A stretch of DNA of 46,052 nucleotides. It comes from a virus. Lineage: Duplodnaviria; Heunggongvirae; Uroviricota; Caudoviricetes. The notes beneath the pieces were generated by a model. The model was not told where the DNA came from. It worked only from the letters and a program-made list of their open reading frames with translations, and made no database searches. A program made the translations under genes and the position numbers. The stretch lies in the IMG/VR virus record IMGVR_UViG_2671180885_000005; one strand, 5' to 3'. Below are positions 1 to 46,052 of the stretch, one piece after another; positions within the stretch are counted from its first letter, which is position 1; the number at the start of each line of letters is the position of its first letter.

Positions 1-1254
1 ATGCTGGAACAAATGGGCATTGCCGCGAAGCAAGCCTCGTATAAATTAGCGCAACTCTCCAGCCGCGAAAAAAATCGCGTGCTGGAAAAAATCGCCGATG
101 AACTGGAAGCACAAAGCGAAATCATCCTCAACGCTAACGCCCAGGATGTTGCTGACGCGCGAGCCAATGGCCTTAGCGAAGCGATGCTTGACCGTCTGGC
201 ACTGACGCCCGCACGGCTGAAAGGCATTGCCGACGATGTACGTCAGGTGTGCAACCTCGCCGATCCGGTGGGGCAGGTAATCGATGGCGGCGTACTGGAC
301 AGCGGCCTGCGTCTTGAGCGTCGTCGCGTACCGCTGGGGGTTATTGGCGTGATTTATGAAGCGCGCCCGAACGTGACGGTTGATGTCGCTTCGCTGTGCC
401 TGAAAACCGGTAATGCGGTGATCCTGCGCGGTGGCAAAGAAACGTGTCGCACTAACGCTGCAACGGTGGCGGTGATTCAGGACGCCCTGAAATCCTGCGG
501 CTTACCGGCGGGTGCCGTGCAGGCGATTGATAATCCTGACCGTGCGCTGGTCAGTGAAATGCTGCGTATGGATAAATACATCGACATGCTGATCCCGCGT
601 GGTGGCGCTGGTTTGCATAAACTGTGCCGTGAACAGTCGACAATCCCGGTGATCACAGGTGGTATAGGCGTATGCCATATTTACGTTGATGAAAGTGTAG
701 AGATCGCTGAAGCATTAAAAGTGATCGTCAACGCGAAAACTCAGCGTCCGAGCACATGTAATACGGTTGAAACGTTGCTGGTGAATAAAAACATCGCCGA
801 TAGCTTCCTGCCCGCATTAAGCAAACAAATGGCGGAAAGCGGCGTGACATTACACGCAGATGCAGCTGCACTGGCGCAGTTGCAGGCAGGCCCTGCGAAG
901 GTGGTTGCTGTTAAAGCCGAAGAGTATGACGATGAGTTTCTGTCATTAGATTTGAACGTCAAAATCGTCAGCGATCTTGACGATGCCATCGCCCATATTC
1001 GTGAACACGGCACACAACACTCCGATGCGATCCTGACCCGCGATATGCGCAACGCCCAGCGTTTTGTTAACGAAGTGGATTCGTCCGCTGTTTACGTTAA
1101 CGCCTCTACGCGTTTTACCGACGGCGGCCAGTTTGGTCTGGGTGCGGAAGTGGCGGTAAGCACACAAAAACTCCACGCGCGTGGCCCAATGGGGCTGGAA
1201 GCACTGACCACTTACAAGTGGATCGGCATTGGTGATTACACCATTCGTGCGTAA
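1..1254 (+). CDS. proA: gamma-glutamyl phosphate reductase (complete, 417 aa)
   Basis: Full-length ORF whose translation matches my recollection of E. coli ProA from the N-terminus ([13 protein letters not shown]...) to the C-terminus (...GDYTIRA); thrW lies immediately downstream as in the E. coli chromosome. Confidence 0.95.
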
Positions 1255-1368
1255 ATAAAACCGGGTGATGCAAAAGTAGCCATTTGATTCACAAGGCCAT
1301 TGACGCATCGCCCGGTTAGTTTTAACCTTGTCCACCGTGATTCACGTTCGTGAACATGTCCTTTCAGG

Positions 1369-1444
1369 GCCGATATAGCTCAGTTGGTAGAGCAGCGCAT
1401 TCGTAATGCGAAGGTCGTAGGTTCGACTCCTATTATCGGCACCA
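1369..1444 (+). tRNA. thrW: tRNA-Thr (anticodon CGU)
   Basis: 76-nt sequence GCCGATATAGCTCAG...TCGGCACCA with a 7-nt anticodon loop UUCGUAA (anticodon CGU), TPsiC-arm GGTTCGACTCC and encoded 3' CCA. Confidence 0.9.
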
Positions 1445-1454
1445 TTAAAATCAA
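1399..1454 (+). repeat. attL: 56-bp direct repeat, 3' part of thrW plus 10 bp downstream
   Basis: ATTCGTAATGCGAAGGTCGTAGGTTCGACTCCTATTATCGGCACCATTAAAATCAA occurs identically at 1399..1454 and 36724..36779; an integrase gene abuts this copy. Confidence 0.85.
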
Positions 1455-1458
1455 TAAG

Positions 1459-2622
1459 TTACACATCATTAGTACCTTCCTTATTTTTTGACTGGGACAA
1501 ATTTGGGACCGATGGGTTCAGGATCAAGTCTATTTGCCGTGCGTGTTCGGTAAGGTGATTAGGTGCAAGGTGAGCATATCGACGAACCATTTCGATAGAC
1601 TCCCAGCCTCCCATTTCCTGTAACACTGACAACGGGACTCCGGCTTGAACCAGCCAACTTGCCCAGGTGTGTCTCAAGTCGTGAAATCTGAAATCATCAA
1701 TACCAGCCCGTCTCAGCGCCGCTTTCCAGGCTGTGTTTGCGTCATACCGCATCTTCCTTACTGTTGGCGCTTTCGTTCCGTCTGGTTTGGTACAGCTTTC
1801 CTTGTACACAAATACCCAACGGTGATGATTCCCGATTTGTTTTTTCAATACGCGACATGCAGTATCATTCAGCGCAACGCCAATTGCGCGGTTTGATTTA
1901 CTCTCTTCCGGGTTTATCCATGCCACCCGGCGCTGCATATCTATTTGTTGCCATTCAAGGTTGATGATGTTCGAGCGTCTTAAGCCTGTTGCCAGTGCAA
2001 ATTCAACAACAGACTTTAATGGCTCCGGACATTCATCAATCAGCCTTTGTGCTTCATGGGGCTCCAGCCAGCGGATCCGTTTATTCTTTGGTTGAGGCAC
2101 TTTAATAATTGGTGCCTTATCCAGCATTTTCCATTCACGCTCTGCGGCTCTTAGTAGGGCCTTTATAAATGAAAGATGCGTAGCCTTCGTTGCAACGGAC
2201 GCTGGTTTTGGCGTGTATTCTGGAACAGGTTTCCCTTTTTTTCTGCATGCTTCTGCCCTGAGTTTCCAGTTTTCCTCATGACGCCGGTTCGTCATTTTCT
2301 GCATTGCTGAATAAATTTTTGATTCAGTAATGTCTCTTAGTTGCATTCCTGCGAAATGTTGAAGCCAGAATCCGATCCGGCTTTTGTCATCGTCAAGTGA
2401 TTTTTTATGTGCTTTCTCTTCAAGCCACCTGACACACGCTTCCTCGAACGTTATATCAGGTATTTCACCAAGTTTGCTGACCCGCCATGCTTCAGCCTTT
2501 AGCTTGTCATGGAGTTCTGTCGCCTGCCTTTTGTCCTTTGTTCCAAGAGACTGTTTAAATCTTTTACCGTTCGGCAATGTGAAACTGGCGTACCATATTT
2601 CACCTCTGCGGAAGAGTGACAT
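1459..2622 (-). CDS. int: tyrosine-type site-specific integrase
   Basis: 387-aa ORF next to attL, transcribed toward the tRNA; C-terminal catalytic region [39 protein letters not shown] (R..HxxR..Y pattern). Confidence 0.9.
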
Positions 2623-2849
2623 TTTCTTTCCTCTGTTATGCCATCACCCGCGCTCACCTGGACAGTATGCAGCGGAGACTGAAGAGCCGCAATGCAGGCT
2701 TGTCGTGTTGTGAGGTAAGGAGATTTATTCTTAGTGGGATCTTTGCGTGTTGCCTGAAGACGCCCTGTGCGTATCCAGTTAATAGCAGTCGGTCTGGATA
2801 TCTTGAGAAAATGACAGGCCTCATCGAGTGTGAGGCTGTATGGCTCCAT
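2499..2849 (-). CDS. xis: excisionase-like HTH DNA-binding protein
   Basis: Internal ATG at 2849 ([31 protein letters not shown]...) preceded by AGAGGTG; the HTH region resembles Xis/AlpA-type proteins; the 3' end overlaps int, as lambda xis does. Confidence 0.55.
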
Positions 2850-3193
2850 TATTTCACCTCTTGCTGTGACATTGTTGAAAAATGGATACCAGCTCGTTGC
2901 TGCCAGACGATCCAACCGAGAGTCATATCCCATGCCATGTATTCGTTATCGCCGTTTTTTGCTCTCCGACGATCGACTGTTTTACCGAAACGCTTTTCCA
3001 TAAATAATTCATAGGCTGCGCGTTCATCTGGCTCAACTTCCAGAGATGCCAGTGCAATCCGTGCCAGTTCTAAATCATTTTCAAGCTCAGCGCGAATCTC
3101 AGCGAATGCACTCTGTGTTAAGGTGAACTCAATGCTCTGCACTTTATTCCGTGCGCGCTCAAGCAGTGCATGGTAGTTAATTTCGGTTGTCAT
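2849..3193 (-). CDS. hypothetical phage protein (114 aa)
   Basis: ORF with a strong SD (GAGGTAGGGG) before the ATG at 3193; its stop overlaps the xis start (TAATG). Confidence 0.6.
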   Translation of the reverse strand: MTTEINYHALLERARNKVQSIEFTLTQSAFAEIRAELENDLELARIALASLEVEPDERAAYELFMEKRFGKTVDRRRAKNGDNEYMAWDMTLGWIVWQQRAGIHFSTMSQQEVK

Positions 3194-4068
3194 ACCCCTA
3201 CCTCTTCGAATTCCAATTCCAATTGATCACCCCAGATTTCACATGACTCTGAACACGAGCCGGTATCGAATCGCCTGGCCTGTACCATCGCCTGATACAA
3301 ATTTCTGTAGTCGCTGTTGGCAGACATTCTGGCAATTCCGTCAAGCGTCAGGTGACCACGGTACATAATGTCTTTACCTGTTCTGCGATGATCATCCCTG
3401 ACGTGTTTGCCTGTAACCAGCTCATTAAAAACTCGCATCAGACCTGGTTCGTCTTTACATGCAAGCCCCAGCTTTTGCGTTGACTTTTTGATGCAGAAAA
3501 CACAGTTCCCGAGATGCTCCGGGATTTGCAAATCAAAAGGTTGTTTTCGCCACCACCGGATAACATCCGACTTATCAAAATCTGACAGCTCGGCAAGATA
3601 CCGGACGCCCGATTTCGGTTTCAGCCTACGGGGTTCGTCTGCACGAATACCCAGCCATGTGATGTAATTACCTCGCCCGAAATGGTTATCGCAGTATTTC
3701 GTGAAAGGGATGAGTTTTAGCCTGTCAGTACAGAACGCGCCGCCGATGTATGGCGTGCCGTACTTTTTAACCATGTCCATAAACGGTTTAAGCACCGGCA
3801 TTCGTGTCTGAATATCCTTTGGCTCCCATTCTGTATAACCATTTGGCTGCCCAAGCTCAGGATTTATATCGACCTGTAACACAGTTAGTGGTATGTCCCA
3901 GAACTTCACAACCTCCCGGATAAAGCGGTATGTCAGCGGATGTTCGCAACCGGTATCCATAAAGATGTAGCAGACGTTATTGCCAGCCTTTCTTTGTTCT
4001 TCCATCAGGTGAACAAGATATGCGGATGTTCTCCCGCCAGAAAAACTAACTACATGAGTTATGCACAT
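3190..4068 (-). CDS. PAPS reductase-family PP-loop ATPase
   Basis: Translation from the internal ATG at 4068 (MCITHVVSFSGGRTSAYLVHLM...) shows an SGGxxS PP-loop-like motif typical of the PAPS reductase / adenine-nucleotide alpha-hydrolase superfamily; start chosen to avoid a long overlap with the upstream gene. Confidence 0.75.
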   Translation of the reverse strand: MCITHVVSFSGGRTSAYLVHLMEEQRKAGNNVCYIFMDTGCEHPLTYRFIREVVKFWDIPLTVLQVDINPELGQPNGYTEWEPKDIQTRMPVLKPFMDMVKKYGTPYIGGAFCTDRLKLIPFTKYCDNHFGRGNYITWLGIRADEPRRLKPKSGVRYLAELSDFDKSDVIRWWRKQPFDLQIPEHLGNCVFCIKKSTQKLGLACKDEPGLMRVFNELVTGKHVRDDHRRTGKDIMYRGHLTLDGIARMSANSDYRNLYQAMVQARRFDTGSCSESCEIWGDQLELEFEEVGV

Positions 4069-4595
4069 TTGCGTAATTCCGATAACTCGTTGAAGCGTTC
4101 CATAAACATCCCGTAGGCATGGCCCGGTGCCAGTGGAATAACTTTGAACATCTCTGTTGCCGGGATACCTTCCAGTACAGGCCATAAAGAGCCATCATCA
4201 AGCCCGAGATCACGGCGTTCGGTTGCCAGCATAATGAGATCGGCATATTTCACTGGCGTGCTCATAACAGGAGGTAACCCGTATTTCTCACGGATTACTG
4301 CATCTATTTTTTCTTCCATCCGTTTATAGTCAGGAAGAAGGCGTTTCAGTGGTGCGGGGATGTCCTGGCAATACGCTTCTGTTGCATCATGCATTAACGC
4401 TTCAAAAGCAAATTCCTGTGGCACCAGCTGGCTGCAAAGCACCGCATGTTGGGCGACACTGTAGAAGTGAGAAAGATGACCGGCAAAGCGGCAGATATTT
4501 GAAAGGGAAACCGCGATATCGTTAATCACGATGTCGTCTTTATTTATCTTGTCATAATAAAAATGCTTCCCGGAAAAAGTTTTAATAAATGACAT
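4059..4595 (-). CDS. HD-domain phosphohydrolase (YfbR-like 5'-deoxynucleotidase family)
   Basis: ATG at 4595 preceded by GGAGA; H...HD motif (HFYSVAQHAV...LMHDATEAY...DIPAPLK) resembles YfbR-type HD nucleotidases. Confidence 0.7.
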   Translation of the reverse strand: MSFIKTFSGKHFYYDKINKDDIVINDIAVSLSNICRFAGHLSHFYSVAQHAVLCSQLVPQEFAFEALMHDATEAYCQDIPAPLKRLLPDYKRMEEKIDAVIREKYGLPPVMSTPVKYADLIMLATERRDLGLDDGSLWPVLEGIPATEMFKVIPLAPGHAYGMFMERFNELSELRKCA

Positions 4596-4722
4596 TTTGT
4601 TCTCCACGTATATGCGCTGCACCGCGCTGAGTTTGGGTAAAAGGAAGCCCTCACCATCCGGTGATTATTGAGTTAATTACGTTTCCATAAATGCCCCCGC
4701 AGGGGCATTTGCAGTAATGAAA

Positions 4723-5547
4723 TCAGGCGGTGAAAGTACCAATAAAGGTTTCTACTTTGCTGTCTTTGAATTTCTCAACAAGCAGATCACGAAATTCGTT
4801 AGCCATATCTTCCTGCACCGCTTCCAGCTGAATAATGCGCAGAACCAGTACAGGACGATCGCCAGTGATAATGCTGAGGCGTAATTTAAACGGACGTTCT
4901 TTCAGACCTTCAAACGGAACGCATTTAAATTCAAATGCCACTGGCATAATGTCTTTGGTCTTCGCTTCGACAGATTCCATCAGGGAGCGTTTGCCGCTGA
5001 AGTCATTATCTTCAAAATCAGCGGTCTGGTTTGCTTCAATCGTGATTTTACGGATTGCCGCAGCCGCTTTTGTTGCCTGAATGGCATCACCATTAGCATC
5101 AAAGCCCACAAGGTAGTCGGCCCAGTCTTCGATCCATTCTGCCAGTGACTTCTGGGAGTTACGCTCGCCGTTAACAGACAACAGAGCAGAGAACGGTGCT
5201 GTCTTTTTCAGTTTGAGAGTGGCAGTGTTATCTGCGTGACCTGGCTCATCAATAGTACCCAGGTTAAGCACACTGACGGCACGCATATTATCGGCATCGA
5301 TAAAGCAGCGGGTGCCTTCATCTGCAAGATCTTTAGAATAACGGGTAAAGTCATCGATGCTGGCAGTGGAAAGCGCACCACGGAAACGGAAGCGATTTAA
5401 ATTAAATTTTTCCAGATCATGAATGCGGAAATTCTCAGGCAATGCCACAGCATCGGCACCAATCTTACTGATAATTTCATTAACACCCTGAGCAGAAATA
5501 AGGGCATGGATTTGATTAATTGCGGTTGCGTCTAAGTTCTGAGACAT
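4723..5547 (-). CDS. DUF2303 / YfdQ-family phage protein
   Basis: 274-aa ORF, SD GAGGA before the ATG at 5547; sequence resembles the YfdQ family of E. coli prophages as I recall it. Confidence 0.75.
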
Positions 5548-5612
5548 AATAAGTCCTCACTATATAAAGATATTCAGTGATGAGATAAATAATCAGTTTA
5601 TTAAGAACGATA

Positions 5613-5975
5613 TTAACGACCTGCTGCGCGGAGTTTTCCGTCAGGCTCACCGGCAAGAGTCAGTAATTGTCCCTGGTCTTCCTGCAGAATAGTCAGGCGA
5701 CCACCGCGATTGACATACATCGGCGTTTCGGTGGTGTCTTCTTCGGAAATTTTCCCACGGTTAGTCGGGCGAACATATGAGAGTTTGTGTTTGATTTTCA
5801 CACGGTTCTCATCAAATGGTTCGATTTCCAGGTTGAGTGAGACCTTACCTTTGGTTTTCGTGTTCATCACACCGGAAGCGACTTCACTGAGAACTGCGCC
5901 GATTTTGGTTTCAAATACGCCGCCGTCCAGCTCCCCGATAAATGCCTGCACATCAGTACTGCGTTCGCTAGCCAT
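5613..5975 (-). CDS. hypothetical phage protein (120 aa)
   Basis: Internal ATG at 5975 (MASERSTDVQAFIGEL...) with AGGAG 9 nt upstream; the longer 226-aa ORF in the track runs through a GC-rich region with no start signal. Confidence 0.6.
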   Translation of the reverse strand: MASERSTDVQAFIGELDGGVFETKIGAVLSEVASGVMNTKTKGKVSLNLEIEPFDENRVKIKHKLSYVRPTNRGKISEEDTTETPMYVNRGGRLTILQEDQGQLLTLAGEPDGKLRAAGR

Positions 5976-6575
5976 TTTGCTGCTCCTCATCATATCGACC
6001 CTGCAAGGCCGATTAGTTTCTCCACAAAACAGAGAAGAACACCTGCGGTGGCAGCCGCCCGGATGGATTGGGTTATGAGCCCGTCGTCCGGTGATGCTCT
6101 TCTCTGTTTTGTAAAAAGAGCGGTACCAGCCGGAAGCAAGGGTACAAACTGGTACCGCCAGGACTACACACAGCATAAAGTTGTGGTGCCGGGTGCCTCC
6201 CGGTGCCTGGCGAAGGTTGCACACCAGACGGGTGGGTATCCACAGAAGGTCGACTGTCAGCCTCAACCTTAACCCGCGTGCGCTGAGCCGCATTCACCAC
6301 AACGCTAAGGATTCTCTCTGGTTGAAAATACTTAGCTGTTATGTGCCTGTCTTTTCACCACTTCAGGCTCGGTGGTATCCTTTTAAGCCCGTATACATAA
6401 AAGGAAAATCAAATGACTTTTGATGAAAAAGAACTTGATAATGCAATTAATAAAATCATCGTAACGTCGCTCTTTTCCTGTCTCAGCGACACTCAGCAGA
6501 AACAGTTCTACGAATCGGCTTTCAACATGATCGAGCGTTGTTGTTTCTGCGATGCCGACGAGTTACCTGAAAAAA

Positions 6576-6851
6576 TCAGGAAACAGTTGGCTGATGCTCT
6601 TCGAGTGCGACTTTCTGACCAATTTTCTGAAATGTGCTCTCCGAATTTGGACAAATAGAAAAAGGCCATTTCCATTCAGGGTCTGATGGAAATACTTCAG
6701 CCTGTTCCAAAGCACGGTGTAAAGAGAACACAACTCCAGCCATAATCTGATGTTTCCCATTGGTCCAGCTATCGCCGCTCTGATCTACAGGAGCGGCTAT
6801 GTCGTATGACCAAACGACTTCACCACTATTGTTTAAAATCTGGACTTTCAT
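6576..6851 (-). CDS. hypothetical protein (91 aa)
   Basis: ORF with GGAGG SD before the ATG at 6851, immediately after the upstream minus-strand gene; its 3' end overlaps antisense with the plus-strand ORF 6413..6658, so only one may be real. Confidence 0.45.
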   Translation of the reverse strand: MKVQILNNSGEVVWSYDIAAPVDQSGDSWTNGKHQIMAGVVFSLHRALEQAEVFPSDPEWKWPFSICPNSESTFQKIGQKVALEEHQPTVS

Positions 6852-6859
6852 TTTGTTCT

Positions 6860-7063
6860 TTAACCTCCAGATTTCCGCGCATCTAAAGGCGCATTCTCAT
6901 TTGGTGTGAACTGAATAGTTGTGCTGATATTGATTAATGCCCCGACACACAAGACTACGCACTCAGAGCAGATAGCAACTTCATCTTTTCCGCCTTTGGC
7001 GATGATTTTTTTTGCCTGCAGCTCGTTTGCGCTACAAAACGAGCATGTGAAATAACGGTTCAT
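6860..7063 (-). CDS. small protein with ClpX-type C4 zinc-finger motif
   Basis: MNRYFTCSFCSANELQAKKIIAKGGKDEVAICSECVVLCVGALI resembles the ClpX N-terminal zinc-binding domain (CSFC...CxxC); start uncertain between 7063 and 7081. Confidence 0.55.
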   Translation of the reverse strand: MNRYFTCSFCSANELQAKKIIAKGGKDEVAICSECVVLCVGALINISTTIQFTPNENAPLDARKSGG

Positions 7064-7168
7064 TTGCGCTCTCTTACACATAGTATTTAACGAATCATCC
7101 GGTCATTCATACGCCACCGGCGGCTACTTCGTGGGCGTCCTGCCTGTTCGTTATCTTTGATATAAAAT

Positions 7169-7182
7169 CTAACTTAACTTAG
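7169..7182. promoter_or_regulatory. candidate OL operator (CTAAC-N4-CTTAG palindrome)
   Basis: 14-bp near-palindrome CTAACTTAACTTAG in the intergenic region downstream of the repressor gene; same motif as the two sites between cI and cro. Confidence 0.4.
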
Positions 7183-7247
7183 TTATTATGGCAAGAGAAA
7201 ACACCAAACTTTTCTTAGTTCGGTGCCTTAGTTAGAGAAGAGAGGTC

Positions 7248-7874
7248 TTAGAGTTCGTATTGAACTCCTTTGACTACACCAATGATAAGGCAATTACCAT
7301 TGATAGGGATGTTGGGATACCGAGGATTTAATGGCACTAAAAACTTTTGAGGGCCATCGATGACTAATTTTTTTACTGTAGCTTCGTTTGTTCCATCAAG
7401 TCGAGCGATGACTATTTTTCCATGACGAGGTTCTGCATCTGGATCTACAATCACTGTTGCGCCTTCTGGTATTGTTGGGAGGCCATTAGGGTTAGTCATG
7501 GAGTCACCTTTAACCTCTAATGCAAATGAGTTATCACCAATCTTTAATGATGTATCTACCCACTTGTCCACTTCACTAAACACTTCTGCTGCCCTGCACT
7601 CAGTAAACTGCCCAGCCTGAACCCACGATATTACAGGAACTCTGCGCATGTTTGTGACGAGTTTGCCTTCAAACTCAGCACCATAAAGAATGTAATCTAT
7701 TGACGTATTGAAGAACTTCGCTAATTTCGAAAGTGCCTCCCCACCAGGGGTATTGATGTCTTTCTCCCAGTACCCCACAGCAACGTCGCTTACTCCACAA
7801 AATTTACCCAATTCTTTCTGGGACGTTCTGGTAACTCTTCTCAGAGCTTTTATACGCTGACCAACCGTTTCCAT
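7248..7874 (-). CDS. cI: CI-like prophage repressor (HTH-XRE plus S24 LexA-like peptidase domain)
   Basis: N-terminal HTH (QKELGKFCGVSDVAVGYWEKD), C-terminal S24 autoprotease motif (GDSMTNPNG...K); divergent from a cro-like gene. Confidence 0.9.
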   Translation of the reverse strand: METVGQRIKALRRVTRTSQKELGKFCGVSDVAVGYWEKDINTPGGEALSKLAKFFNTSIDYILYGAEFEGKLVTNMRRVPVISWVQAGQFTECRAAEVFSEVDKWVDTSLKIGDNSFALEVKGDSMTNPNGLPTIPEGATVIVDPDAEPRHGKIVIARLDGTNEATVKKLVIDGPQKFLVPLNPRYPNIPINGNCLIIGVVKGVQYEL

Positions 7875-7896
7875 AGGAGCACCATTTTTTGAATTG

Positions 7897-7910
7897 CTAA
7901 GTAATCTTAG
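7897..7910. promoter_or_regulatory. candidate OR operator site 1 (CTAAG-TAAT-CTTAG perfect palindrome)
   Basis: Perfect 14-bp palindrome in the cI–cro intergenic region. Confidence 0.45.
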
Positions 7911-7945
7911 TTTTTATTGACCAAAGATAGATTTGTAATTAGCAT

Positions 7946-7959
7946 CTAACAAAACTTAG
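7946..7959. promoter_or_regulatory. candidate OR operator site 2 (CTAAC-AAAA-CTTAG)
   Basis: Second copy of the same motif 36 bp from site 1, just upstream of the cro SD. Confidence 0.4.
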
Positions 7960-7971
7960 TTTGGAGGGCGT

Positions 7972-8172
7972 ATGACAACTGACGATATCGAAAGCTACTT
8001 CGGCAGTATTGAGAAAGTTGCTGCTTTTTTCGGCATAACAACTGAAGCCGTTTATCAGTGGCGAAACCGTCCGGGCCAGTTAATTCCAAAAGGACGTGCA
8101 GCAGAAGCTGCATATAGAACTTGCGGACGGTTGCCATTTAAACCTGAGCTTTATGAAAAATCTAATGGATAA
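7972..8172 (+). CDS. cro: Cro-like / YdaS-like HTH regulator
   Basis: 66-aa ORF divergent from cI, SD GGAGGG before the ATG; HTH segment FGITTEAVYQWRNR. Confidence 0.75.
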   Translation: MTTDDIESYFGSIEKVAAFFGITTEAVYQWRNRPGQLIPKGRAAEAAYRTCGRLPFKPELYEKSNG

Positions 8173-8761
8173 ATCGATTAACAGAAACCACAGAACGATG
8201 AGGCTAACCGTGGGTAAGCATCACTGGAAAGTAGAAAAACAGCCTGAGTGGTACGTGAAAGCTGTCAGAAAAACTATCGCAAAGTTGCCGGGTGGTTACG
8301 CTGAAGCAGCTGACTGGCTGGATGTAACAGAGAACGCATTATTTAACCGCCTTCGTGCCGATGGCGATCAGATTTTCCCGCTGGGATGGGCAATGATTTT
8401 GCAACGTGCTGGTGGAACTCACTTCATTGCTGACGCTGTGGCGCAGTCTGCAAATGGCGTCTTTGTGTCTCTTCCTGACGTCGAGGATGTGGACAACGCC
8501 GATATTAACCAGCGTCTGCTGGAAGTCATTGAACAGATCGGCAGTTATTCAAAACAGATTCGTTCAGCAATCGAAGACGGTGTAGTGGAACCGCATGAGA
8601 AGACAGCAATTAACGACGAGCTGTATCTCTCAATTTCGAAGCTGCATGAGCATGCAGCACTGGTCTACAAAATCTTTTGCATTTCAGAAAGTAATGACGC
8701 CCGCGAGTGTGCAGCTCCGGGCGCCGTGGCGTGTCGTGACTGTGGAGAAACTAACGCATGA
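8153..8761 (+). CDS. YdaT/CII-like regulatory protein (putative)
   Basis: Immediately follows cro in the cII position; resembles the YdaT family that follows ydaS in Rac-like prophages. Start ambiguous (8096 GTG, 8153 ATG or 8165 ATG). Confidence 0.5.
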
Positions 8762-9096
8762 ACAGTTTAACAACACACTACCGTCGCTCGCAACTGATTG
8801 CGCTTCCTGTACCGGGTGGAAAAGCGAAGGTGGAGTATTGCTATGCAGTGAATGTACCAGGTGACAGGGAAATTGTAACCCACAGCTTTGCAGAGTGGGC
8901 TGTGGGTGATTTCAACCGGCAGAAGGAGACAGTCCTTTGCGACAAGTTAACCGCTGGTTCAAAGATCACTACGGAGTGCCCGTCAGAGTCATTCGTTGGG
9001 AGCCGGAAACACAACGGGTTATCTACCTCCGTGAAGGCTATGAGCATGAGTGCTTCAGCCCGCTCGAACAGTTTCGTCGTAAATTCAGGGAAATAG
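8758..9096 (+). CDS. hypothetical protein (112 aa)
   Basis: ORF start overlaps the upstream stop (ATGA), suggesting translational coupling; no recognisable family. Confidence 0.5.
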
Positions 9097-9105
9097 AGGT
9101 CGGTC

Positions 9106-10047
9106 ATGAGCACTAAATTAACCGGCTATGTATGGGATGGTTGCGCAGCGTCAGGCATGAAATTATCCAGCGTGGCAATTATGGCCCGCCTGGCTGATTT
9201 CAGTAATGACGAAGGTGTGTGCTGGCCATCAATTGAAACCATTGCCCGTCAGATTGGCGCGGGGATGAGTACCGTCAGGACGGCTATCGCACGGCTGGAA
9301 GCAGAAGGCTGGTTAACGCGTAAGGCGCGTCGCCAGGGTAACCGCAATGCGTCGAATGTTTATCAGCTTAACGTTGCGAAGCTTCAGGCAGCGGCATTTT
9401 CTCAACTGTCAGATTCTGACCCGTCAAAATCTGACGCATCAAAATCTGACCCGTCAAAATTTGATGCGTCGAAATCTGGCAAAAAAGCGGGTTTTCACCC
9501 GTCAGAATCTGGCGGGGATCCGTCAGTAAAATCAAAACATGATCCGTCAGATAAAAAACCTTCTCGTCCGGACGCTTCGCAACCGGACACGCAGACGGCT
9601 GAACAGTATTTTTTAACTCGCCATCCTGATGCGGTTGTATTCAGCCCTAAAAAGCGCCAGTGGGGGACGCAGGATGATTTGACCTGCGCACAGTGGCTCT
9701 GGAAAAAAATCATCGCCCTGTACGAGCAGGCCGCCGAATGTGACGGCGAGGTGGTTCGTCCCAAAGAACCGAACTGGACAGCCTGGGCAAACGAAATTCG
9801 CCTGATGTGTGTGCAGGATGGTCGTACTCACAAACAAATCTGCGAGATGTACAGCCGCGTCAGCCGCGATCCGTTCTGGTGCCGTAACGTGCTCAGCCCG
9901 TCGAAGCTGCGGGAAAAATGGGATGAGCTTTCCCTGCGCTTATCGCCGTCCGTAAGCACGTACACCGAAAAACGCGAAGACCCGTACTTCAAATCCAGTT
10001 ACGACAACGTGGACTACAGCCAGATCCCGGCAGGATTCAGGGGGTGA
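9106..10047 (+). CDS. phage replication initiation protein (O-like, N-terminal winged-helix)
   Basis: 313-aa ORF; N-terminal DNA-binding region (IETIARQIGAGMSTVRTAIARLEAEGWL); contains an internal array of ~15-bp iterons as in lambda O/ori. Confidence 0.8.
   Translation: MSTKLTGYVWDGCAASGMKLSSVAIMARLADFSNDEGVCWPSIETIARQIGAGMSTVRTAIARLEAEGWLTRKARRQGNRNASNVYQLNVAKLQAAAFSQLSDSDPSKSDASKSDPSKFDASKSGKKAGFHPSESGGDPSVKSKHDPSDKKPSRPDASQPDTQTAEQYFLTRHPDAVVFSPKKRQWGTQDDLTCAQWLWKKIIALYEQAAECDGEVVRPKEPNWTAWANEIRLMCVQDGRTHKQICEMYSRVSRDPFWCRNVLSPSKLREKWDELSLRLSPSVSTYTEKREDPYFKSSYDNVDYSQIPAGFRG
9406..9557 (+). repeat. iteron array (candidate origin of replication) inside the O-like gene
   Basis: Repeated ~15-bp units CCGTCAAAATCTGAC / GCATCAAAATCTGAC / CCGTCAAAATTTGAT / GCGTCGAAATCTGGC / CCGTCAGAATCTGGC / CCGTCAGTAAAATCA / CCGTCAGATAAAAAA visible in the sequence. 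Confidence 0.7.
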
Positions 10048-10049
10048 TC

Positions 10050-10538
10050 ATGAGTCTGTTAAATGACGTTCAGAAATTCATTGAAGCCCATCCGGGGTGT
10101 ACTTCCGGAGACATTGCGGATGCTTTTGCTGGTTACTCACGGCAGCGCGTTCTGCAGTCAGCAAGCAAGTTACGTCAGAGTGGGCGTGTGGCTCACCGTT
10201 GTGAAGGAGATACACGCAGACATTTCCCACGCCTGACTGAGAGAGCGCATGAGCCGGAACCACAACCAGTTCGTGAAACCAGACCTGTGCGCAATTTCTA
10301 TGTCGGCACTAACGATCCCCGGGTGATTTTGTGCCTGACCCGCCAGGCGGAAGAACTGGAGTCCAGGGGCTTATACCGTCGTGCTGCAACCTTGTGGATG
10401 GCGGCATTCCGTGAAAGCCACTCCCAGCCAGAACGAAACAATTTTCTGGCGCGTCGTGAGCGGTGCTTACGGAAAAGCAGCAAGCGCGCTGCATCGGGTG
10501 AAGAGTGGTATCTGTCAGGGAATTACGTGGGGGCTTAA
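10050..10538 (+). CDS. hypothetical protein (162 aa)
   Basis: ORF following the O-like gene, in the position of a helicase loader but without recognisable similarity; ATG at 10050 after a G-rich SD. Confidence 0.5.
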   Translation: MSLLNDVQKFIEAHPGCTSGDIADAFAGYSRQRVLQSASKLRQSGRVAHRCEGDTRRHFPRLTERAHEPEPQPVRETRPVRNFYVGTNDPRVILCLTRQAEELESRGLYRRAATLWMAAFRESHSQPERNNFLARRERCLRKSSKRAASGEEWYLSGNYVGA

Positions 10539-10864
10539 TGACGACGTTAACTCAATGCCAGCAGCAGGTGCTGGATATGCTGATTTCTTACCAGAAAGAA
10601 CGTGGCTTCCCGCCAACCAATCAGGAGGTGGCTACCATGCTGGGATACCGTTCAGTGAATGCAGCGGTGGAGCATCTTCGCGCACTGGAGAAAAAAGGCG
10701 TCATCACGATAAAGCGTGGCGTGGCACGGGGGATAACGCTTCATACCGCGGTGAAGGACGACGACAGCGAGGCGGTCGGGATTATCCGCTCACTGCTTGC
10801 CGGTGAGGAAAACGCCAGGCTGCGTGCAGCCCACTGGTTACATGAGAGGGGCCTGAAAGTATGA
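10538..10864 (+). CDS. LexA N-terminal DNA-binding-domain protein (no peptidase domain)
   Basis: MTTLTQCQQQVLDMLISYQKERGFPPTNQEVATMLGYRSVNAAVEHLRALEKKGVITIKRGVARGITL parallels the LexA N-terminal winged helix (LTARQQEV...MPPTRAEIA...[23 protein letters not shown]); only 108 aa, so the S24 domain is absent. Confidence 0.65.
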   Translation: MTTLTQCQQQVLDMLISYQKERGFPPTNQEVATMLGYRSVNAAVEHLRALEKKGVITIKRGVARGITLHTAVKDDDSEAVGIIRSLLAGEENARLRAAHWLHERGLKV

Positions 10865-11256
10865 AGCTGATCCTGCCTTTTCCGCCCAGCGTGAACACGT
10901 ACTGGCGACACCCCAACAAAGGGGCGTTTGCTGGTAAGAGCCTGATAAGCGCGGCGGGGCGCAAATTCCAGAGCGCGGCGTGTGCAGCAATAGTTGAGCA
11001 GTTACGTCGTCTGCCAAAACCAACGTCGGCACCTGCTTCAGTGGAGATCGTGTTGTTTCCTCCGGATAACCGGATCCGCGATCTGGACAACTATAACAAG
11101 GCGCTGTTTGACGCCCTGACCCACGCGGGTGTGTGGGAAGACGACAGACAGGTGAAAAGAATGCTGGTGGAGTGGGGACCGGTTATCCCGAAAGGGAAGG
11201 TCGAGATCACTATCACTAAGTACGAAAAAGCGAGTTGCAAATTAGCAACTCGGTAA
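10861..11256 (+). CDS. rusA: Holliday-junction resolvase RusA
   Basis: 131-aa ORF with motifs LPFPPSVNTYWRH...RDLDNYNKALFDALT...WEDDRQV typical of RusA. Confidence 0.85.
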   Translation: MKLILPFPPSVNTYWRHPNKGAFAGKSLISAAGRKFQSAACAAIVEQLRRLPKPTSAPASVEIVLFPPDNRIRDLDNYNKALFDALTHAGVWEDDRQVKRMLVEWGPVIPKGKVEITITKYEKASCKLATR

Positions 11257-11418
11257 CGGAATTGAGCAACACCCTAAATTTGGGTATTACCTCGTTAAAG
11301 ATACTGTATTTATGAACAGTGTATCCTTGATAACTATTAAAAATCGCAGTAAGTTCATCCTGCATCAACGAAAAGGGAGTGCAGTCCCGCTCGTGGATAA
11401 AAATTTGTGGAGAAACCA

Positions 11419-12234
11419 ATGAATCAGTTGCTTGTAATTGATGGCGTTTCTGTGCGCCAGTACTTCGAATCTAACTACTGTCTTAACGACCTTCAGAAAG
11501 CTGCTCTTCTTGCCGCTGGTGAGAATCGCTCCTCCCGTTCGCTGGAAGTTCACGAGTTTATGCGTCGTCCTGAAACGAAGGCTCTTGTGGAATTATTGGA
11601 AGAAGAAACTACGGGAGATTCCCGTAGTATTCCTGTCATCACCATTCAGGGGCGCAATGGTGGGACGTATGTCTGTAAAGAGCTGGTCTATGCATATGCA
11701 ATGTGGATCAGCCCGGCATTCAGCTTAAAAGTGATACGTACTTTTGATGCGCTTCATAATTCATCACCAGAAGAAACCACATCCGACAAAATTAAATCCG
11801 GGGTCATTCTGCTTGAATCAGCAGCAAAGACTCTAAATCTGTCAAACTCCTCGAAACTTGGTGCATACCAGAAATTATCAAAGGTAGCTGGTCTTCCTGA
11901 ACTTATGCCGATCTATGCCATTGATGCACCTGCTGATGCGCCAGATGGTTCAAGCCGCCCTACGCTGTCGCTGAGTGCACTGCTGAAGCAGTATGGTATC
12001 CGCCTGACGGCTAATCAGGCATATCACCAGATGGCGAAGCTGGGGATCGTTGAACAACGCGAACGATACAGCCGTACCGCAATTAACAACATTAAAAAAT
12101 TCTGGTCGCTGACGGCGAAAGGCTGCATGTTCGGCAAGAATATCACCAGTCCCGCAAATCCACGTGAGACGCAGCCGCATTTCTTCGAATCCCGATTCCC
12201 TGAGCTGTTAAAGCTGCTCGATACCGTTCATTGA
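11419..12234 (+). CDS. KilA-N domain protein
   Basis: ATG at 11419 after GGAGA; segment GTYVCKELVYAYAMWISPAFSLKVIRTFD matches the KilA-N domain signature. Confidence 0.7.
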   Translation: MNQLLVIDGVSVRQYFESNYCLNDLQKAALLAAGENRSSRSLEVHEFMRRPETKALVELLEEETTGDSRSIPVITIQGRNGGTYVCKELVYAYAMWISPAFSLKVIRTFDALHNSSPEETTSDKIKSGVILLESAAKTLNLSNSSKLGAYQKLSKVAGLPELMPIYAIDAPADAPDGSSRPTLSLSALLKQYGIRLTANQAYHQMAKLGIVEQRERYSRTAINNIKKFWSLTAKGCMFGKNITSPANPRETQPHFFESRFPELLKLLDTVH

Positions 12235-12235
12235 G

Positions 12236-13231
12236 GTGACCGTGAGAGCACTACTGACCCCTGAAATTGCCCCGCGTATGGGGATCGTATTGTTCAGGCC
12301 AGGTTCAGAGCTGATGCCCCTGTTTATGCAGGGGCGAGTCCTGCTGGAGCCTGAGCCGGAACGTTATTCATCTTTCGCCAGTGGTGCCGTTCCGGCGGCA
12401 TCACAACCGCTGGCGGATGATCCTGCCGTTCGGGCCGTGTTCCGCAATGAGGCAGTGATCCGTCGTGCTGGTGGCGTGGAATGTCTTGAAAGCTGGTTAC
12501 TTCGTGAAAAAGGCTGCCAGTGGCCTCATTCCGACTGGCACAGCGAGAACATGACCACAATGCGACACGTGCCGGGCGCAATCCGTCTGTGCTGGCACTG
12601 CGATAACCAGATGCGCGATCAGTTCACGGAACGGCTGGAATCAATGGCAACGGATAACTGTGCCCGCTGGGTGTTGTCTGTTGTGCGTCGGGATCTCGGT
12701 TTTGATGACAGTCACGTTGTGACAATGCCGGAACTGTGCTGGTGGCTGATTCGTAATGATCTGGCGGATGCCTTACCGGAAAGTGCAGCCCGTAAGGCAC
12801 TGAGATTACCGAAGCCTGTTGTGCCGTCTGTTACCCGGGAAAGTGACCTTGTGCCTTCGGTTCCTGCCACCAGCATCATCCTGGATAAGGCGAAAAAGGT
12901 GCTGGCGCTGAAAGTGGATCCGGAGTCGCCGGAGTCTTTTATGTTACGCCCCAAACGTCGCCGCTGGGTTAATGAAAAGTACACGCGCTGGGTTAAGACA
13001 CAGCCGTGTGCATGTTGTGGAAGGCCCGCTGATGATCCCCATCACCTGATAGGTTACGGTCAGGGTGGAATGGGAACAAAAGCGCATGACCTTTTTGTGT
13101 TGCCTTTGTGCAGAAAGCATCACGACGAGCTGCATGCGGATACCGTGGCATTTGAAGAGAAGTATGGCTCCCAACTGGAGCTGATATTTCGTTTTATCGA
13201 TCGCGCGCTGGCGATTGGTGTGTTGGCCTGA
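12236..13231 (+). CDS. DUF968-family protein (YdfU-like) with C-terminal Cys/His motif
   Basis: 331-aa ORF (GTG start); C-terminal CACCGRPADDPHH...CRKHHDELH resembles the DUF968/HNH-like region of Qin-prophage YdfU. Confidence 0.65.
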   Translation: MTVRALLTPEIAPRMGIVLFRPGSELMPLFMQGRVLLEPEPERYSSFASGAVPAASQPLADDPAVRAVFRNEAVIRRAGGVECLESWLLREKGCQWPHSDWHSENMTTMRHVPGAIRLCWHCDNQMRDQFTERLESMATDNCARWVLSVVRRDLGFDDSHVVTMPELCWWLIRNDLADALPESAARKALRLPKPVVPSVTRESDLVPSVPATSIILDKAKKVLALKVDPESPESFMLRPKRRRWVNEKYTRWVKTQPCACCGRPADDPHHLIGYGQGGMGTKAHDLFVLPLCRKHHDELHADTVAFEEKYGSQLELIFRFIDRALAIGVLA

Positions 13232-13248
13232 TTTGGTGGAGAAAGTTG

Positions 13249-13614
13249 ATGCGTGATATTCAGATGGTTCTGGAGCGTTGGGGAGCATGGGCGGCGAGTG
13301 ATAGTTCTGGAGTAGACTATTCGCCTATAGCTGCTGGGTTTAAGGGGCTTCTTCCCTACACAAGCAAAACACGTCAGGCTTGTTCAGATAGTGATGCATT
13401 AATTATTGAAGGTTGTCTTGCTCGTCTAAAGCAAAAAAAGCCAGATGAGCACTCGCTGCTTGTGGCACATTATTTATACAGAATATCCAAGCGTAAGATT
13501 GCAAAGGTGCGTGGAAAGGATGAAAAATTGGTACGCATAGAAATACAACTAGCCGAAGGATTTATTGATGGTTGCCTTTCAATGTTGGATGTTAACCTTG
13601 AAATGGACGCTTAG
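13249..13614 (+). CDS. late-gene antiterminator Q (QuuD-type)
   Basis: N-terminus MRDIQMVLERWGAWAA... matches my recollection of DLP12 QuuD and related Q proteins; GGAGA SD before the ATG at 13249. Confidence 0.8.
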   Translation: MRDIQMVLERWGAWAASDSSGVDYSPIAAGFKGLLPYTSKTRQACSDSDALIIEGCLARLKQKKPDEHSLLVAHYLYRISKRKIAKVRGKDEKLVRIEIQLAEGFIDGCLSMLDVNLEMDA

Positions 13615-13620
13615 GGTTGC

Positions 13621-13650
13621 ACAGGTTGGCCCCATATGAGGCCAACCTGT
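13621..13650. promoter_or_regulatory. perfect 11-bp-stem hairpin (ACAGGTTGGCC / GGCCAACCTGT, 8-nt loop)
   Basis: Seen directly; lies between the Q stop and the stop of the convergent minus-strand membrane-protein gene, with no adjacent U-tract on either strand. Confidence 0.4.
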
Positions 13651-14099
13651 CACAAGTGGGGGAAGATTTTTCGTAACACTAACCAACACCTTCCGAAGGT
13701 ATATAGCGAAATTATAAGGGAGGATAAGCCTAACAGTATGAATAGGAAATCAATAGGTTTGCCCGCAACAATAACATCATCAGGTAGAAACATCGCTATC
13801 AATGGAAATATACATGCGACGATGAGAGTTAACCCTGTTGAAAGTAATCTATTTACCAGAGTTGGTAACACGTTGTTTTGCTTAAGGGCATTAATTGCTC
13901 CTTCCTTATCGCTGTTTGCACTACTAAATATAGATATTGCAGCCAGAACAAAACCAAACAGGATGCCTGATATAGTCGAGAGCACCCCCGCTGTTGTGAG
14001 TACGTCAGCATGCTTCATCGGTTTAAACAGTTTTGTCGCTGCATAGGTCAACAGAATCCAGAGGACGCATTTCCAGAGAAAAGTGGCTAATTCTCTCAT
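13650..14099 (-). CDS. small polytopic membrane protein (about four predicted TM helices), cargo gene 2
   Basis: Start taken at the ATG at 14099 with GGAGG 5 nt upstream; four hydrophobic stretches (FLWKCVLWILLTYAATKLF; VLTTAGVLSTISGILFGFVLAAISIF; STGLTLIVACIFPLIAMFL; IDFLFILLGLSSLIISLYTF); 21 bp after the stop of the upstream gene. Confidence 0.6.
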   Translation of the reverse strand: MRELATFLWKCVLWILLTYAATKLFKPMKHADVLTTAGVLSTISGILFGFVLAAISIFSSANSDKEGAINALKQNNVLPTLVNRLLSTGLTLIVACIFPLIAMFLPDDVIVAGKPIDFLFILLGLSSLIISLYTFGRCWLVLRKIFPHL

Positions 14100-14120
14100 T
14101 GTGTCCTCCATGCTTGGTTA

Positions 14121-15062
14121 TTAGTCTCTGCTAGCGAGCTCATACTGTGCAAGATAGTTCGCGTTATCAATTTTAGCAGATATCATCGCCGTTCTGATAT
14201 CAGAATCGGATGGATAACCGCTTTTGACAATGATTGTCTTTGTACTGACCAATACTTGGTCAAGTAGACTTTTGGGCGTTCTATTGGATGGCTCTGTTAC
14301 ATCAATTTTTTTAATTTTTAGACCTCCAGAACCTTTTGGAAAAAGTTCAAGTAGTTCCTTAATAGCATCGGTGACAGAAGTTTTTAGATAGTTAAACCCT
14401 TGTTTTTTCGGGCGAATCCGACCTCGCATATTTAATCTTAGATGCGACCCGCCCATACCAACAACCATGTCAATAATTTCATTAGCTAAAGGGTTTTTAA
14501 TCTTATAATTAGCTTTGTTAAAGTTTCTTGGAGCAGCAACTATAAGATCGAAACTACGTAGGATATTTCCGTCCTCAAGCAGTTCCTTCATGCTCTCTTG
14601 TTTCCAAATGGCTTCAAAAGTGACGCTTTTTAAATCAGTTTTGTTATACAAAATGAATGCCAGATCATTTACTTTGGGCCCTATATGGTTGAGGGTCATA
14701 GCTAATAAGTCCGTTTCGTAGTAATAGATAAAATATGTTCTTTCAACTACAGAATCTTTATCATTTAAAGGAATTGTTCTCTCACTACCTGTAGCATCCT
14801 CGATGAACGGTAGTAGGCATTCCCTTCTCCACGATACGTAACCAAAGTAACATTGCAGTGTGGTATCTTTTTGAAGAATAACTAACTTTAACCCTCGATT
14901 TGGGGTGTATGTTGTGTAAGTTATTGGAAAAGTTACAGTATCTGCTGTGGTCATTTGCTCAAAGGCTAGTTTTGCAGCAGATGTGCCATCTTTTTTGCTT
15001 CCATTACCAGTGAAAAAACCAACTCTCACTCGCCTGGTTTTATTCTTATTTTCTGTACTCAT
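14121..15062 (-). CDS. hypothetical soluble protein (313 aa), cargo gene 1
   Basis: Long AT-rich ORF antisense to the phage late genes, in the Q–holin moron position; no family recognised by eye. Confidence 0.6.
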   Translation of the reverse strand: MSTENKNKTRRVRVGFFTGNGSKKDGTSAAKLAFEQMTTADTVTFPITYTTYTPNRGLKLVILQKDTTLQCYFGYVSWRRECLLPFIEDATGSERTIPLNDKDSVVERTYFIYYYETDLLAMTLNHIGPKVNDLAFILYNKTDLKSVTFEAIWKQESMKELLEDGNILRSFDLIVAAPRNFNKANYKIKNPLANEIIDMVVGMGGSHLRLNMRGRIRPKKQGFNYLKTSVTDAIKELLELFPKGSGGLKIKKIDVTEPSNRTPKSLLDQVLVSTKTIIVKSGYPSDSDIRTAMISAKIDNANYLAQYELASRD

Positions 15063-15184
15063 TATCGATCCGAAATAATTTTAGCAACCGTGTGAAAAAT
15101 ACAACAAAAAAAAGAGGAAATCATTAGCGCGGTCCGCAAAAAACATTGTAATCTGTTAAGAGTGGTTACTTCGCCACACAGCTT

Positions 15185-15215
15185 AAACCCGCCGTCGAGC
15201 GGGTTTTGTCGTTTC
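15185..15215 (+). terminator. candidate tR'-like intrinsic terminator upstream of the lysis cassette
   Basis: Hairpin AAACCCGC-CGTCGA-GCGGGTTT followed by TGTCGTTTCTG (U-rich) on the plus strand. Confidence 0.45.
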
Positions 15216-15358
15216 TGTGGCTGGGGATTCGTTGGTCTTGGCCTATTCCGCAGTTCTCCATCGGTTCGGCTTCTTTGATGTTTCCGCTTCTGATTTGCGG
15301 TACATGATGTTCCCTCAATTTGCACCTGCTGTATCAGCGAGGTGAGAGATAACTACAA

Positions 15359-15685
15359 ATGCCTCATAACCCAAATACCTGGCTGGAGTTGGTCCAGAGC
15401 TGGTGGCGTGGAGACACACCGCTGGGCGCAGTGATTATGTCGATCGTTATGGCTGGCTTGCGCATTGCCTATTTTGGCGGTGGTGGTGGCTGGAAACGAA
15501 AAACGCTCGAGATTTTGCTCTGTGGTGCTCTGACGCTGACTTTTGCATCCGCTCTTGAGTATGTCGGATGGCCTAAATCTCTTTCTGTTGCCATTGGTGG
15601 CGGCGTTGGGCTGATCGGGGTCGATGCTATTCGTGGGGCTGCAATGAGAGTAATCGGTAATAAGTTTGGTGGCTCTAAGGAGTAA
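15359..15685 (+). CDS. holin
   Basis: 108-aa protein with hydrophobic TM segments, immediately upstream of endolysin R; SD GAGGTGAGAG. Confidence 0.8.
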   Translation: MPHNPNTWLELVQSWWRGDTPLGAVIMSIVMAGLRIAYFGGGGGWKRKTLEILLCGALTLTFASALEYVGWPKSLSVAIGGGVGLIGVDAIRGAAMRVIGNKFGGSKE

Positions 15686-15688
15686 TTT

Positions 15689-16171
15689 ATGCAGGTACTA
15701 AATTCCCAGCGTAAAGCTTTCCTCGATATGGTGGCATGGTCAGAAGGAACGGATAACGGGCGACAACCGACACGTAACCACGGTTATGACGTTATTGTCG
15801 GAGGTGAACTGTTCACTGATTACTCCGATCACCCTCGCAAACTTGTCACGCTAAACCCGAAACTTAAATCAACAGCCGCAGGACGTTATCAGCTTCTTTC
15901 ACGCTGGTGGGATGCTTACCGTAAGCAGCTTGGGCTGAAAGACTTCTCTCCAAAAAGCCAGGATGCTGTGGCATTGCAGCAGATTAAAGAGCGTGGTGCT
16001 TTACCGATGATTGATCGCGGCGATATCCGTCAGGCTATTGATCGTTGCAGCAATATCTGGGCGTCATTGCCGGGCGCTGGTTATGGTCAGTTCGAACATA
16101 AGGTTGACAGCCTGATTGAAAAATTCAAAGAATCGGGCGGAACGGTCAGAGAAATTCAGCTATATGAGTAG
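15689..16171 (+). CDS. R: endolysin (lambda R-type lytic transglycosylase)
   Basis: Near-identity to my recollection of lambda R ([58 protein letters not shown]...). Confidence 0.95.
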
Positions 16172-16628
16172 AGTAACTGCGATTCTGTCCTCTCTGGTTA
16201 TCTGCATCATCGTCTGCCTATCATGGGCTGTTAATCATTATCGTGATAACGCCATCGCCTACAAAGAACAGCGCGATAAAGCGAAGGAAAAACTCAGCCA
16301 GGCGAACGCCACCATTACTGAGATGCAGCAGCGCCAGCGTGATGTTTCTGCGCTCGATGCGAAATACACCGGAGAACTTGCAAATGCTAAAGCAACTATT
16401 GAACAGCTTCAGCGTGATGTTGCTGTTGGCACTAAGCGGCTGTTCCTCGCCGCTAGTTGCCCGAGAGTGCAATCAACGACCATTACCACCAGCCTGGATG
16501 ATGCTACCGCCCCCCGACTTACTGACACCGCTCAACGGGATTATTTCACCCTCAGAGAGAGAATTGAAATCAGTTATAAACAGATAAGAGCATTGCAGGA
16601 CTATATCTCTAGTCAGTGTGAAAACTAA
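16164..16628 (+). CDS. Rz: i-spanin Rz
   Basis: [31 protein letters not shown]... closely resembles lambda Rz; start overlaps the R stop. Confidence 0.9.
16384..16587 (+). CDS. Rz1: o-spanin Rz1 (lipoprotein, embedded in Rz in the +1 frame)
   Basis: [20 protein letters not shown]... (lipobox LSGC) then proline-rich [26 protein letters not shown], as in lambda Rz1. Confidence 0.8.
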
Positions 16629-16709
16629 AATTGCTTTCGATGTATGGATCTGGACATCTTTTTTTTCTACTATGCTGACTGAGAATTGAAACGTATATGG
16701 ATATTCTAT

Positions 16710-17468
16710 ATGAAAAGAAAAAAATTAGAAGGTCCCGGGTGTGAATCATATGAAGGGTTAGATGTTGAATATTATATTGATTCCGAAACGGGGGAATTTA
16801 AAGCGGTTTATACATTCAATAATGAAATTGTAGATCGCATAAAATTGAGTGGGCGTATTGCCGATAGAGCATCTTCACTGTCCCTAATTCATAGGGACTT
16901 AAAAAGTGCTAAAGAGTGGTACCAAATAGCTAATGAACTGGCAGGGAGAAACGAATTAAGGACAGATGGCAAGTTATACGGGAATATACTTGATCTAGAT
17001 TTATCAAGTGAAATTAGAGCGTTATTTGTGGCAAGCCTAACGTTTTATGGTAAAGCTTTCTCTGAAACTAAAGGGAGAAAGTTAAAGATGGAGCGTGATT
17101 GGCTTGATTCTGAATATTTTGGGTTGCATGACTGTATTATTAACTACAGGCATAATTTTGCAGCACATAGCGGCAACCAAGACTATGAGTCAGCAGAAAC
17201 TTCATTGTTACTAATAAGGAAAAATGGGAAAACATTTTATCAAGCAGTGACAGATAGAAAACAACTGAGCATGATTGGTGTCGAGGACGAGCATGTTGAT
17301 ATGATTAATTTATTTGAACATGCGATACAGGTTGTTGAGAAAAAATATAATGAAACATTAGAGAGAATTAGAACCTATGTCATGCAAAAGAGTTATTCTT
17401 TTTGGTGTTTAGCTGCCACAGGGAAAGATCCCGTCAATTTAGATAAGTTAAATAAGAAGAAAAAATAA
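16710..17468 (+). CDS. hypothetical AT-rich accessory (moron) protein, ~252 aa
   Basis: ORF after the lysis cassette and before the packaging genes, with composition visibly more AT-rich than flanking phage genes; start uncertain (TTG 16686 or ATG 16710). Confidence 0.5.
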   Translation: MKRKKLEGPGCESYEGLDVEYYIDSETGEFKAVYTFNNEIVDRIKLSGRIADRASSLSLIHRDLKSAKEWYQIANELAGRNELRTDGKLYGNILDLDLSSEIRALFVASLTFYGKAFSETKGRKLKMERDWLDSEYFGLHDCIINYRHNFAAHSGNQDYESAETSLLLIRKNGKTFYQAVTDRKQLSMIGVEDEHVDMINLFEHAIQVVEKKYNETLERIRTYVMQKSYSFWCLAATGKDPVNLDKLNKKKK

Positions 17469-17503
17469 ACCTACTCTTCACATTAGTAACATTAGTAGAT
17501 GCG

Positions 17504-17536
17504 AAGCCACTAGCAATCGATGGTGGCTTTTTTATT
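17504..17536 (+). terminator. candidate rho-independent terminator
   Basis: AAGCCAC ... GTGGCTT stem followed by TTTTTTATT. Confidence 0.5.
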
Positions 17537-17547
17537 GGAGCTTACCA

Positions 17548-17898
17548 ATGCCACCACGAACCCCAAAAGCCTGCCGTGTTCGCGGCTGCCGCTCTACAAC
17601 CACAGACCCGTCAGGCTACTGCGAAAGCCACAAAAGCGAAGGCTGGAAGCAATACAAGCCAGGTCAGTCCCGTCATCAGCGCGGTTATGGTTCGAAGTGG
17701 GACGCTATCCGCGCGCGTGTGCTGAAGCGTGACAAAGGTTTATGTCAGTTATGTCTGCGTGCCGGTGTGGTGCGTGAGGCGAAAACCGTTGACCACATCA
17801 TCCCTAAAGCGCATGGCGGCACTGATGCCGACTGTAATCTGCAGAGTCTGTGTTGGCCGTGTCATAAGGCGAAGACGGCCCGTGAACGGTTAAAGTGA
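17548..17898 (+). CDS. HNH endonuclease (terminase-associated)
   Basis: Cys-rich N-terminus plus HNH motif (DHIIPKAHGGTDADCNLQSLCWPCHKAK); located just upstream of terminase small subunit. Confidence 0.8.
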   Translation: MPPRTPKACRVRGCRSTTTDPSGYCESHKSEGWKQYKPGQSRHQRGYGSKWDAIRARVLKRDKGLCQLCLRAGVVREAKTVDHIIPKAHGGTDADCNLQSLCWPCHKAKTARERLK

Positions 17899-18023
17899 TA
17901 ATAACTCTCAACTGTCTGAGGGGAGGGGCGGGTCACATCCCTGTGACCTGACGTCTTCCGGACTGCCCGCCCCATCGTTTTTTTATACCCGCGAAAAATG
18001 AAATTTAACCAGGAGTGCCGCAT

Positions 18024-18518
18024 ATGGCTGGAACGGCGGGGCGTTCCGGGCGTCGCCCCAAGCCAACGGCGCGCAAGGCGCTGGCCGGAAACCCCGGCAA
18101 GCGAGCCCTGAATAAAGATGAACCTGTTTTTACGCCCATCAAAGGTGTTGAGCCACCGGAGTGGTTCGCTGAAGAAGATCTCCCTCTCGCTACGATCATG
18201 TGGCAACTGACAACTAAAGAACTCTGCGGTCAGGGCCTGCTGTGCGTGACTGACCTCGCGGTGCTTGAGCGGTGGTGCGTGGCCTACGAGTTCTGGCGAC
18301 GTGCCGTGAAAAATATTGCCAGACAGGGCAACACCATCACCGGTGCAATGGGCGGTATGGTCAAAAATCCGGAGCTGACCGCCAAAAAAGAACAGGAGTC
18401 CGAGATGAGCAGTACGGGGGCAATGCTCGGACTCGACCCCAGCAGCCGCCAGCGTCTGATTGGCCTGGCGGGGCAGAAGAAAGCCACTAACCCGTTTCTG
18501 AAAATCATCGAATCATGA
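18024..18518 (+). CDS. terminase small subunit (P27-family-like)
   Basis: ATG at 18024 after AGGAG; basic N-terminus ([27 protein letters not shown]) typical of P27-family small terminases; precedes terminase large subunit. Confidence 0.75.
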
Positions 18519-20248
18519 GCCGGAAATCTTACCCCAACGTAAATGCTGCCAATCAGTATGCCCGTGATGTCGTGCGCGGAAAGATTGTGGCCTGCCAGTT
18601 TGTGATTCAGGCCTGCCAGCGCCATCTTGATGACCTGATGGAGGAAAAAAGTAAGTCGTTTCGTTACCGCTTCGACAAGGACCTGGCTGAACGGGCCGCG
18701 AAATTTATTCAGCTGTTGCCGCACACCAAGGGTGAGTGGGCATTTAAGAGGATGCCCATCACGCTGGAGCCGTGGCAGCTCTTTGTGATCTGCTGCGCGT
18801 TTGGCTGGGTCAATAAAGGCTCCCGGCTGCGCCGCTTCCGTGAGGTGTATACCGAAATCCCCCGTAAGAACGGCAAATCGGCAATCTCTGCCGGTGTCGC
18901 CCTGTATTGTTTTGCCTGTGATAACGAGTTCGGCGCGGAAGTGTATTCCGGTGCCACGACGGAGAAACAGGCATGGGAAGTCTTTCGTCCGGCAAGACTG
19001 ATGTGTAAACGCACACCCATGCTGACGGAAGCGTTCGGGATTGAGGTTAACGCCTCAAACATGAACCGTCCGGAGGATGGTGCGCGTTTTGAACCGCTGA
19101 TCGGTAACCCCGGTGATGGTTCATCACCCCACTGTGCGGTGGTGGATGAATATCACGAGCACGCCACAGATGCGCTTTACACCACGATGCTTACCGGGAT
19201 GGGGGCGCGACGTCAGCCACTGATGTGGGCTATCACTACCGCCGGGTACAACATTGAGGGGCCGTGCTACGACAAACGGCGGGAAGTCATCGAGATGCTC
19301 AACGGCTCGGTGCCTAACGATGAACTGTTCGGGATCATCTATACCGTTGATGAAGGTGACGACTGGACCGACCCGCAGGTGCTGGAAAAAGCCAATCCAA
19401 ATATTGGCGTGTCGGTTTATCGCGAATTTTTGTTAAGTCAGCAGCAGCGTGCGAAAAATAACGCCCGTCTGGCAAACGTCTTTAAAACAAAACACCTCAA
19501 TATCTGGGTGTCGGCGCGTTCAGCGTATTTCAACCTGGTGAGCTGGCAGAGCTGCGAGGATAAATCACTGACCCTTGAGCAGTTCGAGGGGCAGCCGTGC
19601 ATTCTGGCCTTTGACCTGGCGCGTAAGCTGGATATGAACAGCATGGCGCGACTTTATACCCGCGAGATTGACGGTAAAACGCATTACTACAGTGTGGCCC
19701 CGCGTTTCTGGGTACCGTATGACACGGTGTACAGCGTCGAGAAAAATGAAGATCGACGGACAGCCGAACGCTTTCAGAAATGGGTGGAAATGGGCGTTCT
19801 GACCGTTACCGATGGTGCGGAGGTGGATTATCGCTACATCCTCGAGGAGGCCAAAGCGGCGAACAAAATCAGCCCGGTCAGTGAGTCACCCATCGACCCC
19901 TTCGGGGCGACCGGGTTGTCACATGACCTTGCTGATGAAGACCTGAACCCCATCACTATCATTCAGAACTACACCAACATGTCCGACCCGATGAAAGAGC
20001 TGGAAGCGGCAATTGAATCGGGGCGCTTTCATCATGATGGCAATCCCATCATGACCTGGTGTATCGGCAACGTGGTCGGCAAAACCATTCCGGGTAACGA
20101 TGATGTGGTGAAGCCCGTCAAAGAGCAGGCGGAAAACAAAATCGATGGTGCAGTTGCGCTGATTATGGCGGTTGGCAGAGCCATGCTGTACGAGAAAGAA
20201 GACACGCTGTCTGATCACATTGAGTCCTACGGGATCCGCTCGCTTTAA
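18515..20248 (+). CDS. terminase large subunit
   Basis: 577-aa ORF with overlapping start (ATGA); overall resembles HK97/Terminase_1-family large subunits. Confidence 0.85.
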
Positions 20249-20259
20249 CTGAGGTAATT

Positions 20260-20442
20260 ATGATCATGCTGATTCTCGCGCCTCTGGTGGGCGTGCTGGG
20301 TGCGCTTTTGCTGGCGTATGGTGCCTGGCTGATTTATCCCCCGGCGGGGTTTGTTGTTGCCGGGGCGCTGTGCCTGTTCTGGTCGTGGCTGGTGGCGCGA
20401 TATCTCGACCGTACACAGCCGTCTGTCGGCGGAGGTAAATAG
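20260..20442 (+). CDS. small hydrophobic protein (60 aa, 2 predicted TM)
   Basis: ORF between terminase and portal with GAGG SD; entirely hydrophobic. Confidence 0.45.
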
Positions 20443-21683
20443 TGTTCTTTTCGGGATTATTTCAACGAAAAAGTGACGCACCGGTGACCACGCCAGCAGA
20501 GCTGGCGGATGCTATCGGGCTGTCATATGACACCTATACCGGAAAGCAGATCAGCAGCCAGCGGGCCATGCGACTGACGGCGGTTTTTTCCTGCGTCAGG
20601 GTGCTGGCGGAGTCGGTCGGGATGTTGCCCTGCAACCTGTATCACCTGAACGGCAGCCTGAAACAGAGAGCCACCGGCGAACGTCTGCATAAGCTGATCT
20701 CCACGCATCCCAATGGCTATATGACGCCGCAGGAGTTCTGGGAGCTGGTGGTCACCTGTCTGTGCCTGCGGGGAAACTTTTACGCCTACAAAGTGAAAGC
20801 ATTTGGCGAAGTGGCTGAACTGCTGCCCGTCGACCCAGGTTGTGTGGTACCGAAGCTTAACAGTAGCTGGGAACCGGTTTACCAGGTCACATTCCCGGAC
20901 GGCTCCACGGATGTACTGAGCCAGGAAGATATCTGGCATGTGCGCACGCTGACGCTGGACGGTCTGGTGGGACTGAATCCCATCGCCTATGCCCGCGAGG
21001 CAATATCGCTGGCAGCTGCGACCGAAGAGCACGGGGCCAGACTGTTCAGCAATGGTGCGGTGACGTCCGGTGTGTTGCGTACAGAGCAGACGCTGTCGGA
21101 TCAGGCTTATGAGCGTCTGAAGAAAGATTTTGAGGAGCGTCACACCGGGCTTGGTAATGCTCACCGCCCGATGATCCTTGAGATGGGGCTGGACTGGAAG
21201 TCGATGGCGCTGAACGCCGAGGACAGCCAGTTCCTGGAAACCCGCAAGTTTCAGCTTGAAGAAATCTGTCGTCTGTTCCGTGTGCCATTGCACATGGTGC
21301 AGAACACCGATCGCGCCACCTTCAACAATATCGAAGAACTGGGGCTGGGATTTATCAACTATTCACTGGTGCCGTATCTGACCCGCATTGAGCAGCGGAT
21401 CAACACCGGACTGGTACGAAAAAGTAAGCAGGGCGTTTATTACGCCAAATTTAACGCCGGGGCGTTACTGCGCGGGGATATGAAGTCCCGTTTTGAAGCC
21501 TACGCCACCGGGATTAACTGGGGAATTTACTCTCCCAATGACTGCCGCGACCTGGAAGATATGAATCCGCGTCCCGGTGGGGATGTCTATCTCACACCGA
21601 TGAACATGACCACGAAACCCTCCGATGGCAGTAAAGCCGGTAAGCAGAAGGATAACGCCAATGCAGACGAAACAACGTCTTGA
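20442..21683 (+). CDS. portal protein (HK97 family)
   Basis: 413-aa ORF, GTG start after GGAGG; position and sequence character consistent with HK97-family portal. Confidence 0.8.
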   Translation: MFFSGLFQRKSDAPVTTPAELADAIGLSYDTYTGKQISSQRAMRLTAVFSCVRVLAESVGMLPCNLYHLNGSLKQRATGERLHKLISTHPNGYMTPQEFWELVVTCLCLRGNFYAYKVKAFGEVAELLPVDPGCVVPKLNSSWEPVYQVTFPDGSTDVLSQEDIWHVRTLTLDGLVGLNPIAYAREAISLAAATEEHGARLFSNGAVTSGVLRTEQTLSDQAYERLKKDFEERHTGLGNAHRPMILEMGLDWKSMALNAEDSQFLETRKFQLEEICRLFRVPLHMVQNTDRATFNNIEELGLGFINYSLVPYLTRIEQRINTGLVRKSKQGVYYAKFNAGALLRGDMKSRFEAYATGINWGIYSPNDCRDLEDMNPRPGGDVYLTPMNMTTKPSDGSKAGKQKDNANADETTS

Positions 21684-22311
21684 TGTACCGCTGAGTCTGA
21701 AATCTGTCAGTGACTCCGGTGAGTTTGAAGGGTATGGCTCCGTCTTTGGTGTAAAGGACAGCCACGATGATGTGGTGATGTCCGGGGCATTTGCTGCTTC
21801 CCTGCGGGCGTGGAGTGACAGAAAAGCGTTACCTGCGCTGCTCTGGCAGCACCGCATGGATGAACCCATCGGTGTTTACACCGAAATGAAGGAAGACGAT
21901 GTCGGGCTTTACGTCAGGGGGCGGTTGCTCATTGATGATGATCCCCTCGCAAAACGCGCACATGCACACATGAAGGCCGGTTCGTTAACCGGCCTTTCTA
22001 TTGGGTACGTCCTGAAAGACTGGGAATACGACCGGAGCAAAGAAGCCTTTCTGTTGAAAGAAATCGACCTCTGGGAAGTCAGTCTGGTGACGTTTCCGTC
22101 TAACGACGAGGCGCGGATCAGCGACGTCAAGAACGCGCTGGCCCGCGGGGAAATCCCCGAACAGAAAAAAATCGAAAGAGTCCTGCGTGATGTCGGACTC
22201 TCCCGTACCCAGGCCAAAGCATTCATGGCCGGGGGCTATGGCGCACTGTCCCTGCGCGACGCTGAGGATGTGGGCTCTGCACTGAATGCACTGAAAAATC
22301 TGAACTTCTAA
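21661..22311 (+). CDS. prohead protease (HK97 family)
   Basis: ATG at 21661 (MQTKQRLDVPLSLKSVSDSGEFEGYGSVFGVKDSHDDVV...) typical of prohead serine protease N-termini. Confidence 0.8.
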   Translation: MQTKQRLDVPLSLKSVSDSGEFEGYGSVFGVKDSHDDVVMSGAFAASLRAWSDRKALPALLWQHRMDEPIGVYTEMKEDDVGLYVRGRLLIDDDPLAKRAHAHMKAGSLTGLSIGYVLKDWEYDRSKEAFLLKEIDLWEVSLVTFPSNDEARISDVKNALARGEIPEQKKIERVLRDVGLSRTQAKAFMAGGYGALSLRDAEDVGSALNALKNLNF

Positions 22312-22325
22312 TCAGGAAAAATACG

Positions 22326-23531
22326 ATGGCGGTTGATATTAAAGATGTCGAACAGGTCGCGCAGGAGCTGCAGCAGAAGTTTGACGACTTCAAAGCAAAG
22401 AACGACAAGCGCGTGGATGCGATTGAGCAGGAAAAAGGCAAGCTTGCCGGGCAGGTGGAAACCCTGAACGGGAAACTCAGCGAGCTGGAAAATCTCAAAA
22501 GCGACCTTGAAAAAGAGCTGCTTGAGCTGAAACGTCCGGCAGGTGGAGCGCAAAATAAACTGGCCACCGAGCATAAAGAGGCGTTTGTGGGCTTTCTACG
22601 TAAAGGCCGTGAAGACGGTCTGCGCGATCTGGAGCGTAAGGCATTGCAGGTGGGTACCGATGAAGACGGTGGCTACGCCGTGCCGGAAGAACTGGATCGC
22701 AACATTCTTAACCTGCTGAAAGATGAAGTGGTGATGCGTCAGGAAGCCACGGTGATCACCGTTGGCGGTTCCGACTACAAAAAACTGGTGAATCTGGGCG
22801 GTACGGCTTCCGGATGGGTGGGGGAAACGGATACGCGATCCCAGACTGCCACCTCCAGACTGGAGCTGATTGAACCTCTCATGGGGGAAATCTACGGCAA
22901 CCCGCAGGCTACCCAGAAAATGCTGGACGATGCCTTCTTCAACGTGGAGGCCTGGATTAACAGCGAGCTGGCAACCGAATTTGCCGAACAGGAAGAAATT
23001 GCCTTTACCTCAGGCGATGGCACCAAGAAGCCGAAAGGGTTCCTGGCGTATGAATCCACTGATGAAACCGACAAGGTCCGGGCGTTCGGCAAACTTCAGC
23101 ATATTGTATCCGGCGAAGCGACCGCGGTGACCGCAGACGCCATTATCAAACTGATTTACACGCTGCGTAAGGCACACCGCACTGGCGCGAAGTTCATGAT
23201 GAACAACAACAGCCTGTTTGCCATCCGTCTGCTGAAAGACACCGAGGGTAACTATCTGTGGCGTCCGGGGCTGGAACTGGGGCAGCCGTCCTCTCTGGCG
23301 GGTTACGGTATCGCTGAAAACGAACAGATGCCGGATATCGCCGCTGATGCGAAAGCCATTGCATTTGGTAACTTCAAACGGGGTTACACCATCGTTGACC
23401 GTATCGGCACCCGCATTCTGCGTGACCCGTACACCAATAAACCGTTTGTCGGTTTTTATACCACCAAGCGCACCGGCGGGATGCTGGTCGATTCGCAGGC
23501 CATCAAACTGCTGAAGATTGCAGCGGCGTAA
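22326..23531 (+). CDS. major capsid protein (HK97 family)
   Basis: 401-aa ORF after the protease, with an N-terminal coiled-coil-like delta domain followed by the capsid domain. Confidence 0.85.
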   Translation: MAVDIKDVEQVAQELQQKFDDFKAKNDKRVDAIEQEKGKLAGQVETLNGKLSELENLKSDLEKELLELKRPAGGAQNKLATEHKEAFVGFLRKGREDGLRDLERKALQVGTDEDGGYAVPEELDRNILNLLKDEVVMRQEATVITVGGSDYKKLVNLGGTASGWVGETDTRSQTATSRLELIEPLMGEIYGNPQATQKMLDDAFFNVEAWINSELATEFAEQEEIAFTSGDGTKKPKGFLAYESTDETDKVRAFGKLQHIVSGEATAVTADAIIKLIYTLRKAHRTGAKFMMNNNSLFAIRLLKDTEGNYLWRPGLELGQPSSLAGYGIAENEQMPDIAADAKAIAFGNFKRGYTIVDRIGTRILRDPYTNKPFVGFYTTKRTGGMLVDSQAIKLLKIAAA

Positions 23532-23580
23532 TCACTCAGGGGCGCGGAACCGCGCCCCCTGTTCTGACGGGTGAAGAATC

Positions 23581-23781
23581 ATGATCCTGAAACAAGATCT
23601 GAAATGGTCACCGGACGGTATGCGTGTTGAGGTCATTCGGGCCGGTGAGTATGACGACGGGGCGCTTCCTGCCCGGGTGCAGGAGATTGCACTTCAGGCC
23701 GGGTTAGCAGAGCGCGGAACCAGTGCAAAAAGCAGTAAAGCGGCAAAAGAGAAAAAAGCCACGACCAGTAAAGAGGGCTGA
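23581..23781 (+). CDS. hypothetical small head-module protein (66 aa)
   Basis: ORF between the capsid and connector genes; no family assignment. Confidence 0.4.
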   Translation: MILKQDLKWSPDGMRVEVIRAGEYDDGALPARVQEIALQAGLAERGTSAKSSKAAKEKKATTSKEG

Positions 23782-23783
23782 GT

Positions 23784-24107
23784 ATGCTTCTGACAATGGA
23801 AGAGATTAAAGCCCAACTCCGGCTGGATGAGGATTTCGATGCTGATGACCGCCATCTGCAACTGCTGGCCTGTGCGGCGCAAAAGCGGACGGAAACGTAT
23901 CTGAACCGGAAGCTCTATGCACCGGATGAAACCATTCCGGAGAGCGATCCGGACGGGCTGCACCTGCCGGATGATATTCGTCTGGGGATGCTGATGCTTA
24001 TCAGCCATTTTTACGAAAACCGCTCGTCGGTTACGGAAGTGGAGAAACTCGACATGCCGCAGAGTTTTGGCTGGCTTGTCGGCCCGTACAGGTACTTTCC
24101 GCAATGA
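23784..24107 (+). CDS. head-tail connector (gp6-like)
   Basis: 107-aa ORF; position and N-terminus (MEEIKAQLRLDEDFDADD...) typical of phage gp6-like connector proteins. Confidence 0.65.
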   Translation: MLLTMEEIKAQLRLDEDFDADDRHLQLLACAAQKRTETYLNRKLYAPDETIPESDPDGLHLPDDIRLGMLMLISHFYENRSSVTEVEKLDMPQSFGWLVGPYRYFPQ

Positions 24108-24514
24108 AAATTCGTCAGGCGCAGACCAGCGCAACCTACATTCTGCCGGACCCCGGTGAACTGAATAAACACGTCCTGATCCGCCTGCGGGTGGATATGC
24201 CCGCGGATAACTTTGGCGTGGAGCCTCAATACCCGGTTACGTTCCGGACATGGGCGAAGGTTATCCAGACCAGTGCCACCACCTGGCAGGAAACCGCGCA
24301 GACCGGGGACGCCATCACCCATTACATCACCATTCGTTACCGCCGGGGGATCACCGCTGATTATGAGGTGGTCTGCGGTGACAGTGTGTACCGGGTGAAA
24401 CGTCAGCGTGATCTGAACGGGGCGCGGCGCTTTCTGCTGCTGGAGTGTACGGAGCTGGGCGAATGTAGGCAGAGTCACGGAGGCAGCAATGGCGACTCCC
24501 TTTTTTCACGTTGA
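24104..24514 (+). CDS. head closure / head-tail adaptor protein
   Basis: 136-aa ORF with overlapping start; synteny in the HK97-like head module. Confidence 0.6.
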   Translation: MKIRQAQTSATYILPDPGELNKHVLIRLRVDMPADNFGVEPQYPVTFRTWAKVIQTSATTWQETAQTGDAITHYITIRYRRGITADYEVVCGDSVYRVKRQRDLNGARRFLLLECTELGECRQSHGGSNGDSLFSR

Positions 24515-24995
24515 TGTTCAGCAGCCCGCCGAGATGCGCTTTAACCGCGCCCGTGTCCGGCGGGCGTTTGTCACGATTGGGCAGCGTCATATGCGTGATG
24601 CCCGTCGGCTGGTGATGCGCCGTGCGCGGTCGGCACCGGGTGAAAACCCCGGTTATCAGACCGGACGCCTGGCTCGTTCGATTGGTTATATGGTGCCGAG
24701 AGCCAGTAAAAAGCGAGCCGGTTTTATGACACGCATTGCCCCTAACCAGCGCAACGGGAAGGGGAACCGGATGATCTCTGGTGACTTCTATCCGGCGTTT
24801 CTGTTTTTTGGTGTCCGGGGAGGAGCAAAACGTCGTCGTAGTCATCATCGTGGTGCATCCGGTGGCAGCGGCTGGCGACTGGCTCCACGTAATAACTTCA
24901 TGGTGGAAACGCTTGAAAAGAACCGCAGCTGGACACGCTATTTTCTGGCGCGGGAATTGCGTAAATCACTGAAGCCGGAGCGACGACACAGATGA
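24489..24995 (+). CDS. HK97 gp10-like tail-component protein
   Basis: 168-aa ORF with GGAGG SD; synteny. Confidence 0.55.
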   Translation: MATPFFHVDVQQPAEMRFNRARVRRAFVTIGQRHMRDARRLVMRRARSAPGENPGYQTGRLARSIGYMVPRASKKRAGFMTRIAPNQRNGKGNRMISGDFYPAFLFFGVRGGAKRRRSHHRGASGGSGWRLAPRNNFMVETLEKNRSWTRYFLARELRKSLKPERRHR

Positions 24996-25552
24996 AACTG
25001 ACGCCTGTTATTGCTGCGCTGCGTGCCCGCTGCCCGTATTTTGAAAACCGGGTGGCAGGCGCGGCACAGTTCAAAAATCTGCCGGAGGTCGGAAAGCTGA
25101 GACTCCCGGCGGCGTATGTGGTACCGGGTGATGACTCTCCGGGAGAAAACAAAAGCCAGACCGACTACTGGCAGGAGCTGAAAGAGGGCTTCTCCGTGGT
25201 TGTCATACTGAGTAACGGGCGTGATGAGCGCGGTCAGTTTGCCTCGTATGATGTGGTGGACGATGTCCGGCAGATGCTCTTTAAGGCCCTGCTGGGCTGG
25301 AACCCGGAGGCGTGCGGTAACCCGATTACCTATGACGGCGGCACGCTGCTGGATCTGAATCGTCATGAGCTGATTTATCAGTTCGATTTTTCGGTCATCA
25401 GCGAGCTGACTGAAGACGATACCCGCCAGCAGGATGATCTGAACAGTCTGGATGAACTGCAAACGCTGGCGATTGATGTTGATTATCTCGAGCCCGGTAA
25501 CGGGCCTGACGGCGATATCGAACATCACACCGAAATAACCCTTCCTTCCTGA
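24992..25552 (+). CDS. tail completion / terminator-like protein (hypothetical)
   Basis: 186-aa ORF with overlapping start; synteny upstream of the sheath gene. Confidence 0.5.
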   Translation: MKLTPVIAALRARCPYFENRVAGAAQFKNLPEVGKLRLPAAYVVPGDDSPGENKSQTDYWQELKEGFSVVVILSNGRDERGQFASYDVVDDVRQMLFKALLGWNPEACGNPITYDGGTLLDLNRHELIYQFDFSVISELTEDDTRQQDDLNSLDELQTLAIDVDYLEPGNGPDGDIEHHTEITLPS

Positions 25553-25560
25553 GGATCCTC

Positions 25561-25731
25561 ATGTTTGTCAAACCTGTTAAAGGGCGGTCAGTTCCTGACC
25601 CTGCCCGCGGCGACCTTTTGCCCGCCGAAGGGCGAAAGGTTGACGAGAACAACTACTGGCTGCGCCGTGAAGTAGCGGGTGATATCCGGCGCGTGAATAA
25701 AAAGGTGAACACCGATGACGATAAGCTTTAA
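25561..25731 (+). CDS. small ORF (56 aa), possibly DUF2635-like; absent from the ORF track because under 60 aa
   Basis: ATG at 25561 preceded by GAGGA; translates to MFVKPVKGRSVPDPARGDLLPAEGRKVDENNYWLRREVAGDIRRVNKKVNTDDDKL; stop at 25729..25731; sits upstream of the sheath gene as in Mu-like tail modules. Confidence 0.45.
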   Translation: MFVKPVKGRSVPDPARGDLLPAEGRKVDENNYWLRREVAGDIRRVNKKVNTDDDKL

Positions 25732-27211
25732 CACCATTCCGTCGAATACGCTGGTTCCGCTGTTTTATGCGGAAATGGATAATCAGGCGGCGAATACTGC
25801 ACAGGACAGCGGAGCATCGCTGCTGATTGGTCATGCCAATAACGGTGCAGAGATTGTTGCCAACAGTCTGGTACTGATGCCGTCGGCAGACTATGCACGC
25901 CAGATTTGTGGTGCGGGAAGTCAGCTGGCGCGTATGGTCGAGGCTTATCGCCAGACCGACCCGTTTGGCGAGCTATATGTGATTGCCGTTCCTGAATCCA
26001 CGGGCGCGGCGGCAACGGTTACGCTGACGGTGACCGGCGCGGCAACCGAAACCGGCACGGTGAATGTTTATGTGGGACGTACCCGCGTGCAGGCACCGGT
26101 GACCAACGGCGATAACGTCGCGACGATTGCCAGCAGTATCAAAGATGCCATTAATGCCGTTCCGGCCCTGCCGTTTACGGCCTCATCTTCGGCAGGCGTG
26201 GTCACGCTGACCGCGCGTCATAAGGGGCTTTGCGGGAATGAAATTCCTGTCAGCCTCAATTACTACGGCTTTGGTGGGGGCGAAGTGCTGCCAGCGGGCG
26301 TACAGATTGCTGTGGCGACGGGGAGCGCCGGAACGGGCGCTCCTGTTCTCACCGGCGCGGTGGCTGCAATGGCGGATGAGCCGTTTGATTATATCGGCCT
26401 GCCGTTCAACGACACGGCCTCCGTTAACACGCTGGTGACCGAGATGAACGATACCAGCGGTCGCTGGAGCTATGCGCGTCAGCTGTATGGTCATGTGTAT
26501 ACGGCAAAGATCGGCACGCTGTCAGAACTGGTGACCGCAGGTGACCAGTTTAACCAGCAGCACATTACCCTAGCGGGGTACGAAAAAGAGACCCAGACGC
26601 CTGCCGACGAGCTGGCGGCAAGCCGTACCGCCCGCGCAGCGGTGTTTATCCGCAACGATCCGGCACGTCCCACGCAGACCGGTGAGCTGGTGGGTATGCT
26701 GCCTGCGCCGAAGGGGAAACGGTTCACGATGACCGAACAACAGACCCTGCTGTCTCATGGCGTGGCAACGGCGTATGTCGAAAGCGGGGTACTACGCATT
26801 CAGCGTGATGTCACCACGTACAGGAAAAACGCTTACGGGGTTGCGGATAACAGTTACCTAGACAGTGAGACGCTGCATACCAGCGCGTATGTACTGCGCA
26901 AACTGAAATCCGTCATTACCAGTAAGTACGGGCGTCACAAGCTTGCCAGTGACGGTACCCGCTTTGGTCCCGGTCAGGCGATTGTCACCCCGGCGGTGAT
27001 CAAAGGGGAACTGCTGGCAACCTACCGTCAGCTTGAGCGTGCGGGGATCGTGGAAAACTACGAACTGTTTAAGCAGTACCTGGTTGTGGAGCGTGATGCC
27101 AGCGATCCGAACCGCCTGAACACGCTGTTCCCGCCTGACTATGTTAACCAGCTGCGTGTCTTTGCCGTGGTTAATCAGTTCCGTCTTCAGTATTCAGAGG
27201 AGTCTGCATAA
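25715..27211 (+). CDS. contractile tail sheath protein (Mu gpL-like)
   Basis: 498-aa ORF; size, position upstream of the tube gene and N-terminus MTISFNTIPSNTLVPLFYAEMD are typical of Mu-like sheath proteins. Confidence 0.85.
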   Translation: MTISFNTIPSNTLVPLFYAEMDNQAANTAQDSGASLLIGHANNGAEIVANSLVLMPSADYARQICGAGSQLARMVEAYRQTDPFGELYVIAVPESTGAAATVTLTVTGAATETGTVNVYVGRTRVQAPVTNGDNVATIASSIKDAINAVPALPFTASSSAGVVTLTARHKGLCGNEIPVSLNYYGFGGGEVLPAGVQIAVATGSAGTGAPVLTGAVAAMADEPFDYIGLPFNDTASVNTLVTEMNDTSGRWSYARQLYGHVYTAKIGTLSELVTAGDQFNQQHITLAGYEKETQTPADELAASRTARAAVFIRNDPARPTQTGELVGMLPAPKGKRFTMTEQQTLLSHGVATAYVESGVLRIQRDVTTYRKNAYGVADNSYLDSETLHTSAYVLRKLKSVITSKYGRHKLASDGTRFGPGQAIVTPAVIKGELLATYRQLERAGIVENYELFKQYLVVERDASDPNRLNTLFPPDYVNQLRVFAVVNQFRLQYSEESA

Positions 27212-27567
27212 TGGCCCGTATCGGGGGAACCTGTTATTTCAAAATTGACGGTCAGCAGCTATCGCTGACCGGCGGCATTGAGGTGCCCATGAACAAAACG
27301 GTTAACGATGACATCATCGGCCTGGACGGTTCAGTGGACCGCAAGGAAACTCACCGTGCGCCTTATGTCAAAGGGACCTTCAAGGTGCCGAAGAATTTTC
27401 CGGTAAGCAAAATCACCTCGTCTGATGAGATGACCATCACTGCCGAGCTGGCGAACGGTCAGGTCTATGTACTGTCGTCTGCCTGGCTGCACGGCGAAGC
27501 GAACCATAATGCCGAAGAAGGCACGGTTGATCTTGAGTTCCACGGTGAAGAAGGGGATTACCAGTAA
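27211..27567 (+). CDS. tail tube protein
   Basis: 118-aa ORF directly after the sheath gene (TAATG overlap). Confidence 0.75.
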   Translation: MARIGGTCYFKIDGQQLSLTGGIEVPMNKTVNDDIIGLDGSVDRKETHRAPYVKGTFKVPKNFPVSKITSSDEMTITAELANGQVYVLSSAWLHGEANHNAEEGTVDLEFHGEEGDYQ

Positions 27568-27836
27568 TGAAAGAGCTTGAGTTAAAGAAACCGATTACTG
27601 CTCATGGCGAGACACTCTCCGTACTGGAGTTTGATGAACCCACCGGGAAGGATGTCCGCGAGCTGGGGTATCCCTACCAGATGAATCAGGATGAGTCAGT
27701 CAGACTTCTGGCGCATGTGGTGTCGAAATACATTGTGCGGCTGGCGAAAGTGCCGCAAAGCTCTGTCGACCAGATGTCTCCGGCAGACCTGAATGCAGCG
27801 GCGTGGCTTGTGGCCGGTTTTTTCCTCCAGGCCTGA
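27567..27836 (+). CDS. tail assembly chaperone (short form)
   Basis: 89-aa ORF upstream of tape measure; contains slippery heptamer T TTT TTC at 27818..27824 in the zero frame. Confidence 0.65.
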   Translation: MKELELKKPITAHGETLSVLEFDEPTGKDVRELGYPYQMNQDESVRLLAHVVSKYIVRLAKVPQSSVDQMSPADLNAAAWLVAGFFLQA

Positions 27837-27991
27837 CGGCTGAATACCTCACTGATCGCTTCTTTGACTGCGCCAGCTACTGGCGCATTAATCCTTTCGA
27901 ATTGCTGAATATGCCGATCAGTGAAATTCCCTTGCTGGTCAGTCAGGCAAACAGGATAGAGCAGGAGAAACGCACACATGGCGGAATTTGA
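27567..27991 (+). other. predicted -1 frameshift product of the tail assembly chaperone
   Basis: A -1 slip at T TTT TTC (27818..27824) enters the frame of ORF 27803..27991, which runs to the tape-measure start, the arrangement known from lambda G/GT. Confidence 0.5.
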
Positions 27992-29813
27992 GCTTAAGGC
28001 GTTGATCACCGGTGTCGACAGGCTTTCTCCCGCGCTGTCGAAAATGCAAAAGAAAATCCGGGGATTTAAACGCCAGGCGGAAGAAGCGTCACAGGGTGGG
28101 CTGGCGCTTGGTGGCGGACTGGCAGCGGGTCTGACGCTTTCCCTGAAATCTTATGCCGATCAGGAAAACGCCGCCACCGGGCTGAAAGTCGCCATGATGG
28201 ATGCGAACGGCGAGGTTGGAAAGAGCTTTCAGGACATCAATAAACTGGCTATTGGCCTGGGTAACCAGCTACCCGGTACAACGGCTGATTTCCAGAACAT
28301 GATGCAGATGCTGGTGCGTCAGGGGATCCCGGCAGAAAACATTCTTGGCGGTGTGGGTAAAGCGACAGCTTATCTTGCGGTACAACTGAAAAAAACACCG
28401 GAAGCGGCTGCTGAGTTTGCTGCAAAGATGCAGGATGCTACCGGAACGGCGTCAGAAGACATGATGGGGCTGTTCGACACTATCCAGAAGGCGTTTTATC
28501 TGGGTGTTGACGATACCAACATGTTGTCCTTCTTCACTAAAACCAGCTCTGTTCTGAAGATGGTGAACAAGGACGGTCTTCAGGCTGCACAGAGCCTTGC
28601 CCCCATCAGCGTCATGATGGATCAGATGGGGATGAACGGGGAGTCGGCAGGTAACGCCCTGCGAAAAGTTATCCAGTCCGGATTAAGCGTTAAGAAAATC
28701 AGGGACGTCAATAAAATCATGGCCCGCCAGAAACTCGGGGTACAGCTCGATTTTACTGACGGCAAAGGAAGTTTTGGCGGTCTTGATAACATGTTCAGGC
28801 AACTGGCAAAGCTGCGAAAACTGACCGACGTTAAGCGAACAGGTGTACTTAAGGCAATATTTGGTGATGATGCCGAAACCCTTCAGGTGGTCAATGCACT
28901 AATCGATAAAGGAAAGGATGGCTACGATCAGATCCAGCAGAAGATGAATAAACAGGCCAGCCTGAATAAACGTGTTCAGGCCCAGCTTGGTACGCTGTCC
29001 AACCTGTGGGAGGCAATGACGGGGACCGCAACTAACGGCCTTGCGGCTATTGGCGGCGCATTTTCTGGTGACGCCAAAAATATCACGCAATGGCTGGGGG
29101 AGTTAGGGGAAAAATTCACGAAGTTTGCGGATGAAAATCCCCGGGTTATTCGCGGCGTCGTCGGGCTTGCTGCCGGTCTTGCGATTCTGAAACTGGGATT
29201 GATGGGCGTTGGCGGTGCCATCAGTATTGTCAGCAGGATCATGTCGATGACGCCGATTGGAATGATTGCGACGGCGATAGCCCTGGCTGCGGGATTAATT
29301 ATCACTAACTGGGATGTTGTCGGACCTTATTTCAAGAAGCTCTGGGAAACCATTGGTCCTTATTTTGAGGCTGGCTGGGAACTTCTGAAGAAGGTTTTTG
29401 CCTGGTCGCCGCTGGGGATGGTAATCAATAACTGGGGACCGGTTGTTAAGTGGTTTCAGGATATGTGGGACAAACTGAAGCCAATTATTGAGTGGTTTAC
29501 CGACAGTTCCGGTGACACGGTCGATGCCATTAACTCTGCGCAGTGGGGCGCGGGTGCTTATGATGCTTATGGGACGGGAATACCGGCACGGGGATACACA
29601 CCTTATCAGGCGGTAGATCCGGCTCAGTCAAACAACGCCTCCGGTGCCACAGGCCCGAATCCCTTCATGATTAACAAAGCTTCTGCGCCAAAAGTTGATG
29701 GTGAGATCAAGGTCTCTTTTGTGAATTCGCCTCCGGGTATGCGGGTTATGGAAACGCGATCCAGCGGTTTTGATGTCAGCCATGATGTTGGCTATACGCG
29801 CTTTGGCAGGTAA
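27978..29813 (+). CDS. tail tape measure protein
   Basis: 611-aa ORF after the chaperone pair, AGGAGA SD; Gly/Ala-rich hydrophobic central region typical of tape measure proteins. Confidence 0.85.
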   Translation: MAEFELKALITGVDRLSPALSKMQKKIRGFKRQAEEASQGGLALGGGLAAGLTLSLKSYADQENAATGLKVAMMDANGEVGKSFQDINKLAIGLGNQLPGTTADFQNMMQMLVRQGIPAENILGGVGKATAYLAVQLKKTPEAAAEFAAKMQDATGTASEDMMGLFDTIQKAFYLGVDDTNMLSFFTKTSSVLKMVNKDGLQAAQSLAPISVMMDQMGMNGESAGNALRKVIQSGLSVKKIRDVNKIMARQKLGVQLDFTDGKGSFGGLDNMFRQLAKLRKLTDVKRTGVLKAIFGDDAETLQVVNALIDKGKDGYDQIQQKMNKQASLNKRVQAQLGTLSNLWEAMTGTATNGLAAIGGAFSGDAKNITQWLGELGEKFTKFADENPRVIRGVVGLAAGLAILKLGLMGVGGAISIVSRIMSMTPIGMIATAIALAAGLIITNWDVVGPYFKKLWETIGPYFEAGWELLKKVFAWSPLGMVINNWGPVVKWFQDMWDKLKPIIEWFTDSSGDTVDAINSAQWGAGAYDAYGTGIPARGYTPYQAVDPAQSNNASGATGPNPFMINKASAPKVDGEIKVSFVNSPPGMRVMETRSSGFDVSHDVGYTRFGR

Positions 29814-29836
29814 TGAAAAATTAATCTGTTAATGAG

Positions 29837-29858
29837 TCCCACTCCGGTGGGATTTTTT
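29837..29858 (+). terminator. candidate intrinsic terminator/attenuator inside the tail operon
   Basis: TCCCAC-TCCG-GTGGGA hairpin followed by TTTTTT, just after the tape-measure stop. Confidence 0.4.
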
Positions 29859-29873
29859 ATGTACGGAGTTTAT

Positions 29874-31202
29874 ATGACGTGGAAAGACAGACTTCAGGAC
29901 GCGTCATTTCGCGGTGTGCCGTTTAAGGTTGAAGAAGAAAGTGCGGGAACCGGTCGTCGTGTGGAAACGCACGAATACCCGAACCGCGACAAACCCTATA
30001 CCGAAGACCTGGGGAAAATCACTTTCCGCCCGTCCATCACAGCTTATGTGGTGGGAGATGACTGCTTTGACCAGCGCGATCGCCTGATTGACGCGCTGAA
30101 TAAACCCGGTCCCGGCACGCTTGTCCATCCGACTTACGGTGAGCTGAAAGTCTGTGTTGACGGGGAAGTTCGGGTCAGCACATCGAAGAGTGAAGGGCGT
30201 ATTGTCCGCTTTGACCTGAAGTTTGTCGAAGCGGGAGAACTCTCTTACCCCACTTCAGGTGCGGCGACGGCGCAGACGCTGATGTCATCCTGTTCTGCAC
30301 TGGATGACTGCATCAGTGACAGCTTCAGTGGTTTCAGTATCGATGGCGTGGCAGATTTTGTGCAGAACGACGTCGTCGGTAATGCCAGCACAATGCTTGG
30401 GTATGTTTCTGATGCGATGAAAGTGGTGGATTCTGCCGTATCGGATGCCGCCAGGCTGTTGCAGGGGGATATCTCGGTACTTCTGCCGCCACCATCGTCA
30501 GGCAAAAATTTCGTTGAGCAGGTGCAGAAAATGTGGCGTACCGGGAAACGCCTTTATGGTAACGCCAGCGACCTGGTCACCATGATCAAAACGCTTTCCG
30601 GTGTCAGCCTCGGCAGCGATCTGCAACCGCGCGGCGTCTGGAAAACGGACAGTAAAACTACCGCCACGGCGACGCAGCAGCGTAACGTGGTTGCCAGCAC
30701 CCTTCGTACGACCGCAATCAGCGAAGCGGCGTATGCCGTCACACGATTGCCTGCGCCCACAACTTCCGCGGTGATGCAGAATGCCACAGTAGGGCAGTCA
30801 ACAACACCCGCGCAGAGCACCGGCTGGCCTTCTGTCACGCATCCGGCACTGAACAATGCACCGGCGGTGAAAAACACGGTTGACCTGCCAACGTGGGAAG
30901 AACTGACCGACATTCGCGACACACTGAATACGGCAATTGATAAGGAGTTGTCCCGTACAACCAGTGATGCGCTGTTTCTGGCGCTGCGCCGGGTGAAAGC
31001 AGATCTGAATGCGGATATCAACACGCGCCTTGAACAGTCTGCACGGATCATTCAGCGCACGCCGGATGAGGTTTTACCCGCGCTGGTGCTGGCGGCGACC
31101 TGGTTTGATAACGCGGCGCGTGACGCGGACATTATCCGGCGTAATGCCATTACGCATCCCGGCTTTGTGCCGGTGATCCCTCTGAAGGTGCCAGTGCAAT
31201 GA
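29874..31202 (+). CDS. DNA circularisation protein (Mu gpN-like)
   Basis: ATG at 29874 with ACGGAG SD; N-terminus MTWKDRLQDASFRGVPFKVEEE typical of the Mu N family. Confidence 0.7.
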   Translation: MTWKDRLQDASFRGVPFKVEEESAGTGRRVETHEYPNRDKPYTEDLGKITFRPSITAYVVGDDCFDQRDRLIDALNKPGPGTLVHPTYGELKVCVDGEVRVSTSKSEGRIVRFDLKFVEAGELSYPTSGAATAQTLMSSCSALDDCISDSFSGFSIDGVADFVQNDVVGNASTMLGYVSDAMKVVDSAVSDAARLLQGDISVLLPPPSSGKNFVEQVQKMWRTGKRLYGNASDLVTMIKTLSGVSLGSDLQPRGVWKTDSKTTATATQQRNVVASTLRTTAISEAAYAVTRLPAPTTSAVMQNATVGQSTTPAQSTGWPSVTHPALNNAPAVKNTVDLPTWEELTDIRDTLNTAIDKELSRTTSDALFLALRRVKADLNADINTRLEQSARIIQRTPDEVLPALVLAATWFDNAARDADIIRRNAITHPGFVPVIPLKVPVQ

Positions 31203-32278
31203 ACGACAATGTCACGCTACGGGTAAATGGCCGGGAGTGGAATGGCTGGACATCGGTGCGCATCGGTGCCGGTATTGAACGGCTGGCGCGGGATTTCAGT
31301 GTGGAGATCACTCGCCAATGGCCGGGAGATGAGGGTATCACCACGCTTCAGCCGCGCATTAAAAACGGTTCAAAAGTGGAAGTGCTGATTGGTGATGAGC
31401 TGGTGATCACCGGCTGGGTGGAGGCGACTCCCGTTCGTTACGATGCCCGTTCGGTCAGCACCGGTATTGCCGGACGTAGTCTGACGGCTGACCTGATTGA
31501 CTGTGCAGCCGAACCGACACAGTTTAACGGACGCTCGCTGGTGCAGATTGCGCAGGCGCTTGCTGCGCCTTTCGGCATTGAGGTGGTGAACAGCGGTGCG
31601 CCGTCGGGTGTTATTCCTGATGTTCAGCCTGATCACGGTGAAACGGTGATTGAGGTAATCAACAAAATACTCGGTCAGCAGCAGGCGCTGGCTTACGACG
31701 ACCCGCACGGCAGGCTGGTGATTGGCGGTATTGGCTCAACGCGGGCACATACCGCGCTGGTACTTGGGGAAAACATCCTTTCCTGTGATACGGAGAAGAG
31801 TATCCGGGAGCGGTTTTCTGTTTACCAGGTGGCGGGGCAGCGTGCCGGAAACGACGATGATTTCGGTGAGGCCACCACCACCGCGCTGCGGGCCCGCACA
31901 GAGGACGCATTTATTGCCCGTTACCGTCCGATGTATATCAGGCAGACAGGGCAGGCCACGGGGGCAGGCTGTATTGCGCGTGCTGACTTTGAAGCCCGAA
32001 AACGGGCGGCGCGGACGGATGAAACCACCTATGTGGTGCAGGGCTGGCGACAGGGTAACGGTACGCTGTGGCAGCCCAACCAGCGGGTGATTGTCTTCGA
32101 TCCGGTCTGTGGTTTCGACAATACCGAACTGCTTGTCTCGGAAGTCACGTTTACTCAGGACCAGAACGGCACCCTGACGGAAATCCGTGTCGGCCCACCT
32201 GATGCTTATCTGCCTGAACCCGAAGCCCCCGGCGCGCGGAAAAAGAAAAAAGCCAGAGTACAGGAGGATCCGTTCTGA
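31199..32278 (+). CDS. baseplate hub protein (Mu gpP-like)
   Basis: 359-aa ORF; synteny and size. Confidence 0.65.
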   Translation: MNDNVTLRVNGREWNGWTSVRIGAGIERLARDFSVEITRQWPGDEGITTLQPRIKNGSKVEVLIGDELVITGWVEATPVRYDARSVSTGIAGRSLTADLIDCAAEPTQFNGRSLVQIAQALAAPFGIEVVNSGAPSGVIPDVQPDHGETVIEVINKILGQQQALAYDDPHGRLVIGGIGSTRAHTALVLGENILSCDTEKSIRERFSVYQVAGQRAGNDDDFGEATTTALRARTEDAFIARYRPMYIRQTGQATGAGCIARADFEARKRAARTDETTYVVQGWRQGNGTLWQPNQRVIVFDPVCGFDNTELLVSEVTFTQDQNGTLTEIRVGPPDAYLPEPEAPGARKKKKARVQEDPF

Positions 32279-32826
32279 TGAGGACGATTGAAGCCATGCA
32301 GCGACAACTCCTCGGCCTGATTGGGCGGGCCGTGGTGAAAAGCATCAGTGCCGCCACGAAATGTCAGACTGTGGATGTGTCCCTGATTGCCGGTGAACCC
32401 AAAGCCGGGGTTGAGCATCTTGAACCCTACGGTTTTACCGCAAGGGCAAACAGCGGTGCGGAAGCGGTGGTGTTGTTTCCGGATGGCGACCGCTCTCATG
32501 CGGTGGTTGTTACGGTGTCGGACCGGCGCTACCGCCTGAAAGGGCTGCAGACGGGTGAGGTGGCTGTCTATGACGATCAGGGGCAGTCTGTGACGCTGAC
32601 CCGGGAGGGGATCGTGGTGGACGGTGCAGGGAAAACGATCACGTTTCGCAATGCACCTAAAGCACGTTTTGAAATGGACCTGGAAGTGACCGGACAGGTG
32701 AAAGACCTGTGCGACTCCGGCGGCACCACCATGTCAGCGATGCGGCTTGCCTATAACGGGCATCGTCACAGAGAGAACGGTCAGGGCAGTAACACCGACA
32801 AACCGGATAAAGCGATGGAGGCATGA
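32278..32826 (+). CDS. baseplate assembly protein V / spike-like (Mu gp45-like)
   Basis: 182-aa ORF; synteny. Confidence 0.6.
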   Translation: MRTIEAMQRQLLGLIGRAVVKSISAATKCQTVDVSLIAGEPKAGVEHLEPYGFTARANSGAEAVVLFPDGDRSHAVVVTVSDRRYRLKGLQTGEVAVYDDQGQSVTLTREGIVVDGAGKTITFRNAPKARFEMDLEVTGQVKDLCDSGGTTMSAMRLAYNGHRHRENGQGSNTDKPDKAMEA

Positions 32827-33251
32827 TGGAACTGTGGCTGACGGTGAACGGTAAACGCACCTGCGCCAGCGCACCGCTGGATCCGCTGACCCGCGCCGTG
32901 GTGATTTCCCTGTTCACCTGGCGGCGGGCGGAGCCTGATGACAATGCCGACGTCCCGATGGGATGGTGGGGGGATACCTGGCCTGCGGTACTGAATGACC
33001 GTTACGGCTCCCGGCTGTGGCTGCTTCAGCGCAGCAAACTGACCAATCAGCTGGTGCAGACGGTAAGGGGGTATATCCGCGAATGCCTGCAATGGATGAT
33101 TGATGACGGTGTGGTGTCCCGTATTGATCTGGATATCCGCCGCACCGGGATTAATGAGCTGGGTAACAGTATCACTCTCTGGCGTCGTGACGGACCGGTA
33201 ATGATTTCTTTTGATGATCTGTGGAGTGCGATAACGCATGGCGGACAGTGA
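32823..33251 (+). CDS. phage GP46-family baseplate protein
   Basis: 142-aa ORF; synteny. Confidence 0.6.
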   Translation: MMELWLTVNGKRTCASAPLDPLTRAVVISLFTWRRAEPDDNADVPMGWWGDTWPAVLNDRYGSRLWLLQRSKLTNQLVQTVRGYIRECLQWMIDDGVVSRIDLDIRRTGINELGNSITLWRRDGPVMISFDDLWSAITHGGQ

Positions 33252-34296
33252 ATTTCAGCGCCCGACGCTGGCAGAAAATATCAGTATGCTCCGTAACGAT
33301 TTATTCGCCAGGCTGGACGTCAGCGACACGCTCCGGCGCATGGATGAAGACGTGCGGGCAAAGGTGTATGCGGCGGCGCTGCATACGGTTTACGGGTACA
33401 TCGATTATCTGGCAATGAACATTCTGCCTGACCTGTGTGATGAGTCCTGGCTGGCGCGACATGCTACGATGAAACGGTGTCCGCGCAAGGGGGCCACGGC
33501 TGCCAGCGGGTATATGCGCTGGGAAGGTGTCAGCGATGGCCTGAAGGTGACCGCCGGGAGTGTTATTCAGCGCGATGACCTGGTGCAGTACACGGCAACT
33601 GCCGATGCAACCAGCTCCGGTGGTGTCCTGCGCGTGCCGATCGCCTGCTCAAATGCAGGCGCGGTCGGTAACGCTGACGACGGTACGGCATTAATCCTGG
33701 TCACGCCGGTGAATGGTCTGCCGTCTTCCGGTGTGGCTGACACCCTGACAGGCGGATTTGATACTGAAGAGCTGGAAACGTGGCGCGCCCGCGTCATTGA
33801 GCGGTATTACTGGACGCCGCAGGGCGGGGCTGACGGGGACTATGTCGTCTGGGCTAAAGAAGTGCCCGGCATTACCCGCGCATGGACATACCGTCACTGG
33901 ATGGGAACGGGAACTGTCGGTGTGATGATTGCCAGCAGTGACCTGATTAATCCCATTCCGGAAGAATCAACGGAAACGGCGGCAAGACAACATATCGAGC
34001 CACTGGCCCCGGTGGCAGGCTCTGATTTGTATGTATTCAGGCCGGTGGCGCATAAAGTGGATTTTCATATCCGTGTGACGCCGGACACACCGGAAATACG
34101 AGCCGCCATCACCGCGGAGTTGCGTTCGTTTCTTCTGCGTGATGGTTATCCGCAGGGAGAACTGAAGGTATCGCGTATCAGTGAGGCGATTTCCGGTGCG
34201 AACGGGGAATACAGCCATCAGTTGCTTGCACCGGCAGACAATATCTCCATTGCGAAAAATGAACTGGCGGTTCTGGGGACGATTTCATGGACGTGA
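33238..34296 (+). CDS. baseplate J-like protein (Mu gp47-like)
   Basis: 352-aa ORF; synteny and size. Confidence 0.75.
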
Positions 34297-34871
34297 CAAA
34301 CGATGATTACATCCGTCTGTTGTCGGCACTGTTGCCCCCCGGTCCGGCGTGGTCAGCCAGCGATCCGGCGATTGCCGGTGCGGCACCGTCATTAACCCGC
34401 GTTCATCAGCGTGCGGATGCCCTGATGCGGGAGCTGGATCCGCGCACCACCACTGAACTGATAAACCGCTGGGAGCGTCTGTGCGGTCTGCCGGATGAAT
34501 GTATTCCCGCAGGGACACAGACCCTTCGCCAGCGTCAGCAACGGCTGGATGCGAAGGTTAACCTGGCGGGCGGCATCAACGAGAATTTTTATCTTGCACA
34601 GCTTGCTGCCCTGGGCAGACCAGACGCTACCATCACGCGATACGACAAAAGCACGTTCACCTGCTCATCGGCCTGTACTGACGCGGTGAATGCGCCGGAA
34701 TGGCGGTATTACTGGCAGGTCAACATGCCAGCCGCCACAAACACCACCTGGATGACATGTGGCGATCCCTGTGATTCCGCGCTGCGTATCTGGGGCGACA
34801 CCGTTGTCGAATGTGTGCTTAACAAACTCTGCCCGTCGCATACCTACGTAATTTTTAAATATCCGGAGTAA
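34287..34871 (+). CDS. YmfQ-like tail protein (DUF2313, Mu gp48-like)
   Basis: 194-aa ORF between the baseplate J and tail fibre genes. Confidence 0.65.
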
Positions 34872-34874
34872 TCC

Positions 34875-35624
34875 ATGCATCGTATAGACACGAAAACCGC
34901 GCAGAAGGATAAGTTCGGCGCGGGTAAGAACGGTTTTACCCGTGGTAACCCCCAGACTGGCACACCTGCCACCGATCTCGATGATGACTACTTTGATATG
35001 TTGCAGGAGGAGCTTTGCAGCGTGGTGGAGGCATCCGGTGCCAGCCTGGAGAAGGGGCGAAACGACCAGTTGCTTACCGCGCTTCGTGCTCTGCTGTTAA
35101 GCCGCAAGAATCCGTTTGGTGATATCAAATCGGATGGCACGGTGAAAACGGCTCTCGAAAACCTTGGTTTGGGAGAAGGTTCGGCATTACCCGTTGGTGT
35201 GCCTGTTCCGTGGCCTTCCGCCACTCCGCCAACAGGCTGGCTGAAATGCAACGGCGCTCCATTTGCAGCTGAAAATTATCCGAAGCTGGCACTGGTTTAC
35301 CCCGGCCTTGTGCTGCCTGATTTACGAGGTGAATTTATTAGAGGTTGGGATGACGGGCGGGGGGTTGATGCAAGTAGAGCCATTCTTTCTTCGCAAAACT
35401 TTGCAATGCAAAAAATCACAGGTTCGTTGCTTGATAATAAATTCAACAAAAACCAGGGGGCAACAGGGGCTTTCACAGTAATTACAGGCGGCCCCGCCGA
35501 GGGTTCGAGCACAGGCCAGGGCTTCGCATCCAGGATTGATTTTGACTCTTCACTGGTTGTGAACACAGCAGAAGAAACCCGTCCACGCAACATTGCATTT
35601 AACTACATCGTAAGGGCAGCATAA
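34875..35624 (+). CDS. tail fibre protein (short)
   Basis: N-terminus [47 protein letters not shown] matches conserved tail-fibre N-terminal domains; followed by a Tfa-type gene. Confidence 0.7.
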
Positions 35625-36229
35625 TGACCACAAATGAAATCACCTTAGACGAAAACGGATTTGCCACTGAGGCGGGATTTATTACCGTTTACAACTACAA
35701 TGGCGAACCCCATGAATATATTGGTTCAACTGTTGAATATCTGCCGGTTGGCGTTGGCGTTCCAGCTGATTCCTGCGTTGATGCGCCAGGCAGCAAAAGA
35801 GACGGTTTCGCAATCTGCCGCAATGCTGATTTAACCGGTTGGGAATACGTTGCAGATCATCGCGGCGAAACCGTTTACAGCACGGCTACTGGCAAACCTG
35901 TGACTGTTTCACAATTGGGAGAATACCCGGAAGGAACCACCACCAAACCGCCATCTACTCCATACGACAAATGGGATGGACAAAAATGGGTTGCCGACGA
36001 CGACGAGAAACACGCGGCGGATGTGGCAGCGGCAGAGCAACAGAGAAAAAATCTGCTGAACTCCGCAAATTCAAAAATCAGTCTGTGGCAAACGGAACTA
36101 CAGTTAGGCATTATCAGCGATGAAGATAAAGCAAGTCTGATTTCCTGGATTGGCTACATTAAGGCGGTGACGGCAACAGATACCAGCACCGCGCCGGATG
36201 TCATCTGGCCTGAACTGCCGGAGGCGTAG
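35624..36229 (+). CDS. tail fibre assembly protein (Tfa)
   Basis: 201-aa ORF directly after the tail fibre gene; Tfa-like termini. Confidence 0.75.
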   Translation: MTTNEITLDENGFATEAGFITVYNYNGEPHEYIGSTVEYLPVGVGVPADSCVDAPGSKRDGFAICRNADLTGWEYVADHRGETVYSTATGKPVTVSQLGEYPEGTTTKPPSTPYDKWDGQKWVADDDEKHAADVAAAEQQRKNLLNSANSKISLWQTELQLGIISDEDKASLISWIGYIKAVTATDTSTAPDVIWPELPEA

Positions 36230-36723
36230 GCCATTCAATATCTGGTGCACTGGATGTATCAACCAGTTCCAGTGCTTCCAGATAATCCAGCCACAAATTA
36301 TATTGCATCAGGAGTTTCTCGCCAGAAGGTGGGATCATCTATGATGTTGGCGTATCGACTTTGTATAAGAAGTTTCCGGTCGGAGATGAATGAAACCGCA
36401 GACACGCCGTATGCAAGAACGTGCTGCGGCTGGCTGGCGAACTTTCGATAGTGCGAGTATTGAATGATTTCCAGCCGTTACCGATTTTACTATGTTTTCA
36501 GTAGAACACTCAGACAAAACTGAGATACACAAAGCTTTGCACTGGATTGCAAGGCTTTGTGCTCTTCTGTGAATGTGTGGCTATATGTTTGAAGATCGTT
36601 GTGCCGTATTTGTGACATATATATGGCAACATCATGCATCAACTTTCTGTTTGTGCCATCAACTATAGCTTAGTGAATGCGGTTAATGCTTGCTAAAACA
36701 GATAGTTATGATTGGTGCTACAG

Positions 36724-36779
36724 ATTCGTAATGCGAAGGTCGTAGGTTCGACTCCTATTATCGGCACCATTAAAATCAA
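36724..36779 (+). repeat. attR: second copy of the 56-bp thrW 3'-end repeat
   Basis: Identical to 1399..1454. Confidence 0.85.
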
Positions 36780-37150
36780 ATTGTTACGTAAGATCTTATC
36801 ATTCTCCCACCAAAAAATTATCTTAATGTAACAGCTGGTGTAAGTAAATTCTATCAACGAAGATCAATCTTATCTACTGACCAAAAAGGCCTGATAGGGC
36901 TTCGCTCACTATACATCCTTGGCTGCAGGTTTAGTTGTACACCACTCCTAAATTTAATGTGTTGGCAATGTGTTCAATAAAGCTCGAACAAATTAGCTCA
37001 TTATGATCGGTTAATACTTCAACTTCTGGTTGCATGATTGTTTGTCCGTAAAAAGATAACGCGCCTGCCGGGTAGTAGCAGGCGCATTACGCAATAGGTA
37101 AACAAGGGAGGAAGTTCAGAAATGTAAATCGGGAAGGTTGTACGCAATGT

Positions 37151-37830
<680 letters not shown>

Positions 37831-37848
37831 TACAGTTCTCCACTATTG

Positions 37849-38070
37849 TCAGTTCAGGGTGATGCTCATCAGGCAGGTATAGGGCCCATTGCGGTCCTGG
37901 CGGCGTTCGGCGTATACCGCGAGGACTCCGGCGATATCCGGAACGTCCCTGCCGGTGTAATGACAGACGCTACCGTGCCACTGGTATTTGCCGGTGCAGT
38001 AGCGAAAGATTCGGGACTCAGGATGCTGGCGGTATATCGTCATTGCCCTGCGTTTACTGATAATTTTCAT
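37849..38070 (-). CDS. DUF987 protein (YkfH/YeeT-like)
   Basis: ATG at 38070 with GAGGT SD; small conserved ORF between the RadC-like and antitoxin genes. Confidence 0.7.
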   Translation of the reverse strand: MKIISKRRAMTIYRQHPESRIFRYCTGKYQWHGSVCHYTGRDVPDIAGVLAVYAERRQDRNGPYTCLMSITLN

Positions 38071-38078
38071 GTAATACC

Positions 38079-38555
38079 TCAAAGCAGACCGTGTTCTGCG
38101 AACGAATAGATTTGCCTGCCACCGACAATCAGATGGTCAGGGACACGGATATCCACCAGCTGAAGCACCTGAACCAGTCGCTGCGTGAGGGTTTTGTCGG
38201 CCTGGCTAGGTGTCGTCTCGCCGGAAGGATGGTTATGCGCGAGTATCACCGCCGCCGCGTTGAAGTGCAGAGCACGTTTGACCACCTCCCGGGGATGCAC
38301 CTCGGTGCGGTTAATCGTGCCGGTGAAGAGCGTTTCATGGGCAATCAACTGATTCTGGTTGTCCAGATACAACACCCGGAACTCTTCCCGCTCAAGCGCG
38401 GCCATATGCAGTCGCAGCCATTCACGTACGGCGTGGGTAGAGGTGAAGGCTACGCCGGGCTCATGCAGGTGGCGGTCCAGAGCCCTGAGCGCCCGCTGAA
38501 TGAGACGCCGGTCCTGTGGCGTCATCTCGCCGGGTAAAAAGGAAAGCTGTTTCAT
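38079..38555 (-). CDS. RadC-like JAB-domain protein (YkfG/YeeS-like)
   Basis: JAMM motif region (HNHPSGETTPSQAD). Confidence 0.85.
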   Translation of the reverse strand: MKQLSFLPGEMTPQDRRLIQRALRALDRHLHEPGVAFTSTHAVREWLRLHMAALEREEFRVLYLDNQNQLIAHETLFTGTINRTEVHPREVVKRALHFNAAAVILAHNHPSGETTPSQADKTLTQRLVQVLQLVDIRVPDHLIVGGRQIYSFAEHGLL

Positions 38556-38570
38556 CTGTTGCTCCTTCGG

Positions 38571-39029
38571 TCAGTCGATAATACGCAGAATGGCGTGAGC
38601 CTCTGGATGTTGCATGGCATACTCCCGCAGGCGGTAATAGTGTGCGGTCATCGCGTCACATTCTGTACGGCAGGCATGGTGGCTATACGCAATCAGGCAG
38701 ACAGCAATACCTGCTGCTTCTGCACTCATTTGGGCATCGTTACCGTTCAGGCAGTTAAACAGACGCCATGTCTCATCGTTGTCAGGCTCGGGGGACATAA
38801 ATGCGCCGCCATTGCTGAGGGTGTAGAACGACCAGATACCACCGCTGTAGCCCTCACAGAAGCGGTCCATCCAGGCGAAGATATGCGGCTCCAGGAGTAG
38901 CCACTGCGGGATAGCGCCAAAGTACTGTGGCCAGAAATCGATACGCTGTTCATCGGGGACCGGCGTGACGGTCAGTTCAAATTCGGGTTGGTTAGCGGGT
39001 GCGAGGTCGTGCTGCGTCTGTGTTGTCAT
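38571..39029 (-). CDS. antirestriction protein (YafX/YfjX-like)
   Basis: ATG at 39029 after GGAGA; conserved position and sequence of the island antirestriction family. Confidence 0.75.
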   Translation of the reverse strand: MTTQTQHDLAPANQPEFELTVTPVPDEQRIDFWPQYFGAIPQWLLLEPHIFAWMDRFCEGYSGGIWSFYTLSNGGAFMSPEPDNDETWRLFNCLNGNDAQMSAEAAGIAVCLIAYSHHACRTECDAMTAHYYRLREYAMQHPEAHAILRIID

Positions 39030-39126
39030 GGGTATGTCTCCGTCAATAAAAACGCCAGCGGCGATGGCTGGCGTATGGGGATATAAAGTGTGTTCGGGGA
39101 GGTGAATGCGGGTAAATGCTTCGCGA

Positions 39127-39366
39127 TCAGCGGGTGGCCGTGTCTGTACGGATGCCTGAGGTGCGGATATAGCGGTTAAGACCTTCACCGGCATCCGGCT
39201 CAAAGTTCCATGCCCGCCAGACCATCCGGCCTTCAGTATCACGAACCACCAGACGGAAGTGACTGCCCTGGTCGTCTTCGAGTGTGATATTGCTGTACGT
39301 GGTAGTGACCGCTTGCGCTTGTCTCCGGGTGAAAGGCCCCGGTGGCAGCAACACGGATTGGGTCAT
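39127..39366 (-). CDS. DUF905 protein (YkfF-like, 79 aa)
   Basis: ATG at 39366 after AGGAG; [43 protein letters not shown]... matches my recollection of YkfF. Confidence 0.75.
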
Positions 39367-39442
39367 TTTCGGGCTCCTGATAAAAGAAAACCCCGGCAGC
39401 CTGCTAGCTGTCGGGGTGGATTTGCTGGGGAAGATACTACTA

Positions 39443-39910
39443 TCAGTCGTTGCTGCAGTCTCCGAGAGTGGACAGAACTTTCTCAGCGTTCTTCCGGTCC
39501 GCAGTGAAGGTCCCTGCTTTGTGGTCATTGACGTAGACGTCGAACTGCCCGGCCTCAGAGATATTGCTGATGAAGTCAAACCAGGCGTTATCGCCGTTAC
39601 GCCAGCCCAGGCTGGACGGAATAATGTACTGCTGGTGATCCATCACTACGGTGATAGTAGTGTCGTCATCGTGCGAACTGACCATCTTGTCATCGGCAAG
39701 GGTAAGAAAGACTGAATGCTGATAGAAACCATTCTGGTCCGGGTTCCCTGTGCAGTTGATGGTAAACGTCTTTCCGCTGGCTTCGGTCACGCTGTATTCC
39801 GTATTGCCCTGACCGTAACCCTGCTGCCAGAACCCCGGGATAGCAGAGGCATTAAAGCTCGCGAGCAGTACACCCGCCAGCATAAACCGACTTAGTGAAA
39901 GTATTGTCAT
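39443..39910 (-). CDS. secreted protein of unknown function (YkfB-like)
   Basis: 155-aa ORF with N-terminal signal peptide ([23 protein letters not shown]). Confidence 0.7.
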
Positions 39911-39938
39911 TCTTGTCTCCTTTGTCGTTGTTTTATTC

Positions 39939-40376
39939 CTAGTTCTCAGGGTTTGAGGGTATCAGCAGTCGCCCCATCAGTTTGCCGTCATGGGCGTACT
40001 CAAAGTATTTTTCTTTGGTATACGGGTCCGTCACCTCCTGGTATTCCAGTTTGATGTTATCGGCAATACACAGCGCATTCATCAGTGGCTGGACGGTTTT
40101 TTCCTGCATATCCACGAGGTAGTAGTAACTGCCATCCTCGCAGCCATCGGGCGACTGGCGGGTACGTAAAACCTGCAAGGTGGGACCGGATAAGTAGTCA
40201 ACCTGTGACCATTCTTCGCTGACATCATCCTGGTGGCTGACCACATCACTGAAACGCGGTGGGGTAAGGTCCTTAAATTTACTGATGGCCTTCAGGTCAT
40301 CACTTCTGTCATCGCATGCGATGAGAAACAGAGTGGTGGCAACCAGCGCCAGCAGAGGCAGTGTTTTACGTTTCAT
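39939..40376 (-). CDS. lipoprotein (YafY-like)
   Basis: N-terminal lipobox MKRKTLPLLALVATTLFLIAC. Confidence 0.7.
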   Translation of the reverse strand: MKRKTLPLLALVATTLFLIACDDRSDDLKAISKFKDLTPPRFSDVVSHQDDVSEEWSQVDYLSGPTLQVLRTRQSPDGCEDGSYYYLVDMQEKTVQPLMNALCIADNIKLEYQEVTDPYTKEKYFEYAHDGKLMGRLLIPSNPEN

Positions 40377-40612
40377 TATTTTTTTCCTGAAATCAGACGA
40401 ACCACTTTGGCAAAGACATAAATGCCCACGAAAATACCCACCGGCACGCCGACGAACGGTGTCAGCGCGACACTGGCAGCACCGGCTGCGCCACCTCCCG
40501 TCAGCAGTGCGGCAACAGTGGCAAGGGTCAGGGCCGCGAGACTGTCGGACACCCCGGTTTTGTTCAGAATGATGACGATGACAACAATGGCGATAATGGC
40601 AATAACGGGCAT
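40376..40612 (-). CDS. small membrane protein (78 aa; YkfL/YpjK-like)
   Basis: ATG at 40612 after GGAGG; highly hydrophobic. Confidence 0.55.
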   Translation of the reverse strand: MPVIAIIAIVVIVIILNKTGVSDSLAALTLATVAALLTGGGAAGAASVALTPFVGVPVGIFVGIYVFAKVVRLISGKK

Positions 40613-40652
40613 AGGGCTCCTCCCTGTTGCCGGGTTGATAACAACGCTTACG

Positions 40653-41354
40653 CTATTCTGGTGGGCTGTCGGCCGGAACAAACGTAAGCAGTGACTGCTG
40701 GATAAAGCGAAAATGGGGTAAGGACTGAATAAAGCCCGGGTCTTCAACAAGACGACACAGACTGTCGTTACGCCGGAAAGTCTCCTGCAGGGGCTGAACC
40801 AGATGGATTTCATCCAGGGAGAATACGGCGATATGTCCGTCGTGCTCTGCCACCAGATACCAGGCCTGCTGGTGGATAAGTAACCGGCAGGGAGCCAGCC
40901 GCTCACAGCGTCGCCCCTCGGCAATCAGAGTCACCCGCCTGCGCCCGGTAATGGCCTGAATCAGTCGCCAGAAAGACAATGCGCCTGATGGCGAAGGAGA
41001 CGGACTGGCGGGTGCGATTACGCAGGGAGACTCATCGCACATCAGCAGTGCGTTTACCAGACGACGGTCAAAGCCAGGGAAAAGACCGGCCATCCCGCTG
41101 CGGTGGGCAAAGATAAGCACGTCGGGCACCATCTGCGTCTCACTGCCCGCAGTGCGTAAGCGGCAATATCCGGACTGATACTCCAGGTCCAGATACATCA
41201 GCCGCTCACGAAAATCACGCCGCAGCGTGCGCACCGACACACCAAACTCAGCGGCAAGCTTACGCACACTCAGCGTTTCCCCTGCCACCAGACGGCTGAT
41301 TATCAGTGACAGCCTGACAGCCAGCCGGTCATGGCGGCGTTCTGCCTGTGTCAT
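40653..41354 (-). CDS. HTH plus WYL-domain transcriptional regulator (YfjR-like)
   Basis: N-terminal HTH ([21 protein letters not shown]) and a C-terminal WYL-like region ([15 protein letters not shown]). Confidence 0.65.
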
Positions 41355-41570
41355 GAGACGTTCTCCGTGAAAGTTAACTGACTGAAAATGATGTGATTAC
41401 TTTAAAGAGGGGGTCGGACAGGGTATGGACACCACAGAAACTATTTTTCATTTCTGCAAAAGCCAGAGGCAGCGGGGGTTACAGGCCTTCCCTCGGTGAG
41501 TGAGGACCGTCAGCACGGTGCGATGCGGACAGGTGGTGTCCGATATTAACAAAGCAGCAACATTAAACGG

Positions 41571-42407
41571 TCACTGCAGTTGCGTGAGCAGGGCTTCCGC
41601 CATCACCCACAGTGCCCGGTTAAGTTTCACGTCCCCGTCGATACCGCGAACGGCACGGGTATGTGACCGTCCTCCTTTGGCATTACGGCCACTGAGCCCG
41701 CCCTTAATCAGGTTCTCCTGAATACGCTGGTACGTGGTCCACAGGTCATTGCTCTCATCCTGCCAGCGGCGAGGGGAGAGGATCTGCGATTCAGTCACCG
41801 GCTGGTGGTCTTCACCAAAGCGGTATGTGAGGGCGGCTTTTGCCAGTGCCTGCTGTGCCGGGGGTGGCAACAGCAACGACTGCATGGCATCCCGTTTCTC
41901 CTCCACCCGGTCAAAAATCCCCAGCACCTCATACGCGCCTTCAATCACCTGACTTACCACGTCCCCCTTGTGTGGCACCCGCACCTCGCCAAACGACTCA
42001 CCGCAGACGAGCCCGTTCTGACAAACCGCACGAAATAAACCCGGCAACATCTGGTACGAACTGGTGCCATCATGGGAGTTGAGCAGGATAATTTCTGGTA
42101 CCTGTTTACCGGTAATCTGCCCCTCCCGACGAAGGCGTAGCATGTGTTTTGTGTGCTCGCGTCGACCCGGGTCGCGTACCCGGGTCTGACAGGCAAAGAA
42201 CGGCTGGAAGCCTTCGCGCTGCAGGCTGTCCAGCAGGGATATGGTGGGTATATAGGTATAACGCTCACTACGGGATGCGTGTTTGTCCTCACTGAATACA
42301 CTGGGCACCACGCGAAACAGCTCTTCGCGGGTTAACGGGCGGTCGCGACGGATAAGATTTGCTGCGCCAAAGCGCGAAGCCAGACGGGTCATAAGCAGAC
42401 TCCTCAT
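41571..42407 (-). CDS. DUF932-family protein (YafZ/YfjQ-like)
   Basis: 278-aa ORF in the conserved position after the GTPase. Confidence 0.75.
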   Translation of the reverse strand: MRSLLMTRLASRFGAANLIRRDRPLTREELFRVVPSVFSEDKHASRSERYTYIPTISLLDSLQREGFQPFFACQTRVRDPGRREHTKHMLRLRREGQITGKQVPEIILLNSHDGTSSYQMLPGLFRAVCQNGLVCGESFGEVRVPHKGDVVSQVIEGAYEVLGIFDRVEEKRDAMQSLLLPPPAQQALAKAALTYRFGEDHQPVTESQILSPRRWQDESNDLWTTYQRIQENLIKGGLSGRNAKGGRSHTRAVRGIDGDVKLNRALWVMAEALLTQLQ

Positions 42408-42483
42408 AACGGGAAAACAAATAAAAGGGATCCCCGTCGCATCGGCGACAGGGGCAGGGAAGTAACAGGGATGGGTTAAATAC

Positions 42484-43347
42484 TCAGAAGAAGAAATCCC
42501 AGACGGCGCGGGCCACTGACACCACCGTGGTGCGCACGGCCTGAATGACAGCCCGTACCGGGGCGGGTATCAGGGGAAAGGCACTGATGCTATCGAGTAC
42601 GGCCCCGACGGTTTCACCAAAATCGCTACGAGCCTGTTCCCGGACTACCGTCGTGCGAAAGGAAGACTGGAGTTGCGACACCACCGGGCTGGTGGCCTCA
42701 CGTGGCAGGCACTTAATCATTCGCTCGGCCATCACCCGCAGTCCCCACTGAAGACGGACCGACACGGCACACACCGGATGTACGGGCTGGAACAGCTCAT
42801 GCAGCAGACAGATTTTACGGCTGATATTCTGCTTCTGCGCCGTGGACAACGGTCCCCCACCGCTGGTGGGTTCGGCCTTATCCGACTGGCTGATAACAAA
42901 CAGCACCTTATGCCGGTATACCTCTCCAATCACCTGATGATAAAAATGTTCATCCACCGCCAGCGCCCGGTCATCGGCCTTAATCAGCCACAGTACCAGG
43001 TCGAGGCGAGGAAGCTGTTCGCGGTACAGCGCAGCATACTCGGTATCGCGAGCACCACTTTCGCCCACGCCGGGCAGGTCCACCAGCGTCATATAGCGGT
43101 CGCCGACTTGCAGGCGAAAGCGCAGTGGCTCACGGGTACATGCAGCCACATCGCTGACCGGTGATATATCTCCGGCAAACAGGGCATTGCACAGACTGCT
43201 CTTCCCAACACCGGTTTTACCCATAATGCCGATCACTGGCTCGTAGCGGGTTAACTGATTTATCTGCTGCAATATACGTTCAGACACCCACTGTGGCAGA
43301 CCAGCGAGCGATTGCTGAAACGGCTTCAATCCTTCAGAATTGTTCAT
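42484..43347 (-). CDS. GTPase (YkfA/YfjP family)
   Basis: ATG at 43347 after GAGGAG; P-loop GKTGVGKSS and DLPG motif. Confidence 0.8.
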   Translation of the reverse strand: MNNSEGLKPFQQSLAGLPQWVSERILQQINQLTRYEPVIGIMGKTGVGKSSLCNALFAGDISPVSDVAACTREPLRFRLQVGDRYMTLVDLPGVGESGARDTEYAALYREQLPRLDLVLWLIKADDRALAVDEHFYHQVIGEVYRHKVLFVISQSDKAEPTSGGGPLSTAQKQNISRKICLLHELFQPVHPVCAVSVRLQWGLRVMAERMIKCLPREATSPVVSQLQSSFRTTVVREQARSDFGETVGAVLDSISAFPLIPAPVRAVIQAVRTTVVSVARAVWDFFF

Positions 43348-43453
43348 TACTACTCCTCTGAAAAATAATACAAAAACGGCAGAATCGTGAGATTCCACCG
43401 TTAATCTGGTATGTTCAAAGGGATGATATATATCTGAAAATTATTAACTTGAT

Positions 43454-44380
43454 CTACTTTTTGTCTTTTTTACGTGATGAAACAGCCTGCTGCCAAGCAT
43501 GCTTCATTTTCTGAATAAAGAAATATTTTTCTTCAACTCCAGTGTCCCAACTATCCATGCATGCAATGATCATCTGTATTCTCATTGCAGGGTTATATGG
43601 TTTTAAATAAAAGGGGATCATATTTTTATTTCTCAGATACTCCCAGCAATAGATAGCTTGCTTTTCATCTTTTTTATCTAGCCAGTCATAATCAGTAAGA
43701 AATGTATTATATTGCTCTAGCCATTTATCATGCAACTTACGAAAATAGGAAATTTTCTGACTTAAACTTACAGGAGCTAAATCAATAAACCTCATCAAAG
43801 TACAAATGCGTTCTTGTTCGGATGTTGTATTCGGGCTGTAGTTGTCGGGATCTGCGCCAGATGTTAAATAAAATCTACGCGAGTATTTTTCAGGTATATC
43901 TCTATTTTTTTCTTTATTGCTAGGGGAGATTCCCACCTGCATTTCGGCTTGTACTTCATCAAGTGAGAAATTTTTAATTTCATCAATGTTTATAAATTCA
44001 AAAAAGGATGCAGGAGTTGAGTTCGGGTTGTAAATATTATCTTGTGCAAAGATATTCACGCTCGAGGAGGTTTCAGGACTGATTCTGTTGTTATATATAT
44101 ACATTAAGGCAAACCACGATCCTCTATCAGAACCTTTGAAGCAATCGAACTTCTCTTTGTCAATGATTTTGTAATGGAACTGTTTTTTCAAGTAAGTACG
44201 CGCACTTTGTATTGCTTCATTATTGAATAGGAATTTAGTGTTCAATATATGATTAATGAGTTTTTGAAATTCCTCAGGCGTGTCGAAATTACTCGCCTGC
44301 TTAATGTAATCTTCGTTGTAATACAGACTCAGAACGTAAAGGGAAAAGAACTCCTCTCTCACTTCGTCATACCTAAGCAT
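43454..44380 (-). CDS. hypothetical AT-rich protein (308 aa) heading the GTPase operon
   Basis: Long ORF, visibly AT-rich; no family recognised; occupies the slot where CP4-57 carries rnlAB. Confidence 0.55.
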   Translation of the reverse strand: MLRYDEVREEFFSLYVLSLYYNEDYIKQASNFDTPEEFQKLINHILNTKFLFNNEAIQSARTYLKKQFHYKIIDKEKFDCFKGSDRGSWFALMYIYNNRISPETSSSVNIFAQDNIYNPNSTPASFFEFINIDEIKNFSLDEVQAEMQVGISPSNKEKNRDIPEKYSRRFYLTSGADPDNYSPNTTSEQERICTLMRFIDLAPVSLSQKISYFRKLHDKWLEQYNTFLTDYDWLDKKDEKQAIYCWEYLRNKNMIPFYLKPYNPAMRIQMIIACMDSWDTGVEEKYFFIQKMKHAWQQAVSSRKKDKK

Positions 44381-44829
44381 GTACCCTCCAGTGTGATATC
44401 ACATCTGTCCGATGCTTTCAAAAGTATAAATGAACCATGATGATTTGGCATCTGCAAGGTGACTGTTGACTGGTTTTTTGCTGATTTTTTAATGATAAAG
44501 TAGTGATTACTAACTGATTAGTAAGTGATTAATGGCTGGTTGCCTCCTGTGATTTTTCTGCCTCTGGTAAATTGGGGGAGAGTACTGATCAACTCACCAC
44601 TCTGAATAATTTTCATGATTGCACTCTACAAAGTTTCGACATCCGTCAAATTGTAACGGTCAGAGAACAGCGTTACACGAGGTTTTCCGTATCTATGCAT
44701 TCTTAGTTGGGTAGCTCAACTGCTCCTTCCAGATCTTTTTTTACGTCACACCCCATTCATGTGGAGGAGAAGGCGTGAACAATTAGTTATCGCCTGCTCC
44801 GGTGCTCTTCTCGCAATGGGACACTCAGC

Positions 44830-45036
44830 ATGAAAACTAAACCTGCACTACTGGAAGATGAGTTCATCGATATGAAGTTTATCACACGCCTTACTGGCCT
44901 GAGTGATAAATGGTTCTATAAGTTGATACAGGAAGGGGTATTTCCGAAACCCATTAAGATGGGTAGAGCTTCTCGCTGGTTAAAAAGCGACCTGGAGGAG
45001 TGGTTGCAGGCTAAAATTAATGATTCCAGAAATTAA
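44830..45036 (+). CDS. alpA: AlpA-family phage regulatory protein / excisionase
   Basis: FITRLTGLSDKWFYKLIQEGVFPKPIKMGRASRWLKSDLEEWL is a typical AlpA HTH. Confidence 0.8.
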   Translation: MKTKPALLEDEFIDMKFITRLTGLSDKWFYKLIQEGVFPKPIKMGRASRWLKSDLEEWLQAKINDSRN

Positions 45037-45440
45037 ATATTTTGGACTGTGTTTATCAAATTCCATGCCCTTTTTGCTGCTTAATTTTAAATGACACTCT
45101 GATCATGCACCGTGATTGAAATAAGTTATAGCCACCCCTTAATCATTTTTTTCAGACGACATTAACTTCGGAGTAAATAATTTAACACAATGAAATATCA
45201 AACCGCATCTGGCCTGAATGTTGAGTATTAATACGTGACGGATTGTTAATATATATCAGTACATAAACCCCAACATTCCAGTAATACACACCTACGCAAT
45301 ACACACCAAGCAATTTAGTCAGCATCACCCAACTAACATCCAACACAAACTCAATAAGCCAGATTTGATACCACCTAATTACCTCAACCATCGCGGGTAA
45401 GGTTCCGTCCTGCCCGATATTCATATCACAGGAATCTATT

Positions 45441-46052
45441 ATGCTTAATGATATTTATCTTGACCAACGTCATGCCCCATTCAATACAACGTATTTGCAA
45501 CGGATGCTGGGTGTAATTGATAACGCTATAGCACAACACCCAAGGACAATGGCTGTCCGTGTCGATCTACGTCTGCCTGATGACAACTGTAATAGGAATA
45601 GTGGTCTGATATCCCGTTTCATTGAATCGCTTAATGCAAAAATCGATGCTCGGTACCGAAATAAAATAAAGAATGGCATCAGGAGCTACCCATGCCAGTT
45701 GCGTTACGCCTGGGTTCGGGAAGTGGGAGAAATAAACGAGAAGTCCCATTACCACATGGTACTTTTCGTGAACAAAGACACATTCAATGGACTTGGGAGC
45801 TATGGAGAAGGGGGAACGGGATTAGCCAGCCTGATACGTGAAGCCTGGCTGAGCGCTTTGCAACTAGGCCCTTACCCCGAATACCGAACGTTGGTCCACA
45901 TCCCGGACAACCCATTGTATTACCTGGACGTCAATAATTTAGACTACAAAACGGTTTACGATAAGCTCACTTTCCGTCTGAGCTACTTTGCGAAAGAGCG
46001 CACCAAGTCATACAGCCGGAATGAACGCTCGTTTGGCTGCAGTCAGTCCTGA
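45441..46052 (+). CDS. YagK/YfjJ-family (inovirus Gp2-like) protein
   Basis: 203-aa ORF ending at the window edge with a stop codon; position after alpA as in CP4-type islands. Family assignment is from memory and weak. Confidence 0.5.
   Translation: MLNDIYLDQRHAPFNTTYLQRMLGVIDNAIAQHPRTMAVRVDLRLPDDNCNRNSGLISRFIESLNAKIDARYRNKIKNGIRSYPCQLRYAWVREVGEINEKSHYHMVLFVNKDTFNGLGSYGEGGTGLASLIREAWLSALQLGPYPEYRTLVHIPDNPLYYLDVNNLDYKTVYDKLTFRLSYFAKERTKSYSRNERSFGCSQS

Follow-up and report, generated by a model that had tools for sequence, protein, structure and literature searches.

Background

The tRNA gene thrW is a recognised integration hot spot (PMC7545054), and two kinds of element known from it resemble those described here. 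The first is the group of Shigella phages SfI, SfII, SfIV and SfV, which integrate in thrW beside proA. When SfI enters an SfX lysogen, it integrates at the resident attL at thrW and a tandem array results (Sun et al. 2011, PMC3306764). The second is the island CP4-6 of E. coli K-12 (262898-297205 of NC_000913.3, from thrW to intF), where thrW is followed by CP4-6, intF, a 59-bp thrW repeat 34 kb away and yagP. In this island and in its counterpart in strain MS6192 it is the toxin end that adjoins the tRNA, with the integrase placed at the distal repeat, unlike CP4-57, in which the integrase abuts ssrA. We have compared a viral stretch of 46,052 nucleotides (IMGVR_UViG_2671180885_000005; the window) with these systems. 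With a probability of roughly 0.9, it carries two independent integrative elements stacked at thrW, namely an older CP4-6-type island and a later SfV/SfI-type phage. The stacking is genuine, but at a known hot spot of integration it is commonplace and will not surprise a specialist. Its value is mainly one of annotation: it gives exact element boundaries and cautions against merging both elements into one 'prophage region'.

Results

The thrW site and its repeats

The chromosomal left flank of the window is proA (1..1254, plus strand), a 417-aa ORF with 99.8% identity to E. coli proA and the same annotation in relatives. ARAGORN called a single tRNA in the window, an intact tRNA-Thr(CGU) corresponding to thrW (1369..1444, plus strand), with 100% identity to K-12 thrW over positions 1-86. 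A repeat search paired 1399-1462 with 36724-36787 at 95% over 64 nt, and blastn-short delimited within this pair a direct repeat that is exact over 56 nt (1399-1454 and 36724-36779, 100%) and consists of thrW positions 31-76 plus 10 nt downstream. A 56-bp thrW-derived repeat bounding a prophage had been claimed in the original prediction, and its coordinates are exact. By arithmetic, about 2e-25 exact repeated 56-mers are expected by chance in 46 kb, and the pair is therefore not a chance occurrence. ARAGORN called no tRNA in the second copy.

The first copy is the attL core (1399..1454, plus strand), the first 46 nt of which equal the published attP core of SfI, SfII, SfV, SfX and P22 (PMC3636060). 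This attP core, ATTCGTAATGCGAAGGTCGTAGGTTCGACTCCTATTATCGGCACCA, is identical to the 3' part of thrW; the 46-mer is found at both prophage ends, with identity extending to 56 nt. Repeat comparison places the attR core, and with it the phage/island boundary, at the second copy (36724..36779, plus strand). To the right of attL, 402 nt match the SfI attP P' arm and int at 99.5%, and the right flank of attR is the sequence found downstream of thrW in K-12. The attR core is preceded by a phage P arm (36512..36723, plus strand) with a terminator-like hairpin at 36528-36561. This arm was recognised by its similarity to other prophage attR arms, with 99% identity to the arm of a P22-like prophage (strain Z142-1) and 95% to that of an SfV-like prophage (strain 2017.10.01CC). 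The window holds two att cores; a third was seen only in relatives (K-12 and MS6192). The 3' two-thirds of thrW lie inside the repeated core and may be phage-supplied sequence. The identity block starts at the anticodon stem-loop, which, in line with tRNA-targeting integrases in general (Williams 2002), suggests strand exchange in the anticodon loop.

Gene content of the prophage

All of the sequence between the repeat copies (35.3 kb) is phage, so that the phage comprises 1455-36723 plus one core copy and the island runs from 36780 onward. Judged by its sequence, the prophage belongs with the lambdoid myoviruses of the Shigella SfV/SfI/SfII/SfIV type, with 96-98% DNA identity to the isolated phages SfI, SfII, SfIV, SfV and vB_EcoM-689R6. 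Its left end encodes a tyrosine integrase of 387 aa directed toward thrW (1459..2622, minus strand; PHROG integrase, E=1e-120; Pfam Phage_integrase), which is of the P22/SfV family, has xis adjacent and shares 99% identity with SfI Int over 387 aa. The excisionase (2499..2849, minus strand) matched phrog_2907 (E=1e-50, residues 29-144 of ORF 2499-2933), and its start was placed from this match and the 351-bp SfI xis. The early-left operon (2849..7081, minus strand; PHROG matches) encodes proteins of unknown function together with a PAPS-reductase-like protein and a 5'-deoxynucleotidase, and has 96% identity to the SfIV/SfV early regions. A CI-type repressor whose C-terminal domain is LexA/UmuD-like follows (7248..7874, minus strand; phrog_4 transcriptional repressor, E=1e-55), and the divergent 66-aa ORF beside it (7972..8172, plus strand) is putatively Cro-like from its position and size alone. 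The gene for an O-like replication initiator (9106..10047, plus strand; phrog_391, E=5e-135) contains ori iterons at 9394-9516, where a repeat occurs six times at 15-nt spacing. Past the O-like gene, where the next ORF is PerC-like, no dedicated helicase-loader gene of the lambda P type was recognised.

A Q-like antiterminator (13246..13614, plus strand; phrog_79, E=2e-46) and a lysis cassette of holin, endolysin and Rz spanin (15359..16628, plus strand; PHROGs 126, 90 and 13) enclose a low-GC (0.38) moron of two genes encoding 313 and 87 aa (14121..15325, minus strand; phrog_7651, unknown function), which gave no match in Pfam, PADLOC, NCBIfam or PDB. The cos 10-mer TGCCCGCCCC (17964..17973, plus strand) is an exact match to the SfI cohesive end (PMC3636060); such a 10-mer alone is not significant, and its weight rests on its position 42 nt upstream of terS. 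The packaging and head module (18015..23531, plus strand; PHROG, E from 1e-60 to 1e-197) comprises terS and terL, the genes for portal and protease, and that for a major capsid protein of HK97 type. The genes at 23784..36229 (plus strand; PHROG matches) specify head-tail connectors and a contractile tail of the Mu kind, with sheath, tube, tape measure and baseplate as well as a tail fibre and its assembly protein.

The original prediction called the prophage complete, and this holds. Every module (attL/attR, int/xis, immunity, replication, lysis, packaging, head and tail) is full length and undisrupted, ORF lengths equal those of SfI, and the cos 10-mer and the ori iterons were both found. By gene content and cis sites, then, the prophage is to be regarded as complete. 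It is potentially inducible, and Int-Xis excision would be expected to restore a K-12-type junction.

Comparison of the prophage with the Shigella phages

Besides the integrase, the prophage shares with SfI an identical attP core and P' arm and the same cos 10-mer. For the head genes and the Mu-like tail genes the identity to SfI, SfII, SfIV and SfV is 97-98%, and for large parts of the early region it is 95-96%. The early region is nevertheless mosaic, and the single best phage record covers at most 67% of the left 22.5 kb. In the tail region, identity to SfI, SfII and SfV stays at 97-98% up to 35178, past which the tail-fibre tip and the assembly protein differ. Unlike SfI, in which a gtr region of about 2.8 kb extends from the tail fibre to attP, the prophage has at this place some 280 bp of unique non-coding DNA and the P arm, an arm shared with E. 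coli P22-like prophages. No gtrABC serotype-conversion cassette is present, 36230-36723 contains no ORF as long as 70 aa, and a search of the window for a counterpart of the SfI gtr region found none. With neither a gtrA-gtrB-gtr(type) nor an oac cassette upstream of attP, the prophage is not to be classed as serotype-converting; it represents an SfV-type phage circulating in E. coli without an O-antigen-modifying cassette.

The CP4-6-type island

The window covers the first 9.3 kb of the island, and the integrase end would lie outside it. A CP4-6-like block directly after the second repeat copy had also been predicted, and the K-12 match indeed starts on the repeat's first base, at 36724. It continues at 99.7% through 40604 (3.9 kb) and is found again over 41162-43445 at 95.9% (2.3 kb), with the same site, orientation and first 12 genes as CP4-6. 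This thrW-proximal block (36780..43347, all on the minus strand) was annotated from K-12 identity, Pfam and the RefSeq annotation of relatives. It comprises ykfI (CbtA toxin, 37151-37492), yafW (CbeA antitoxin, 37513-37830), ykfH (DUF987, 37849-38070), ykfG (RadC, 38079-38555), yafX (antirestriction, 38571-39029), ykfF (39127-39366), ykfB (39443-39910), yafY/yfjS (39939-40376), ypjK (40376-40612), yfjR (40653-41354), yafZ (DUF932, 41571-42392) and ykfA (GTPase, 42484-43347). Pfam matches in the block were to CbtA, CbeA, DUF987, RadC, Antirestrict, DUF905, YfjS_YafY, DUF932 and GTPase. The yfjR-like gene is intact in the window, whereas K-12 has the pseudogenes ykfL/ykfK and lacks 40605-41161.

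Past ykfA the island is variable (43454..46052, mixed strands; Pfam Phage_AlpA and YagK_YfjJ_C). This part encodes a 308-aa hypothetical protein on the minus strand, an AlpA-family regulator (44830-45036, plus strand; Phage_AlpA) and a YagK/YfjJ ('inovirus Gp2') family protein (45441-46052, plus strand; YagK_YfjJ_C), the latter two genes reading away from the toxin block. It is absent there in K-12, which has perR/IS911/IS30 instead, and is present in LCP17S3_I1, Z142-1 and MS6192. The island also shares with CP4-57 (ssrA) and CP4-44 a conserved module of genes for a GTPase, DUF932, a DeoR/WYL regulator, a YfjS/YafY lipoprotein, antirestriction, RadC, DUF987, and a CbeA/CbtA toxin-antitoxin pair, in addition to genes of the AlpA and YagK/YfjJ families.

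Discussion

Present state of the island

The island lies directly on an intact thrW, with no phage, in K-12 and MS6192, and strain LR-24 has an empty thrW/yagP site. In-silico excision of the prophage from the window gives a proA-thrW-ykfI segment colinear with K-12 over 5279 bp at 99.79% with 0 gaps. These alleles and the excision product support the original prediction that the phage entered an att site already occupied by the island. The natural alleles do differ in how much of the island survives. In MS6192 the intF-like gene is a pseudogene and the repeat, 50 bp long, lies 42.7 kb away, so that an intF feature and a distal repeat are retained there as in K-12. In LCP17S3_I1, which is 99.98% identical to the island part of the window, neither intF nor a further thrW repeat occurs within about 43 kb past the equivalent of the window's end, and strain 2017.10.01CC, where a phage likewise precedes the island, lacks the same two features over about 47 kb. 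The missing stretch in both strains is flanked by IS1 copies and represents deletions. The original prediction that the island integrase and its distal repeat would lie beyond the window thus holds for K-12 and MS6192 and fails for LCP17S3_I1 and 2017.10.01CC, both close relatives. Of 5426 complete genomes, only 337 have kept intF together with the repeat and the yagP flank. Given these IS1-bordered losses on one side and the retention in K-12 and MS6192 on the other, we put at slightly below even odds the reading that the island has here lost its integrase and distal repeat, leaving the phage as the sole mobile occupant of thrW beside an immobile remnant. This reading is a sub-case of the two-element explanation; it alters the island's present state and not its origin by insertion in thrW.

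Order of arrival

The island probably arrived first and the prophage second. The two repeat copies are identical and hence uninformative on arrival order and crossover point, and one strain's sequence does not by itself reveal which event came first. It is conceivable, then, that the prophage was resident first and that the island later used the partial thrW copy at the prophage attR as a secondary attB, this copy (thrW 31-86) holding nearly the whole IntF block. We consider this very improbable. The island sits on intact thrW where no phage is present, and it is decayed in relatives (IS elements, pseudogenes and chromosomal-type cargo; intF a pseudogene in MS6192 and deleted in LCP17S3_I1 and 2017.10.01CC). 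The prophage is undamaged and shares 96-98% identity with isolated phages. In different strains, the position ahead of this island is taken by at least three distinct elements, namely a P22-like podovirus (Z142-1), a P4-like satellite (LCP17S3_I1) and an SfV-like prophage (2017.10.01CC), a pattern in keeping with repeated recent arrivals. When SfI entered the SfX lysogen, too, it was the newcomer that took the tRNA-proximal position (PMC3306764). As in that tandem lysogen, the window has two att-bounded elements in series with the later arrival beside the intact tRNA; there, both were phages with the same Int family, whereas the resident in the window is a decayed island of P4/CP4 type and the IntF of its relatives (a tyrosine recombinase with Arm-DNA-bind_3 and Phage_integrase domains) is unrelated to the phage Int.

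That the ykfI-ykfA block is phage cargo of a single composite element and the inner repeat incidental, a possibility raised with the original prediction as one that would count against it, has adjacency alone in its favour and is refuted: the genome of the isolated phage SfI runs from tail fibre and gtr to attP and int without such genes (PMC3636060), the block occurs phage-free in K-12 and MS6192 and also behind unrelated elements, and excision at the 56-bp repeat recreates a natural allele exactly.

Proposed sequence of events

With two stacked elements as the preferred explanation, a P4/CP4-57-style island of CP4-6 type would have entered thrW in the first, older event, by means of IntF as in relatives. 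Integration would have duplicated thrW positions 28-86, so that the toxin end adjoined an intact thrW and the far end, beside intF, carried a partial copy; the IntF identity block covers thrW positions 28-86 in K-12 and 28-77 in MS6192. In the second, recent event, a gtrABC-less temperate phage of SfV/SfI type would have circularised, and its P22/SfV-family Int would have recombined attP with the intact thrW. The phage identity block spans thrW 31-86, which means that thrW was rebuilt on integration. The outcome is the order proA-thrW(attL)-int-xis, followed by the remaining phage genes and then tail fibre-attR-island, with the phage between tRNA and island and the island now adjoining a tRNA fragment and not the gene. 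The identity blocks lie one within another (28-86, 31-86 and 60-86), and all thrW-derived cores therefore share the same 50-56 nt. It is a far-fetched conjecture that phage Int/Xis or RecA might recombine the phage attL with the distal repeat of the island, deleting or co-excising an island without a working integrase of its own; the island distal core has no phage arm sites, which makes the efficiency of an Int-mediated reaction doubtful. If true, an intact prophage could act as mobiliser or eraser of its neighbouring island. The thrW locus offers a natural allele series, from empty to island only, phage plus island and satellite plus island, which could serve for studying the way in which elements arriving in succession make use of a single tRNA site.

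The thrW repeat and the junctions of the prophage

The window begins with proA (1-1254), which is followed by its sole tRNA gene, a tRNA-Thr(CGU) at 1369-1444 identical to thrW of K-12. A pair of direct repeats was located at 1399-1462 and 36724-36787. The perfect part of this pair is exactly 56 nt long (1399-1454 and 36724-36779), matching the coordinates of the original prediction to the nucleotide, and consists of thrW positions 31-76 plus the following 10 nt. Over its first 46 nt the repeat equals the attP core published for SfI, SfII, SfV, SfX and P22 (PMC3636060); thrW itself is among the known hot-spot tDNAs of E. coli (PMC7545054). By our own arithmetic, the expected chance recurrence of exact 56-mers in 46 kb is approximately 2e-25. 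Chance and simple duplication are both ruled out as origins of the repeat, as each copy has one flank that is a phage arm and another that is chromosome or island.

Analysis of the two junctions established the nature of these flanks. At attL, the core is preceded by the 5' part of thrW and followed by 402 nt that are 99.5% identical to the P' arm of the SfI attP and the adjoining int. At attR, the core is preceded by an arm of about 210 nt, common to a P22-like prophage of strain Z142-1 (99%) and an SfV-like prophage of strain 2017.10.01CC (95%), and is followed by the K-12 sequence that lies after thrW. When window positions 1-1454 were joined to 36780 onward, the product gave one gap-free alignment with K-12 proA-thrW-ykfI and beyond (5279 bp, 99.79%). 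The prophage insertion is therefore precise, as recombination between attP and attB predicts.

The thrW identity blocks used by three mutually unrelated tyrosine integrases are nested, covering positions 28-86 (or 28-77) for IntF, 31-86 for the SfV/P22-type Int and 60-86 for the Int of a P4-like satellite. These blocks were located at 1396-1454 in the window, 37207-37265 in locus L003, 20001-20026 in locus L001 and 46611-46660 in the MS6192 locus.

Gene content of the prophage

The DNA between the repeat copies amounts to 35.3 kb and is a mosaic with 95-98% DNA identity to the thrW-integrating Shigella phages SfI, SfII, SfIV and SfV and to E. coli phages such as vB_EcoM-689R6. Gene modules were assigned through profile searches. 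The integrase (1459-2622, minus strand), 99% identical to SfI Int, is accompanied by an excisionase and early-left operon, a CI-type immunity repressor (7248-7874) with a divergent Cro-like ORF (7972-8172), an O-like replication initiator (9106-10047) and a Q-like antiterminator for late control. These are joined by lysis genes (holin, endolysin and Rz), packaging and head genes (terS, terL, portal, protease and HK97-type capsid protein) and a Mu-like contractile tail ending at 36229 with the tail fibre and fibre assembly protein. The structural genes have ORFs of the same length as in the SfI annotation. Six iterons with 15-nt spacing (9394-9516, consensus approximately TCAAAATCTGACCCG) lie inside the O-like gene and are the expected lambdoid origin. 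The cohesive-end 10-mer of SfI, TGCCCGCCCC (PMC3636060), has a single exact occurrence in the window, 42 nt upstream of terS. The prophage is complete in both its gene content and its cis sites.

Two further loci were also observed. The product of an early-left gene (3190-4185, minus strand) resembles PAPS reductase and has a second match, to the PADLOC SspD profile (E=2e-14); it is probably the common phage PAPS-reductase-family protein, and the gene is probably not a defence gene. A two-gene cassette of low GC (14121-15325, minus strand, 313 aa and 87 aa, GC 0.38) occupies a classic moron position, on the opposite strand with the Q antiterminator on one side and the lysis genes on the other. 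Its only PHROG match was PHROG 7651, of unknown function, and sequence searches of Pfam, PADLOC, NCBIfam and PDB gave no match, so an exclusion or defence role, as yet uncharacterised, is possible for this cassette.

Absence of a gtr cassette

In the Shigella phages, gtrA-gtrB-gtr(type) separates the tail fibre from attP (PMC3636060, SfI genome), whereas no ORF of at least 70 aa is present in 36230-36723 of the window. The SfI homology of the prophage ends at 35178 and returns only at the core. The prophage is an SfV-type phage that is not serotype-converting, and the same gtr-less layout was also found in other E. coli prophages. The lack of gtr does not mean that the prophage is truncated, because it retains the P arm, the core and every essential module and its layout recurs in E. 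coli. The slot of gtrABC is taken by about 280 nt (36230-36511) that lie after the tail-fibre assembly gene and before the P arm and have no ORF of at least 70 aa; when aligned locally with SfI and with the prophages of Z142-1 and 2017.10.01CC, this stretch matched only over about 25 nt beside the assembly gene.

The CP4-6-type island as a separate thrW insertion

That CP4-6 occupies thrW is textbook knowledge of K-12 (PMC3032704). As annotated in K-12, the element begins within thrW and ends shortly after intF (466 aa, minus strand). Next to yagP, some 110 nt past the start of intF, K-12 carries a perfect 59-nt copy of thrW 28-86 in direct orientation, a core that starts CGCATTCGTAATGCGAAGGTCGTAGGTTCGACTCCTATTATCGGCACCA. 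In strain MS6192 the island follows thrW directly, and its end, 42.7 kb away, is marked by a pseudogene resembling intF (87% identity to IntF) and by a thrW repeat of 50 nt; the first 9.3 kb are 97% identical to the window. In LR-24 and many other strains the site is empty and the yagP flank abuts thrW. The domain architecture of IntF, Arm-DNA-bind_3 plus catalytic domain, is P4-type, and the protein is not related to the phage Int. The island is a thrW insertion separate from the phage, and the K-12, MS6192 and LR-24 alleles bear out the proposal that the CP4-6-like block after the prophage is an element of its own. An assignment of the island genes to the phage is excluded, since the SfI genome lacks them and they occur without any phage in K-12 and MS6192. 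In the literature searched for CP4-6 att sites or excision, papers either assigned CP4-6 to thrW or listed intF, and none of them analysed att.

Within the window, the island is 99.7% identical to K-12 CP4-6 over 36724-40604 and 95.9% identical over 41162-43445. Pfam matches in this conserved block comprise CbtA toxin, CbeA antitoxin, DUF987, RadC, antirestriction protein, DUF905, YfjS/YafY, a DeoR/WYL regulator, DUF932 and a GTPase. Owing to the intervening 40605-41161, the window has an intact yfjR-like gene for a DeoR/WYL regulator; this segment is missing in K-12, where the annotation instead gives the pseudogenes ykfL and ykfK, and the window allele is therefore less decayed. The last 2.6 kb (43454-46052) are variable, unlike K-12 at this place and common to several other strains. 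They encode a 308-aa hypothetical protein, with no match in Pfam, PADLOC, NCBIfam or PDB sequence searches, an AlpA-family regulator and a YagK/YfjJ-family protein.

The alpA-like and YagK/YfjJ-like genes point away from the GTPase-to-toxin block, and at the distal end of the MS6192 island (L008 42381-46502) a second YagK-hypothetical-alpA-integrase set runs the opposite way. The island at thrW therefore seems to be composite, built from two island backbones or by internal inversion. In other genomes (L013, L015, L017 and L018), this GTPase-to-RadC block and this alpA/YagK module recur at 97-99% identity behind another toxin end (125-aa CbtA, DUF5983 and DUF4942); the modules therefore recombine between islands.

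The original prediction puts the integrase and the distal repeat of the island beyond the window. Among complete E. coli genomes, none matched the attR region and island at 100% from end to end, and in none of 10 contigs encoding the exact YagK-like protein was the prophage junction present at 100%. The distal end of the island was sought in two relatives. Neither intF nor another thrW repeat was present in LCP17S3_I1, whose island part is 99.98% identical to the window, over about 43 kb beyond the point where the window ends, nor in 2017.10.01CC over about 47 kb of island plus flank. In both strains, IS1 copies (L006 15907-17761 and L007 32460-36133, respectively) lie exactly where the intF end and yagP to ecp or rcl are missing, which suggests that repeated IS1-mediated deletions stranded the island in both. 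The chance that the source genome of the window still has intF and the distal repeat is put at roughly one half.

Frequency and order of arrival

Alleles were counted among 5426 complete E. coli genomes. An integrase of the prophage's type follows proA-thrW in 960 of them, an uninterrupted thrW-CP4-6 junction is present in 368, and intF, repeat and yagP occur together in 337, many of which are presumably K-12 derivatives. The P arm-core-island junction of the window was found in only 4. Tandem occupancy of thrW by a prophage and then a CP4-type island is a correct reading of an ordinary arrangement. The thrW hot spot, CP4-6 at thrW, the SfV-group attP core and experimental tandem integration are already known; the value of the present analysis lies in boundary annotation and in the record of an SfV-type phage without gtr in E. 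coli.

Ahead of the same island, the position next to thrW is filled by different elements in different strains. These are a P22-like podovirus with the same 56-nt core in Z142-1, another gtr-less SfV-like prophage with that core in 2017.10.01CC, and a P4-like satellite with its own integrase and a 27-nt repeat (thrW 60-86) in LCP17S3_I1. The island is decayed, with IS elements, pseudogenes and metabolic cargo, and the prophage is intact. Experimentally, incoming SfI integrated at attL of a resident SfX in thrW (PMC3306764). Together these observations support an old island and a recent phage, and the strain pattern and the SfI/SfX experiment favor the original prediction that the prophage entered an att site earlier used by the island. 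The reverse order, with the phage first and the island later, is possible on the basis of one sequence, but unlikely.

In ECONIH5 (L009 15030-45301) the array looks three deep. Behind thrW come, in order, a CP4-6-like block, phage remnants scrambled by IS elements (capsid and tail fragments, pinE), a 56-nt thrW copy at 17005-17060, IS3 and a second CP4-6-like GTPase-to-toxin block.

Follow-up and report, generated by a model that had tools for sequence, protein, structure and literature searches.

In the early-left operon of the Caudoviricetes prophage analysed here, a gene for a PP-loop protein of the PAPS reductase family overlaps a gene for an HD-domain protein, which raises the question of whether the two act together. 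A first-pass annotation, made from the sequence alone, placed the pair where lambdoid phages usually carry exo, bet and gam and proposed that it could form one nucleotide-modification or counter-defence module. The window, which is the whole stretch of 46,052 nucleotides that was analysed, is the IMG/VR virus record IMGVR_UViG_2671180885_000005. Our preferred reading, held at slightly better than even odds (a probability of about 0.55), is that these are two co-transcribed, functionally independent accessory genes: yfdR, and a cassette-borne gene of the NinC family for a DndC/SspD-like enzyme that would serve in escape from Dnd.

The early-left operon and the cassette in the place of yfdS

The features of this end of the prophage are as follows (window positions).

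1369-1444, tRNA-Thr, adjoining the integrase gene at the attachment end
1459-2622, minus strand, tyrosine integrase gene, adjoining tRNA-Thr at the prophage attachment end
2499-2933, minus strand, excisionase gene (Pfam HTH_17 at 3e-8; PHROG 2907, excisionase, at 1e-50)
2849-3193, minus strand, yfdT-like gene, 114 aa (PHROG 660 at 7e-24), with a chimeric N-terminus
3059-4060, no strand assigned, mosaic cassette of about 1 kb with the ninC-like gene and the 5' third of the yfdT-like gene, filling the yfdS slot
3190-4068, minus strand, ninC-like gene, 879 nt, encoding a 292-aa PP-loop protein of the PAPS-reductase family
4059-4595, minus strand, yfdR, 537 nt, encoding a 178-aa HD-domain protein
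4723-5547, minus strand, yfdQ (DUF2303; Pfam DUF2303 at 4e-93), the conserved upstream neighbour of yfdR
5613-5975, minus strand, yfdP (RefSeq annotation of an identical prophage; PHROG 204 at 4e-50)

The PP-loop gene and the overlapping HD gene lie on the minus strand and, as the first-pass annotation had described, downstream of the DUF2303 gene; its domain assignments (PAPS_reduct, YfbR-like HD and DUF2303) are confirmed by Pfam and PHROG. An E. coli chromosome of 99.9% identity is annotated accordingly in RefSeq, with genes at window positions 3190-4068 and 4059-4595, exactly the span that had been noted, named 'PAPS reductase domain-containing protein' and yfdR 5'-deoxynucleotidase, respectively. 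Mechanically called ORFs extend farther upstream, to 4185 for the PP-loop gene and to 4622 for yfdR; homology and annotation speak for the shorter starts. The ninC-like gene and yfdR overlap by 10 nt, with the ATG of the former (4068-4066) within the final yfdR codons, and the yfdT-like and ninC-like genes overlap by 4 nt. A promoter and terminator scan of 2400-8000 gave nothing decisive between the genes. The prophage is located at thrW, beside proA, and looks intact, as judged by the structural and lysis genes in the window.

No match of the exo/bet/gam type was found with Pfam or PHROGs in the eight early-left ORFs scanned (2499-7081). However, sister prophages carry exo/RecT/gam alongside yfdQ and the PAPS gene, and these genes are therefore additions, not replacements.

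In blastn comparisons, E. coli K-12 CPS-53 and phage SfV match at 97-98% down to window position 4061, at the yfdR stop, and again from 3058 on. This slot is filled in K-12 and SfV by the 363-nt yfdS/orf29, which likewise overlaps yfdR by 10 nt. The comparison shows that a recombinational cassette of about 1 kb, bearing the ninC-like gene, displaced yfdS of the conserved yfdP-Q-R-S-T block. The block is otherwise recognisable as yfdQRST of CPS-53, with yfdP, yfdQ and the C-terminal two-thirds of yfdT kept in order; the last ~66 residues of the yfdT-like protein are near-identical to K-12 YfdT, and its N-terminus differs. Where CPS-53 has yfdS (DUF551), the window prophage has the ninC-like gene.

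YfdR and its probable action on host replication

The HD protein is YfdR itself, a named prophage family. It is identical to K-12 YfdR at 175 of 178 residues, matches PHROG 318 at 1e-110 and the Pfam YfbR-like family at 3e-5, and finds PDB 2gz4 (Atu1052) in the structure database at 4.9e-13. The HD residues (H..HD..D) are present in AQH, MHDATE and YAD. With YfbR, the housekeeping 5'-deoxynucleotidase of E. coli, it shares the HD fold, the HDxxE motif and weak Pfam and NCBIfam matches. However, it stays below the YfbR cut-offs, scoring 19.8 against 122 bits for the equivalog NF003009 and 24.2 against 25.9 bits for PF12917. K-12 YfdR has been reported to bind domain I of DnaA directly, to inhibit initiation at oriC when overexpressed alongside YfdQ plus one of YfdS and YfdT, and to be a weak nucleotidase with an affinity for nucleotides far below that of YfbR (PMC4776307).

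In the window, yfdQ and the yfdT-like gene are both present beside yfdR. At 98% identity to the K-12 protein, the window YfdR would be expected to act on host replication and not on nucleotide pools. The earlier suggestion of an HD nucleotidase that reshapes these pools does not carry over to a protein reported to bind DnaA and to have poor nucleotidase activity, and no evidence for a pool role was found.

Family placement of the PP-loop protein

Judged by sequence, the PP-loop gene is a member of the NinC family and a homologue of lambda ninC (Orf290, lambdap64). The two proteins are identical at 226 of 286 residues (79%) in a gap-free alignment, have the same length and share all family-conserved motifs; both genes lie in an early operon and are annotated as PAPS reductase family. 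They differ in position: lambda ninC is flanked by ninB and ninD in the rightward nin region, whereas the window gene has yfdR and the yfdT-like gene as neighbours in the leftward early operon, and ninB and ninC are absent from the nin-equivalent region of the window prophage. Lambda NinC is non-essential, assigned to the PAPS reductase family by annotation, and poorly understood (PMC10695390, PMC3224144). The homology to lambda ninC had been missed by the first-pass annotation.

The profile searches are in line with this placement. PHROG 424 and 33262 are matched at about 1e-90, and PAPS_reduct (PF01507) at E=2e-8, with 34.9 bits against a cut-off of 22.5 and with only positions 2-65 of the 175-position model aligned. 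Among the PADLOC defence-system profiles, SspD is the best match (1.3e-14), followed by BrxP (3e-4) and DndC (5e-3 and 6e-3). The SspD alignment joins residues 5-152 to model positions 2-125 of 277, thus covering the N-terminal half only, and the DndC similarity is marginal, with no stretch passing alone. No full-length SspD match and no SspA/B/C neighbours were found; the DndC operon partners DndD (an ABC ATPase) and DndE are absent from the window and from 57 diverse loci; and QueC is matched neither by profile nor by linkage to DpdA, QueD or QueE. The CysH equivalog of NCBIfam (NF002537) is not reached, at 21.2 bits against a cut-off of 154. CysH has a degenerate PP-loop and a C-terminal ECGLH catalytic motif, neither of which is found in the window protein, with its SFSGGRTS loop and C-terminal GSCSESCE. 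The first-pass annotation had named DndC, QueC, CysH and a phage-specific clade as candidates; the outcome is the NinC family and not housekeeping CysH, with catalytic residues that appear intact.

Among 55 sequences, with identities down to ~28%, conservation reaches at least 90% at the PP-loop and at the cysteines C113, C189, C192, C272 and C276, none of which the window protein lacks. It also carries the complete NinC family signature, comprising the SxSGGxTS PP-loop, TGxE, C113, GNCxFCxKK and the CxExCE tail. An AF2 model reached a pLDDT of 85.6, with the C-terminal tail below 50, and no solved structure matching the C-terminal ~130 residues was found. DndC has been described as a PP-loop enzyme with a three-cysteine [4Fe-4S] centre and a sulfur-relay cysteine dyad (PMC10853773), and the cysteine pattern of the window protein is compatible with this description. 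With DndC, SspD and BrxP it shares the PP-loop ATP pyrophosphatase core, and its three cysteines plus dyad resemble published DndC. In contrast to these systems, the N-terminal half alone aligns, DndA/D/E and SspA/B/C neighbours are missing, and the protein is phage-borne and stand-alone, DNA sulfur transfer being a property that we infer for it.

Possible function of the NinC-like protein and competing explanations

The closest link to a function comes from Vibrio phages. The PP-loop protein is 55% identical over 283 residues to the PAPS domain of p0018 from Vibrio phage 44E38.1, and its likeness to p0018 of 44E38.1/75E35.1 includes the PP-loop and all conserved cysteines. When p0018 (PAPS-Dam) and p0019 were jointly swapped into a sensitive phage, it infected a retron-deleted, Dnd-carrying host at 1e11 PFU/ml (bioRxiv 10.1101/2021.05.05.442762). 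This anti-Dnd result has since been cited as accepted (PMC13551039, PMC10945359), and for a vibriophage PAPS gene one report describes no visible difference between Dnd+ and Dnd- hosts (PMC10945359). The systems differ in that p0018 ends in a Dam domain and follows p0019 (DUF6475), neither of which the window has (no p0019 homologue was detected there), and in that the host is Vibrio and not E. coli. As a DUF6475 protein, p0019 is unrelated to YfdR and was rejected as its counterpart.

The conserved motifs suggest that the NinC-like protein is an active enzyme and, further, that it transfers sulfur to DNA in an ATP-dependent, DndC-like manner. The intact SxSGGxTS PP-loop would convert ATP to AMP and PPi, C113 and C189xxC192 are positioned such that they may bind a [4Fe-4S] cluster, and the C272xxxC276 dyad on the disordered C-terminal tail could take persulfide sulfur from host IscS. 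In the manner of DndC and SspD, the enzyme would then sulfurate replicating phage DNA at the expense of ATP, either alone or by co-opting DNA-targeting partners of host or phage such as Dam. The product might be a phosphorothioate or a related thio-mark, which would let the phage escape phosphorothioate-dependent restriction of the DndFGH type. The NinC-like protein is probably a DNA sulfur-modifying counter-defence enzyme. The one experimental support for this model is the genetics of the 55%-identical Vibrio homologue; the chemistry and substrate we infer. Several observations were counted against it: known phosphorothioation needs DndD/E or SspB/C, none of which is nearby; the window protein has no fused Dam, a marginal DndC match, a partial SspD match and a C-terminal part that no solved structure matches; the Vibrio swap moved two genes at once; and one report, cited above, saw no effect of a vibriophage PAPS gene. 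In the literature searched, no report of a phage DNA sulfur mark made by the NinC family was found.

Four other explanations were weighed. A joint module of YfdR and the PP-loop enzyme for nucleotide modification or counter-defence, in which YfdR might for example supply or remove a nucleotide intermediate, would fit the 10-nt overlap, which implies co-transcription and probably translational coupling, and the recurrence of the arrangement in 282 complete E. coli genomes. We consider it quite improbable in light of the neighbourhoods, which were surveyed by tblastn and ORF clustering across 134 fetched loci; in 57 diverse loci, the two genes on either side were also scanned with Pfam. The overlap that joins yfdR to the PP-loop gene is identical to that with the unrelated yfdS in K-12 and SfV, yfdR occurs in 3007 of 5426 genomes, mostly without a PP-loop gene, and all YfdR-adjacent copies found belong to one allele group (at least 93% protein identity in viral loci; 93.7-99.9% nucleotide identity in the sampled E. 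coli rows). Homologues at 28-93% identity adjoin a 147-aa protein, a weakly ASCH-like protein, NinB, Dam or exo/RecT, and a YfdR-like gene was seen in only one other locus of the 57, 4 kb away on the opposite strand. No universal partner emerged from the 134 loci or from the 57 that were Pfam-scanned. Most neighbours are positional (NinB, DnaB, exo/RecT). Of the yfdR-bearing loci examined, most keep the yfdQ-yfdR order. Two features of the neighbourhoods were counted in favour of the sulfur-modification model. The ninC-like gene always lies in early operons, whether in the nin region, the early-left region or beside exo/RecT, and a single association of the gene is both recurrent and functionally coherent, that with DNA methyltransferases. 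In 13 of the 57 loci Dam is close by (fused in six, directly upstream in four and within 3 kb in three), and independent fusions place Dam at either terminus or involve a D12 methyltransferase. In the window itself, tblastn seeded with Dam and D12 sequences found no adenine methyltransferase of either type, and Pfam recognised no methyltransferase domain in the ten early-right ORFs scanned.

The same fusions to DNA methyltransferases argue against an auxiliary metabolic gene, in which a CysH-like PAPS/APS reductase would boost sulfate assimilation during infection. This explanation, common in virome papers, a point counted in its favour, also draws on the Pfam PAPS_reduct match and on CysH and APS reductase as the best Foldseek matches in the PDB. 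We regard it as improbable, since the TM-scores to CysH are just 0.4-0.5, the Pfam alignment is limited to the first 65 of 175 model positions, the equivalog score is 21 bits against 154, and the canonical SGGxTS loop and CSESCE tail depart from the CysH features. An active enzyme with a product other than phosphorothioate is less improbable and still unlikely; it would make another base modification, perhaps coupled to N6-adenine methylation, or thiolate tRNA in the style of TtuA/NcsA, with an indirect anti-Dnd effect. Against it stand the Vibrio genetic link to Dnd escape, the position of SspD as the nearest defence-system profile and the DndC-like cysteine pattern. A non-catalytic decoy that binds or blocks host DndCDE or DndFGH components would agree with the resemblance to the N-terminal domain of DndC/SspD and with the missing partner enzymes; strict conservation of the PP-loop and five cysteines down to ~28% identity argues for catalysis and makes the decoy very improbable.

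A new HD plus PP-loop module does not hold up, as both proteins belong to named families and 282 complete E. coli genomes have the arrangement: yfdR is part of the yfdP-Q-R-S-T block, the PP-loop gene came on the cassette that replaced yfdS, and the adjacency is confined to alleles of at least 93% identity. The proposed role in DNA modification or counter-defence remains plausible for the PP-loop gene, given the Vibrio domain and the Dam fusions, and had been published; it does not extend to the pair. That the enterobacterial prophage "PAPS reductase" belongs to the lambda NinC family was not made explicit in the literature searched. The family combines a DndC-like cysteine set with 55% identity to the sole phage PAPS domain for which genetics has given an anti-defence phenotype, which calls for caution in routinely labelling NinC-family genes as sulfur-assimilation auxiliary metabolic genes.

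For lambda ninC, a concrete and testable hypothesis follows. We tentatively propose, as a possibility below even odds, that the NinC family, with lambda NinC (an orphan from the early 1980s on) among its members, consists of autonomous phage DNA sulfur-modifying enzymes that use IscS persulfide and PP-loop/[4Fe-4S] chemistry to make a phosphorothioate or undescribed thio-mark, often with Dam, and so disarm phosphorothioate-sensing restriction; the early-left operon would have acquired the window copy from the nin region.

Other candidate partners were set aside. In other prophages and in phage-plasmids, the upstream place of YfdR is taken by 147-aa and 226-aa proteins with no HD-domain match, and the 147-aa protein has no BLASTP similarity to YfdR. 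DUF2303 accompanies the PP-loop gene in three contexts, one of them with a 32%-identical NinC; at three of 57 loci, this association is probably positional.

Gene content of the prophage left arm

Comparison with known phages and prophages shows what these genes are and that the region is a mosaic. Its features, with those of the regions to its right, are as follows.

1-1254, proA, at the window start
1369-1444, tRNA-Thr, after which the prophage begins
1459-2622, minus strand, integrase
2499-2933, minus strand, excisionase
2849-3193, minus strand, 114-aa yfdT-like gene (RefSeq name "DNA-binding protein")
3190-4068, minus strand, PP-loop gene
4059-4595, minus strand, HD gene (yfdR)
4723-5547, minus strand, yfdQ (DUF2303)
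5613-5975, minus strand, yfdP, with small genes between it and the repressor
6860-7081, minus strand, 73-aa protein with a ClpX-type C4 zinc finger (Pfam zf-C4_ClpX, 2.3e-9)
7248-7874, minus strand, LexA/cI-type repressor
10861-13231, region before Q, with RusA, a KilA-N protein and a DUF968/HNH protein
13246-13614, Q antiterminator
14121-15062, minus strand, 313-aa ORF (PHROG 7651, unknown function, 2e-145)
15359-16171, holin and endolysin genes

The PP-loop protein matches Pfam PAPS_reduct (34.9 bits, cut-off 22.5) and PHROGs 424 and 33262 (~1e-90), and the HD protein matches PHROG 318 (1e-110), the solved HD protein Atu1052 (2gz4, 5e-13) and, weakly, Pfam YfbR-like. The PP-loop gene starts (ATG) within the final codons of the HD gene, giving an overlap of 10 nt. 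The coordinates and domain calls of both genes in the first-pass annotation are thus borne out by Pfam, PHROGs and RefSeq annotation; a RefSeq E. coli chromosome with 99.9% identity over the interval carries the identical gene set with identical starts. It had also been proposed that these genes stand in place of exo/bet/gam. No recombination-type match was found among the eight early-left ORFs (2499-7081) scanned against Pfam and PHROGs. However, sister prophages carry exo, RecT and gam alongside yfdQ and the PP-loop gene, and the genes are therefore accessory additions rather than substitutes for a recombination module.

The zinc-finger gene heads the leftward early operon, directly downstream of the repressor gene. 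The 313-aa ORF, for which Pfam gave no match, lies in a low-GC stretch (0.38) on the opposite strand between Q and the holin and endolysin genes, at the position that stx occupies in Stx phages, and is a candidate moron or lysogenic-conversion gene.

A relocated ninC-like gene in a yfdR background

The PP-loop gene belongs to the NinC family and has been relocated. Lambda itself came up when phage genomes were searched at the protein level, and the window protein matches lambda NinC/Orf290, the product of the gene between ninB and ninD, at 226 of 286 residues (79%) without gaps. The pre-Q region of the window (10861-13231) holds no NinB, NinC or methyltransferase. NinC is non-essential, has been annotated as "PAPS reductase family protein" (PMC10695390) and is counted among the poorly understood lambda proteins (PMC3224144); in the literature searched, a single paper names NinC and PAPS reductase together.

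The HD protein is identical to YfdR of the K-12 prophage CPS-53 at 175 of 178 residues, and yfdR-like DNA is present in 3007 of 5426 complete E. coli genomes. As a YfbR it was rejected, failing the equivalog cut-off (19.8 versus 122 bits). K-12 YfdR has a much lower nucleotide affinity than YfbR and binds DnaA, with Phe46 of domain I being important for the interaction, and initiation at oriC is inhibited by extra copies of yfdQ and yfdR in combination with either yfdS or yfdT (Noguchi and Katayama, PMC4776307). Together with yfdQ and yfdT, the gene makes up a set with known action on DnaA.

Identity of 97-98% to CPS-53 and phage SfV ends at position 4061, the yfdR stop codon, and near-identity returns at 3058, within the 114-aa gene. 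Between these points, K-12 and SfV have the 363-nt yfdS/orf29, with the same 10-nt overlap with yfdR. It follows that a cassette of about 1 kb, comprising the ninC-like gene and a new 5' end for the yfdT-like gene, displaced yfdS. The 114-aa gene is chimeric: an unrelated N-terminal third is joined to ~66 final residues that are nearly identical to those of K-12 YfdT, which places a recombination joint inside the gene at about 3058.

Genomic contexts of the NinC family

The proposal that the HD and PP-loop genes form a module is contradicted by this cassette replacement of yfdS and by the contexts of their homologues; the two were placed side by side recently, by mosaic exchange. In the 80 viral contigs that carry the closest homologues, YfdR adjoins only NinC-like proteins at least 93% identical to the window copy; about half of the copies at 91-94% identity, and all of those at 69-83%, have no adjacent YfdR. 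The window-type allele occurs in 423 E. coli genomes, beside yfdR in 282; the remaining copies follow either an unrelated 147-aa gene, in O157-type prophages, or DUF968 and a 226-aa gene, on ~90-kb plasmids. In the nin region, a lambda-type copy is found in a further 149 genomes and a 54%-identical type in 28. Across 57 diverse loci (homologues to ~28% identity), just one other locus has a YfdR-like ORF, at a distance of 4 kb and on the opposite strand.

Close NinC-family alleles (~91% nucleotide identity) were located 72 times on E. coli plasmids of ~80-100 kb, among them pSX12-4 (89.6 kb; gene at 5001-5873) and others like it. Their neighbours include DUF968, metallophosphoesterase, DNA polymerase III theta and Ea22-like genes, and by gene content these are probably phage-plasmids. 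DUF968, present in the pre-Q region of the window, is an immediate neighbour of NinC-family genes on the plasmids and in several viral loci. Three contexts (window 4723-5547; L004, 6507-7328; L095, 2670-3446) have DUF2303 (YfdQ), usually after YfdP, upstream of the NinC-family gene, one of them being a metagenomic contig with a NinC only 32% identical to the window copy; as this is 3 of the 57 diverse loci, the association is probably positional. The NinC-family gene is frequently decayed or lost: several Stx2a-converting phages hold just a remnant of its last ~50 codons (e.g., LC727853.1, 10299-10454; 18% coverage, 88% identity), and truncated database proteins are also common.

DNA methyltransferases are the only functionally coherent associates of the family. 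Fusions to Dam (PF05869, at either terminus) or to a D12-class adenine methyltransferase occur in at least seven proteins, six of which each represent a separate 50%-identity cluster, and a 175-aa Dam gene overlaps the 5' end of the nin-region copy that is 79% identical. Dam is present in 13 of the 57 diverse loci (fused in 6, directly upstream in 4, within 3 kb in 3), and C5 methyltransferases lie downstream in 5. Within the window, adenine methyltransferases of the Dam and D12 types are absent, and a scan of ten early-right ORFs gave no methyltransferase domain.

Probable enzyme class and proposed counter-defence role

Profile searches ruled out CysH (21 versus 154 bits), so the PP-loop protein is not this housekeeping enzyme, and gave no match to QueC. 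Among defence-system profiles, SspD scores best (1.3e-14, over the N-terminal half only), with BrxP next and DndC marginal. In the AF2 model (mean pLDDT 85.6 over the whole chain), residues 1-265 are confident and 266-292 disordered. Across 55 diverse homologues, the PP-loop S8xSGGxTS15, T39G40xE42, C113, G187NCxxC192xKK and, in the disordered tail, C272xExC276 are at least 90% conserved; the window protein has every one of these residues. DndC is a PP-loop enzyme with a three-cysteine [4Fe-4S] centre and a sulfur-receiving cysteine dyad (PMC10853773); we infer that this layout fits the NinC-family pattern, a fit distinct from demonstrated residue homology. The NinC-like protein is most likely a DndC/SspD-like ATP-dependent sulfurtransferase, with mechanism and substrate both predicted.

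The first-pass annotation had suggested counter-defence by the HD and PP-loop pair; this is plausible for the PP-loop gene only, not for the pair. The PAPS domain of p0018, a PAPS-Dam fusion of Vibrio phage 44E38.1, is 55% identical to the window protein and is genetically linked to Dnd escape. When p0018 and p0019 together took the place of the equivalent region in a sister phage sensitive to Dnd, that phage grew to 1e11 PFU/ml on a retron-deleted host that retained Dnd (bioRxiv 10.1101/2021.05.05.442762); p0019 (DUF6475) has no counterpart in the window. Phage PAPS reductases have since been regarded as anti-Dnd factors (PMC13551039, PMC10945359), and one vibriophage study observed no Dnd-related difference (PMC10945359).

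A NinC-like sulfurtransferase would serve phage DNA modification and escape from phosphorothioate-dependent restriction. Public genomes already contain and annotate both genes in this arrangement, and counter-defence by phage PAPS reductases has been proposed in print before; a useful by-product here is a testable hypothesis for lambda NinC. E. coli B7A, which we take to be a classical dnd-positive strain, would if so offer a lead on NinC versus Dnd in a natural host. On its chromosome (NZ_CP035812.1, ~2621635), a NinC-family (PAPS-reductase-domain) gene lies beside a phage N6-adenine methyltransferase gene.

Follow-up and report, generated by a model that had tools for sequence, protein, structure and literature searches.

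The window analysed here, a whole stretch of 46,052 bp, is an SfV-like prophage, in which the early-left stretch is transcribed leftward, on the minus strand, from a PL promoter at about 7160. Operator-like repeats (ACTAAGTTnnGTTAGAT) are common to the region 7167-7220 and to the cI-cro intergenic region (7897-7962), and the genes down to int all lie on the same strand. Among them, the gene at 5975->5613 matches PHROG 204 (E = 1e-49), its counterpart in a 99.8% identical locus bearing the PGAP label 'protein YfdP'. Upstream of this gene lies the stretch 5976-6412, which a preliminary description of the DNA had singled out as GC-rich and devoid of any convincing ORF, and which is matched in 2785 of 5426 complete E. 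coli genomes, that is, in about half of them. The GC-rich character is borne out (0.55-0.59 over about 5950-6324, against 0.35-0.45 in the flanks), and the minus strand of 5960-6420 is predicted to fold at -184.8 kcal/mol (z = -6.6), none of 100 shuffles being equally stable. In the order of transcription the features are as follows.

7166..7194, minus strand: PL promoter, TTGCCA-17-TAGATT, with OL operators (promoter scan)
7091..7150, minus strand: promoter-proximal leader element 'L', AACGAACAGGCAGGACGCCCACGAAGUAGCCGCCGGUGGCGUAUGAAUGACCGGAUGAUUCGUU, conserved
6345..6375, minus strand: 'PK motif' of 31 nt, CCACCGAGCCUGAAGUGGUGAAAAGACAGGC, conserved
6111..6333, minus strand: STnc100-family RNA of a divergent subtype, terminator included (Rfam RF02076)
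6180..6303, minus strand: folded core of the STnc100-like RNA (fold)
6160..6179, minus strand: single-stranded linker from the core to the terminator, UUUAUGCUGUGUGUAGUCCU
6113..6159, minus strand: intrinsic terminator, GGCGGUACCAG, a 19-nt loop, CUGGUACCGC, then UCUUUUU (Rfam model and fold)
6024..6112, minus strand: branched hairpin H, with the inverted repeat as its basal stem (fold and covariation)
6064..6085, minus strand: apex of H, GACGGGCUCAUAACCCAAUCCA, a 3-bp stem with a 7-nt loop in the fold
6016..6023, minus strand: conserved GGAGAAAC, directly 3' of H and kept in nearly all of 30 variants
5997..6010, minus strand: small hairpin GGCC-UUGCAG-GGUC, just 5' of the yfdP Shine-Dalgarno
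5989->5613, minus strand: yfdP-like gene, with Shine-Dalgarno GAGGAG (5989->5984), ATG (5975->5973) and ORF (5975->5613)

The STnc100-family RNA (6333->6111), the terminator (6159->6113) and the 31-nt motif (6375->6345) belong to an anatomy absent from the preliminary description. The small hairpin in front of yfdP, compared by eye between variants, keeps a complementary stem despite sequence change (GACC/GGUC, GGCGG/CCGCC, CGCC/GGCG, GCCCC/GGGGC), and the loop UKGCAG is recurrent.

Both strands of the stretch do contain ORFs of 49-80 aa, and yfdP has an in-frame ATG extension to 6293. None of these ORFs is conserved in the relatives compared, which upholds the view that no convincing ORF is present; likewise protein coding, named earlier as the finding that would speak against an RNA, receives no conserved protein in its favour, the ORFs being shifted or interrupted. 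The stretch could nevertheless be taken for a decayed or frameshifted gene, or for an N-terminal extension of yfdP starting at the in-frame ATG 6293, since PGAP places a 'frameshifted hypothetical protein' pseudogene at about 6300->5990 in the 99.8% identical locus, several phage records have hypothetical proteins annotated here and the plus-strand ORF 6048-6272 matches PHROG 3651 (E = 9e-50). Yet between the window and ST64B there are indels of 1, 1, 1 and 20 nt, a net frameshift by which every candidate ORF is shifted or interrupted, and the variants of hairpin H range from 112 to 139 nt (112, 113, 114, 115, 116, 120, 131, 135, 138 and 139 nt), lengths that do not keep to multiples of three. 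Substitutions are governed by base pairing and not by codon periodicity, and the 75-aa ORF of the minus strand has no PHROG match. The PHROG 3651 match concerns an ORF antisense to the RNA, and the 162-aa profile is probably antisense to yfdP too, as expected of a spurious family arising from near-identical DNA. We therefore regard a protein-coding origin as extremely improbable, and the annotation as a frameshifted hypothetical protein in E. coli genomes as, at the least, an annotation error to correct.

The inverted repeat and hairpin H

The 14-bp perfect repeat reported earlier (6025-6038/6098-6111) is found in its place, inside a slightly longer one of 15 bp (6024-6038/6098-6112) that encloses a 59-nt segment. 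No other perfect inverted repeat in the window reaches 14 bp when loops up to 120 nt are allowed, and among 300 dinucleotide-preserving shuffles of 5976-6412 the longest repeat was 11 bp; by repeat search the arms can be extended to 25 nt at 84% complementarity. In the minus-strand RNA the repeat closes a branched hairpin, H, of about 100 nt and a predicted dG of -47.8 kcal/mol. Its basal stem spans 20 bp, CCGGA pairs with UCCGG in a second helix, a variable hairpin (GCGG...CCGC) branches off to the side, and GGG-CUCAUAA-CCC forms the apical hairpin. H ends 48 nt before the ATG at 5975, in keeping with the distance of about 50 nt given before.

Comparison across related phages, the check that had been proposed for this hairpin, gives a strong result. 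An alignment (A2) of 30 distinct phage variants has 95.4% of its cells paired, against 37-53% when the partners are slid, and contains 10 pairs with changes on both sides, its covariation score being reached in none of 500 shuffles. One pair (29/123) is unpaired in 21 of the 30 variants and represents a conserved internal mismatch. H is thus a structured element conserved, with compensatory changes, upstream of the 5613-5975 gene and in many temperate enterobacterial phages. Since G.U cells greatly outnumber A.C cells (53 vs 11), the RNA is that of the minus strand, and this asymmetry, taken together with the covariation, sustains the suggested RNA role on that strand.

The genomic placement of H is equally regular. 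In 103 loci gathered independently, by the PL-leader pattern alone, H lies downstream of the PL leader element on the same strand in 89 and on the opposite strand in none. In other phages the module precedes yfdR-like, rdgC-like or xis-like genes and hence is not specific to the 5613-5975 gene; it is a module bound to the PL leader system, not to any single downstream gene. The terminator directly adjoins H, and in 27 of the 30 H-module variants a terminator occupies this position, its stem differing widely among them.

These observations also bear on the notion that the repeat acts as DNA, be it as a cruciform, as a protein operator or as a site of recombination or cassette exchange resembling attC (arms ...CAAC/GUUG...). 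Such a role would accord with the recurrence of the arm ends ACRCAAC...GUUGUGU at the borders of interchangeable 'cargo' segments, of which at least nine types can be recognised by eye inside one GUUGUGG...CCACAAC frame, and with mosaic breakpoints, seen by BLAST, at or inside the modules (at q253, for example, within the terminator loop). The excess of G.U over A.C, however, is sensible only for an RNA of one strand, and neither the strict orientation relative to PL nor the almost constant neighbourhood of a terminator favours a DNA site. Moreover, the arms ACAAAAC/GUUUUGU depart from the attC consensus RYYYAAC/GTTRRRY, and the sole integrase is the tyrosine integrase of the prophage (2622->1459), with no integron integrase. 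A DNA-level function is in our judgement very improbable.

The repeat was also considered as a terminator in its own right and rejected, there being no U tract after it on either strand (GGAGAAAC comes next on the minus strand, AAAAAGAG on the plus strand). The conserved GGAGAAAC has no start codon at a fixed distance after it in the variants. From its sequence it could lengthen the helix of H by pairing with the U tract of the terminator, and through U.G and U-A pairs between this tract and GGAGAA the basal stem would, we infer, be extendable to about 27 bp.

Hairpins of the RNase III type include the site in the lambda N leader and the R1.1-type sites of T7, and in the metY-nusA-infB operon of E. 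coli the hairpin between metY (tRNA-fMet) and rimP is an RNase III site. The basal stem of H has the dsRNA length that RNase III requires (at least 20 bp, or about two turns, mostly Watson-Crick) and, with its internal mismatch, resembles the phage sites T7 R1.1 and lambda N leader. The likeness extends to a stem of about 20-27 bp with such a mismatch in a phage early operon, and to a position after a structured RNA and its terminator but ahead of the first ORF; indeed, the order of tRNA-like RNA, terminator, hairpin and genes recalls that of metY, terminator, RNase III site and rimP. Homology of H with the metY-rimP spacer of E. coli K-12 was rejected, no sequence similarity being found. Unlike the RNase III sites, H has a branched top and a near-invariant apex; the latter exceeds what a dsRNA-cleavage signal needs and counts against a pure RNase III reading. 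In Rfam and in the literature searched, the H module and its cassette-like architecture, occurring without a recognisable N-type antiterminator, have no match, and a permissive Rfam scan of the hairpin region returned nothing above noise (DicF, for example, scored 15.7 bits over the terminator).

The STnc100-family RNA and its terminator

Upstream of H, the Rfam scan recommended in the preliminary description had a divided outcome: an STnc100-like RNA was found, aligned over the full RF02076 model (1-206) at 44.6 bits (E = 4.8e-8), but this lies just below the gathering score of 47. In the window, a tRNA alone passes at gathering score. Among fifteen related loci, Rfam likewise reported only a tRNA (in the locus L194), plus C4 and isrK elsewhere. 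The invariant 22-nt core of the family, CACCGGGAGGCACCCGGCACCA, is present exactly at 6205->6184. Cores of this type consist of a hairpin, CCGGG-AGGCA-CCCGG, followed by CACCA, which closes onto a 5' UGGUG; at the other end, GUGGUGAAU and a hairpin occupy 6303->6270, as in the 5' part of STnc100 (GAAU and hairpin). The predicted core is closed by a 9-bp stem, P1, between GUUGUGGUG (6303->6295) and CACCACAAC (6188->6180), and contains the P6 hairpin CCGGGAGGCACCCGG (6204->6190). To these elements the present analysis adds a pseudoknot absent from the Rfam structure line, a long-range helix (AAGGUUG/CAACCUU) that joins the segment following P2 to the penultimate hairpin loop; this helix stays complementary with different sequences in 29 subtypes (mean longest complementarity 7.0, against 5.6 for mismatched partners).

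The resemblance to STnc100 and to PasD, sRNAs encoded by prophages of Salmonella and E. coli, thus comprises the full-model match, the invariant 3' core, the 5' GGUGAAU with its hairpin, the closing stem and a terminator of its own, in a prophage-borne RNA on the operon strand; a Salmonella copy, in ST64B, stands at the matching position upstream of a yfdP homologue. The window RNA differs from its relatives in the P2 hairpin, which is GCGGCUCAGCGCACGC where the family has CCCCCUGUGCGGAGGGG, and in being embedded in a longer conserved frame, GUUGUGG...CCACAAC, unlike canonical STnc100. It also differs in location, being part of the early-left operon, whereas canonical STnc100 copies belong to late operons, within which each forms a promoter-RNA-terminator unit, either 3' of stx2B or in the interval from a PR'-like promoter to the lysis genes. 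Just upstream of the window RNA, promoter scanning and conservation revealed no convincing sigma-70 promoter. A promoter for this RNA or inside the hairpin was rejected, there being weak matches only (CTGAAG-17-CATAAC), none of which was picked up by the scan or conserved. Identity with PasB was rejected as well, PasB residing among phage structural genes.

The STnc100 copies of EDL933 are transcribed, one of them being Northern-positive (PMC5331693), and PasD, a relative of STnc100, is abundant in Hfq RIL-seq (bioRxiv 10.64898/2026.05.13.724894). The compact, pseudoknotted and loop-conserved fold of the STnc100-like RNA is nonetheless atypical for seed-type sRNAs acting with Hfq. By itself, the STnc100-family part of the locus represents an ordinary, known family, yet STnc100 is among the most frequently annotated enterobacterial 'sRNAs', and it gains here a new context together with a refined fold, such that it is now describable as a pseudoknotted RNA with tRNA-like topology.

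Between core and terminator the single-stranded linker recurs as a near-identical AUUGCUGUGUGUAGUCUU in many loci, regardless of the RNA 'cargo' that precedes it. Its position makes it a candidate seed or Hfq-contact region; a trans target inside the phage was rejected, the window containing no complementary site above chance. The terminator, a strong one that aligns to positions 175-206 of the RF02076 model, folds at -21.2 kcal/mol, with an 11-bp GC-rich stem ending 1 nt before UUUUU, and on the plus strand no T run follows the hairpin. In ST64B the corresponding terminator stem, GUCGGCGUC...GACGCCGAC, is unrelated in sequence yet pairs just as well and precedes CUUUUU, and IMG/VR variants similarly have differing complementary terminator stems at the equivalent position.

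The apex of H and initiator tRNA

A stretch of 14 nt at the apex of H, CGGGCUCAUAACCC (6083->6070), matches the anticodon stem-loop of initiator tRNA-fMet exactly, the identity comprising three G-C pairs and the loop CUCAUAA with the anticodon CAU. In E. coli K-12 it corresponds to positions 28-41 of metY, annotated 'tRNA-initiator Met(CAU)'. In 77 loci detected by the arms of H alone, GGGCUCAU is retained in all but one, which has CUUAU, and loop positions 6-7 (tRNA positions 37-38) vary between AA, UA and UC.

One explanation of this identity is that H is a tRNA mimic, the apex of which copies the anticodon arm of tRNA-fMet and is read by a factor recognising that arm. Candidate readers are the 30S P site or IF3, MetRS, or a tRNA-fMet-cleaving toxin such as enterobacterial VapC, and H would serve either as a translational operator of the genes downstream, like that of thrS, or as a decoy guarding the initiator tRNA of the infected cell. 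The operator of thrS imitates a tRNA anticodon arm, and VapC of Shigella and Salmonella reportedly cuts tRNA-fMet in the anticodon loop, a finding attributed to Winther and Gerdes in 2011. Besides the identity with metY, displayed at the very tip of the hairpin, and the retention of the motif in 76 of the 77 arm-detected loci, mimicry would agree with the occurrence of tRNA parts in neighbouring modules. T-arm-like hairpins such as GUCCGUUCAAUUCGGAC are among these, and in the sister module L194, from another phage, a genuine tRNA body has its anticodon arm replaced by a foreign insert of 64 nt (ARAGORN calls none of the tRNA-like cargos, the Rfam tRNA model calling L194). The anticodon-arm look-alike at a hairpin tip within a 5' leader is shared with the thrS operator, but the thrS mimic is adjacent to its Shine-Dalgarno while that of H lies about 90 nt upstream.

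Against mimicry, the statistics are modest: 500 shuffles compared with that single tRNA gave a longest match of 13 nt, in one shuffle, and there are many tRNAs that could be matched. Of the five pairs of the anticodon stem the apex has only three, 27-43 and 28-42 being missing, and the variants CUCAUUA and CUCAUUC have U at position 37, where tRNAs have a purine. The likeness could also stem from a captured tRNA fragment, and so reflect ancestry and not function. On balance, a mimic acting through its anticodon arm appears improbable to us.

Leader elements and their proposed roles in terminator passage and processing

For the passage of early-operon terminators in N-less lambdoid phages other than HK022 and HK639, the locus offers testable candidates in the L element, the 31-nt motif, one or two terminators and a covarying hairpin. 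The L element is present in 53 phage records from at least eight genera, mostly unannotated among the matches listed, and on at least 120 IMG/VR contigs, where it stands directly 3' of many promoter/operator types. Its closing stem covaries (GCGAA/UUCGC vs ACGAA/UUCGU). Pairing between L and the hairpin was rejected on inspection, complementarity being limited to the palindromic CCGG and part of the variable side hairpin. The PK motif contains two interleaved complementary pairs, CCAC/GUGG and GCCUG/CAGGC, and from its sequence may form an H-type pseudoknot; 42 sequence variants in the fetched loci have essentially invariant putative stems with varying linkers, and offer no covariation. The motif occurs in 80 of the 103 loci gathered by the PL-leader pattern alone. 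A Klebsiella phage has it directly 5' of an STnc100-like core, with neither terminator nor hairpin, so that the leader modules can function apart.

In phage LLS, which is N-less, the 560 nt from PL to yfdP are made up of these modules alone, two terminators among them, with no gene. The PK motif starts there some 15-25 nt after the predicted PL start, before the first terminator. For this phage, the genome paper went no further than to propose 'a put RNA-mediated mechanism' (PMC12315714).

One interpretation of the leader is that the stretch is a cis-acting RNA-based cassette for processive antitermination working like put of HK022, in which one or more of the PK motif, the STnc100-like core and the L element would bind polymerase and carry it past the terminator 6159->6113 and later ones, with the 'sRNA' as a by-product and the hairpin as part of the same device. 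None of the early-left ORFs tested has an N-like Pfam domain, and xis and int lie beyond the terminator on the same strand. In LLS, polymerase must pass two terminators to reach any gene, the PK motif being the only conserved element before the first. The L element follows unrelated promoter/operator types directly, much as putL is placed directly after its promoter (PMC9378689), and elsewhere STnc100-type cores are found at +1 to +7 of strong promoters, ahead of a terminator and an operon. In addition, the stems and loops of PK motif and core are near-invariant, as would befit RNAs docking on a conserved polymerase surface. The parallel with put comprises conserved structured RNAs in early operons of lambdoid phages with no detected N, modules preceding intrinsic terminators that need read-through, and a promoter-proximal element (L, or in LLS the PK motif) in the manner of putL.

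Homology with put was, however, rejected. HK022 putL, located via its published A3-G7/C15-U19 pairing, and the annotated putL-like RNA of HK639 resemble none of the modules by blastn-short or by comparison of folds and visual inspection, blastn-short finding nothing longer than 10-mers, and there is no obvious structural similarity. The hairpin flagged in the preliminary description sits 3' of the terminator that it adjoins and so cannot relieve it; the PK motif, the L element and the STnc100-like core, by contrast, are positioned between the early promoter and the terminators. Canonical STnc100, moreover, belongs to late operons antiterminated by Q, where a second antiterminator is unnecessary, and accumulates as discrete RNAs, and the PK fold is without covariation support. 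We hold a put-like cassette to be unlikely.

The interpretation that we prefer, and that we consider probable by a modest measure, is that the stretch is the non-coding structured leader of the yfdP-to-int block in the early-left operon, comprising an STnc100-like sRNA and a processing hairpin on the read-through transcript; the folded RNAs of this leader probably set both the reach of transcription and the cutting of the message. Polymerase stopping at the terminator 6159->6113 would free an STnc100-like RNA of roughly 190-220 nt; relatives in the family associate with Hfq and yield chimeras with mRNAs, and by analogy this one may be a trans-acting riboregulator. On induction, terminator-resistant polymerase would read through, the likely agents of this, given that no N-like domain was detected, being the RNA elements of the upstream leader. 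H would then form on the read-through transcript and, by taking up GGAGAAAC and the terminator's U tract, could lengthen its helix to about 27 bp. This dsRNA could serve processing and stability in the manner of an RNase III site, so that the yfdP-yfdQ-yfdR...xis-int message would be parted from the structured RNA and obtain its 5' end. The initiator-tRNA-like apex would imply an additional, sequence-specific partner. Among the functions offered earlier, an sRNA is thereby retained, but for an element other than the hairpin, and for the hairpin itself the choice of processing over antitermination is our own deduction.

A more speculative combination of these ideas, which we think unlikely as a whole, would have the L element, the PK motif and possibly the STnc100-type core render polymerase terminator-resistant in a manner like that of put but unrelated to it, while tRNA and dsRNA nucleases release tRNA-derived scaffolds from the transcript. 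The first scaffold would be an acceptor-like stem with swappable cargos (the STnc100 core, a tRNA body with insert, or double-T-arm RNAs), and the second the hairpin tipped by a mimic of the initiator-tRNA anticodon arm. Once released, both might act on translation initiation or as decoys for toxins targeting tRNA-fMet.

Other signals for terminator resistance were considered and set aside. A boxA or nut-like site was rejected, the early operon of the window containing no boxA; a boxA-like appearance of the U tract together with ACAAAAC is not kept in the variants, and GGCGGTAC, which resembles the ops element of RfaH, is likewise not conserved in them. On the plus strand, the PK motif overlaps a weak promoter-like sequence, TTCACC-16-TATCCT, for the ORF at 6413-6658.

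Genomic setting and non-coding character of the leader

The stretch at 5976-6412, which the preliminary description had singled out as GC-rich and devoid of a convincing ORF, is 99.3% identical in Shigella phage SfV and 96-99% identical in SfII, SfIV and several E. coli phages, with a match in 2785 of 5426 complete E. coli genomes. The position of a tRNA-Thr(CGU), followed by integrase and xis on the minus strand, identifies an SfV-like prophage at thrW. In the interval separating the repressor from the Cro-like gene (7897-7962) there are operator-like repeats ACTAAGTTnnGTTAGAT, which appear again at 7167-7220, the site of the leftward promoter PL, and everything from PL through int is encoded on the minus strand.

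Features of the early-left region and of the leader RNA
1369-1441, tRNA-Thr(CGU)
7972-8172, P22-Cro-like gene
7874→7248, minus, S24/HTH repressor
7167-7220 operator site, leftward, PL promoter TTGCCA-17-TAGATT
7150→7091, minus, L element, a leader element of ~60 nt from ~8 nt after the PL start
7081→6860, minus, ClpX-type zinc-finger ORF
6851→6576, minus, orf33 (91 aa)
6375→6345, minus, PK motif CCACCGAGCCUGAAGUGGUGAAAAGACAGGC (31 nt)
6333→6111, minus, STnc100-like RNA (Rfam STnc100 match)
6179→6160, minus, linker, kept regardless of what precedes it
6159→6113, minus, intrinsic terminator
6112→6024, minus, the hairpin containing the flagged repeat
6023→6016, minus, GGAGAAAC, downstream of the hairpin
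6010→5997, minus, small hairpin, then GAGGAG and the yfdP ATG
5975→5613, minus, yfdP-like gene, directly after the ORF-less stretch
5547→4723, minus, yfdQ/DUF2303
4622→4059, minus, yfdR-type HD phosphatase, then more ORFs, xis and int

It is very probable that this stretch, whose GC-richness was borne out, is a non-coding leader. Protein annotations do exist over it: PGAP records a 'frameshifted hypothetical protein', and an antisense ORF on the plus strand (6048-6272) matches PHROG 3651, a 162-aa profile of unknown function, at E = 9e-50. A decayed gene is nevertheless scarcely credible, as the indels of the related phage ST64B relative to the window measure 1, 1, 1 and 20 nt and thus break the frame, the hairpin module varies between 112 and 139 nt in lengths that are not multiples of three, and base pairing governs the substitutions. 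The annotations are regarded as artefacts of a GC-rich RNA region, PHROG 3651 being probably a spurious family of ORF calls made across this RNA which, because of its profile length, was probably also built on the antisense strand of yfdP; the RefSeq 'frameshifted hypothetical protein' is likely the same artefact.

Upstream of the stretch, orf33 and a plus-strand ORF (6413-6658, 81 aa) are convergent and overlap by 83 nt at 6576-6658. Both have full-length PHROG matches (phrog_3195 and phrog_3311) and a good Shine-Dalgarno sequence, and both PGAP and the SfV record annotate the minus-strand ORF only. In several other phages a small ORF of opposite orientation likewise begins 30-60 nt upstream of the PK motif.

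The hairpin as an operon-leader module

The inverted repeat reported earlier is real and perfect over 15 bp (6024-6038/6098-6112); no other repeat of this kind occurs in the window, 300 shuffles gave 11 bp at most, and the stretch as a whole folds with z = -6.6. On the minus strand the repeat forms the basal stem of a branched hairpin. The proposed check of covariation across relatives drew on an IMG/VR search with the apex sequence, which yielded over 120 contigs with 77 different 160-nt versions; an alignment of 30 non-redundant versions was scored against a structure written from the window sequence. The hairpin covaries: pairing is kept in 95.4% of cells, compared with 37-53% after the partners have been shifted 1-3 columns, ten pairs show changes on both sides (52 cells), and the covariation score was reached by none of 500 shuffles. 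One mismatch, in columns 29/123, is itself conserved in 21 of the 30 variants. Since G.U combinations far exceed A.C (53 vs 11), the selected structure is that of the minus-strand RNA, neither DNA nor antisense RNA; that so perfect a repeat should be a recombination site acting at the DNA level is accordingly very improbable.

The U run of a terminator-like hairpin lies directly 5' of the hairpin in 27 of the 30 versions. The first ORF on the 3' side is mostly yfdP-like and elsewhere yfdR-like, rdgC-like or xis-like, so that the module belongs to the operon leader, not to yfdP. Independent confirmation comes from 103 loci fetched by the PL-proximal L element alone: the hairpin apex occurs in 89 of them, 258-1633 nt downstream of the L element and on the same strand (none on the opposite strand); of the 103, 80 have the PK motif and 34 an STnc100 core.

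Our preferred reading, which we hold to be somewhat better than an even chance and whose mechanistic part is inferred, starts from the non-coding leader. The stretch would yield a terminated STnc100-like RNA, and on read-through the hairpin would form and act, as double-stranded RNA, in the processing and stability of the message downstream. In a limited literature search, neither a paper nor an Rfam family was found to match the hairpin module, the PK motif or the cassette frame.

At the hairpin apex lies CGGGCUCAUAACCC, an exact match to positions 28-41 of initiator tRNA-fMet (metY of K-12, annotated tRNA-initiator Met(CAU)), a tRNA present in four copies in every E. coli genome. This raises the idea that the hairpin mimics tRNA-fMet and works as an operator or a decoy. 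The apex is predicted to fold as a CUCAUAA loop closed by three G-C pairs, and of 77 loci detected through the arms only, 76 retain GGGCUCAU, the remaining one having CUUAU; the final two bases of the loop vary among these arm-detected loci. A match of 13 nt was reached once in 500 shuffles against the single tRNA, which makes the identity suggestive, not overwhelming, and we consider a mimic unlikely.

In three hairpin-carrying loci (L126, L127, L195) a C4 antisense RNA lies beside isrK, ~2.5 kb from the hairpin, an arrangement resembling a P1/P7-type immI or Gifsy antirepressor control region.

The STnc100-like RNA and its exchangeable counterparts

The Rfam scan suggested in the preliminary description returned STnc100 at full length (44.6 bits, E = 4.8e-8), 2.4 bits below the curated threshold; the window RNA thus belongs to a known family, as a divergent member scoring under the threshold, and its terminator is ordinary. 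The family-invariant CACCGGGAGGCACCCGGCACCA is present in the core (6205→6184), the closing stem of which comprises 9 bp (6303-6295 with 6188-6180). A long-range helix, AAGGUUG/CAACCUU, joins the segment after the first hairpin to the loop of the penultimate hairpin; its sequence varies while complementarity is kept in 29 subtypes, which supports a pseudoknot absent from the Rfam structure line. The order of the core is closing stem, 3 nt, hairpin, variable centre and a 5-bp hairpin that runs straight into the closing stem's 3' strand, and in our own reading it may have a tRNA topology.

STnc100 is a multi-copy prophage RNA, with 11 copies in EDL933; transcription is documented for several of them and a positive Northern blot for one (PMC5331693). 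The related PasD is an abundant Hfq-RIL-seq sRNA of EPEC (bioRxiv 10.64898/2026.05.13.724894), and one STnc100 copy lies 75 nt after stx2B (PMC12370729), as confirmed in phage 2851. In one IMG/VR contig a TTGAAA-17-TAAATT promoter initiates the RNA at the closing stem, and a terminator and then holin and endolysin genes follow. This placement corresponds to that of the PR'-tR' leader in lambda. In SfV/ST64B the RNA is found in its early-operon version. Tandem cores, often 484 bp apart, were seen in L012, L019, L036, L050, L059, L070, L075 and L026/L060; in the last two a terminator of its own closes the first copy, and the second is served by a separate promoter.

The structured cargo upstream of the terminator differs from phage to phage, with at least nine types distinguished by eye, all set in the same GUUGUGG...CCACAAC frame. 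In many loci this frame itself forms the 3' arm of a further long hairpin of like kind; the window type is the STnc100-like core. The PK motif keeps two interleaved complementary pairs invariant across 42 variants with variable linkers, and the terminator stems of ST64B and other phages are wholly different in sequence but still complementary. In phage LLS the cargo is a close STnc100-like relative with P6 compensatorily changed to GGUGG-AGGCA-CCACC. The cargo of L194 (1077-1203, minus strand) is a true tRNA body (43.9 bits with the Rfam tRNA model) comprising acceptor, D and T arms, in which a 64-nt insert with GGUUCAUAACC replaces the anticodon arm, L214 being listed likewise; ARAGORN made no tRNA call on the L194 cargo.

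In L125, L142, L213 and L144 the cargo of the first long hairpin includes two T-arm-like hairpins, e.g. CUGGUUCGAUUCCAG and GUCCGUUCAAUUCGGAC, which suggests RNAs assembled from tRNA parts. In L341 (2500-2700; Klebsiella phage ST405-OXA48phi1.2) only 7 nt separate the PK motif from the STnc100-like core downstream of it, which has an 18-bp closing stem (ACAGACCUUGCAAUGCAG...); terminator and long hairpin are absent, and directly next comes the first gene of a kil-containing early-left block.

Terminator passage and the L element

Both xis and int lie beyond the terminator at 6159→6113, and no N-like domain was found among the early-left ORFs tested. LLS, whose yfdP, yfdQ and yfdR are homologous to ST64B genes, is N-less according to its authors, who propose put-like RNA antitermination (PMC12315714). 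Its leader of 560 nt, with zero ORFs, runs from PL through PK motif, terminator 1, long hairpin 1, STnc100-related cargo, linker, terminator 2, the hairpin and the small hairpin to yfdP. For the association of these modules with phages without a recognisable N-type antiterminator, a limited literature search gave no counterpart.

The L element is common to 53 phage records of at least eight genera, from E. coli, Salmonella, Klebsiella, Yersinia, Pectobacterium, Providencia, Aeromonas and Citrobacter, and to at least 120 IMG/VR contigs, always just 3' of a promoter, the promoter/operator types being many and unrelated. Its closing stem covaries, and it has no Rfam match at threshold. The L element bears no resemblance to the put RNAs of HK022 and HK639. 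Such conserved PL-leader RNA elements are natural candidates for a cis-acting antiterminator. That the stretch is a put-like antitermination cassette we rate as a possibility of rather low probability; except for the decayed gene, our explanation and its rivals are not mutually exclusive.

Three further arrangements were observed around the L element and the PK motif. In L199, L219, L247, L291, L300, L311, L312, L317, L323 and L332 a small hairpin (GCGCCCnnnnGGACGC) comes after the L element and CGCUCUUUAACAA after the hairpin. The latter is a perfect boxA of the rrn type, and the order boxB-boxA is also that of rrn, a hint that antitermination in these phages uses host Nus factors. In L189, L196, L200, L224, L241, L252, L286, L287, L292 and L303 a GC-rich, apparently structured segment of ~200 nt (CUGACAGGUGUCUUCGGGAGGGGUUGCG...CCCCGCCCGAAGAUA) lies between L element and PK motif, a second variant containing …GGGGUAACAGAGGCGCGGCCUGAUUAACCGC…. 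Finally, L007, L017, L043, L080, L170, L176, L218, L221 and L222 have a duplicated motif, TTGTTGTTGGGGA(A/T)ATAACCAGGAT, between the PK motif and the start of a divergent gene, a possible operator or promoter region.

Follow-up and report, generated by a model that had tools for sequence, protein, structure and literature searches.

Why would a prophage carry, right beside its repressor gene, a free-standing copy of the zinc-binding domain (ZBD) found at the N-terminus of ClpX? The gene in question lies in the window, by which we mean the whole 46,052-nucleotide stretch analysed here, which is a lambdoid prophage resembling SfV, e14 and CPS-53; an annotated prophage of E. coli with near-identical DNA confirms its gene order. 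Its genes are ordered int, xis, HD hydrolase, yfdQ, yfdP, orf91, the ZBD gene and a cI-type S24 repressor; then come a Cro-type regulator, YmfL (CII-like), an initiator resembling lambda O (9106-10047) and, at some distance, a Q-type antiterminator. A preliminary description had drawn attention to an ORF of about 67 residues at 6860-7063, and exactly this ORF, of 67 codons, is present on the minus strand, its translated product being MNRYFTCSFCSANELQAKKIIAKGGKDEVAICSECVVLCVGALINISTTIQFTPNENAPLDARKSGG.

The identity of the encoded domain is the firmest part of the answer. The Pfam family PF06689 (zf-C4_ClpX) matches the 67-residue protein over profile positions 2-34 of 39 with 37.4 bits (E 2.3e-9), the gathering cut-off being 27 bits; among relatives, P0012 scores 37.3 bits and P0020, at 26.2 bits, falls just under that cut-off. 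The runners-up in Pfam, Elf1 (E 0.11) and NOA36, are both far below their own cut-offs. The two CxxC motifs consist of C7, C10, C32 and C35, which align with C14, C17, C36 and C39 of ClpX, and all four zinc ligands are invariant in the alignment of the phage subfamily. The earlier suggestion that these cysteines form a ClpX N-terminal zinc motif is thus borne out both by a score above the curated threshold and by the alignment with the ClpX ligands, and an unrelated zinc ribbon is not favoured. A phmmer search against all PDB sequences returned only ClpX or its isolated ZBD (2ds5, 1ovx; E 1e-3), with the phage row of the alignment reading nryftCSFCsanelqakKiIAkggkdevaICsECVvLC. Structural comparison pointed the same way. 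The AlphaFold model, built on a shallow family alignment and of low confidence (pLDDT 62), has strands at residues 20-23 and 30-32 and a helix at 33-48. The best six Foldseek matches of this low-confidence model in the PDB are all ClpX or ZBD structures, and five of them are crystal structures of the ZBD, with 33-36% identity, a TM of 0.75-0.78 (on the target) and an rmsd of 1.6-1.8 A. They include 2ds5, 2ds6 and 2ds8, the last being the complex of the ZBD with the SspB tail (XB); beyond the ClpX and ZBD matches the Foldseek search of the PDB gave nothing close (all E > 1). The predicted fold of two short strands and a C-terminal helix, at pLDDT 62, agrees with 1OVX and 2DS5.

With 67 residues the protein has no AAA+ module, as is also evident from the scores of the NCBIfam ClpX models (PRK05342, 24.3 bits against a cut-off of 359; TIGR00382, 21.3 against 370.75). 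In these equivalog models only the N-terminal 45 or so positions match. The ZBD core occupies approximately residues 5-46, and the tail (47-67) is variable and modelled with low confidence. The protein is therefore one ClpX-type C4 ZBD with a short variable tail, and it is not a ClpX. Part of this is already on record: on near-identical DNA, RefSeq lists WP_001083098.1 (PGAP) as 'ClpX C4-type zinc finger protein', and PHROGs places the protein in phrog_5259, labelled as of unknown function. The domain family, the RefSeq name and the phage protein family are thus established. Our literature search found no functional study of any stand-alone ZBD, whether from phage or from bacteria. What we add is a view, drawn from sequence, of a detached ClpX receptor domain as a putative immediate-early accessory protein of a phage.

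How much of the ClpX docking surface has been retained? In ClpX, the ZBD is the common docking site of lambda O, MuA, SspB, RssB and trigger factor; a hydrophobic pocket around Phe16 and Ile46 overlaps the site of lambda O and adaptors, and lambda O escapes degradation when ClpX lacks the ZBD (PMC7804408). The isolated ZBD binds LKxh-type peptides, and the XB peptide competes with adaptor docking (PMC7226468). Like the ClpX ZBD, the phage protein has the same C4 spacing and flanks (CSFC...ICxEC), the same predicted fold and the conserved Phe16 and RKLIA strand: Phe16 corresponds to Phe9, invariant in the phage subfamily, and the ClpX strand RKLIAG corresponds to KKIIAKG, invariant or nearly so. 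Ile47 of ClpX is matched by a conserved Leu/Met43, and the hydrophobic helix C-V-x-L-C-V-x-x-L-I is retained. Besides lacking the AAA+ module and being encoded in a prophage early operon, the phage ZBD differs from that of ClpX at several positions. The counterpart of Ile46, position 42, is Ala in the window and variable across the family; the Tyr34 position is an invariant Ala (the weight that we give to this position, and to residues beyond Phe16 and Ile46, is our presumption); and a subfamily-specific insertion of three residues (the GGKDE loop) separates the two strands. The subfamily has its own signature, TCSFCG..E..AK+I+AKGG+DE.AICS.C, in which the AKGG(K/R)DE insertion is invariant and CV stands where ClpX has CN. 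Because Ile46 is variable, Tyr34 is replaced by Ala and three residues are inserted, the docking groove of the phage domain may have a specificity different from that of ClpX.

The gene itself is real. All homologues share the N-terminus MN(R/N/S)Y(F/Y)TCSFC, i.e. the start at ATG 7063 is kept. A longer, 73-residue reading from the ATG at 7081 was dropped, since it lacks a Shine-Dalgarno sequence and the homologues begin at the second ATG. Selection was assessed over the first 46 codons by comparing 21 different nucleotide sequences, taken from viral contigs and from the window. Between ZBD subtypes, pS is 0.4-1.0, near saturation, pN is 0.16-0.21, and the mean pN/pS is about 0.25. The ZBD gene is under strong purifying selection.

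The arrangement of the surrounding control region (Table 1) bears on when the gene is expressed. As the preliminary description had it, the gene adjoins that of the repressor: it lies 184 bp downstream of the HTH + Peptidase_S24 gene at 7248-7874 on the same minus strand. Within this interval a terminator-like hairpin is located between the end of the repressor gene and the -35 box of the predicted, sigma-70-like leftward promoter pL, and SfV has an annotated terminator at the equivalent place. In other immunity types, alignments show a TTGACA-like box equally far upstream of the leader described below. The operator-like pattern CTAASN4STTAG has five matches in the 46 kb, of which four border the repressor gene, with a pair on either side, and predicted OL shares 14-mers with the cI-cro spacer. 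With the predicted promoter, left operator sites and terminator-like hairpin all lying between the repressor and ZBD genes, the ZBD gene is likely to be the first ORF in the leftward early (pL) transcript under repressor control, and in the lysogen it is probably not co-transcribed with the repressor. The earlier proposal of a first position in the leftward operon is thus in line with the predicted promoter, operators and terminator-like hairpin as well as with the conserved leader. The next gene of the predicted transcript, orf91, starts 8 nt past the ZBD stop codon, and its GGAGG Shine-Dalgarno sequence is contained within the last ZBD codons. Taken jointly, the ClpX-type identity of the domain and the position of its gene in the leftward operon are, in our judgement, close to certain.

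Table 1. Coordinates of the ZBD gene, its neighbours and the control elements in the window.
Feature	Coordinates	Strand	Details and basis
orf91, 91 aa, unknown function, SfV orf33 homologue	6576..6851	-	phrog_3195, E 5.5e-63
ZBD CDS, 67 aa	6860..7063	-	ATG 7063-7061, TAA 6862-6860; ORF list, Pfam, PDB matches, selection
Shine-Dalgarno-like AAGAGAG	7069..7075	-	5 nt ahead of ATG 7063; read from sequence
Leader RNA, 66 nt, helices P1, P2, P3	7088..7153	-	homology edge, covariation, covariance model
Predicted pL	7166..7194	-	-35 TTGCCA 7194-7189, 17-nt spacer, -10 TAGATT 7171-7166; consensus scan
Operator-like palindrome (OL) CTAACTTAACTTAG	7169..7182	.	overlaps pL spacer and -10
Terminator-like hairpin with U-run	7198..7229	-	13-bp stem, -15.1 kcal/mol, z -3.45
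Weaker operator-like site	7205-7218		inside terminator-like hairpin
cI-type repressor (HTH_3 + Peptidase_S24, LexA-like)	7248..7874	-	Pfam; phrog_4 transcriptional repressor
Right operator region	7897..7959	.	CTAAGTAATCTTAG 7897-7910, CTAACAAAACTTAG 7946-7959; flank pR
Predicted pR	7917-7945	+	TTGACC-17-TAGCAT
Cro-type regulator, defines divergent immunity region	7972..8172	+	Pfam P22_Cro 42.8 bits

The same arrangement recurs in related prophages. Of 5,426 complete E. coli genomes, 98 carry the gene at 95% nucleotide identity or more, almost without exception as a single chromosomal copy. Related ZBD subtypes were found in the Salmonella phages F1055 (ST64B-like) and 118970_sal3, as well as in many prophage contigs of IMG/VR. 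Pattern-based scans yielded at least 80-120 context loci, which are non-independent samples; those with a readable ZBD gene comprise 82 listed viral-contig loci (80 from IMG/VR and 2 from Salmonella phages). The upstream same-strand ORF was examined in 75 of the 82. In most of these it encodes 208-244 residues and ends 170-340 bp before the ZBD start. Among the listed loci, the upstream proteins form at least eight clusters at <70% identity, all of them HTH + Peptidase_S24 repressors, and each major repressor type pairs with several ZBD subtypes. Another group of loci has a gene of about 300 codons on the opposite strand between the repressor and ZBD genes, in the slot that rexAB has in lambda. 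In five other immunity types, the two sides of the repressor gene have operator-like palindromes in common, the left copy always 100-150 nt before the ZBD start.

While the place is constant, its occupant is not. In the 120 listed matches to the leader, the first ORF that follows encodes a 68-residue coiled-coil-like protein in 21 loci, a ZBD protein in about 14, an SfV-orf33-like protein in about 13, and in the remainder more than 30 other small proteins; the alternative slot proteins scanned against PHROGs were all labelled as of unknown function. The ZBD gene is dispensable: some copies are frameshifted, and most relatives with the same leader lack it. Since the first ORF after the leader varies and the leader is far commoner than the ZBD gene, the latter is an accessory gene like many others that can replace one another in the first slot of the early operon. 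The lambda-O-like replication gene showed no preferential co-occurrence with it among the listed loci, being found in 43 of 83 loci with the ZBD gene versus 46 of 109 without. A scan of genome contigs gave just four distant matches, all in MAGs, and the enterobacterial ZBD family was not found in this collection, because it holds one genome per species.

The element that does remain constant is the leader RNA ahead of the slot. When upstream regions with unrelated promoters and operators are aligned, homology begins abruptly a few nucleotides past the predicted -10 box, with a block of about 62-66 nt that is almost invariant and conserved far above the ZBD coding sequence. It begins some 6-8 nt after the predicted pL start site. 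The leader is also found in SfV and phage 689R6, both without a ZBD gene. Each of two scans of viral contigs for the leader core returned at least 120 loci, and it is present in 1,386 of the 5,426 complete E. coli genomes, about a quarter. A three-helix structure was tested on a gapless alignment of 56 distinct sequences: P1 closes the element, P2 is a small hairpin, and P3 carries a conserved 12-nt loop. Paired cells make up 94.6%, as against 75.7% in column shuffles and 22-43% with partners slid; double-change cells number 145 versus 40.5 expected, and compensatory changes occur in 9 of the 14 pairs. Covariation support is strong for P1 and P3 and weak for P2. P1 alone exists in at least five unrelated versions (GCGAA/UUCGC, ACGAA/UUCGU, CCACC/GGUGG, UCAUC/GAUGA and GGAAC/GUUCC) and P3 in at least seven, while the P3 loop and the nucleotides of the junction (CACGAAGUAGCCG, GGAUGA) are near-invariant. 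A covariance model made from this alignment has a single match in the window that scores high, at 92.6 bits, the next best scoring 14.6 bits.

The structure is visible only by covariation: the single-sequence MFE fold of the leader is no stabler than shuffles (z -0.14). RNAalifold recovers P1 and P2 and replaces P3 with an invariant GCC/GGC hairpin. We retained P3 because it shows compensatory changes; the two pairings are mutually exclusive, and in this model they might represent alternative conformations. Rfam 15 gave no match at E <= 1 on either strand between 6500 and 8300, RefSeq has no annotated feature under the leader among the matches listed, and a literature search with the leader sequence string returned only unrelated primer matches. 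A leader peptide, MNDRMIR, was rejected, as its ATG is not conserved in Salmonella variants, and so was a hammerhead-like core, which fails on junction lengths and has no Rfam match. The closest parallel that we considered is HK022 putL, a structured RNA with which the pL transcript of this N-less lambdoid phage begins (PMC9378689). Like putL, the leader is about 65-70 nt long, structured, located within a few nucleotides of the pL start and found in a phage without N. It differs in having three helices where putL has two stem-loops, and in being present as a single copy in the window, with none in the rightward operon, unlike putL/putR. Homology between the two was rejected: they cannot be aligned, and the covariance model is empty at putL, its best score being 8.6 bits elsewhere. 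RNAs of the put type act as factor-independent antiterminators through the zinc-binding domain of RNA polymerase beta'. Candidate roles of the leader include antitermination or anti-pausing in cis along the leftward operon, a long one that ends in xis-int; it is likewise a candidate ligand- or protein-binding leader and a candidate processed small RNA.

What, then, could the protein do? The most likely role, which we put forward tentatively, is that of a free ZBD competing with ClpX for ZBD-docking motifs. The protein would be made at once on prophage induction or infection and would fold, probably into a dimer in the manner of ClpX's own N-domain. As a soluble decoy of that domain, it would bind short hydrophobic or basic docking motifs, among them those of the SspB XB tail, RssB, UmuD and substrates that, like lambda O or MuA, depend on the N-domain. 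Degradation by ClpXP that depends on the N-domain would be lowered transiently, and directly recognised tags would largely still be degraded. Several observations argue for such a decoy: the domain identity, the preservation of Phe9 and KKIIAKG, the presence of the ZBD-XB complex 2ds8 among the fold matches, the predicted early timing and position, and the purifying selection (pN/pS about 0.25) that marks a real gene. Against it stand the variable Ile46 position, the change of Tyr34 to Ala, the three-residue insertion and the low confidence of the model (pLDDT 62), as well as the dispensability of the gene and the lack of any co-occurrence preference with the lambda-O-like gene. A stronger version, in which the decoy would occupy the docking motifs within minutes of derepression, selectively shut down a single branch of ClpXP proteolysis and be the first viral receptor-domain mimic of this kind, strikes us as doubtful. 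We know of no earlier viral protease inhibitor that mimics the protease's own substrate-receptor domain.

The idea of an early phage protein acting on a host protease has precedents. Lambda CIII, encoded in the pL operon, acts against FtsH as an amphipathic-helix competitive substrate, and the membrane protein RexB, encoded beside cI, acts against the ClpXP-dependent turnover of O and antitoxins. Both are small phage proteins whose genes lie in or beside the pL/cI region, and both inhibit AAA+ proteases of the host, as is proposed here; unlike in those cases, the mechanism would be that of a decoy domain, and neither protein has sequence or fold kinship to the ZBD protein. T4 PinA and T7 Gp4.5 act against Lon. 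SPO1 Gp53 is reportedly an adaptor-like modulator of ClpCP (PMC6873191). All three are likewise made early by the phage and retune an AAA+ protease of the host; they are, however, unrelated to the ZBD protein, and none copies the protease's own receptor domain. Among host factors, the small anti-adaptors IraD, IraM and IraP bind RssB via unrelated folds (PMC6546054; bioRxiv 10.1101/2023.01.07.523045) and, as the decoy would, block substrate delivery to ClpXP with the catalytic machinery untouched. They differ in that the ZBD protein is proposed to mimic the docking domain of ClpX.

On the other hand, because the ZBD fold is used outside ClpX, the fold alone implies no ClpX biology. Searching 1.8 billion proteins at E <= 1e-3 gave 148 representative clusters of stand-alone or tandem ZBD proteins; outside ClpX, the domain is found in small tandem proteins and in fusions to sigma-70 and LuxR-type HTH domains. 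The bacterial stand-alone proteins of PF06689 resemble ours in consisting, within 50-130 residues, of one or two ZBDs only, whereas a signature not shared by the others and a fixed place behind the repressor gene set the subfamily of enterobacterial prophages apart. The same fold may have another client in the prophage, serving as a zinc-stabilised module for peptide binding or dimerisation that has no link to ClpXP, for example in an anti-defence or host-takeover factor. We regard this reading as possible and, indeed, nearly as likely as the decoy. The invariant features of the subfamily that are unlike ClpX (AKGG(K/R)DE, Ala for Tyr34, CV for CN) speak for it, as do the many non-ClpX contexts of the domain, the lack of association with the O-like gene, and a slot that holds dozens of unrelated small genes after the leader, which is typical of accessory early genes. 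However, the residues best shared with ClpX (Phe9/Phe16 and the KKIIA strand) are precisely the known docking surface, neither fusions nor conserved neighbours hint at an alternative partner, and PADLOC models match neither the ZBD protein nor orf91 nor their neighbours.

A different way of acting on ClpX would be as a poison subunit, the phage protein forming a heterodimer with the ZBD of ClpX itself, so that the trimer of dimers is disrupted and the choice of substrates altered. The ClpX ZBD is reportedly a dimerisation domain (work attributed to Wojtyra and to Donaldson, both 2003), and the retained hydrophobic helix would fit this reading. Identity to the ClpX ZBD is just about 35%, however, and because the ClpX ZBDs are at very high local concentration in the hexamer, their exchange with a free monomer would be unfavourable. 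We consider such poisoning improbable. More improbable still is a nucleic-acid-binding early regulator comparable to P2 Ogr, P4 Delta or Mu Com, possibly acting via the adjacent leader RNA. Small phage C4 zinc-finger regulators do exist, the gene is the first in the predicted pL transcript, right after a conserved structured RNA, and its place is that held by N or Nun in other lambdoid phages. Yet no Pfam Ogr_Delta, Com or nucleic-acid zinc ribbon matches the protein at E <= 1, except for Elf1 at the value given above, and its net charge, counted from the sequence, is only about +1. Moreover, the leader is about 14 times commoner without the ZBD gene than with it, for which reason the two do not form a functional pair. 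Finally, there is next to no chance that so short an ORF, optional and frameshifted in some genomes though it is, represents a chance reading frame or a decaying remnant without function, a candidate ruled out by the selection analysis (low pN/pS with synonymous sites saturated) and the zf-C4_ClpX profile match, with the conserved start and Shine-Dalgarno sequence and the constant place beside at least eight repressor families counting against it as well.

ClpXP sets the stability of numerous regulators of phage and host, among them lambda O, MuA and the Mu repressor, fragments of LexA, UmuD', sigma-S and a number of antitoxins. If the decoy role is correct, the protein could stabilise early proteins of the phage or block the ClpXP-dependent turnover of antitoxins or sigma-S, and a detached docking domain would be a very economical means of retuning ClpXP at induction. 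It would also provide a ready inhibitor that can be genetically encoded and is specific for those ClpXP substrates that depend on the N-domain, and would assign a function to widespread, uncharacterised stand-alone ZBD proteins. The conserved leader, for its part, is an unannotated candidate for a new RNA that regulates the early transcription of prophages in cis. Even if the decoy role proves wrong, the protein described here is still an entry point to the hundreds of uncharacterised stand-alone ZBD proteins.

The leftward early transcript begins with a conserved leader RNA that folds into three helices (P1, P2 and P3), in which compensatory changes are abundant and, across the alignment of leaders, junction and loop nucleotides are almost invariant. 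It has no match in Rfam and is not annotated in RefSeq, even though it is carried by 1,386 of the 5,426 complete E. coli genomes. Each prophage has a single copy. In its position the leader resembles the putL site of HK022, but the two are not homologous. RNAalifold also places inside it an invariant GCC...GGC hairpin (7117-7128, as against 7099-7120 for the competing helix; in the leader alignment, columns 30-32/39-41 against 34-38/51-55). This hairpin and the covarying helix P3 are mutually exclusive within the leader, which may therefore adopt alternative conformations or act as a switch.

Features of the window and of related loci
Feature	Location	Strand	Remark
Conserved leader RNA, 66 nt	7088-7153	-	start of leftward early transcript
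Convergent ORF	6413-6658	+	full-length PHROG match, phrog_3311, E 1e-55
Convergent ORF (orf91)	6576-6851	-	full-length PHROG match, phrog_3195, E 5e-63
Inserted gene, ~300 aa	2908-3828 in viral-contig loci L007, L009, L010 and similar loci	opposite to ZBD gene	
Inserted gene, ~300 aa	2759-3679 in viral-contig locus L066		

Two boxA-like sequences lie close to the leader, one in a related phage and one in the window. In phage vB_EcoM-689R6 (locus L001), GCUCUUUAACAA is found on the minus strand shortly 3' of the leader, at about 3803-3814, with an A-run and a hairpin ahead of it. This sequence is identical to the rrn-type boxA consensus, a hint that the operon may use antitermination dependent on Nus factors. 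The second sequence, CGCTCTCTTA (window 7064-7079, plus strand), resembles lambda boxA (CGCTCTTA); since its orientation is opposite to that of the leftward transcript, and part of it coincides with the ribosome-binding site of the gene for the zinc-binding domain (ZBD), this likeness is probably coincidental.

The slot directly 3' of the leader (window 6576-7087; viral-contig loci L086-L254) is a hot-spot for interchangeable small genes. Among the matches listed in the first leader scan, it held a 68-aa phrog_1744 protein in 21 of 120 loci, the ZBD protein in about 14 and SfV-orf33-like proteins in about 13, with more than 30 further proteins distributed across these 120 loci. All slot proteins scanned are of unknown function. 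The two ORFs of the convergent pair, which share 83 bp, both match PHROG families strongly over their full length; PGAP annotated solely the minus-strand one on a near-identical prophage.

The ZBD gene itself varies. Codon 11 (7031-7033), specifying the residue directly after the first zinc knuckle, encodes Ser in the window copy (CSFCS), while Gly (CSFCG) occupies this position in the 20 other distinct versions examined, in all the other intact homologues and in ClpX itself. Moreover, 1-bp indels in several genomes (E. coli matches H57, H58 and H66-H72; viral-contig loci L050-L054) show that the gene is decaying in some lineages; these copies appear as matches of 203, 205 or 200 bp with no annotated CDS. 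Outside enterobacteria, stand-alone ZBD proteins have a wide distribution (representative proteins P0016 and P0024-P0158, none from the window). Many have 50-130 aa and one or two tandem ZBDs; others are fused to sigma-70 regions, a LuxR-type HTH, ornithine/aspartate carbamoyltransferase or a KH domain, and one protein of 2,505 aa contains 37 ZBD-like repeats.

On the other side of the predicted promoter pL, some relatives have an additional gene that separates pL from the repressor gene and runs in the direction opposite to the ZBD gene. In lambda, the same slot is occupied by rexAB. The inserted gene may be an accessory or defence gene expressed in the lysogen.

Follow-up and report, generated by a model that had tools for sequence, protein, structure and literature searches.

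The repressor gene in the viral DNA analysed here (IMGVR_UViG_2671180885_000005; referred to as the window, 46,052 bp in full) is flanked by copies of a CTAAG-N4-CTTAG palindrome, and it is highly probable from sequence comparison that these palindromes are the operators that serve the lysis-lysogeny switch in a lambdoid prophage belonging to the P22 c2/phage 21 cI lineage. By this comparison the system falls within the lineage but is predicted to possess a different immunity; the switch is of a well-known kind, with a specificity that is uncharacterised. Literature searches using the site strings, the mEp460 operators and CTAAG/CTTAG operators returned no description of these operators, and the only published CTAAG/CTTAG palindrome found was the C-box of C.Csp231I (PMC9638921).

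A repressor and a Cro protein of the P22/21 lineage

The two regulatory genes of the region are the following:

7248-7874, minus strand: cI-type repressor gene, 208 aa; Pfam domains HTH_3 (38.4 bits) and Peptidase_S24 (96.7 bits)
7972-8172, plus strand: cro, 66 aa; P22_Cro (PF14549), 42.8 bits against a cutoff of 30.2

The presence of both HTH_3 and Peptidase_S24 domains confirms 7248-7874 as the repressor gene, as the earlier note had proposed. Rightward of cro, a gene for a CII (CP76)-type regulator is found, followed by one for a replication protein. Over residues 2-201 (96% of its length), the repressor displays 47.3-48.8% identity to the P22-type repressors (ES18, P22 HT105/1) and to the repressor of phage 21. 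A search of the PDB matched the N-terminal domain to chains of the P22 c2 N-terminal domain (1ADR, 2R1J and 3JXB; E about 5e-10) and the C-terminal domain to that of lambda cI (E 7e-28). The motifs VQAG (Ala87-Gly88), GDSM (Ser125) and KK (Lys168) align with Ala111-Gly112, Ser149 and Lys192 of lambda cI, and these motifs of the cleavage site and the Ser/Lys dyad are invariant across the repressor family, as is the helix-turn-helix. Given the homology within the lineage and the aligned cleavage and catalytic motifs, the repressor is predicted to be an SOS-cleavable member of the P22/21 lineage. Cro shows 31% identity to the P22/21 Cro proteins and shares their helix-turn-helix residues G, I, A, V, Q and W. 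The recognition helix of the repressor reads SDVAVGYW and that of Cro TTEAVYQW.

Palindromic sites flanking the repressor gene

The earlier note had described two copies of the palindrome in the cI–cro intergenic region, one perfect (7897-7910) and one with a single mismatch (7946-7959), together with a third copy downstream of cI (7169-7182). Direct read-out of the sequence and a pattern search verified all three, the downstream copy also carrying one mismatch. Together with two further sites, the putative operators are:

7897-7910: putative OR3, CTAAGTAATCTTAG, perfect palindrome with 0 mismatches; adjoins cI; 21.2 bits
7922-7935: weak candidate for OR2, CAAAGATAGATTTG, 3 mismatches; inside the spacer of the predicted PR
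7946-7959: putative OR1, CTAACAAAACTTAG, 1 mismatch; directly follows the -10 of the predicted PR; 21.5 bits
7169-7182: putative OL1, CTAACTTAACTTAG, 1 mismatch; lies in the spacer of the predicted PL and takes in the first 3 nt of its -10; 22.0 bits
7205-7218: putative OL2, CAAACTTTTCTTAG, 2 mismatches; upstream of the -35 of the predicted PL; repeat family D1

The pattern with at most one mismatch has four matches in the window compared to 0.80 expected, and none of 100 dinucleotide shuffles gave four. Three of these matches fall in the short intergenic regions on either side of the repressor gene, and the 46 kb contain exactly three copies of the core CTAA-N6-TTAG, namely those in OR3, OR1 and OL1. 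Seven of the 24 CTTAG/CTAAG pentamers of the window are clustered in positions 7082-7971, which make up 1.9% of its length. The scores in bits are those of a position weight matrix (PWM) built from 18 distinct site sequences, with 50 shuffled windows as the null, whose maximum averages 13.9 bits and peaks at 18.1 bits. OL2 scores 16.4 bits, which is inside the shuffle range and is also partly circular, since OL2 is among the matrix's own input sites; OR2 scores 11.3 bits. The fourth match to the pattern (44693-44706; CTATGCATTCTTAG) breaks the invariant core and at 12.2 bits remains below the mean shuffle maximum, and was rejected as a chance occurrence.

OL2 was exposed by de novo repeat finding, in which 7159-7184, 7195-7220 and 7936-7961 form one family (D1). 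This changes the reading of the additional half-sites that had been noted in this region: both CTTAG pentamers (7214-7218 and 7227-7231) are present, and the first, instead of being a degenerate half-site, is the right half of the conserved 14-mer that constitutes OL2. The second finds no support as a site, given that the corresponding 14-mer (7218-7231) has three mismatches in its left half and a centre just 13 bp from that of OL2, with the pentamer kept in close relatives only. A further CTTAG, at 7247-7251, shares bases with the stop codon of cI and is ATTAG in phage LLS; this pentamer was likewise rejected as an operator. Rfam searches returned nothing relevant to the operator finding.

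Promoters and layout in comparison to P22 and phage 21

A consensus promoter scan over 6800-8300 identified three promoter-like sites versus 2.9 in shuffled sequence, which is no excess. One of the three lies within the coding sequence of cI; the remaining two are the sole intergenic ones, and both overlap or abut operator sites:

7194..7166, minus strand: predicted PL, -35 TTGCCA (7194..7189), N17, -10 TAGATT (7171..7166); 9 of 12 matches
7917-7945, plus strand: predicted PR, -35 TTGACC (7917-7922), N17, -10 TAGCAT (7940-7945); 9 of 12 matches

The -35 of PR is identical in all 14 loci; in most relatives, TAATAT is found as the -10. OR1 covers the predicted PR start site, and after it come the Shine-Dalgarno sequence GGAGG and the ATG of cro; on the other side of the intergenic region a GGTG Shine-Dalgarno sequence precedes the cI start codon. 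The same scan shows no leftward promoter in OR. OR3 probably overlaps PRM, the position of which we infer. By hand, two indistinguishable PRM candidates can be picked: one with a -10 (TAAGAT) inside OR3, the other composed of TGGTCA (7923..7918), N17 and TAGCAA (7900..7895).

As reference operators we used OR1-3 and OL1-3 as annotated in the GenBank records of phage 21 and ES18, which are of the ATTTAAG-N4-CTTAAAT type. With P22 and the window aligned at the -35 of PR, both show an OR3 core whose start lies 20 bp ahead of this element and an OR2 core that begins on its last base and occupies the spacer; the -10, the OR1 core directly after it, the Shine-Dalgarno sequence and cro follow in the same order. 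The centre of OR2 is 25 bp from that of OR3 and 24 bp from that of OR1 (25/23 bp in P22/21), which places OR1 and OR3 49 bp apart, and the centres of OL1 and OL2 are 36 bp apart (35 bp in P22/21). In both systems OL1 occupies the spacer and -10 of PL and OL2 lies beyond the -35; P22 PL, read from ES18, is TTGACC-N17-TAAATT and has the same layout as PL in the window. Overall, sites and predicted promoters agree with the annotated P22/21 layout to within 1 bp.

The sites themselves also resemble those of P22/21 in being imperfect even-length palindromes with the axis between base pairs, of the general form xTAAG-N4-CTTAx and with an A/T-rich centre. However, the half-site core is CTAAG here and TTAAG in P22/21, and the ATT at the outer end of the 18-bp site of P22 is not conserved, so that the site is effectively one of 14 bp. 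The specificity of P22/21, with an ATTTAAG half-site and an SNVAISQW helix, was thus not what we found: the core starts with C in 18 of 18 sites, and the SDVAVGYW helix of the window repressor differs from SNVAISQW at four of eight positions (Asn to Asp, Ile to Val, Ser to Gly and Gln to Tyr). Further differences concern the cI start, which abuts OR3 in P22 but lies 22 bp away in the window, the weaker OR2, and OL3, for which no counterpart was found in the window at the position where P22/21 have this site.

Judged by its sequence alone, OR2 is at chance level: 3 of 10 positions are mismatched, its 11.3 bits compare to a mean shuffle maximum of 13.9 bits and are exceeded by the unrelated match at 44693 (12.2 bits), and most relatives have a weak right half here (ATTGG or ATTTG). 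These observations favour an OR with two sites only (OR1 and OR3), in which 7922-7935 would be a mere promoter spacer and the switch would be simpler than that of P22 or lambda. We consider this arrangement unlikely, albeit one to be taken seriously, as 7922-7935 lies at the P22/21 OR2 position to within 1 bp and a random 14-mer of OR composition reaches three or fewer mismatches with a probability of 0.004 per position, which is also the chance that applies to a position specified beforehand. Moreover, the counterpart of this site in Rahnella (CTAATAAAGATTAG) matches the core at 8 of 8 positions, that in mEp460 (CTAAGATAGATTGA) has a perfect left half, and the unusual left half ACCAAA is common to OR2 and OL2 of the window. 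Position, the near-consensus versions in Rahnella and mEp460 and the left half shared with OL2 argue for retaining 7922-7935 as a weak candidate for OR2, with a putative operator function. The OR/OL arrangement suggested in the earlier note is supported by the layout of P22/ES18 and 21, by the overlap with promoters, by conservation across genera and by the loss of the motif upon module exchange, whilst the number of sites needs to be corrected: OR most likely contains three sites and not two, and OL contains at least two.

Conservation in relatives and covariation with the recognition helix

A scan of viral contigs with the cI protein yielded solely loci with 99-100% identical cI, of which 72 contigs were used for the analysis of micro-variation; diverse relatives were drawn from genome contigs and from phage LLS. 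Across the 72 viral contigs, the 14-mers of OR3, OR2 and OL1 are invariant and OR1 varies at position 5 only, a position that is already off-palindrome, with the flanks holding most of the polymorphism. In phage LLS (cI 90% identical at the amino acid level, DNA 76%), OL1 and OR3 are unchanged; OL2 and OR1 keep their half-sites, with the exception of position 5 of OR1, and show altered spacers (TTTT to TAAA and AAAA to CAAA, respectively). The sites recur at matching positions in eleven further loci, with cI 63-90% identical, from Enterobacter, Kosakonia, Kluyvera, Serratia, Rahnella and Providencia. In the motif search in related prophages that the earlier note had recommended, relatives in seven other genera were seen to share the recognition helix and to keep the half-sites, with spacers and flanks varying.

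At the level of individual sites, OR3 is conserved in 14 of 14 aligned loci and OL1, spacer included, is invariant in 12 of 14. In the relatives, OL2 keeps its half-sites CAAAC/CTTAG with the spacer changing from TTTT to TAAA, and OR1 keeps the core CTAA/TTAG with any of the four bases at position 5 and a variable spacer. Among the 18 distinct sites, positions 1, 3, 4, 11, 12 and 13 are invariant, positions 10 and 14 each depart in a single site, position 2 has T in 15 sites and A in three, and position 5 takes all four bases; the four central positions are A/T in 66 of 72 cases and the N4 spacing is found in 18 of 18. Overlapping promoter elements, and not repressor binding, could be partly responsible for the conservation of OL1, of OR1 and of the stretch from OR3 to the -35.

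The half-site is seen to change together with the recognition helix. The repressor from Providencia, at 64% identity, has the same SDVAVGYW helix, and CTAA...TTAG is present at the four strong operator positions, whilst P22/ES18, phage 21 and the Hafnia phage yong1 combine the SNVAISQW helix with operators of the TTAAG type. mEp213 has another helix-turn-helix and unrelated repeats. A natural module exchange is provided by the Shigella phage SfIV, which matches the window at 7088-7152 (86%) and 8186-8900 (99.6%) with a different cI/cro in between. The flank matches delimit the following feature:

7153-8185: exchangeable immunity module (OL, cI, OR, cro)

In the swapped module of SfIV there are no matches to CTAAG-N4-CTTAG even when up to two mismatches are allowed, and SfIV carries its own TGTAC-N7-GTACA palindromes. 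With both flanks shared, another cI/cro and the motif gone, the motif travels with the repressor/cro module 7153-8185.

These data also bear upon the notion that the repeats have no operator role and are due to chance or are a by-product of A/T-rich promoter sequence. The regions are indeed A/T-rich, and two of the sites overlap or abut -10 elements that would be conserved anyway. Nonetheless, we attach hardly any probability to this notion: the frequency of the motif was not reached in any shuffle and its core is exclusive to three sites in 46 kb, OR3 is conserved without overlapping any element of PR, the half-sites are kept while the spacers vary, and the motif is missing from the SfIV module in spite of the same flanks.

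Comparison to other known systems

The operators of phage 434 (ACAA-N6-TTGT) are 14 bp in length; in each half, four invariant outer bases are followed by a variable fifth base, and the four central bases are not contacted. The sites in the window follow the same scheme, with positions 1-4 and 11-14 nearly invariant, position 5 free and an A/T-rich centre. However, the half-site is CTAA as opposed to ACAA, and in the PDB search the N-terminal domain of the repressor matched P22 c2 and not 434; the immunity is not the same. In P22 and 434 repressors the operator centres are non-contacted and read indirectly (PMC3317979), and the A/T-rich, non-covarying centre of the sites described here fits such a mode of recognition.

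Lambda and the window share divergent cI and cro genes, a three-site OR with a spacing of approximately 24 bp, OL and OR flanking cI, and homologous cI C-terminal domains in which the Ala-Gly site and the Ser/Lys dyad are present. The N-terminal domains, on the other hand, are without detectable sequence similarity, and the fold of lambda Cro is different. Operators of lambda are 17 bp long with the dyad axis passing through the central base pair (PMC6649833), unlike the 14-bp sites in the window with their N4 centre and an axis between base pairs, which are consequently not operators of the lambda type. In case of Cro, a recognition code has been described in which Ala at H3 and Gln at H6 are paired with A at +5 and G at +6 (PMC6649833). 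The Cro of the window (Ala H3, Gln H6) fits this code on a half-site xCTAAG, provided that, in a register of our own choosing, it is numbered like TTTAAG of P22.

The closest likeness in the half-site itself is to the C-box of C.Csp231I, CTAAG-N5-CTTAG, which is bound by a dimeric protein (PMC9638921). With the same half-sites, one may ask if the palindromes in the window are mainly bound by another regulator such as a C.Csp231I-type C protein instead of by cI and Cro. This appears extremely improbable. The pentamers are identical but the spacing is not, being N4 in all 18 distinct sites and N5 in the C-box, and the C-box resides in the promoter of a restriction-modification controller gene, a context that is absent from the window: the neighbours of the palindromes are cI and cro, with no restriction-modification system or C gene adjacent. 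The DNA-reading residues of the C protein (A33, R34 and Q37) are unlike SDVAVGYW, and the motif moves with the cI/cro module and covaries with the recognition helix of cI. Due to the different spacing and context, we take the likeness to the C-box to be one of motif only.

Proposed mechanism of the switch

In the mechanism that we propose, the 14-bp CTAA(g)-N4-(c)TTAG sites would bind dimers of the 208-aa repressor, and Cro, by analogy, would use operator sites too; physical binding, the preferences of each protein for individual sites and cooperativity are inferred here from sequence. As OR1 and the weak OR2 cover the PR start site and spacer, repressor bound there would block transcription of cro. 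OR3 would serve in autoregulation of cI and in the shut-off of cI by Cro, for which it is likely to be the first target. At OL, repressor bound to OL1 (spacer and -10 of PL) and OL2 (upstream of the -35) would block early leftward transcription. The LexA/lambda-type Ala-Gly site and the Ser/Lys dyad of the repressor imply that SOS-induced self-cleavage should release the switch, with RecA-stimulated cleavage at Ala87-Gly88 inducing the prophage.

Two more speculative consequences can be drawn from the recognition helix and from the half-sites. Gln at H6 makes central base contacts in the complexes of P22 c2, 434 and N15 Cro; with Tyr in place of this Gln and Gly in place of Ser at H5, the contact pattern of the window repressor is possibly unlike that in any solved repressor-DNA complex. 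In addition, the half-sites are identical to those of C.Csp231I-type C proteins, so that such proteins and the prophage switch might interfere with one another; such interference has been reported between C.Csp231I and the repressor of the Rac prophage. That both consequences hold, a novel contact pattern as well as C-protein interference, is rather doubtful.

Significance and distribution

Whilst the understanding of how such switches work is unchanged by these results, the definition of the operators predicts which prophages are co-immune, and the repressor, Cro, PR and PL are parts ready for use that are orthogonal to those of lambda, 434 and P22. The change from TTAAG to CTAAG, along with four helix changes, furthermore adds a natural specificity variant to the P22 c2 recognition problem. 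The module is widespread in E. coli: 517 of 5,426 complete genomes (about 10%) contain it at a query coverage of 80% or more. Salmonella, Citrobacter, Enterobacter, Klebsiella and Raoultella have annotated repressor homologues at 83-92% identity. In the phage collection searched, repressors with at least 99% identity were found in four phage records only, including vB_EcoM-689R6, vB_EcoS-569R4 and mEp460_4F5, and LLS was the sole phage record of this collection with a repressor at 80-90% identity.

Mosaic junctions and flanking elements

7152/7153 and 8185/8186: mosaic junctions of the immunity module, from the comparison with SfIV
7088–7152, minus strand: conserved block of about 65 nt between the predicted leftward promoter PL and the first leftward ORF
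6860–7081, minus strand: first ORF downstream of PL, encoding a 73-aa protein with a ClpX C4-type zinc finger match

Comparison with the Shigella phage SfIV, in which both flanks are common with the window and the cI/cro genes between them are different, placed the borders of the immunity module at two mosaic junctions, and an identical two-piece match pattern was obtained from the SfII, SfV and PhiR29/PhiR49 phages. Approximately 900 E. coli genomes gave no more than a partial match to our query, and in most of these genomes the match fell on the block at 7088–7152 (query positions 7–71, approximately): this block is conserved in numerous E. coli prophages irrespective of immunity type, and SfIV retains it at 86% identity despite its different cI/cro.

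Within the block lies a hairpin with a 5-bp stem (CCGGT and ACCGG, separated by 12 nt), for which relatives show stem variants that are fully compensatory (CCCGA/TCGGG, CCCCA/TGGGG and CCTGG/CCAGG), with both-sided changes at three of the five stem pairs among the relatives compared. An Rfam search with the block returned no match. One possibility is that the block serves the early-left transcript as a nut-like element or a leader RNA. As for the 73-aa protein, it matches PF06689 at 37.4 bits (Pfam); other genes occupy its position in relatives sharing the immunity module, and homology of phage vB_EcoM-689R6 to the window begins only at 7088.

Asymmetry of the operator half-sites

7178, 7214, 7227, 7906 and 7955, plus strand: CTTAGTT heptamers in the immunity region

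The immunity region holds five of the seven CTTAGTT heptamers of the window, all five being plus-strand copies. Each of the four strong operators (OL1, OL2, OR1 and OR3) has its perfect half-site on the right-hand side of the 14-bp CTAAG-N4-CTTAG palindrome. Of the 18 distinct sites pooled from the window and its relatives, 17 have C at position 10, whose symmetry mate, position 5, is nevertheless free. Half-site orientation is identical in OL and OR, where a mirrored arrangement might have been expected.

The cI start region

In P22/ES18 the c2 ATG abuts OR3, whereas here 22 bp (7875–7896) separate the cI start codon from this operator. Ahead of the start codon a GGTG (CACC on the plus strand) is conserved, which is likely the Shine-Dalgarno sequence. 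A consensus promoter scan of OR for the maintenance promoter of cI located none.

Further sites in the window and in a relative

44693–44706: fourth pattern match, CTATGCATTCTTAG, in an intergenic gap
1369–1444: tRNA-Thr (CGT) gene near the window's left end

The match at 44693–44706 was rejected as an operator: the invariant CTAA core is broken in it, and shuffles attain higher scores than its 12.2 bits. It is probably due to chance. The tRNA-Thr gene may mark the prophage attachment site. Around the cI homologue of Serratia aquatilis (locus L089), we found a degraded OL1 (ATTAACTTAA), a weakened OR1 (CTAATTTAAATTAG) and a deviating start region of cro: this looks like a prophage switch that is decaying or rearranged.

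What the first reader, a model, noticed from the sequence alone, without database searches (positions are those of the whole stretch)
9406..9557. Iteron array embedded in the O-like replication gene, with no recognisable helicase loader or helicase downstream
At least seven ~15-bp direct repeats lie inside the coding sequence, encoding the repetitive DPSKSDASKSDPSKFD segment. The array is followed by an A-rich stretch, like lambda ori. The genes that follow are a 162-aa unknown and a LexA-NTD protein rather than P/DnaC- or DnaB-like proteins, so helicase recruitment may use a non-canonical partner.
Basis: partly seen in the sequence, partly recalled or inferred. Interest (0 to 1): 0.4.

Follow-up and report, generated by a model that had tools for sequence, protein, structure and literature searches.

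The report
Loader-less phage origin, DnaT-like initiator tail
This is a very common lambda-type phage replication origin inside its initiator gene; the phage has no helicase-loader gene, apparently because the initiator ends in a short peptide copied from the host protein DnaT that probably recruits the host's own DnaB-DnaC helicase complex.

Summary
The repeats are real. Five 13-bp dyads (GTCARAWTCTGRC) lie in strict 15-bp register at 9408-9480, with a sixth at 9501-9513 and two GATCCGTCAG part-repeats in the gene's most A+T-rich stretch. They encode the disordered linker of a 313-aa initiator (9106-10047).

Across 63 distinct relatives the motif follows the N-terminal winged-helix domain. 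Its third-codon positions diverge 2-2.8 times less than in flanking coding DNA, so it is selected as DNA: an origin of lambda type.

The C-terminal domain is 40% identical to lambda O's P-binding domain, yet no P, DnaC or DnaB gene exists in the prophage. The 162-aa neighbour is a PerC/YfdN winged-helix regulator, not a loader.

The key feature is the initiator's last residues, SQIPAGFRG, which match the conserved C-terminus of host DnaT (SQIPPGFRG). In relatives, tail type predicts the partner:
- Lambda-type or WEN tails are followed by P in 11 of 11 loci.
- DnaT-type tails are followed by P in 0 of 63 loci and 0 of 211 motif-defined proteins, and by a DnaC homologue in 57 of 211.
- Of phage dnaC-like genes, 74 of 79 directly follow a gene ending in IPxGFxG, as in the host dnaT-dnaC operon.

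Inferred, not shown: the tail recruits DnaB-DnaC.

The parts
9106..10047 (+). Initiator gene (313 aa; PHROG 391 'replication initiation O-like'; RefSeq name 'helix-turn-helix domain-containing protein'; a C-terminal fragment of the same family is YfdO in K-12 CPS-53)
9106..9399 (+). N-terminal winged-helix DNA-binding domain, residues 1-98 (Pfam HTH_36; MarR-like predicted fold)
   Evidence: E=4e-11; pLDDT 75-88
9408..9480 (.). Five tandem iterons: 13-bp dyads GTCARAWTCTGRC at 9408, 9423, 9438, 9453 and 9468, 15 bp centre to centre. They encode the repeated D(P/A)SKS units of the disordered linker.
9501..9513 (.). Distal iteron (GTCAGAATCTGGC), 33 bp after the last tandem copy. A distal copy after a 33-63 bp gap is seen in most of the relatives with a similar N-terminal domain.
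9517..9562 (.). Two GATCCGTCAG(T/A)AAA part-repeats (9517-9531, 9541-9555; each starts with a Dam GATC site) inside the most A+T-rich 40 nt of the gene (9523-9562). This is the candidate DNA-unwinding region. GGGGATCCGTCAGT is nearly invariant in 68 distinct relatives.
9589..9945 (+). C-terminal domain, residues 162-280, homologous to the C-terminal (P-interacting) domain of lambda O (40% identity)
   Evidence: (H53, E=7e-17), (pLDDT 70-93)
9946..10044 (+). Disordered C-terminal tail, residues 281-313. The last nine residues SQIPAGFRG (10018-10044) match the C-terminus of E. coli DnaT, SQIPPGFRG. Proposed adaptor peptide for DnaB-DnaC.
10050..10538 (+). Neighbour, not part of the mechanism: PerC-family / YfdN protein (winged helix plus three-helix PerC domain)
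10538..10864 (+). Neighbour: 108-aa protein with a LexA N-terminal DNA-binding domain only

Best explanation
The array is the replication origin of an SfII/SfIV/e14/CPS-53-type lambdoid prophage, built on the lambda plan. Dimers of the initiator's N-terminal winged-helix domain bind the 13-bp dyad iterons, which lie in the part of its own gene that encodes the disordered linker. The adjacent A+T-rich GATC-containing segment is the likely place where the DNA melts. Lambda O hands over to P-DnaB through its C-terminus. This initiator instead carries, after a lambda-O-type C-terminal domain, a disordered tail ending in (I/V)PxGFRG. The same peptide ends the host primosomal protein DnaT, whose gene is followed by dnaC, and the Rac prophage protein YdaU, whose gene is followed by the DnaC homologue ydaV. 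I infer that the tail docks the host DnaB6-DnaC6 complex, most likely through DnaC, so the host loader places DnaB on the melted origin and no phage loader is needed. Shown here: the repeats, their selection as DNA, their co-variation with the N-terminal domain, the domain homologies, the absence of loader genes, the tail identity, and the tail-partner association. Inferred: iteron binding, the melting site, and the physical contact between tail and DnaB-DnaC.
For: Origin. The dyads are clustered. The same motif occurs 3-9 times in 15-bp register at nt ~297-430 in every initiator whose N-terminal domain is at least ~64-72% identical, whatever its C-terminal domain or tail, and is absent at 45% identity or less, where other repeats take its place. 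Third-codon pairwise divergence is 0.24 in the tandem iterons and 0.18 in the distal iteron plus GATCCGTCAG, against 0.49 (N-terminal domain) and 0.46 (C-terminal domain) in the same 63 genes. Copy number varies in whole 15-bp / 5-aa units. The array encodes a predicted disordered linker. Isolated phages carry this module. Helicase recruitment. The C-terminal domain is 40% identical to that of lambda O, but no P, DnaC or DnaB gene is present. The tail is SQIPAGFRG against DnaT's SQIPPGFRG; relatives match DnaT at 14 of 20 residues. The tail motif is invariant in 20 enterobacterial DnaT orthologues and is kept in orthologues of only 32-49% identity. Relatives with C-terminal domains 66-78% identical have unrelated tails, and tail type predicts the next gene. 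WEN or lambda-type tails are followed by lambda-P in 11 of 11 loci; GFR tails in 0 of 63 (Fisher p=2e-13). In a sample defined only by the motif, 211 tail-bearing proteins (11 N-terminal and 5 C-terminal domain clusters) had P downstream in 0, DnaB in 0, and a DnaC homologue starting 0-50 nt after the stop in 57. In the reverse test, 74 of 79 phage dnaC-like genes are preceded by a gene ending in (I/V)PxGFxG. K-12 YdaU ends in ...VNTVSLPDSAIPPGFRG and is followed by YdaV, which is 50% identical to DnaC. The literature states that how DnaT recruits DnaB/DnaC is unknown and that residues 154-179 are structurally undefined (PMC13377028; PMC4132743).
Against: The 2026 preprimosome paper favours the DnaT N-terminal domain as the recruiter (PMC13377028). 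Removing DnaT residues 154-179 mainly weakened ssDNA binding about 2.7-fold (PMC4132743), so the tail might act on DNA. The DNA coding for the tail directly abuts the next gene, so tail and partner can be co-inherited through linkage alone, and the loci are not phylogenetically independent. A second loader-less class (W..IW tails, 18 loci) shows that lacking a loader is not unique to this tail. Iteron binding and the melting site are untested, and the A+T-rich stretch is weaker than lambda's.
Confidence: 0.55

Rival explanations
1. The DnaT-like tail recruits a different DnaT partner (PriA, PriB or SSB) or binds ssDNA. The phage would then assemble a restart-type primosome at the melted origin, and DnaB-DnaC would arrive only indirectly.
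For: DnaT works within the PriA-PriB-DnaT preprimosome (PMC13377028). Deleting DnaT residues 154-179 lowers ssDNA affinity (PMC4132743). One relative (L160) combines IPEGF with an SSB-like acidic ...DDDFI end.
Against: In the cryo-EM structures the PriA contact is made by the folded DnaT C-terminal domain and the PriB contact by the acidic linker, not by the tail (PMC13377028). This initiator lacks both of those elements. The tight, near-exclusive pairing of the tail with dnaC-like genes is not predicted by a PriA, PriB or SSB partner.
Confidence: 0.2
2. The initiator only opens the origin. DnaB-DnaC loads on the exposed ssDNA without any specific contact, or with help from DnaA or transcription, and the tail has an unrelated role such as regulation or turnover.
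For: W..IW-tail initiators also lack any loader gene. The gene lies in the rightward early operon, so transcription crosses the origin.
Against: This does not explain why the tail is nearly invariant in a disordered region, why it is shared with DnaT and YdaU, or why it never occurs with P while lambda or WEN tails always do.
Confidence: 0.12
3. One reading: the downstream 162-aa ORF, or the LexA-NTD protein, is a non-canonical helicase adaptor or loader.
For: The PerC-like gene directly follows the initiator here, in SfV, and in many relatives.
Against: It belongs to the PerC/YfdN family and has a winged-helix plus three-helix predicted fold that matches only transcription regulators. It is absent after 36 of 63 and 113 of 211 initiators with the same tail. 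The host DnaT carries the same tail with no such protein present.
Confidence: 0.05
4. The repeats are only a low-complexity, slippage-prone linker-coding region with no role as DNA, and the origin lies elsewhere.
For: They encode a disordered repetitive peptide whose length varies between relatives.
Against: Third-codon positions are 2-2.8 times more conserved than in flanking coding DNA. The two serine codons of each unit are fixed as TCA and TCT, as the dyad requires. The motif follows the N-terminal domain across genera. The position is the same as in lambda and P22.
Confidence: 0.05

Closest known systems
Phage lambda O protein / ori-lambda / P
   Same: The origin iterons lie in the linker-coding part of the initiator gene and are followed by an A+T-rich stretch. 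The N-terminal domain binds DNA. The C-terminal domain is homologous (40% identity). The position in the rightward early operon after cro and cII is the same.
   Different: The N-terminal domain matches Pfam HTH_36, not Phage_rep_O. The iterons are 13-bp dyads in a 15-bp register rather than ~18-bp units about 20-24 bp apart. The lambda tail ...TDWIYGVDL is replaced by a DnaT-like tail, and there is no P gene.
E. coli DnaT-DnaC (replication-restart primosome)
   Same: The extreme C-terminal peptide is the same: 8 of 9 residues here and up to 14 of 20 in relatives. As in dnaT-dnaC, many tail-bearing phage genes are directly followed by a dnaC homologue.
   Different: No DnaT N-terminal domain, acidic linker or PF17948 C-terminal domain was detected. 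Recruitment would be directed by a DNA sequence (iterons) rather than a DNA structure (PriA). The 'primosomal protein I' label in phage records is a misnomer for this protein.
Rac prophage YdaU-YdaV (E. coli K-12) and similar initiator-plus-DnaC phage modules
   Same: The tail is the same (YdaU ends ...LPDSAIPPGFRG), and the presumed logic of initiator tail plus DnaC-type loader is the same.
   Different: Those modules encode their own DnaC homologue and have other N-terminal domains (DUF1376 and others). The window's phage has none and would rely on host DnaC.
Shigella phage SfV orf39 (and SfII, SfIV, mEp460 replication proteins)
   Same: The genomic context is the same (PerC-like, LexA-NTD, RusA). 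SfII and SfIV carry essentially the same gene. SfV orf39 matches the last 23 residues at 22 positions.
   Different: The core of SfV orf39, between the N-terminal domain and the tail, is unrelated, and its repeats differ (GGTAGTGCAGGAG, three copies).
DopC-DopE (Brezellec et al. 2017, PMC5509034)
   Same: Mosaic initiator-like proteins combine an HTH_36 N-terminus with DnaT-derived C-terminal elements. That paper already noted the relationship between O, DnaT and DopC at the domain level.
   Different: DopC carries the DnaT C-terminal domain, has no iterons, and is paired with a P-like loader. That paper did not analyse the terminal peptide or its link to the type of loader.
Phage P22 gp18-gp12
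   Same: The origin lies inside an O-like initiator gene.
   Different: P22 brings its own DnaB-type helicase. Its gp18 tail is unrelated, and no such helicase is present here. The positive control detected gp12 at E=3e-66.

Membership tests
Lambda-type O initiator with origin inside the gene | Direct or dyad repeats (iterons) inside the initiator gene, in the inter-domain linker region | tested here: met
Lambda-type O initiator with origin inside the gene | C-terminal domain homologous to that of lambda O | tested here: met
   tblastn finds 40% identity over residues 173-277, E=7e-17; alignment
Lambda-type O initiator with origin inside the gene | N-terminal domain of Pfam family Phage_rep_O (PF04492) | tested here: not met
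   The match is HTH_36 (PF13730), with no PF04492 hit at E<=0.1. Lambda O and Pm34 gp21 do hit PF04492. Brezellec 2017 reports that HHpred links lambda O to HTH_36, so distant homology is possible.
Lambda-type O initiator with origin inside the gene | Partner P (PF06992) gene immediately downstream | tested here: not met
   (0 of 63 for this tail class)
Lambda-type O initiator with origin inside the gene | A+T-rich unwinding region next to the iterons | tested here: inconclusive
   70% A+T over 40 nt, the richest in the gene, against 80% in lambda
Lambda-type O initiator with origin inside the gene | The initiator binds the iterons and the segment supports replication | not testable with these tools
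   Only indirect support: co-variation with the N-terminal domain and conservation of synonymous sites
DnaT (primosomal protein I) | DnaT DNA-binding C-terminal domain (PF17948) | tested here: not met
   No Pfam hit. BLASTP and phmmer similarity is limited to the last 9-20 residues.
DnaT (primosomal protein I) | DnaT N-terminal oligomerisation domain and acidic PriB-binding linker | tested here: not met
   (no alignment outside the tail)
DnaT (primosomal protein I) | Conserved C-terminal (I/V)PxGF(R/K)G peptide | tested here: met
Helicase loader or helicase (lambda P, DnaC/IstB AAA+, DnaB) encoded in the module | Sequence-family or fold match in the downstream or other prophage ORFs | tested here: not met
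   Pfam, PHROGs and NCBIfam; tblastn with P, DnaC and DnaB references, with a P22 positive control; predicted fold of the 162-aa ORF matches only winged-helix regulators
PerC family (the 162-aa downstream ORF) | Pfam PF06069 above the gathering score | tested here: met
   36.1 bits against 22.6; RefSeq names it 'yfdN: PerC family transcriptional regulator'

The most novel reading that the evidence does not exclude
The C-terminal (I/V)PxGFRG peptide is the missing DnaB-DnaC recruitment element of DnaT. Phage initiators carry interchangeable C-terminal adaptor peptides that decide which helicase-loading route they use: lambda or WEN tails for P, and the DnaT-type tail for DnaC, whether host or phage-encoded. 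The host dnaT-dnaC operon would then look like a domesticated phage initiator-loader module.
Probability: 0.4. Interest if true: 0.8.

Novelty: new variant of a known kind. Interest (0 to 1): 0.6.

Why it matters
The module is ordinary in how often it occurs. It is found in 2,732 of 5,426 complete E. coli genomes and in the Shigella serotype-converting and Stx2c phages, yet RefSeq names the initiator only 'helix-turn-helix domain-containing protein', and phage records mislabel it 'primosomal protein I'.

Two things give it wider interest:
- It offers a concrete explanation for how a whole class of lambdoid phages replicates without any loader gene.
- The tail-partner pattern points to one short peptide as the candidate link between DnaT and DnaB-DnaC. 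The 2014 and 2026 structural papers both describe that step of replication restart as unknown (PMC4132743, PMC13377028).

The idea can be tested directly in E. coli K-12, which itself holds three examples of the tail: DnaT, YdaU and the YfdO fragment.

Tried and rejected
- Sequence search of the PDB with the whole protein, the C-terminal half and the last 34 residues found only MarR-type hits to the N-terminal domain, or nothing.
- Foldseek of the AlphaFold2 model against the PDB matched only the winged-helix domain. No solved structure resembles the C-terminal domain.
- I considered that the C-terminal domain might be a DnaT C-terminal domain, as the 'primosomal protein' label suggests. I rejected this because the similarity is confined to the tail, although other phage initiators do carry a true DnaT C-terminal domain.
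- I considered the PerC-like ORF as loader or adaptor and rejected it.
- The Rfam scan gave one sub-threshold miRNA hit on the palindromic repeats, which is an artefact.
- The promoter and terminator scan gave nothing beyond chance that bears on the origin. A weak minus-strand hairpin plus T-run lies at 9501-9488.
- Literature searches for 'initiator-solo', for DnaT together with phage O proteins, and for YdaU/YdaV found no analysis of the tail. From memory, Weigel & Seitz (FEMS Microbiol Rev 2006) catalogued phage replication modules, possibly including initiator-only ones. I could not access that paper, so earlier mention that these phages lack a loader cannot be excluded.
- A first single-linkage clustering of the tail-bearing proteins collapsed into one cluster because of shared domains. 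I redid it separately for each domain.

Full report
**Setting.** The window is a prophage with host flanks. Positions 1-1254 encode an aldehyde dehydrogenase, followed by an integrase, early-left genes, a cI-like repressor (7248-7874, minus strand), cro (7972-8172) and a cII-like gene (8096-8761). Next come two small ORFs, the initiator (9106-10047), a PerC-like ORF, a LexA-NTD ORF, RusA, a KilA-N protein, DUF968/HNH and a Q-like gene, then lysis and structural genes. The 7.9-11.3 kb segment is 97-98% identical to isolated phages (Escherichia phages vB_EcoM-689R6 and Kati, Shigella phages SfII and SfIV, mEp460) and about 95% identical to Stx2c phages. The initiator plus its neighbour occurs in 2,732 of 5,426 complete E. 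coli genomes. This is therefore a very common and functional replication module.

**The observation.** Tandem Repeats Finder reports a 15-bp period at 9415-9478. Each unit holds a 13-bp dyad. Six copies of GTCARAWTCTGRC (up to 2 mismatches) lie at 9408, 9423, 9438, 9453, 9468 and 9501, with only five loose matches elsewhere in 46 kb. Two part-repeats, GATCCGTCAG(T/A)AAA, follow at 9517 and 9541, inside the most A+T-rich 40 nt of the gene (70%, against 80% in lambda). The array encodes residues 101-151, which AlphaFold2 predicts as a disordered linker between a winged-helix domain (1-98) and a folded C-terminal domain (162-280). The reported observation is confirmed, with the copy count slightly overstated.

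**Is it a functional DNA element?** I collected 80 loci from one genome per species and others from viral contigs.
- In every initiator whose N-terminal domain is at least ~64-72% identical to this one, the same dyad occurs 3-9 times at nt ~297-430 in strict 15-bp register, usually with a distal copy, whatever the C-terminal domain or tail.
- At 45% identity or less it is absent and other repeats sit at the same place: TTGACCCC seven times in Edwardsiella, AGATTCACCAGG five times in L161, GGTAGTGCAGGAG three times in SfV, and ATCCCTCAAA in lambda.
- Among 63 distinct genes, third-codon pairwise divergence is 0.49 in the N-terminal domain and 0.46 in the C-terminal domain. It is only 0.24 in the tandem iterons and 0.18 in the distal iteron plus GATCCGTCAG, while first and second positions are similar throughout.
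- Copy number changes in whole 15-bp / 5-aa units.

These are the signatures expected of iterons read by the adjacent DNA-binding domain. Binding itself remains inferred.

**What the protein is.** The N-terminus matches Pfam HTH_36, and the whole protein matches PHROG 391, 'replication initiation O-like'. Residues 173-277 are 40% identical to the C-terminal domain of lambda O (E=7e-17), the domain that classical lambda genetics links to P (established knowledge, not tested here). By its C-terminal domain and its origin architecture it belongs to the O family, with a different or only distantly related N-terminal family.

**No loader.** The next ORF (10050-10538) matches PerC (36.1 bits against a cut-off of 22.6), PHROG 'transcriptional activator' and NCBIfam ANR, and RefSeq calls it yfdN. 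Its model is a winged helix plus a three-helix domain that matches only transcription regulators. The following ORF has a LexA DNA-binding domain only. No P, DnaC, DnaB or primase family appears in the other non-structural ORFs scanned or in the annotation of phage Kati. A P22 positive control shows that a DnaB-type gene would have been detected.

**The tail.**
- The protein ends in SQIPAGFRG, and E. coli DnaT ends in SQIPPGFRG.
- In 28 family members this tail is nearly invariant although it is predicted disordered. Some relatives match DnaT at 14 of 20 residues, and the similarity stops there.
- In DnaT itself the tail residues are invariant in 20 genera. Orthologues of only 32-49% identity still end in (I/V)PxGF(R/K).
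- Published work leaves DnaT 154-179 structurally undefined and says the route from DnaT to DnaB-DnaC is unknown (PMC4132743, PMC13377028).

**Tails are swappable and predict the partner.** Relatives whose C-terminal domains are 66-78% identical to this one carry unrelated tails: a lambda type (...TDWIYGIE) or a 'WEN' type (...EAWENTL, as in Proteus phage Pm34 gp21). SfV orf39 has an unrelated core but matches the last 23 residues at 22 positions.

| Tail class (94 classified loci) | Loci | P next | DnaC-like next | DnaB |
|---|---|---|---|---|
| WEN | 9 | 9 | 0 | 0 |
| Lambda type | 2 | 2 | 0 | 0 |
| GFR (DnaT-like) | 63 | 0 | 1 | 0 |
| W..IW | 18 | 0 | 0 | 0 |

- The remaining two loci fall in an 'other' class. 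One of them (L160) is followed by a DnaC-like gene.
- The association between tail type and P gives Fisher p=2e-13.
- I then scanned viral contigs for any gene ending in PD..IP.GFRG-stop or DYS..P.GFRG-stop. This gave 211 proteins in 11 N-terminal and 5 C-terminal domain clusters. P was downstream in 0, DnaB in 0, and a DnaC homologue beginning 0-50 nt after the stop in 57.
- In the reverse direction, 74 of 79 phage dnaC-like genes are directly preceded by a gene ending in (I/V)PxGFxG. Two of the 79 loci are the host dnaT-dnaC operon itself.
- In K-12, Rac YdaU ends in ...VNTVSLPDSAIPPGFRG and is followed by YdaV, which is 50% identical to DnaC. The CPS-53 fragment YfdO is the C-terminal part of this very family and is followed by YfdN.

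**Interpretation.** The simplest reading is that the C-terminal peptide is an adaptor that sets the helicase-loading route, and that the DnaT-type peptide works with DnaC-type loaders. Phages without their own dnaC, like this one, would use the host DnaB-DnaC complex.

**Caveats.**
- No physical interaction was tested.
- The tail-coding DNA abuts the next gene, so linkage contributes to the association.
- The loci are not phylogenetically independent.
- The cryo-EM authors favour the DnaT N-terminal domain as the recruiter.
- The tail contributes modestly to ssDNA binding.
- A second loader-less class (W..IW tails) exists.
- The PerC-like ORF is not required by the pattern, since it is absent after more than half of the tail-bearing initiators.

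**Prior knowledge and novelty.** The origin-in-O architecture is classical. Brezellec et al. 2017 (PMC5509034) had noted the domain mosaicism among O, DopC and DnaT. I found no description of the terminal peptide or of its link to the type of loader, but subscription literature could not be searched. I rate this a new variant of a known kind. The array itself is ordinary, and the interest lies in the testable link to the DnaT-DnaC step.

Noticed in passing
L003 1545-1562 (lambda J02459 ~39161-39178) compared with window 9500-9514: The palindrome just right of lambda's A+T-rich origin region, TCGTCAGAGAATTCTGGC (coding ..SSENSG..), shares its half-sites with this family's distal iteron, CCGTCAGAATCTGGC (coding PSESGG). 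It may be a homologous relic.
   Followed up: no
L101, L103, L106, L108-L110, L124, L139, L144, L151, L152, L156, L162-L164, L168, L170: Initiators with the same N-terminal domain and iterons, but a C-terminus 50-70 aa longer that ends in a W..IW motif (for example ...AWAGIWQQAAEQAA). They also have no P, DnaC or DnaB gene within ~3.5 kb. This is a second loader-less class whose partner is unknown.
   Followed up: partly
L160 (Serratia MAG), initiator C-terminus: The tail ...DIPEGFNQNLPATNQGGTDDDFI combines the IPxGF motif with an SSB-like acidic DDDF end, and is followed by a DnaC-like gene.
   Followed up: no
L415, L467, L471, L473 (viral contigs): A minority of genes upstream of phage dnaC-like genes end in ...QFI(S/P)EDF instead of IPxGFxG. 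This may be an alternative adaptor peptide.
   Followed up: no
window 9517-9520 and 9541-9544: Two Dam GATC sites sit inside the nearly invariant GATCCGTCAG repeats next to the iterons. Many relatives, including SfV and Kati, carry a Dam-type methyltransferase gene one or two genes downstream; this window does not.
   Followed up: partly
(P0277-P0390): At least 48 proteins of 250-540 aa from varied initiator families carry a true DnaT C-terminal domain at their C-terminus, with GFR, WEN, lambda-type or acidic D(W/R) tails. This fits a phage origin, or repeated phage capture, of the DnaT C-terminal module.
   Followed up: partly
window 9488-9501, minus strand: A hairpin (CGGGTGAAAACCCG) followed by a T-run lies in the spacer between the fifth and sixth iterons. 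It resembles a terminator for leftward transcription. Its score is weak and the spacer sequence is not conserved in relatives.
   Followed up: partly
window 38571-44380: Antirestriction, DUF932, YfjS/YafY lipoprotein, WYL/DeoR regulator and GTPase genes lie here. This looks like a CP4-like island next to, and not part of, the prophage. Positions 1-1254 are a host aldehyde-dehydrogenase gene.
   Followed up: no
public annotation: The same gene is variously named 'DNA replication protein O', 'primosomal protein (I)', 'GntR family regulator' and 'helix-turn-helix domain-containing protein'. A 2025 machine-learning study listed a prophage 'dnaT: primosomal protein 1' as a feature, which may be a prophage initiator of this kind mislabelled as dnaT.
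   Followed up: no
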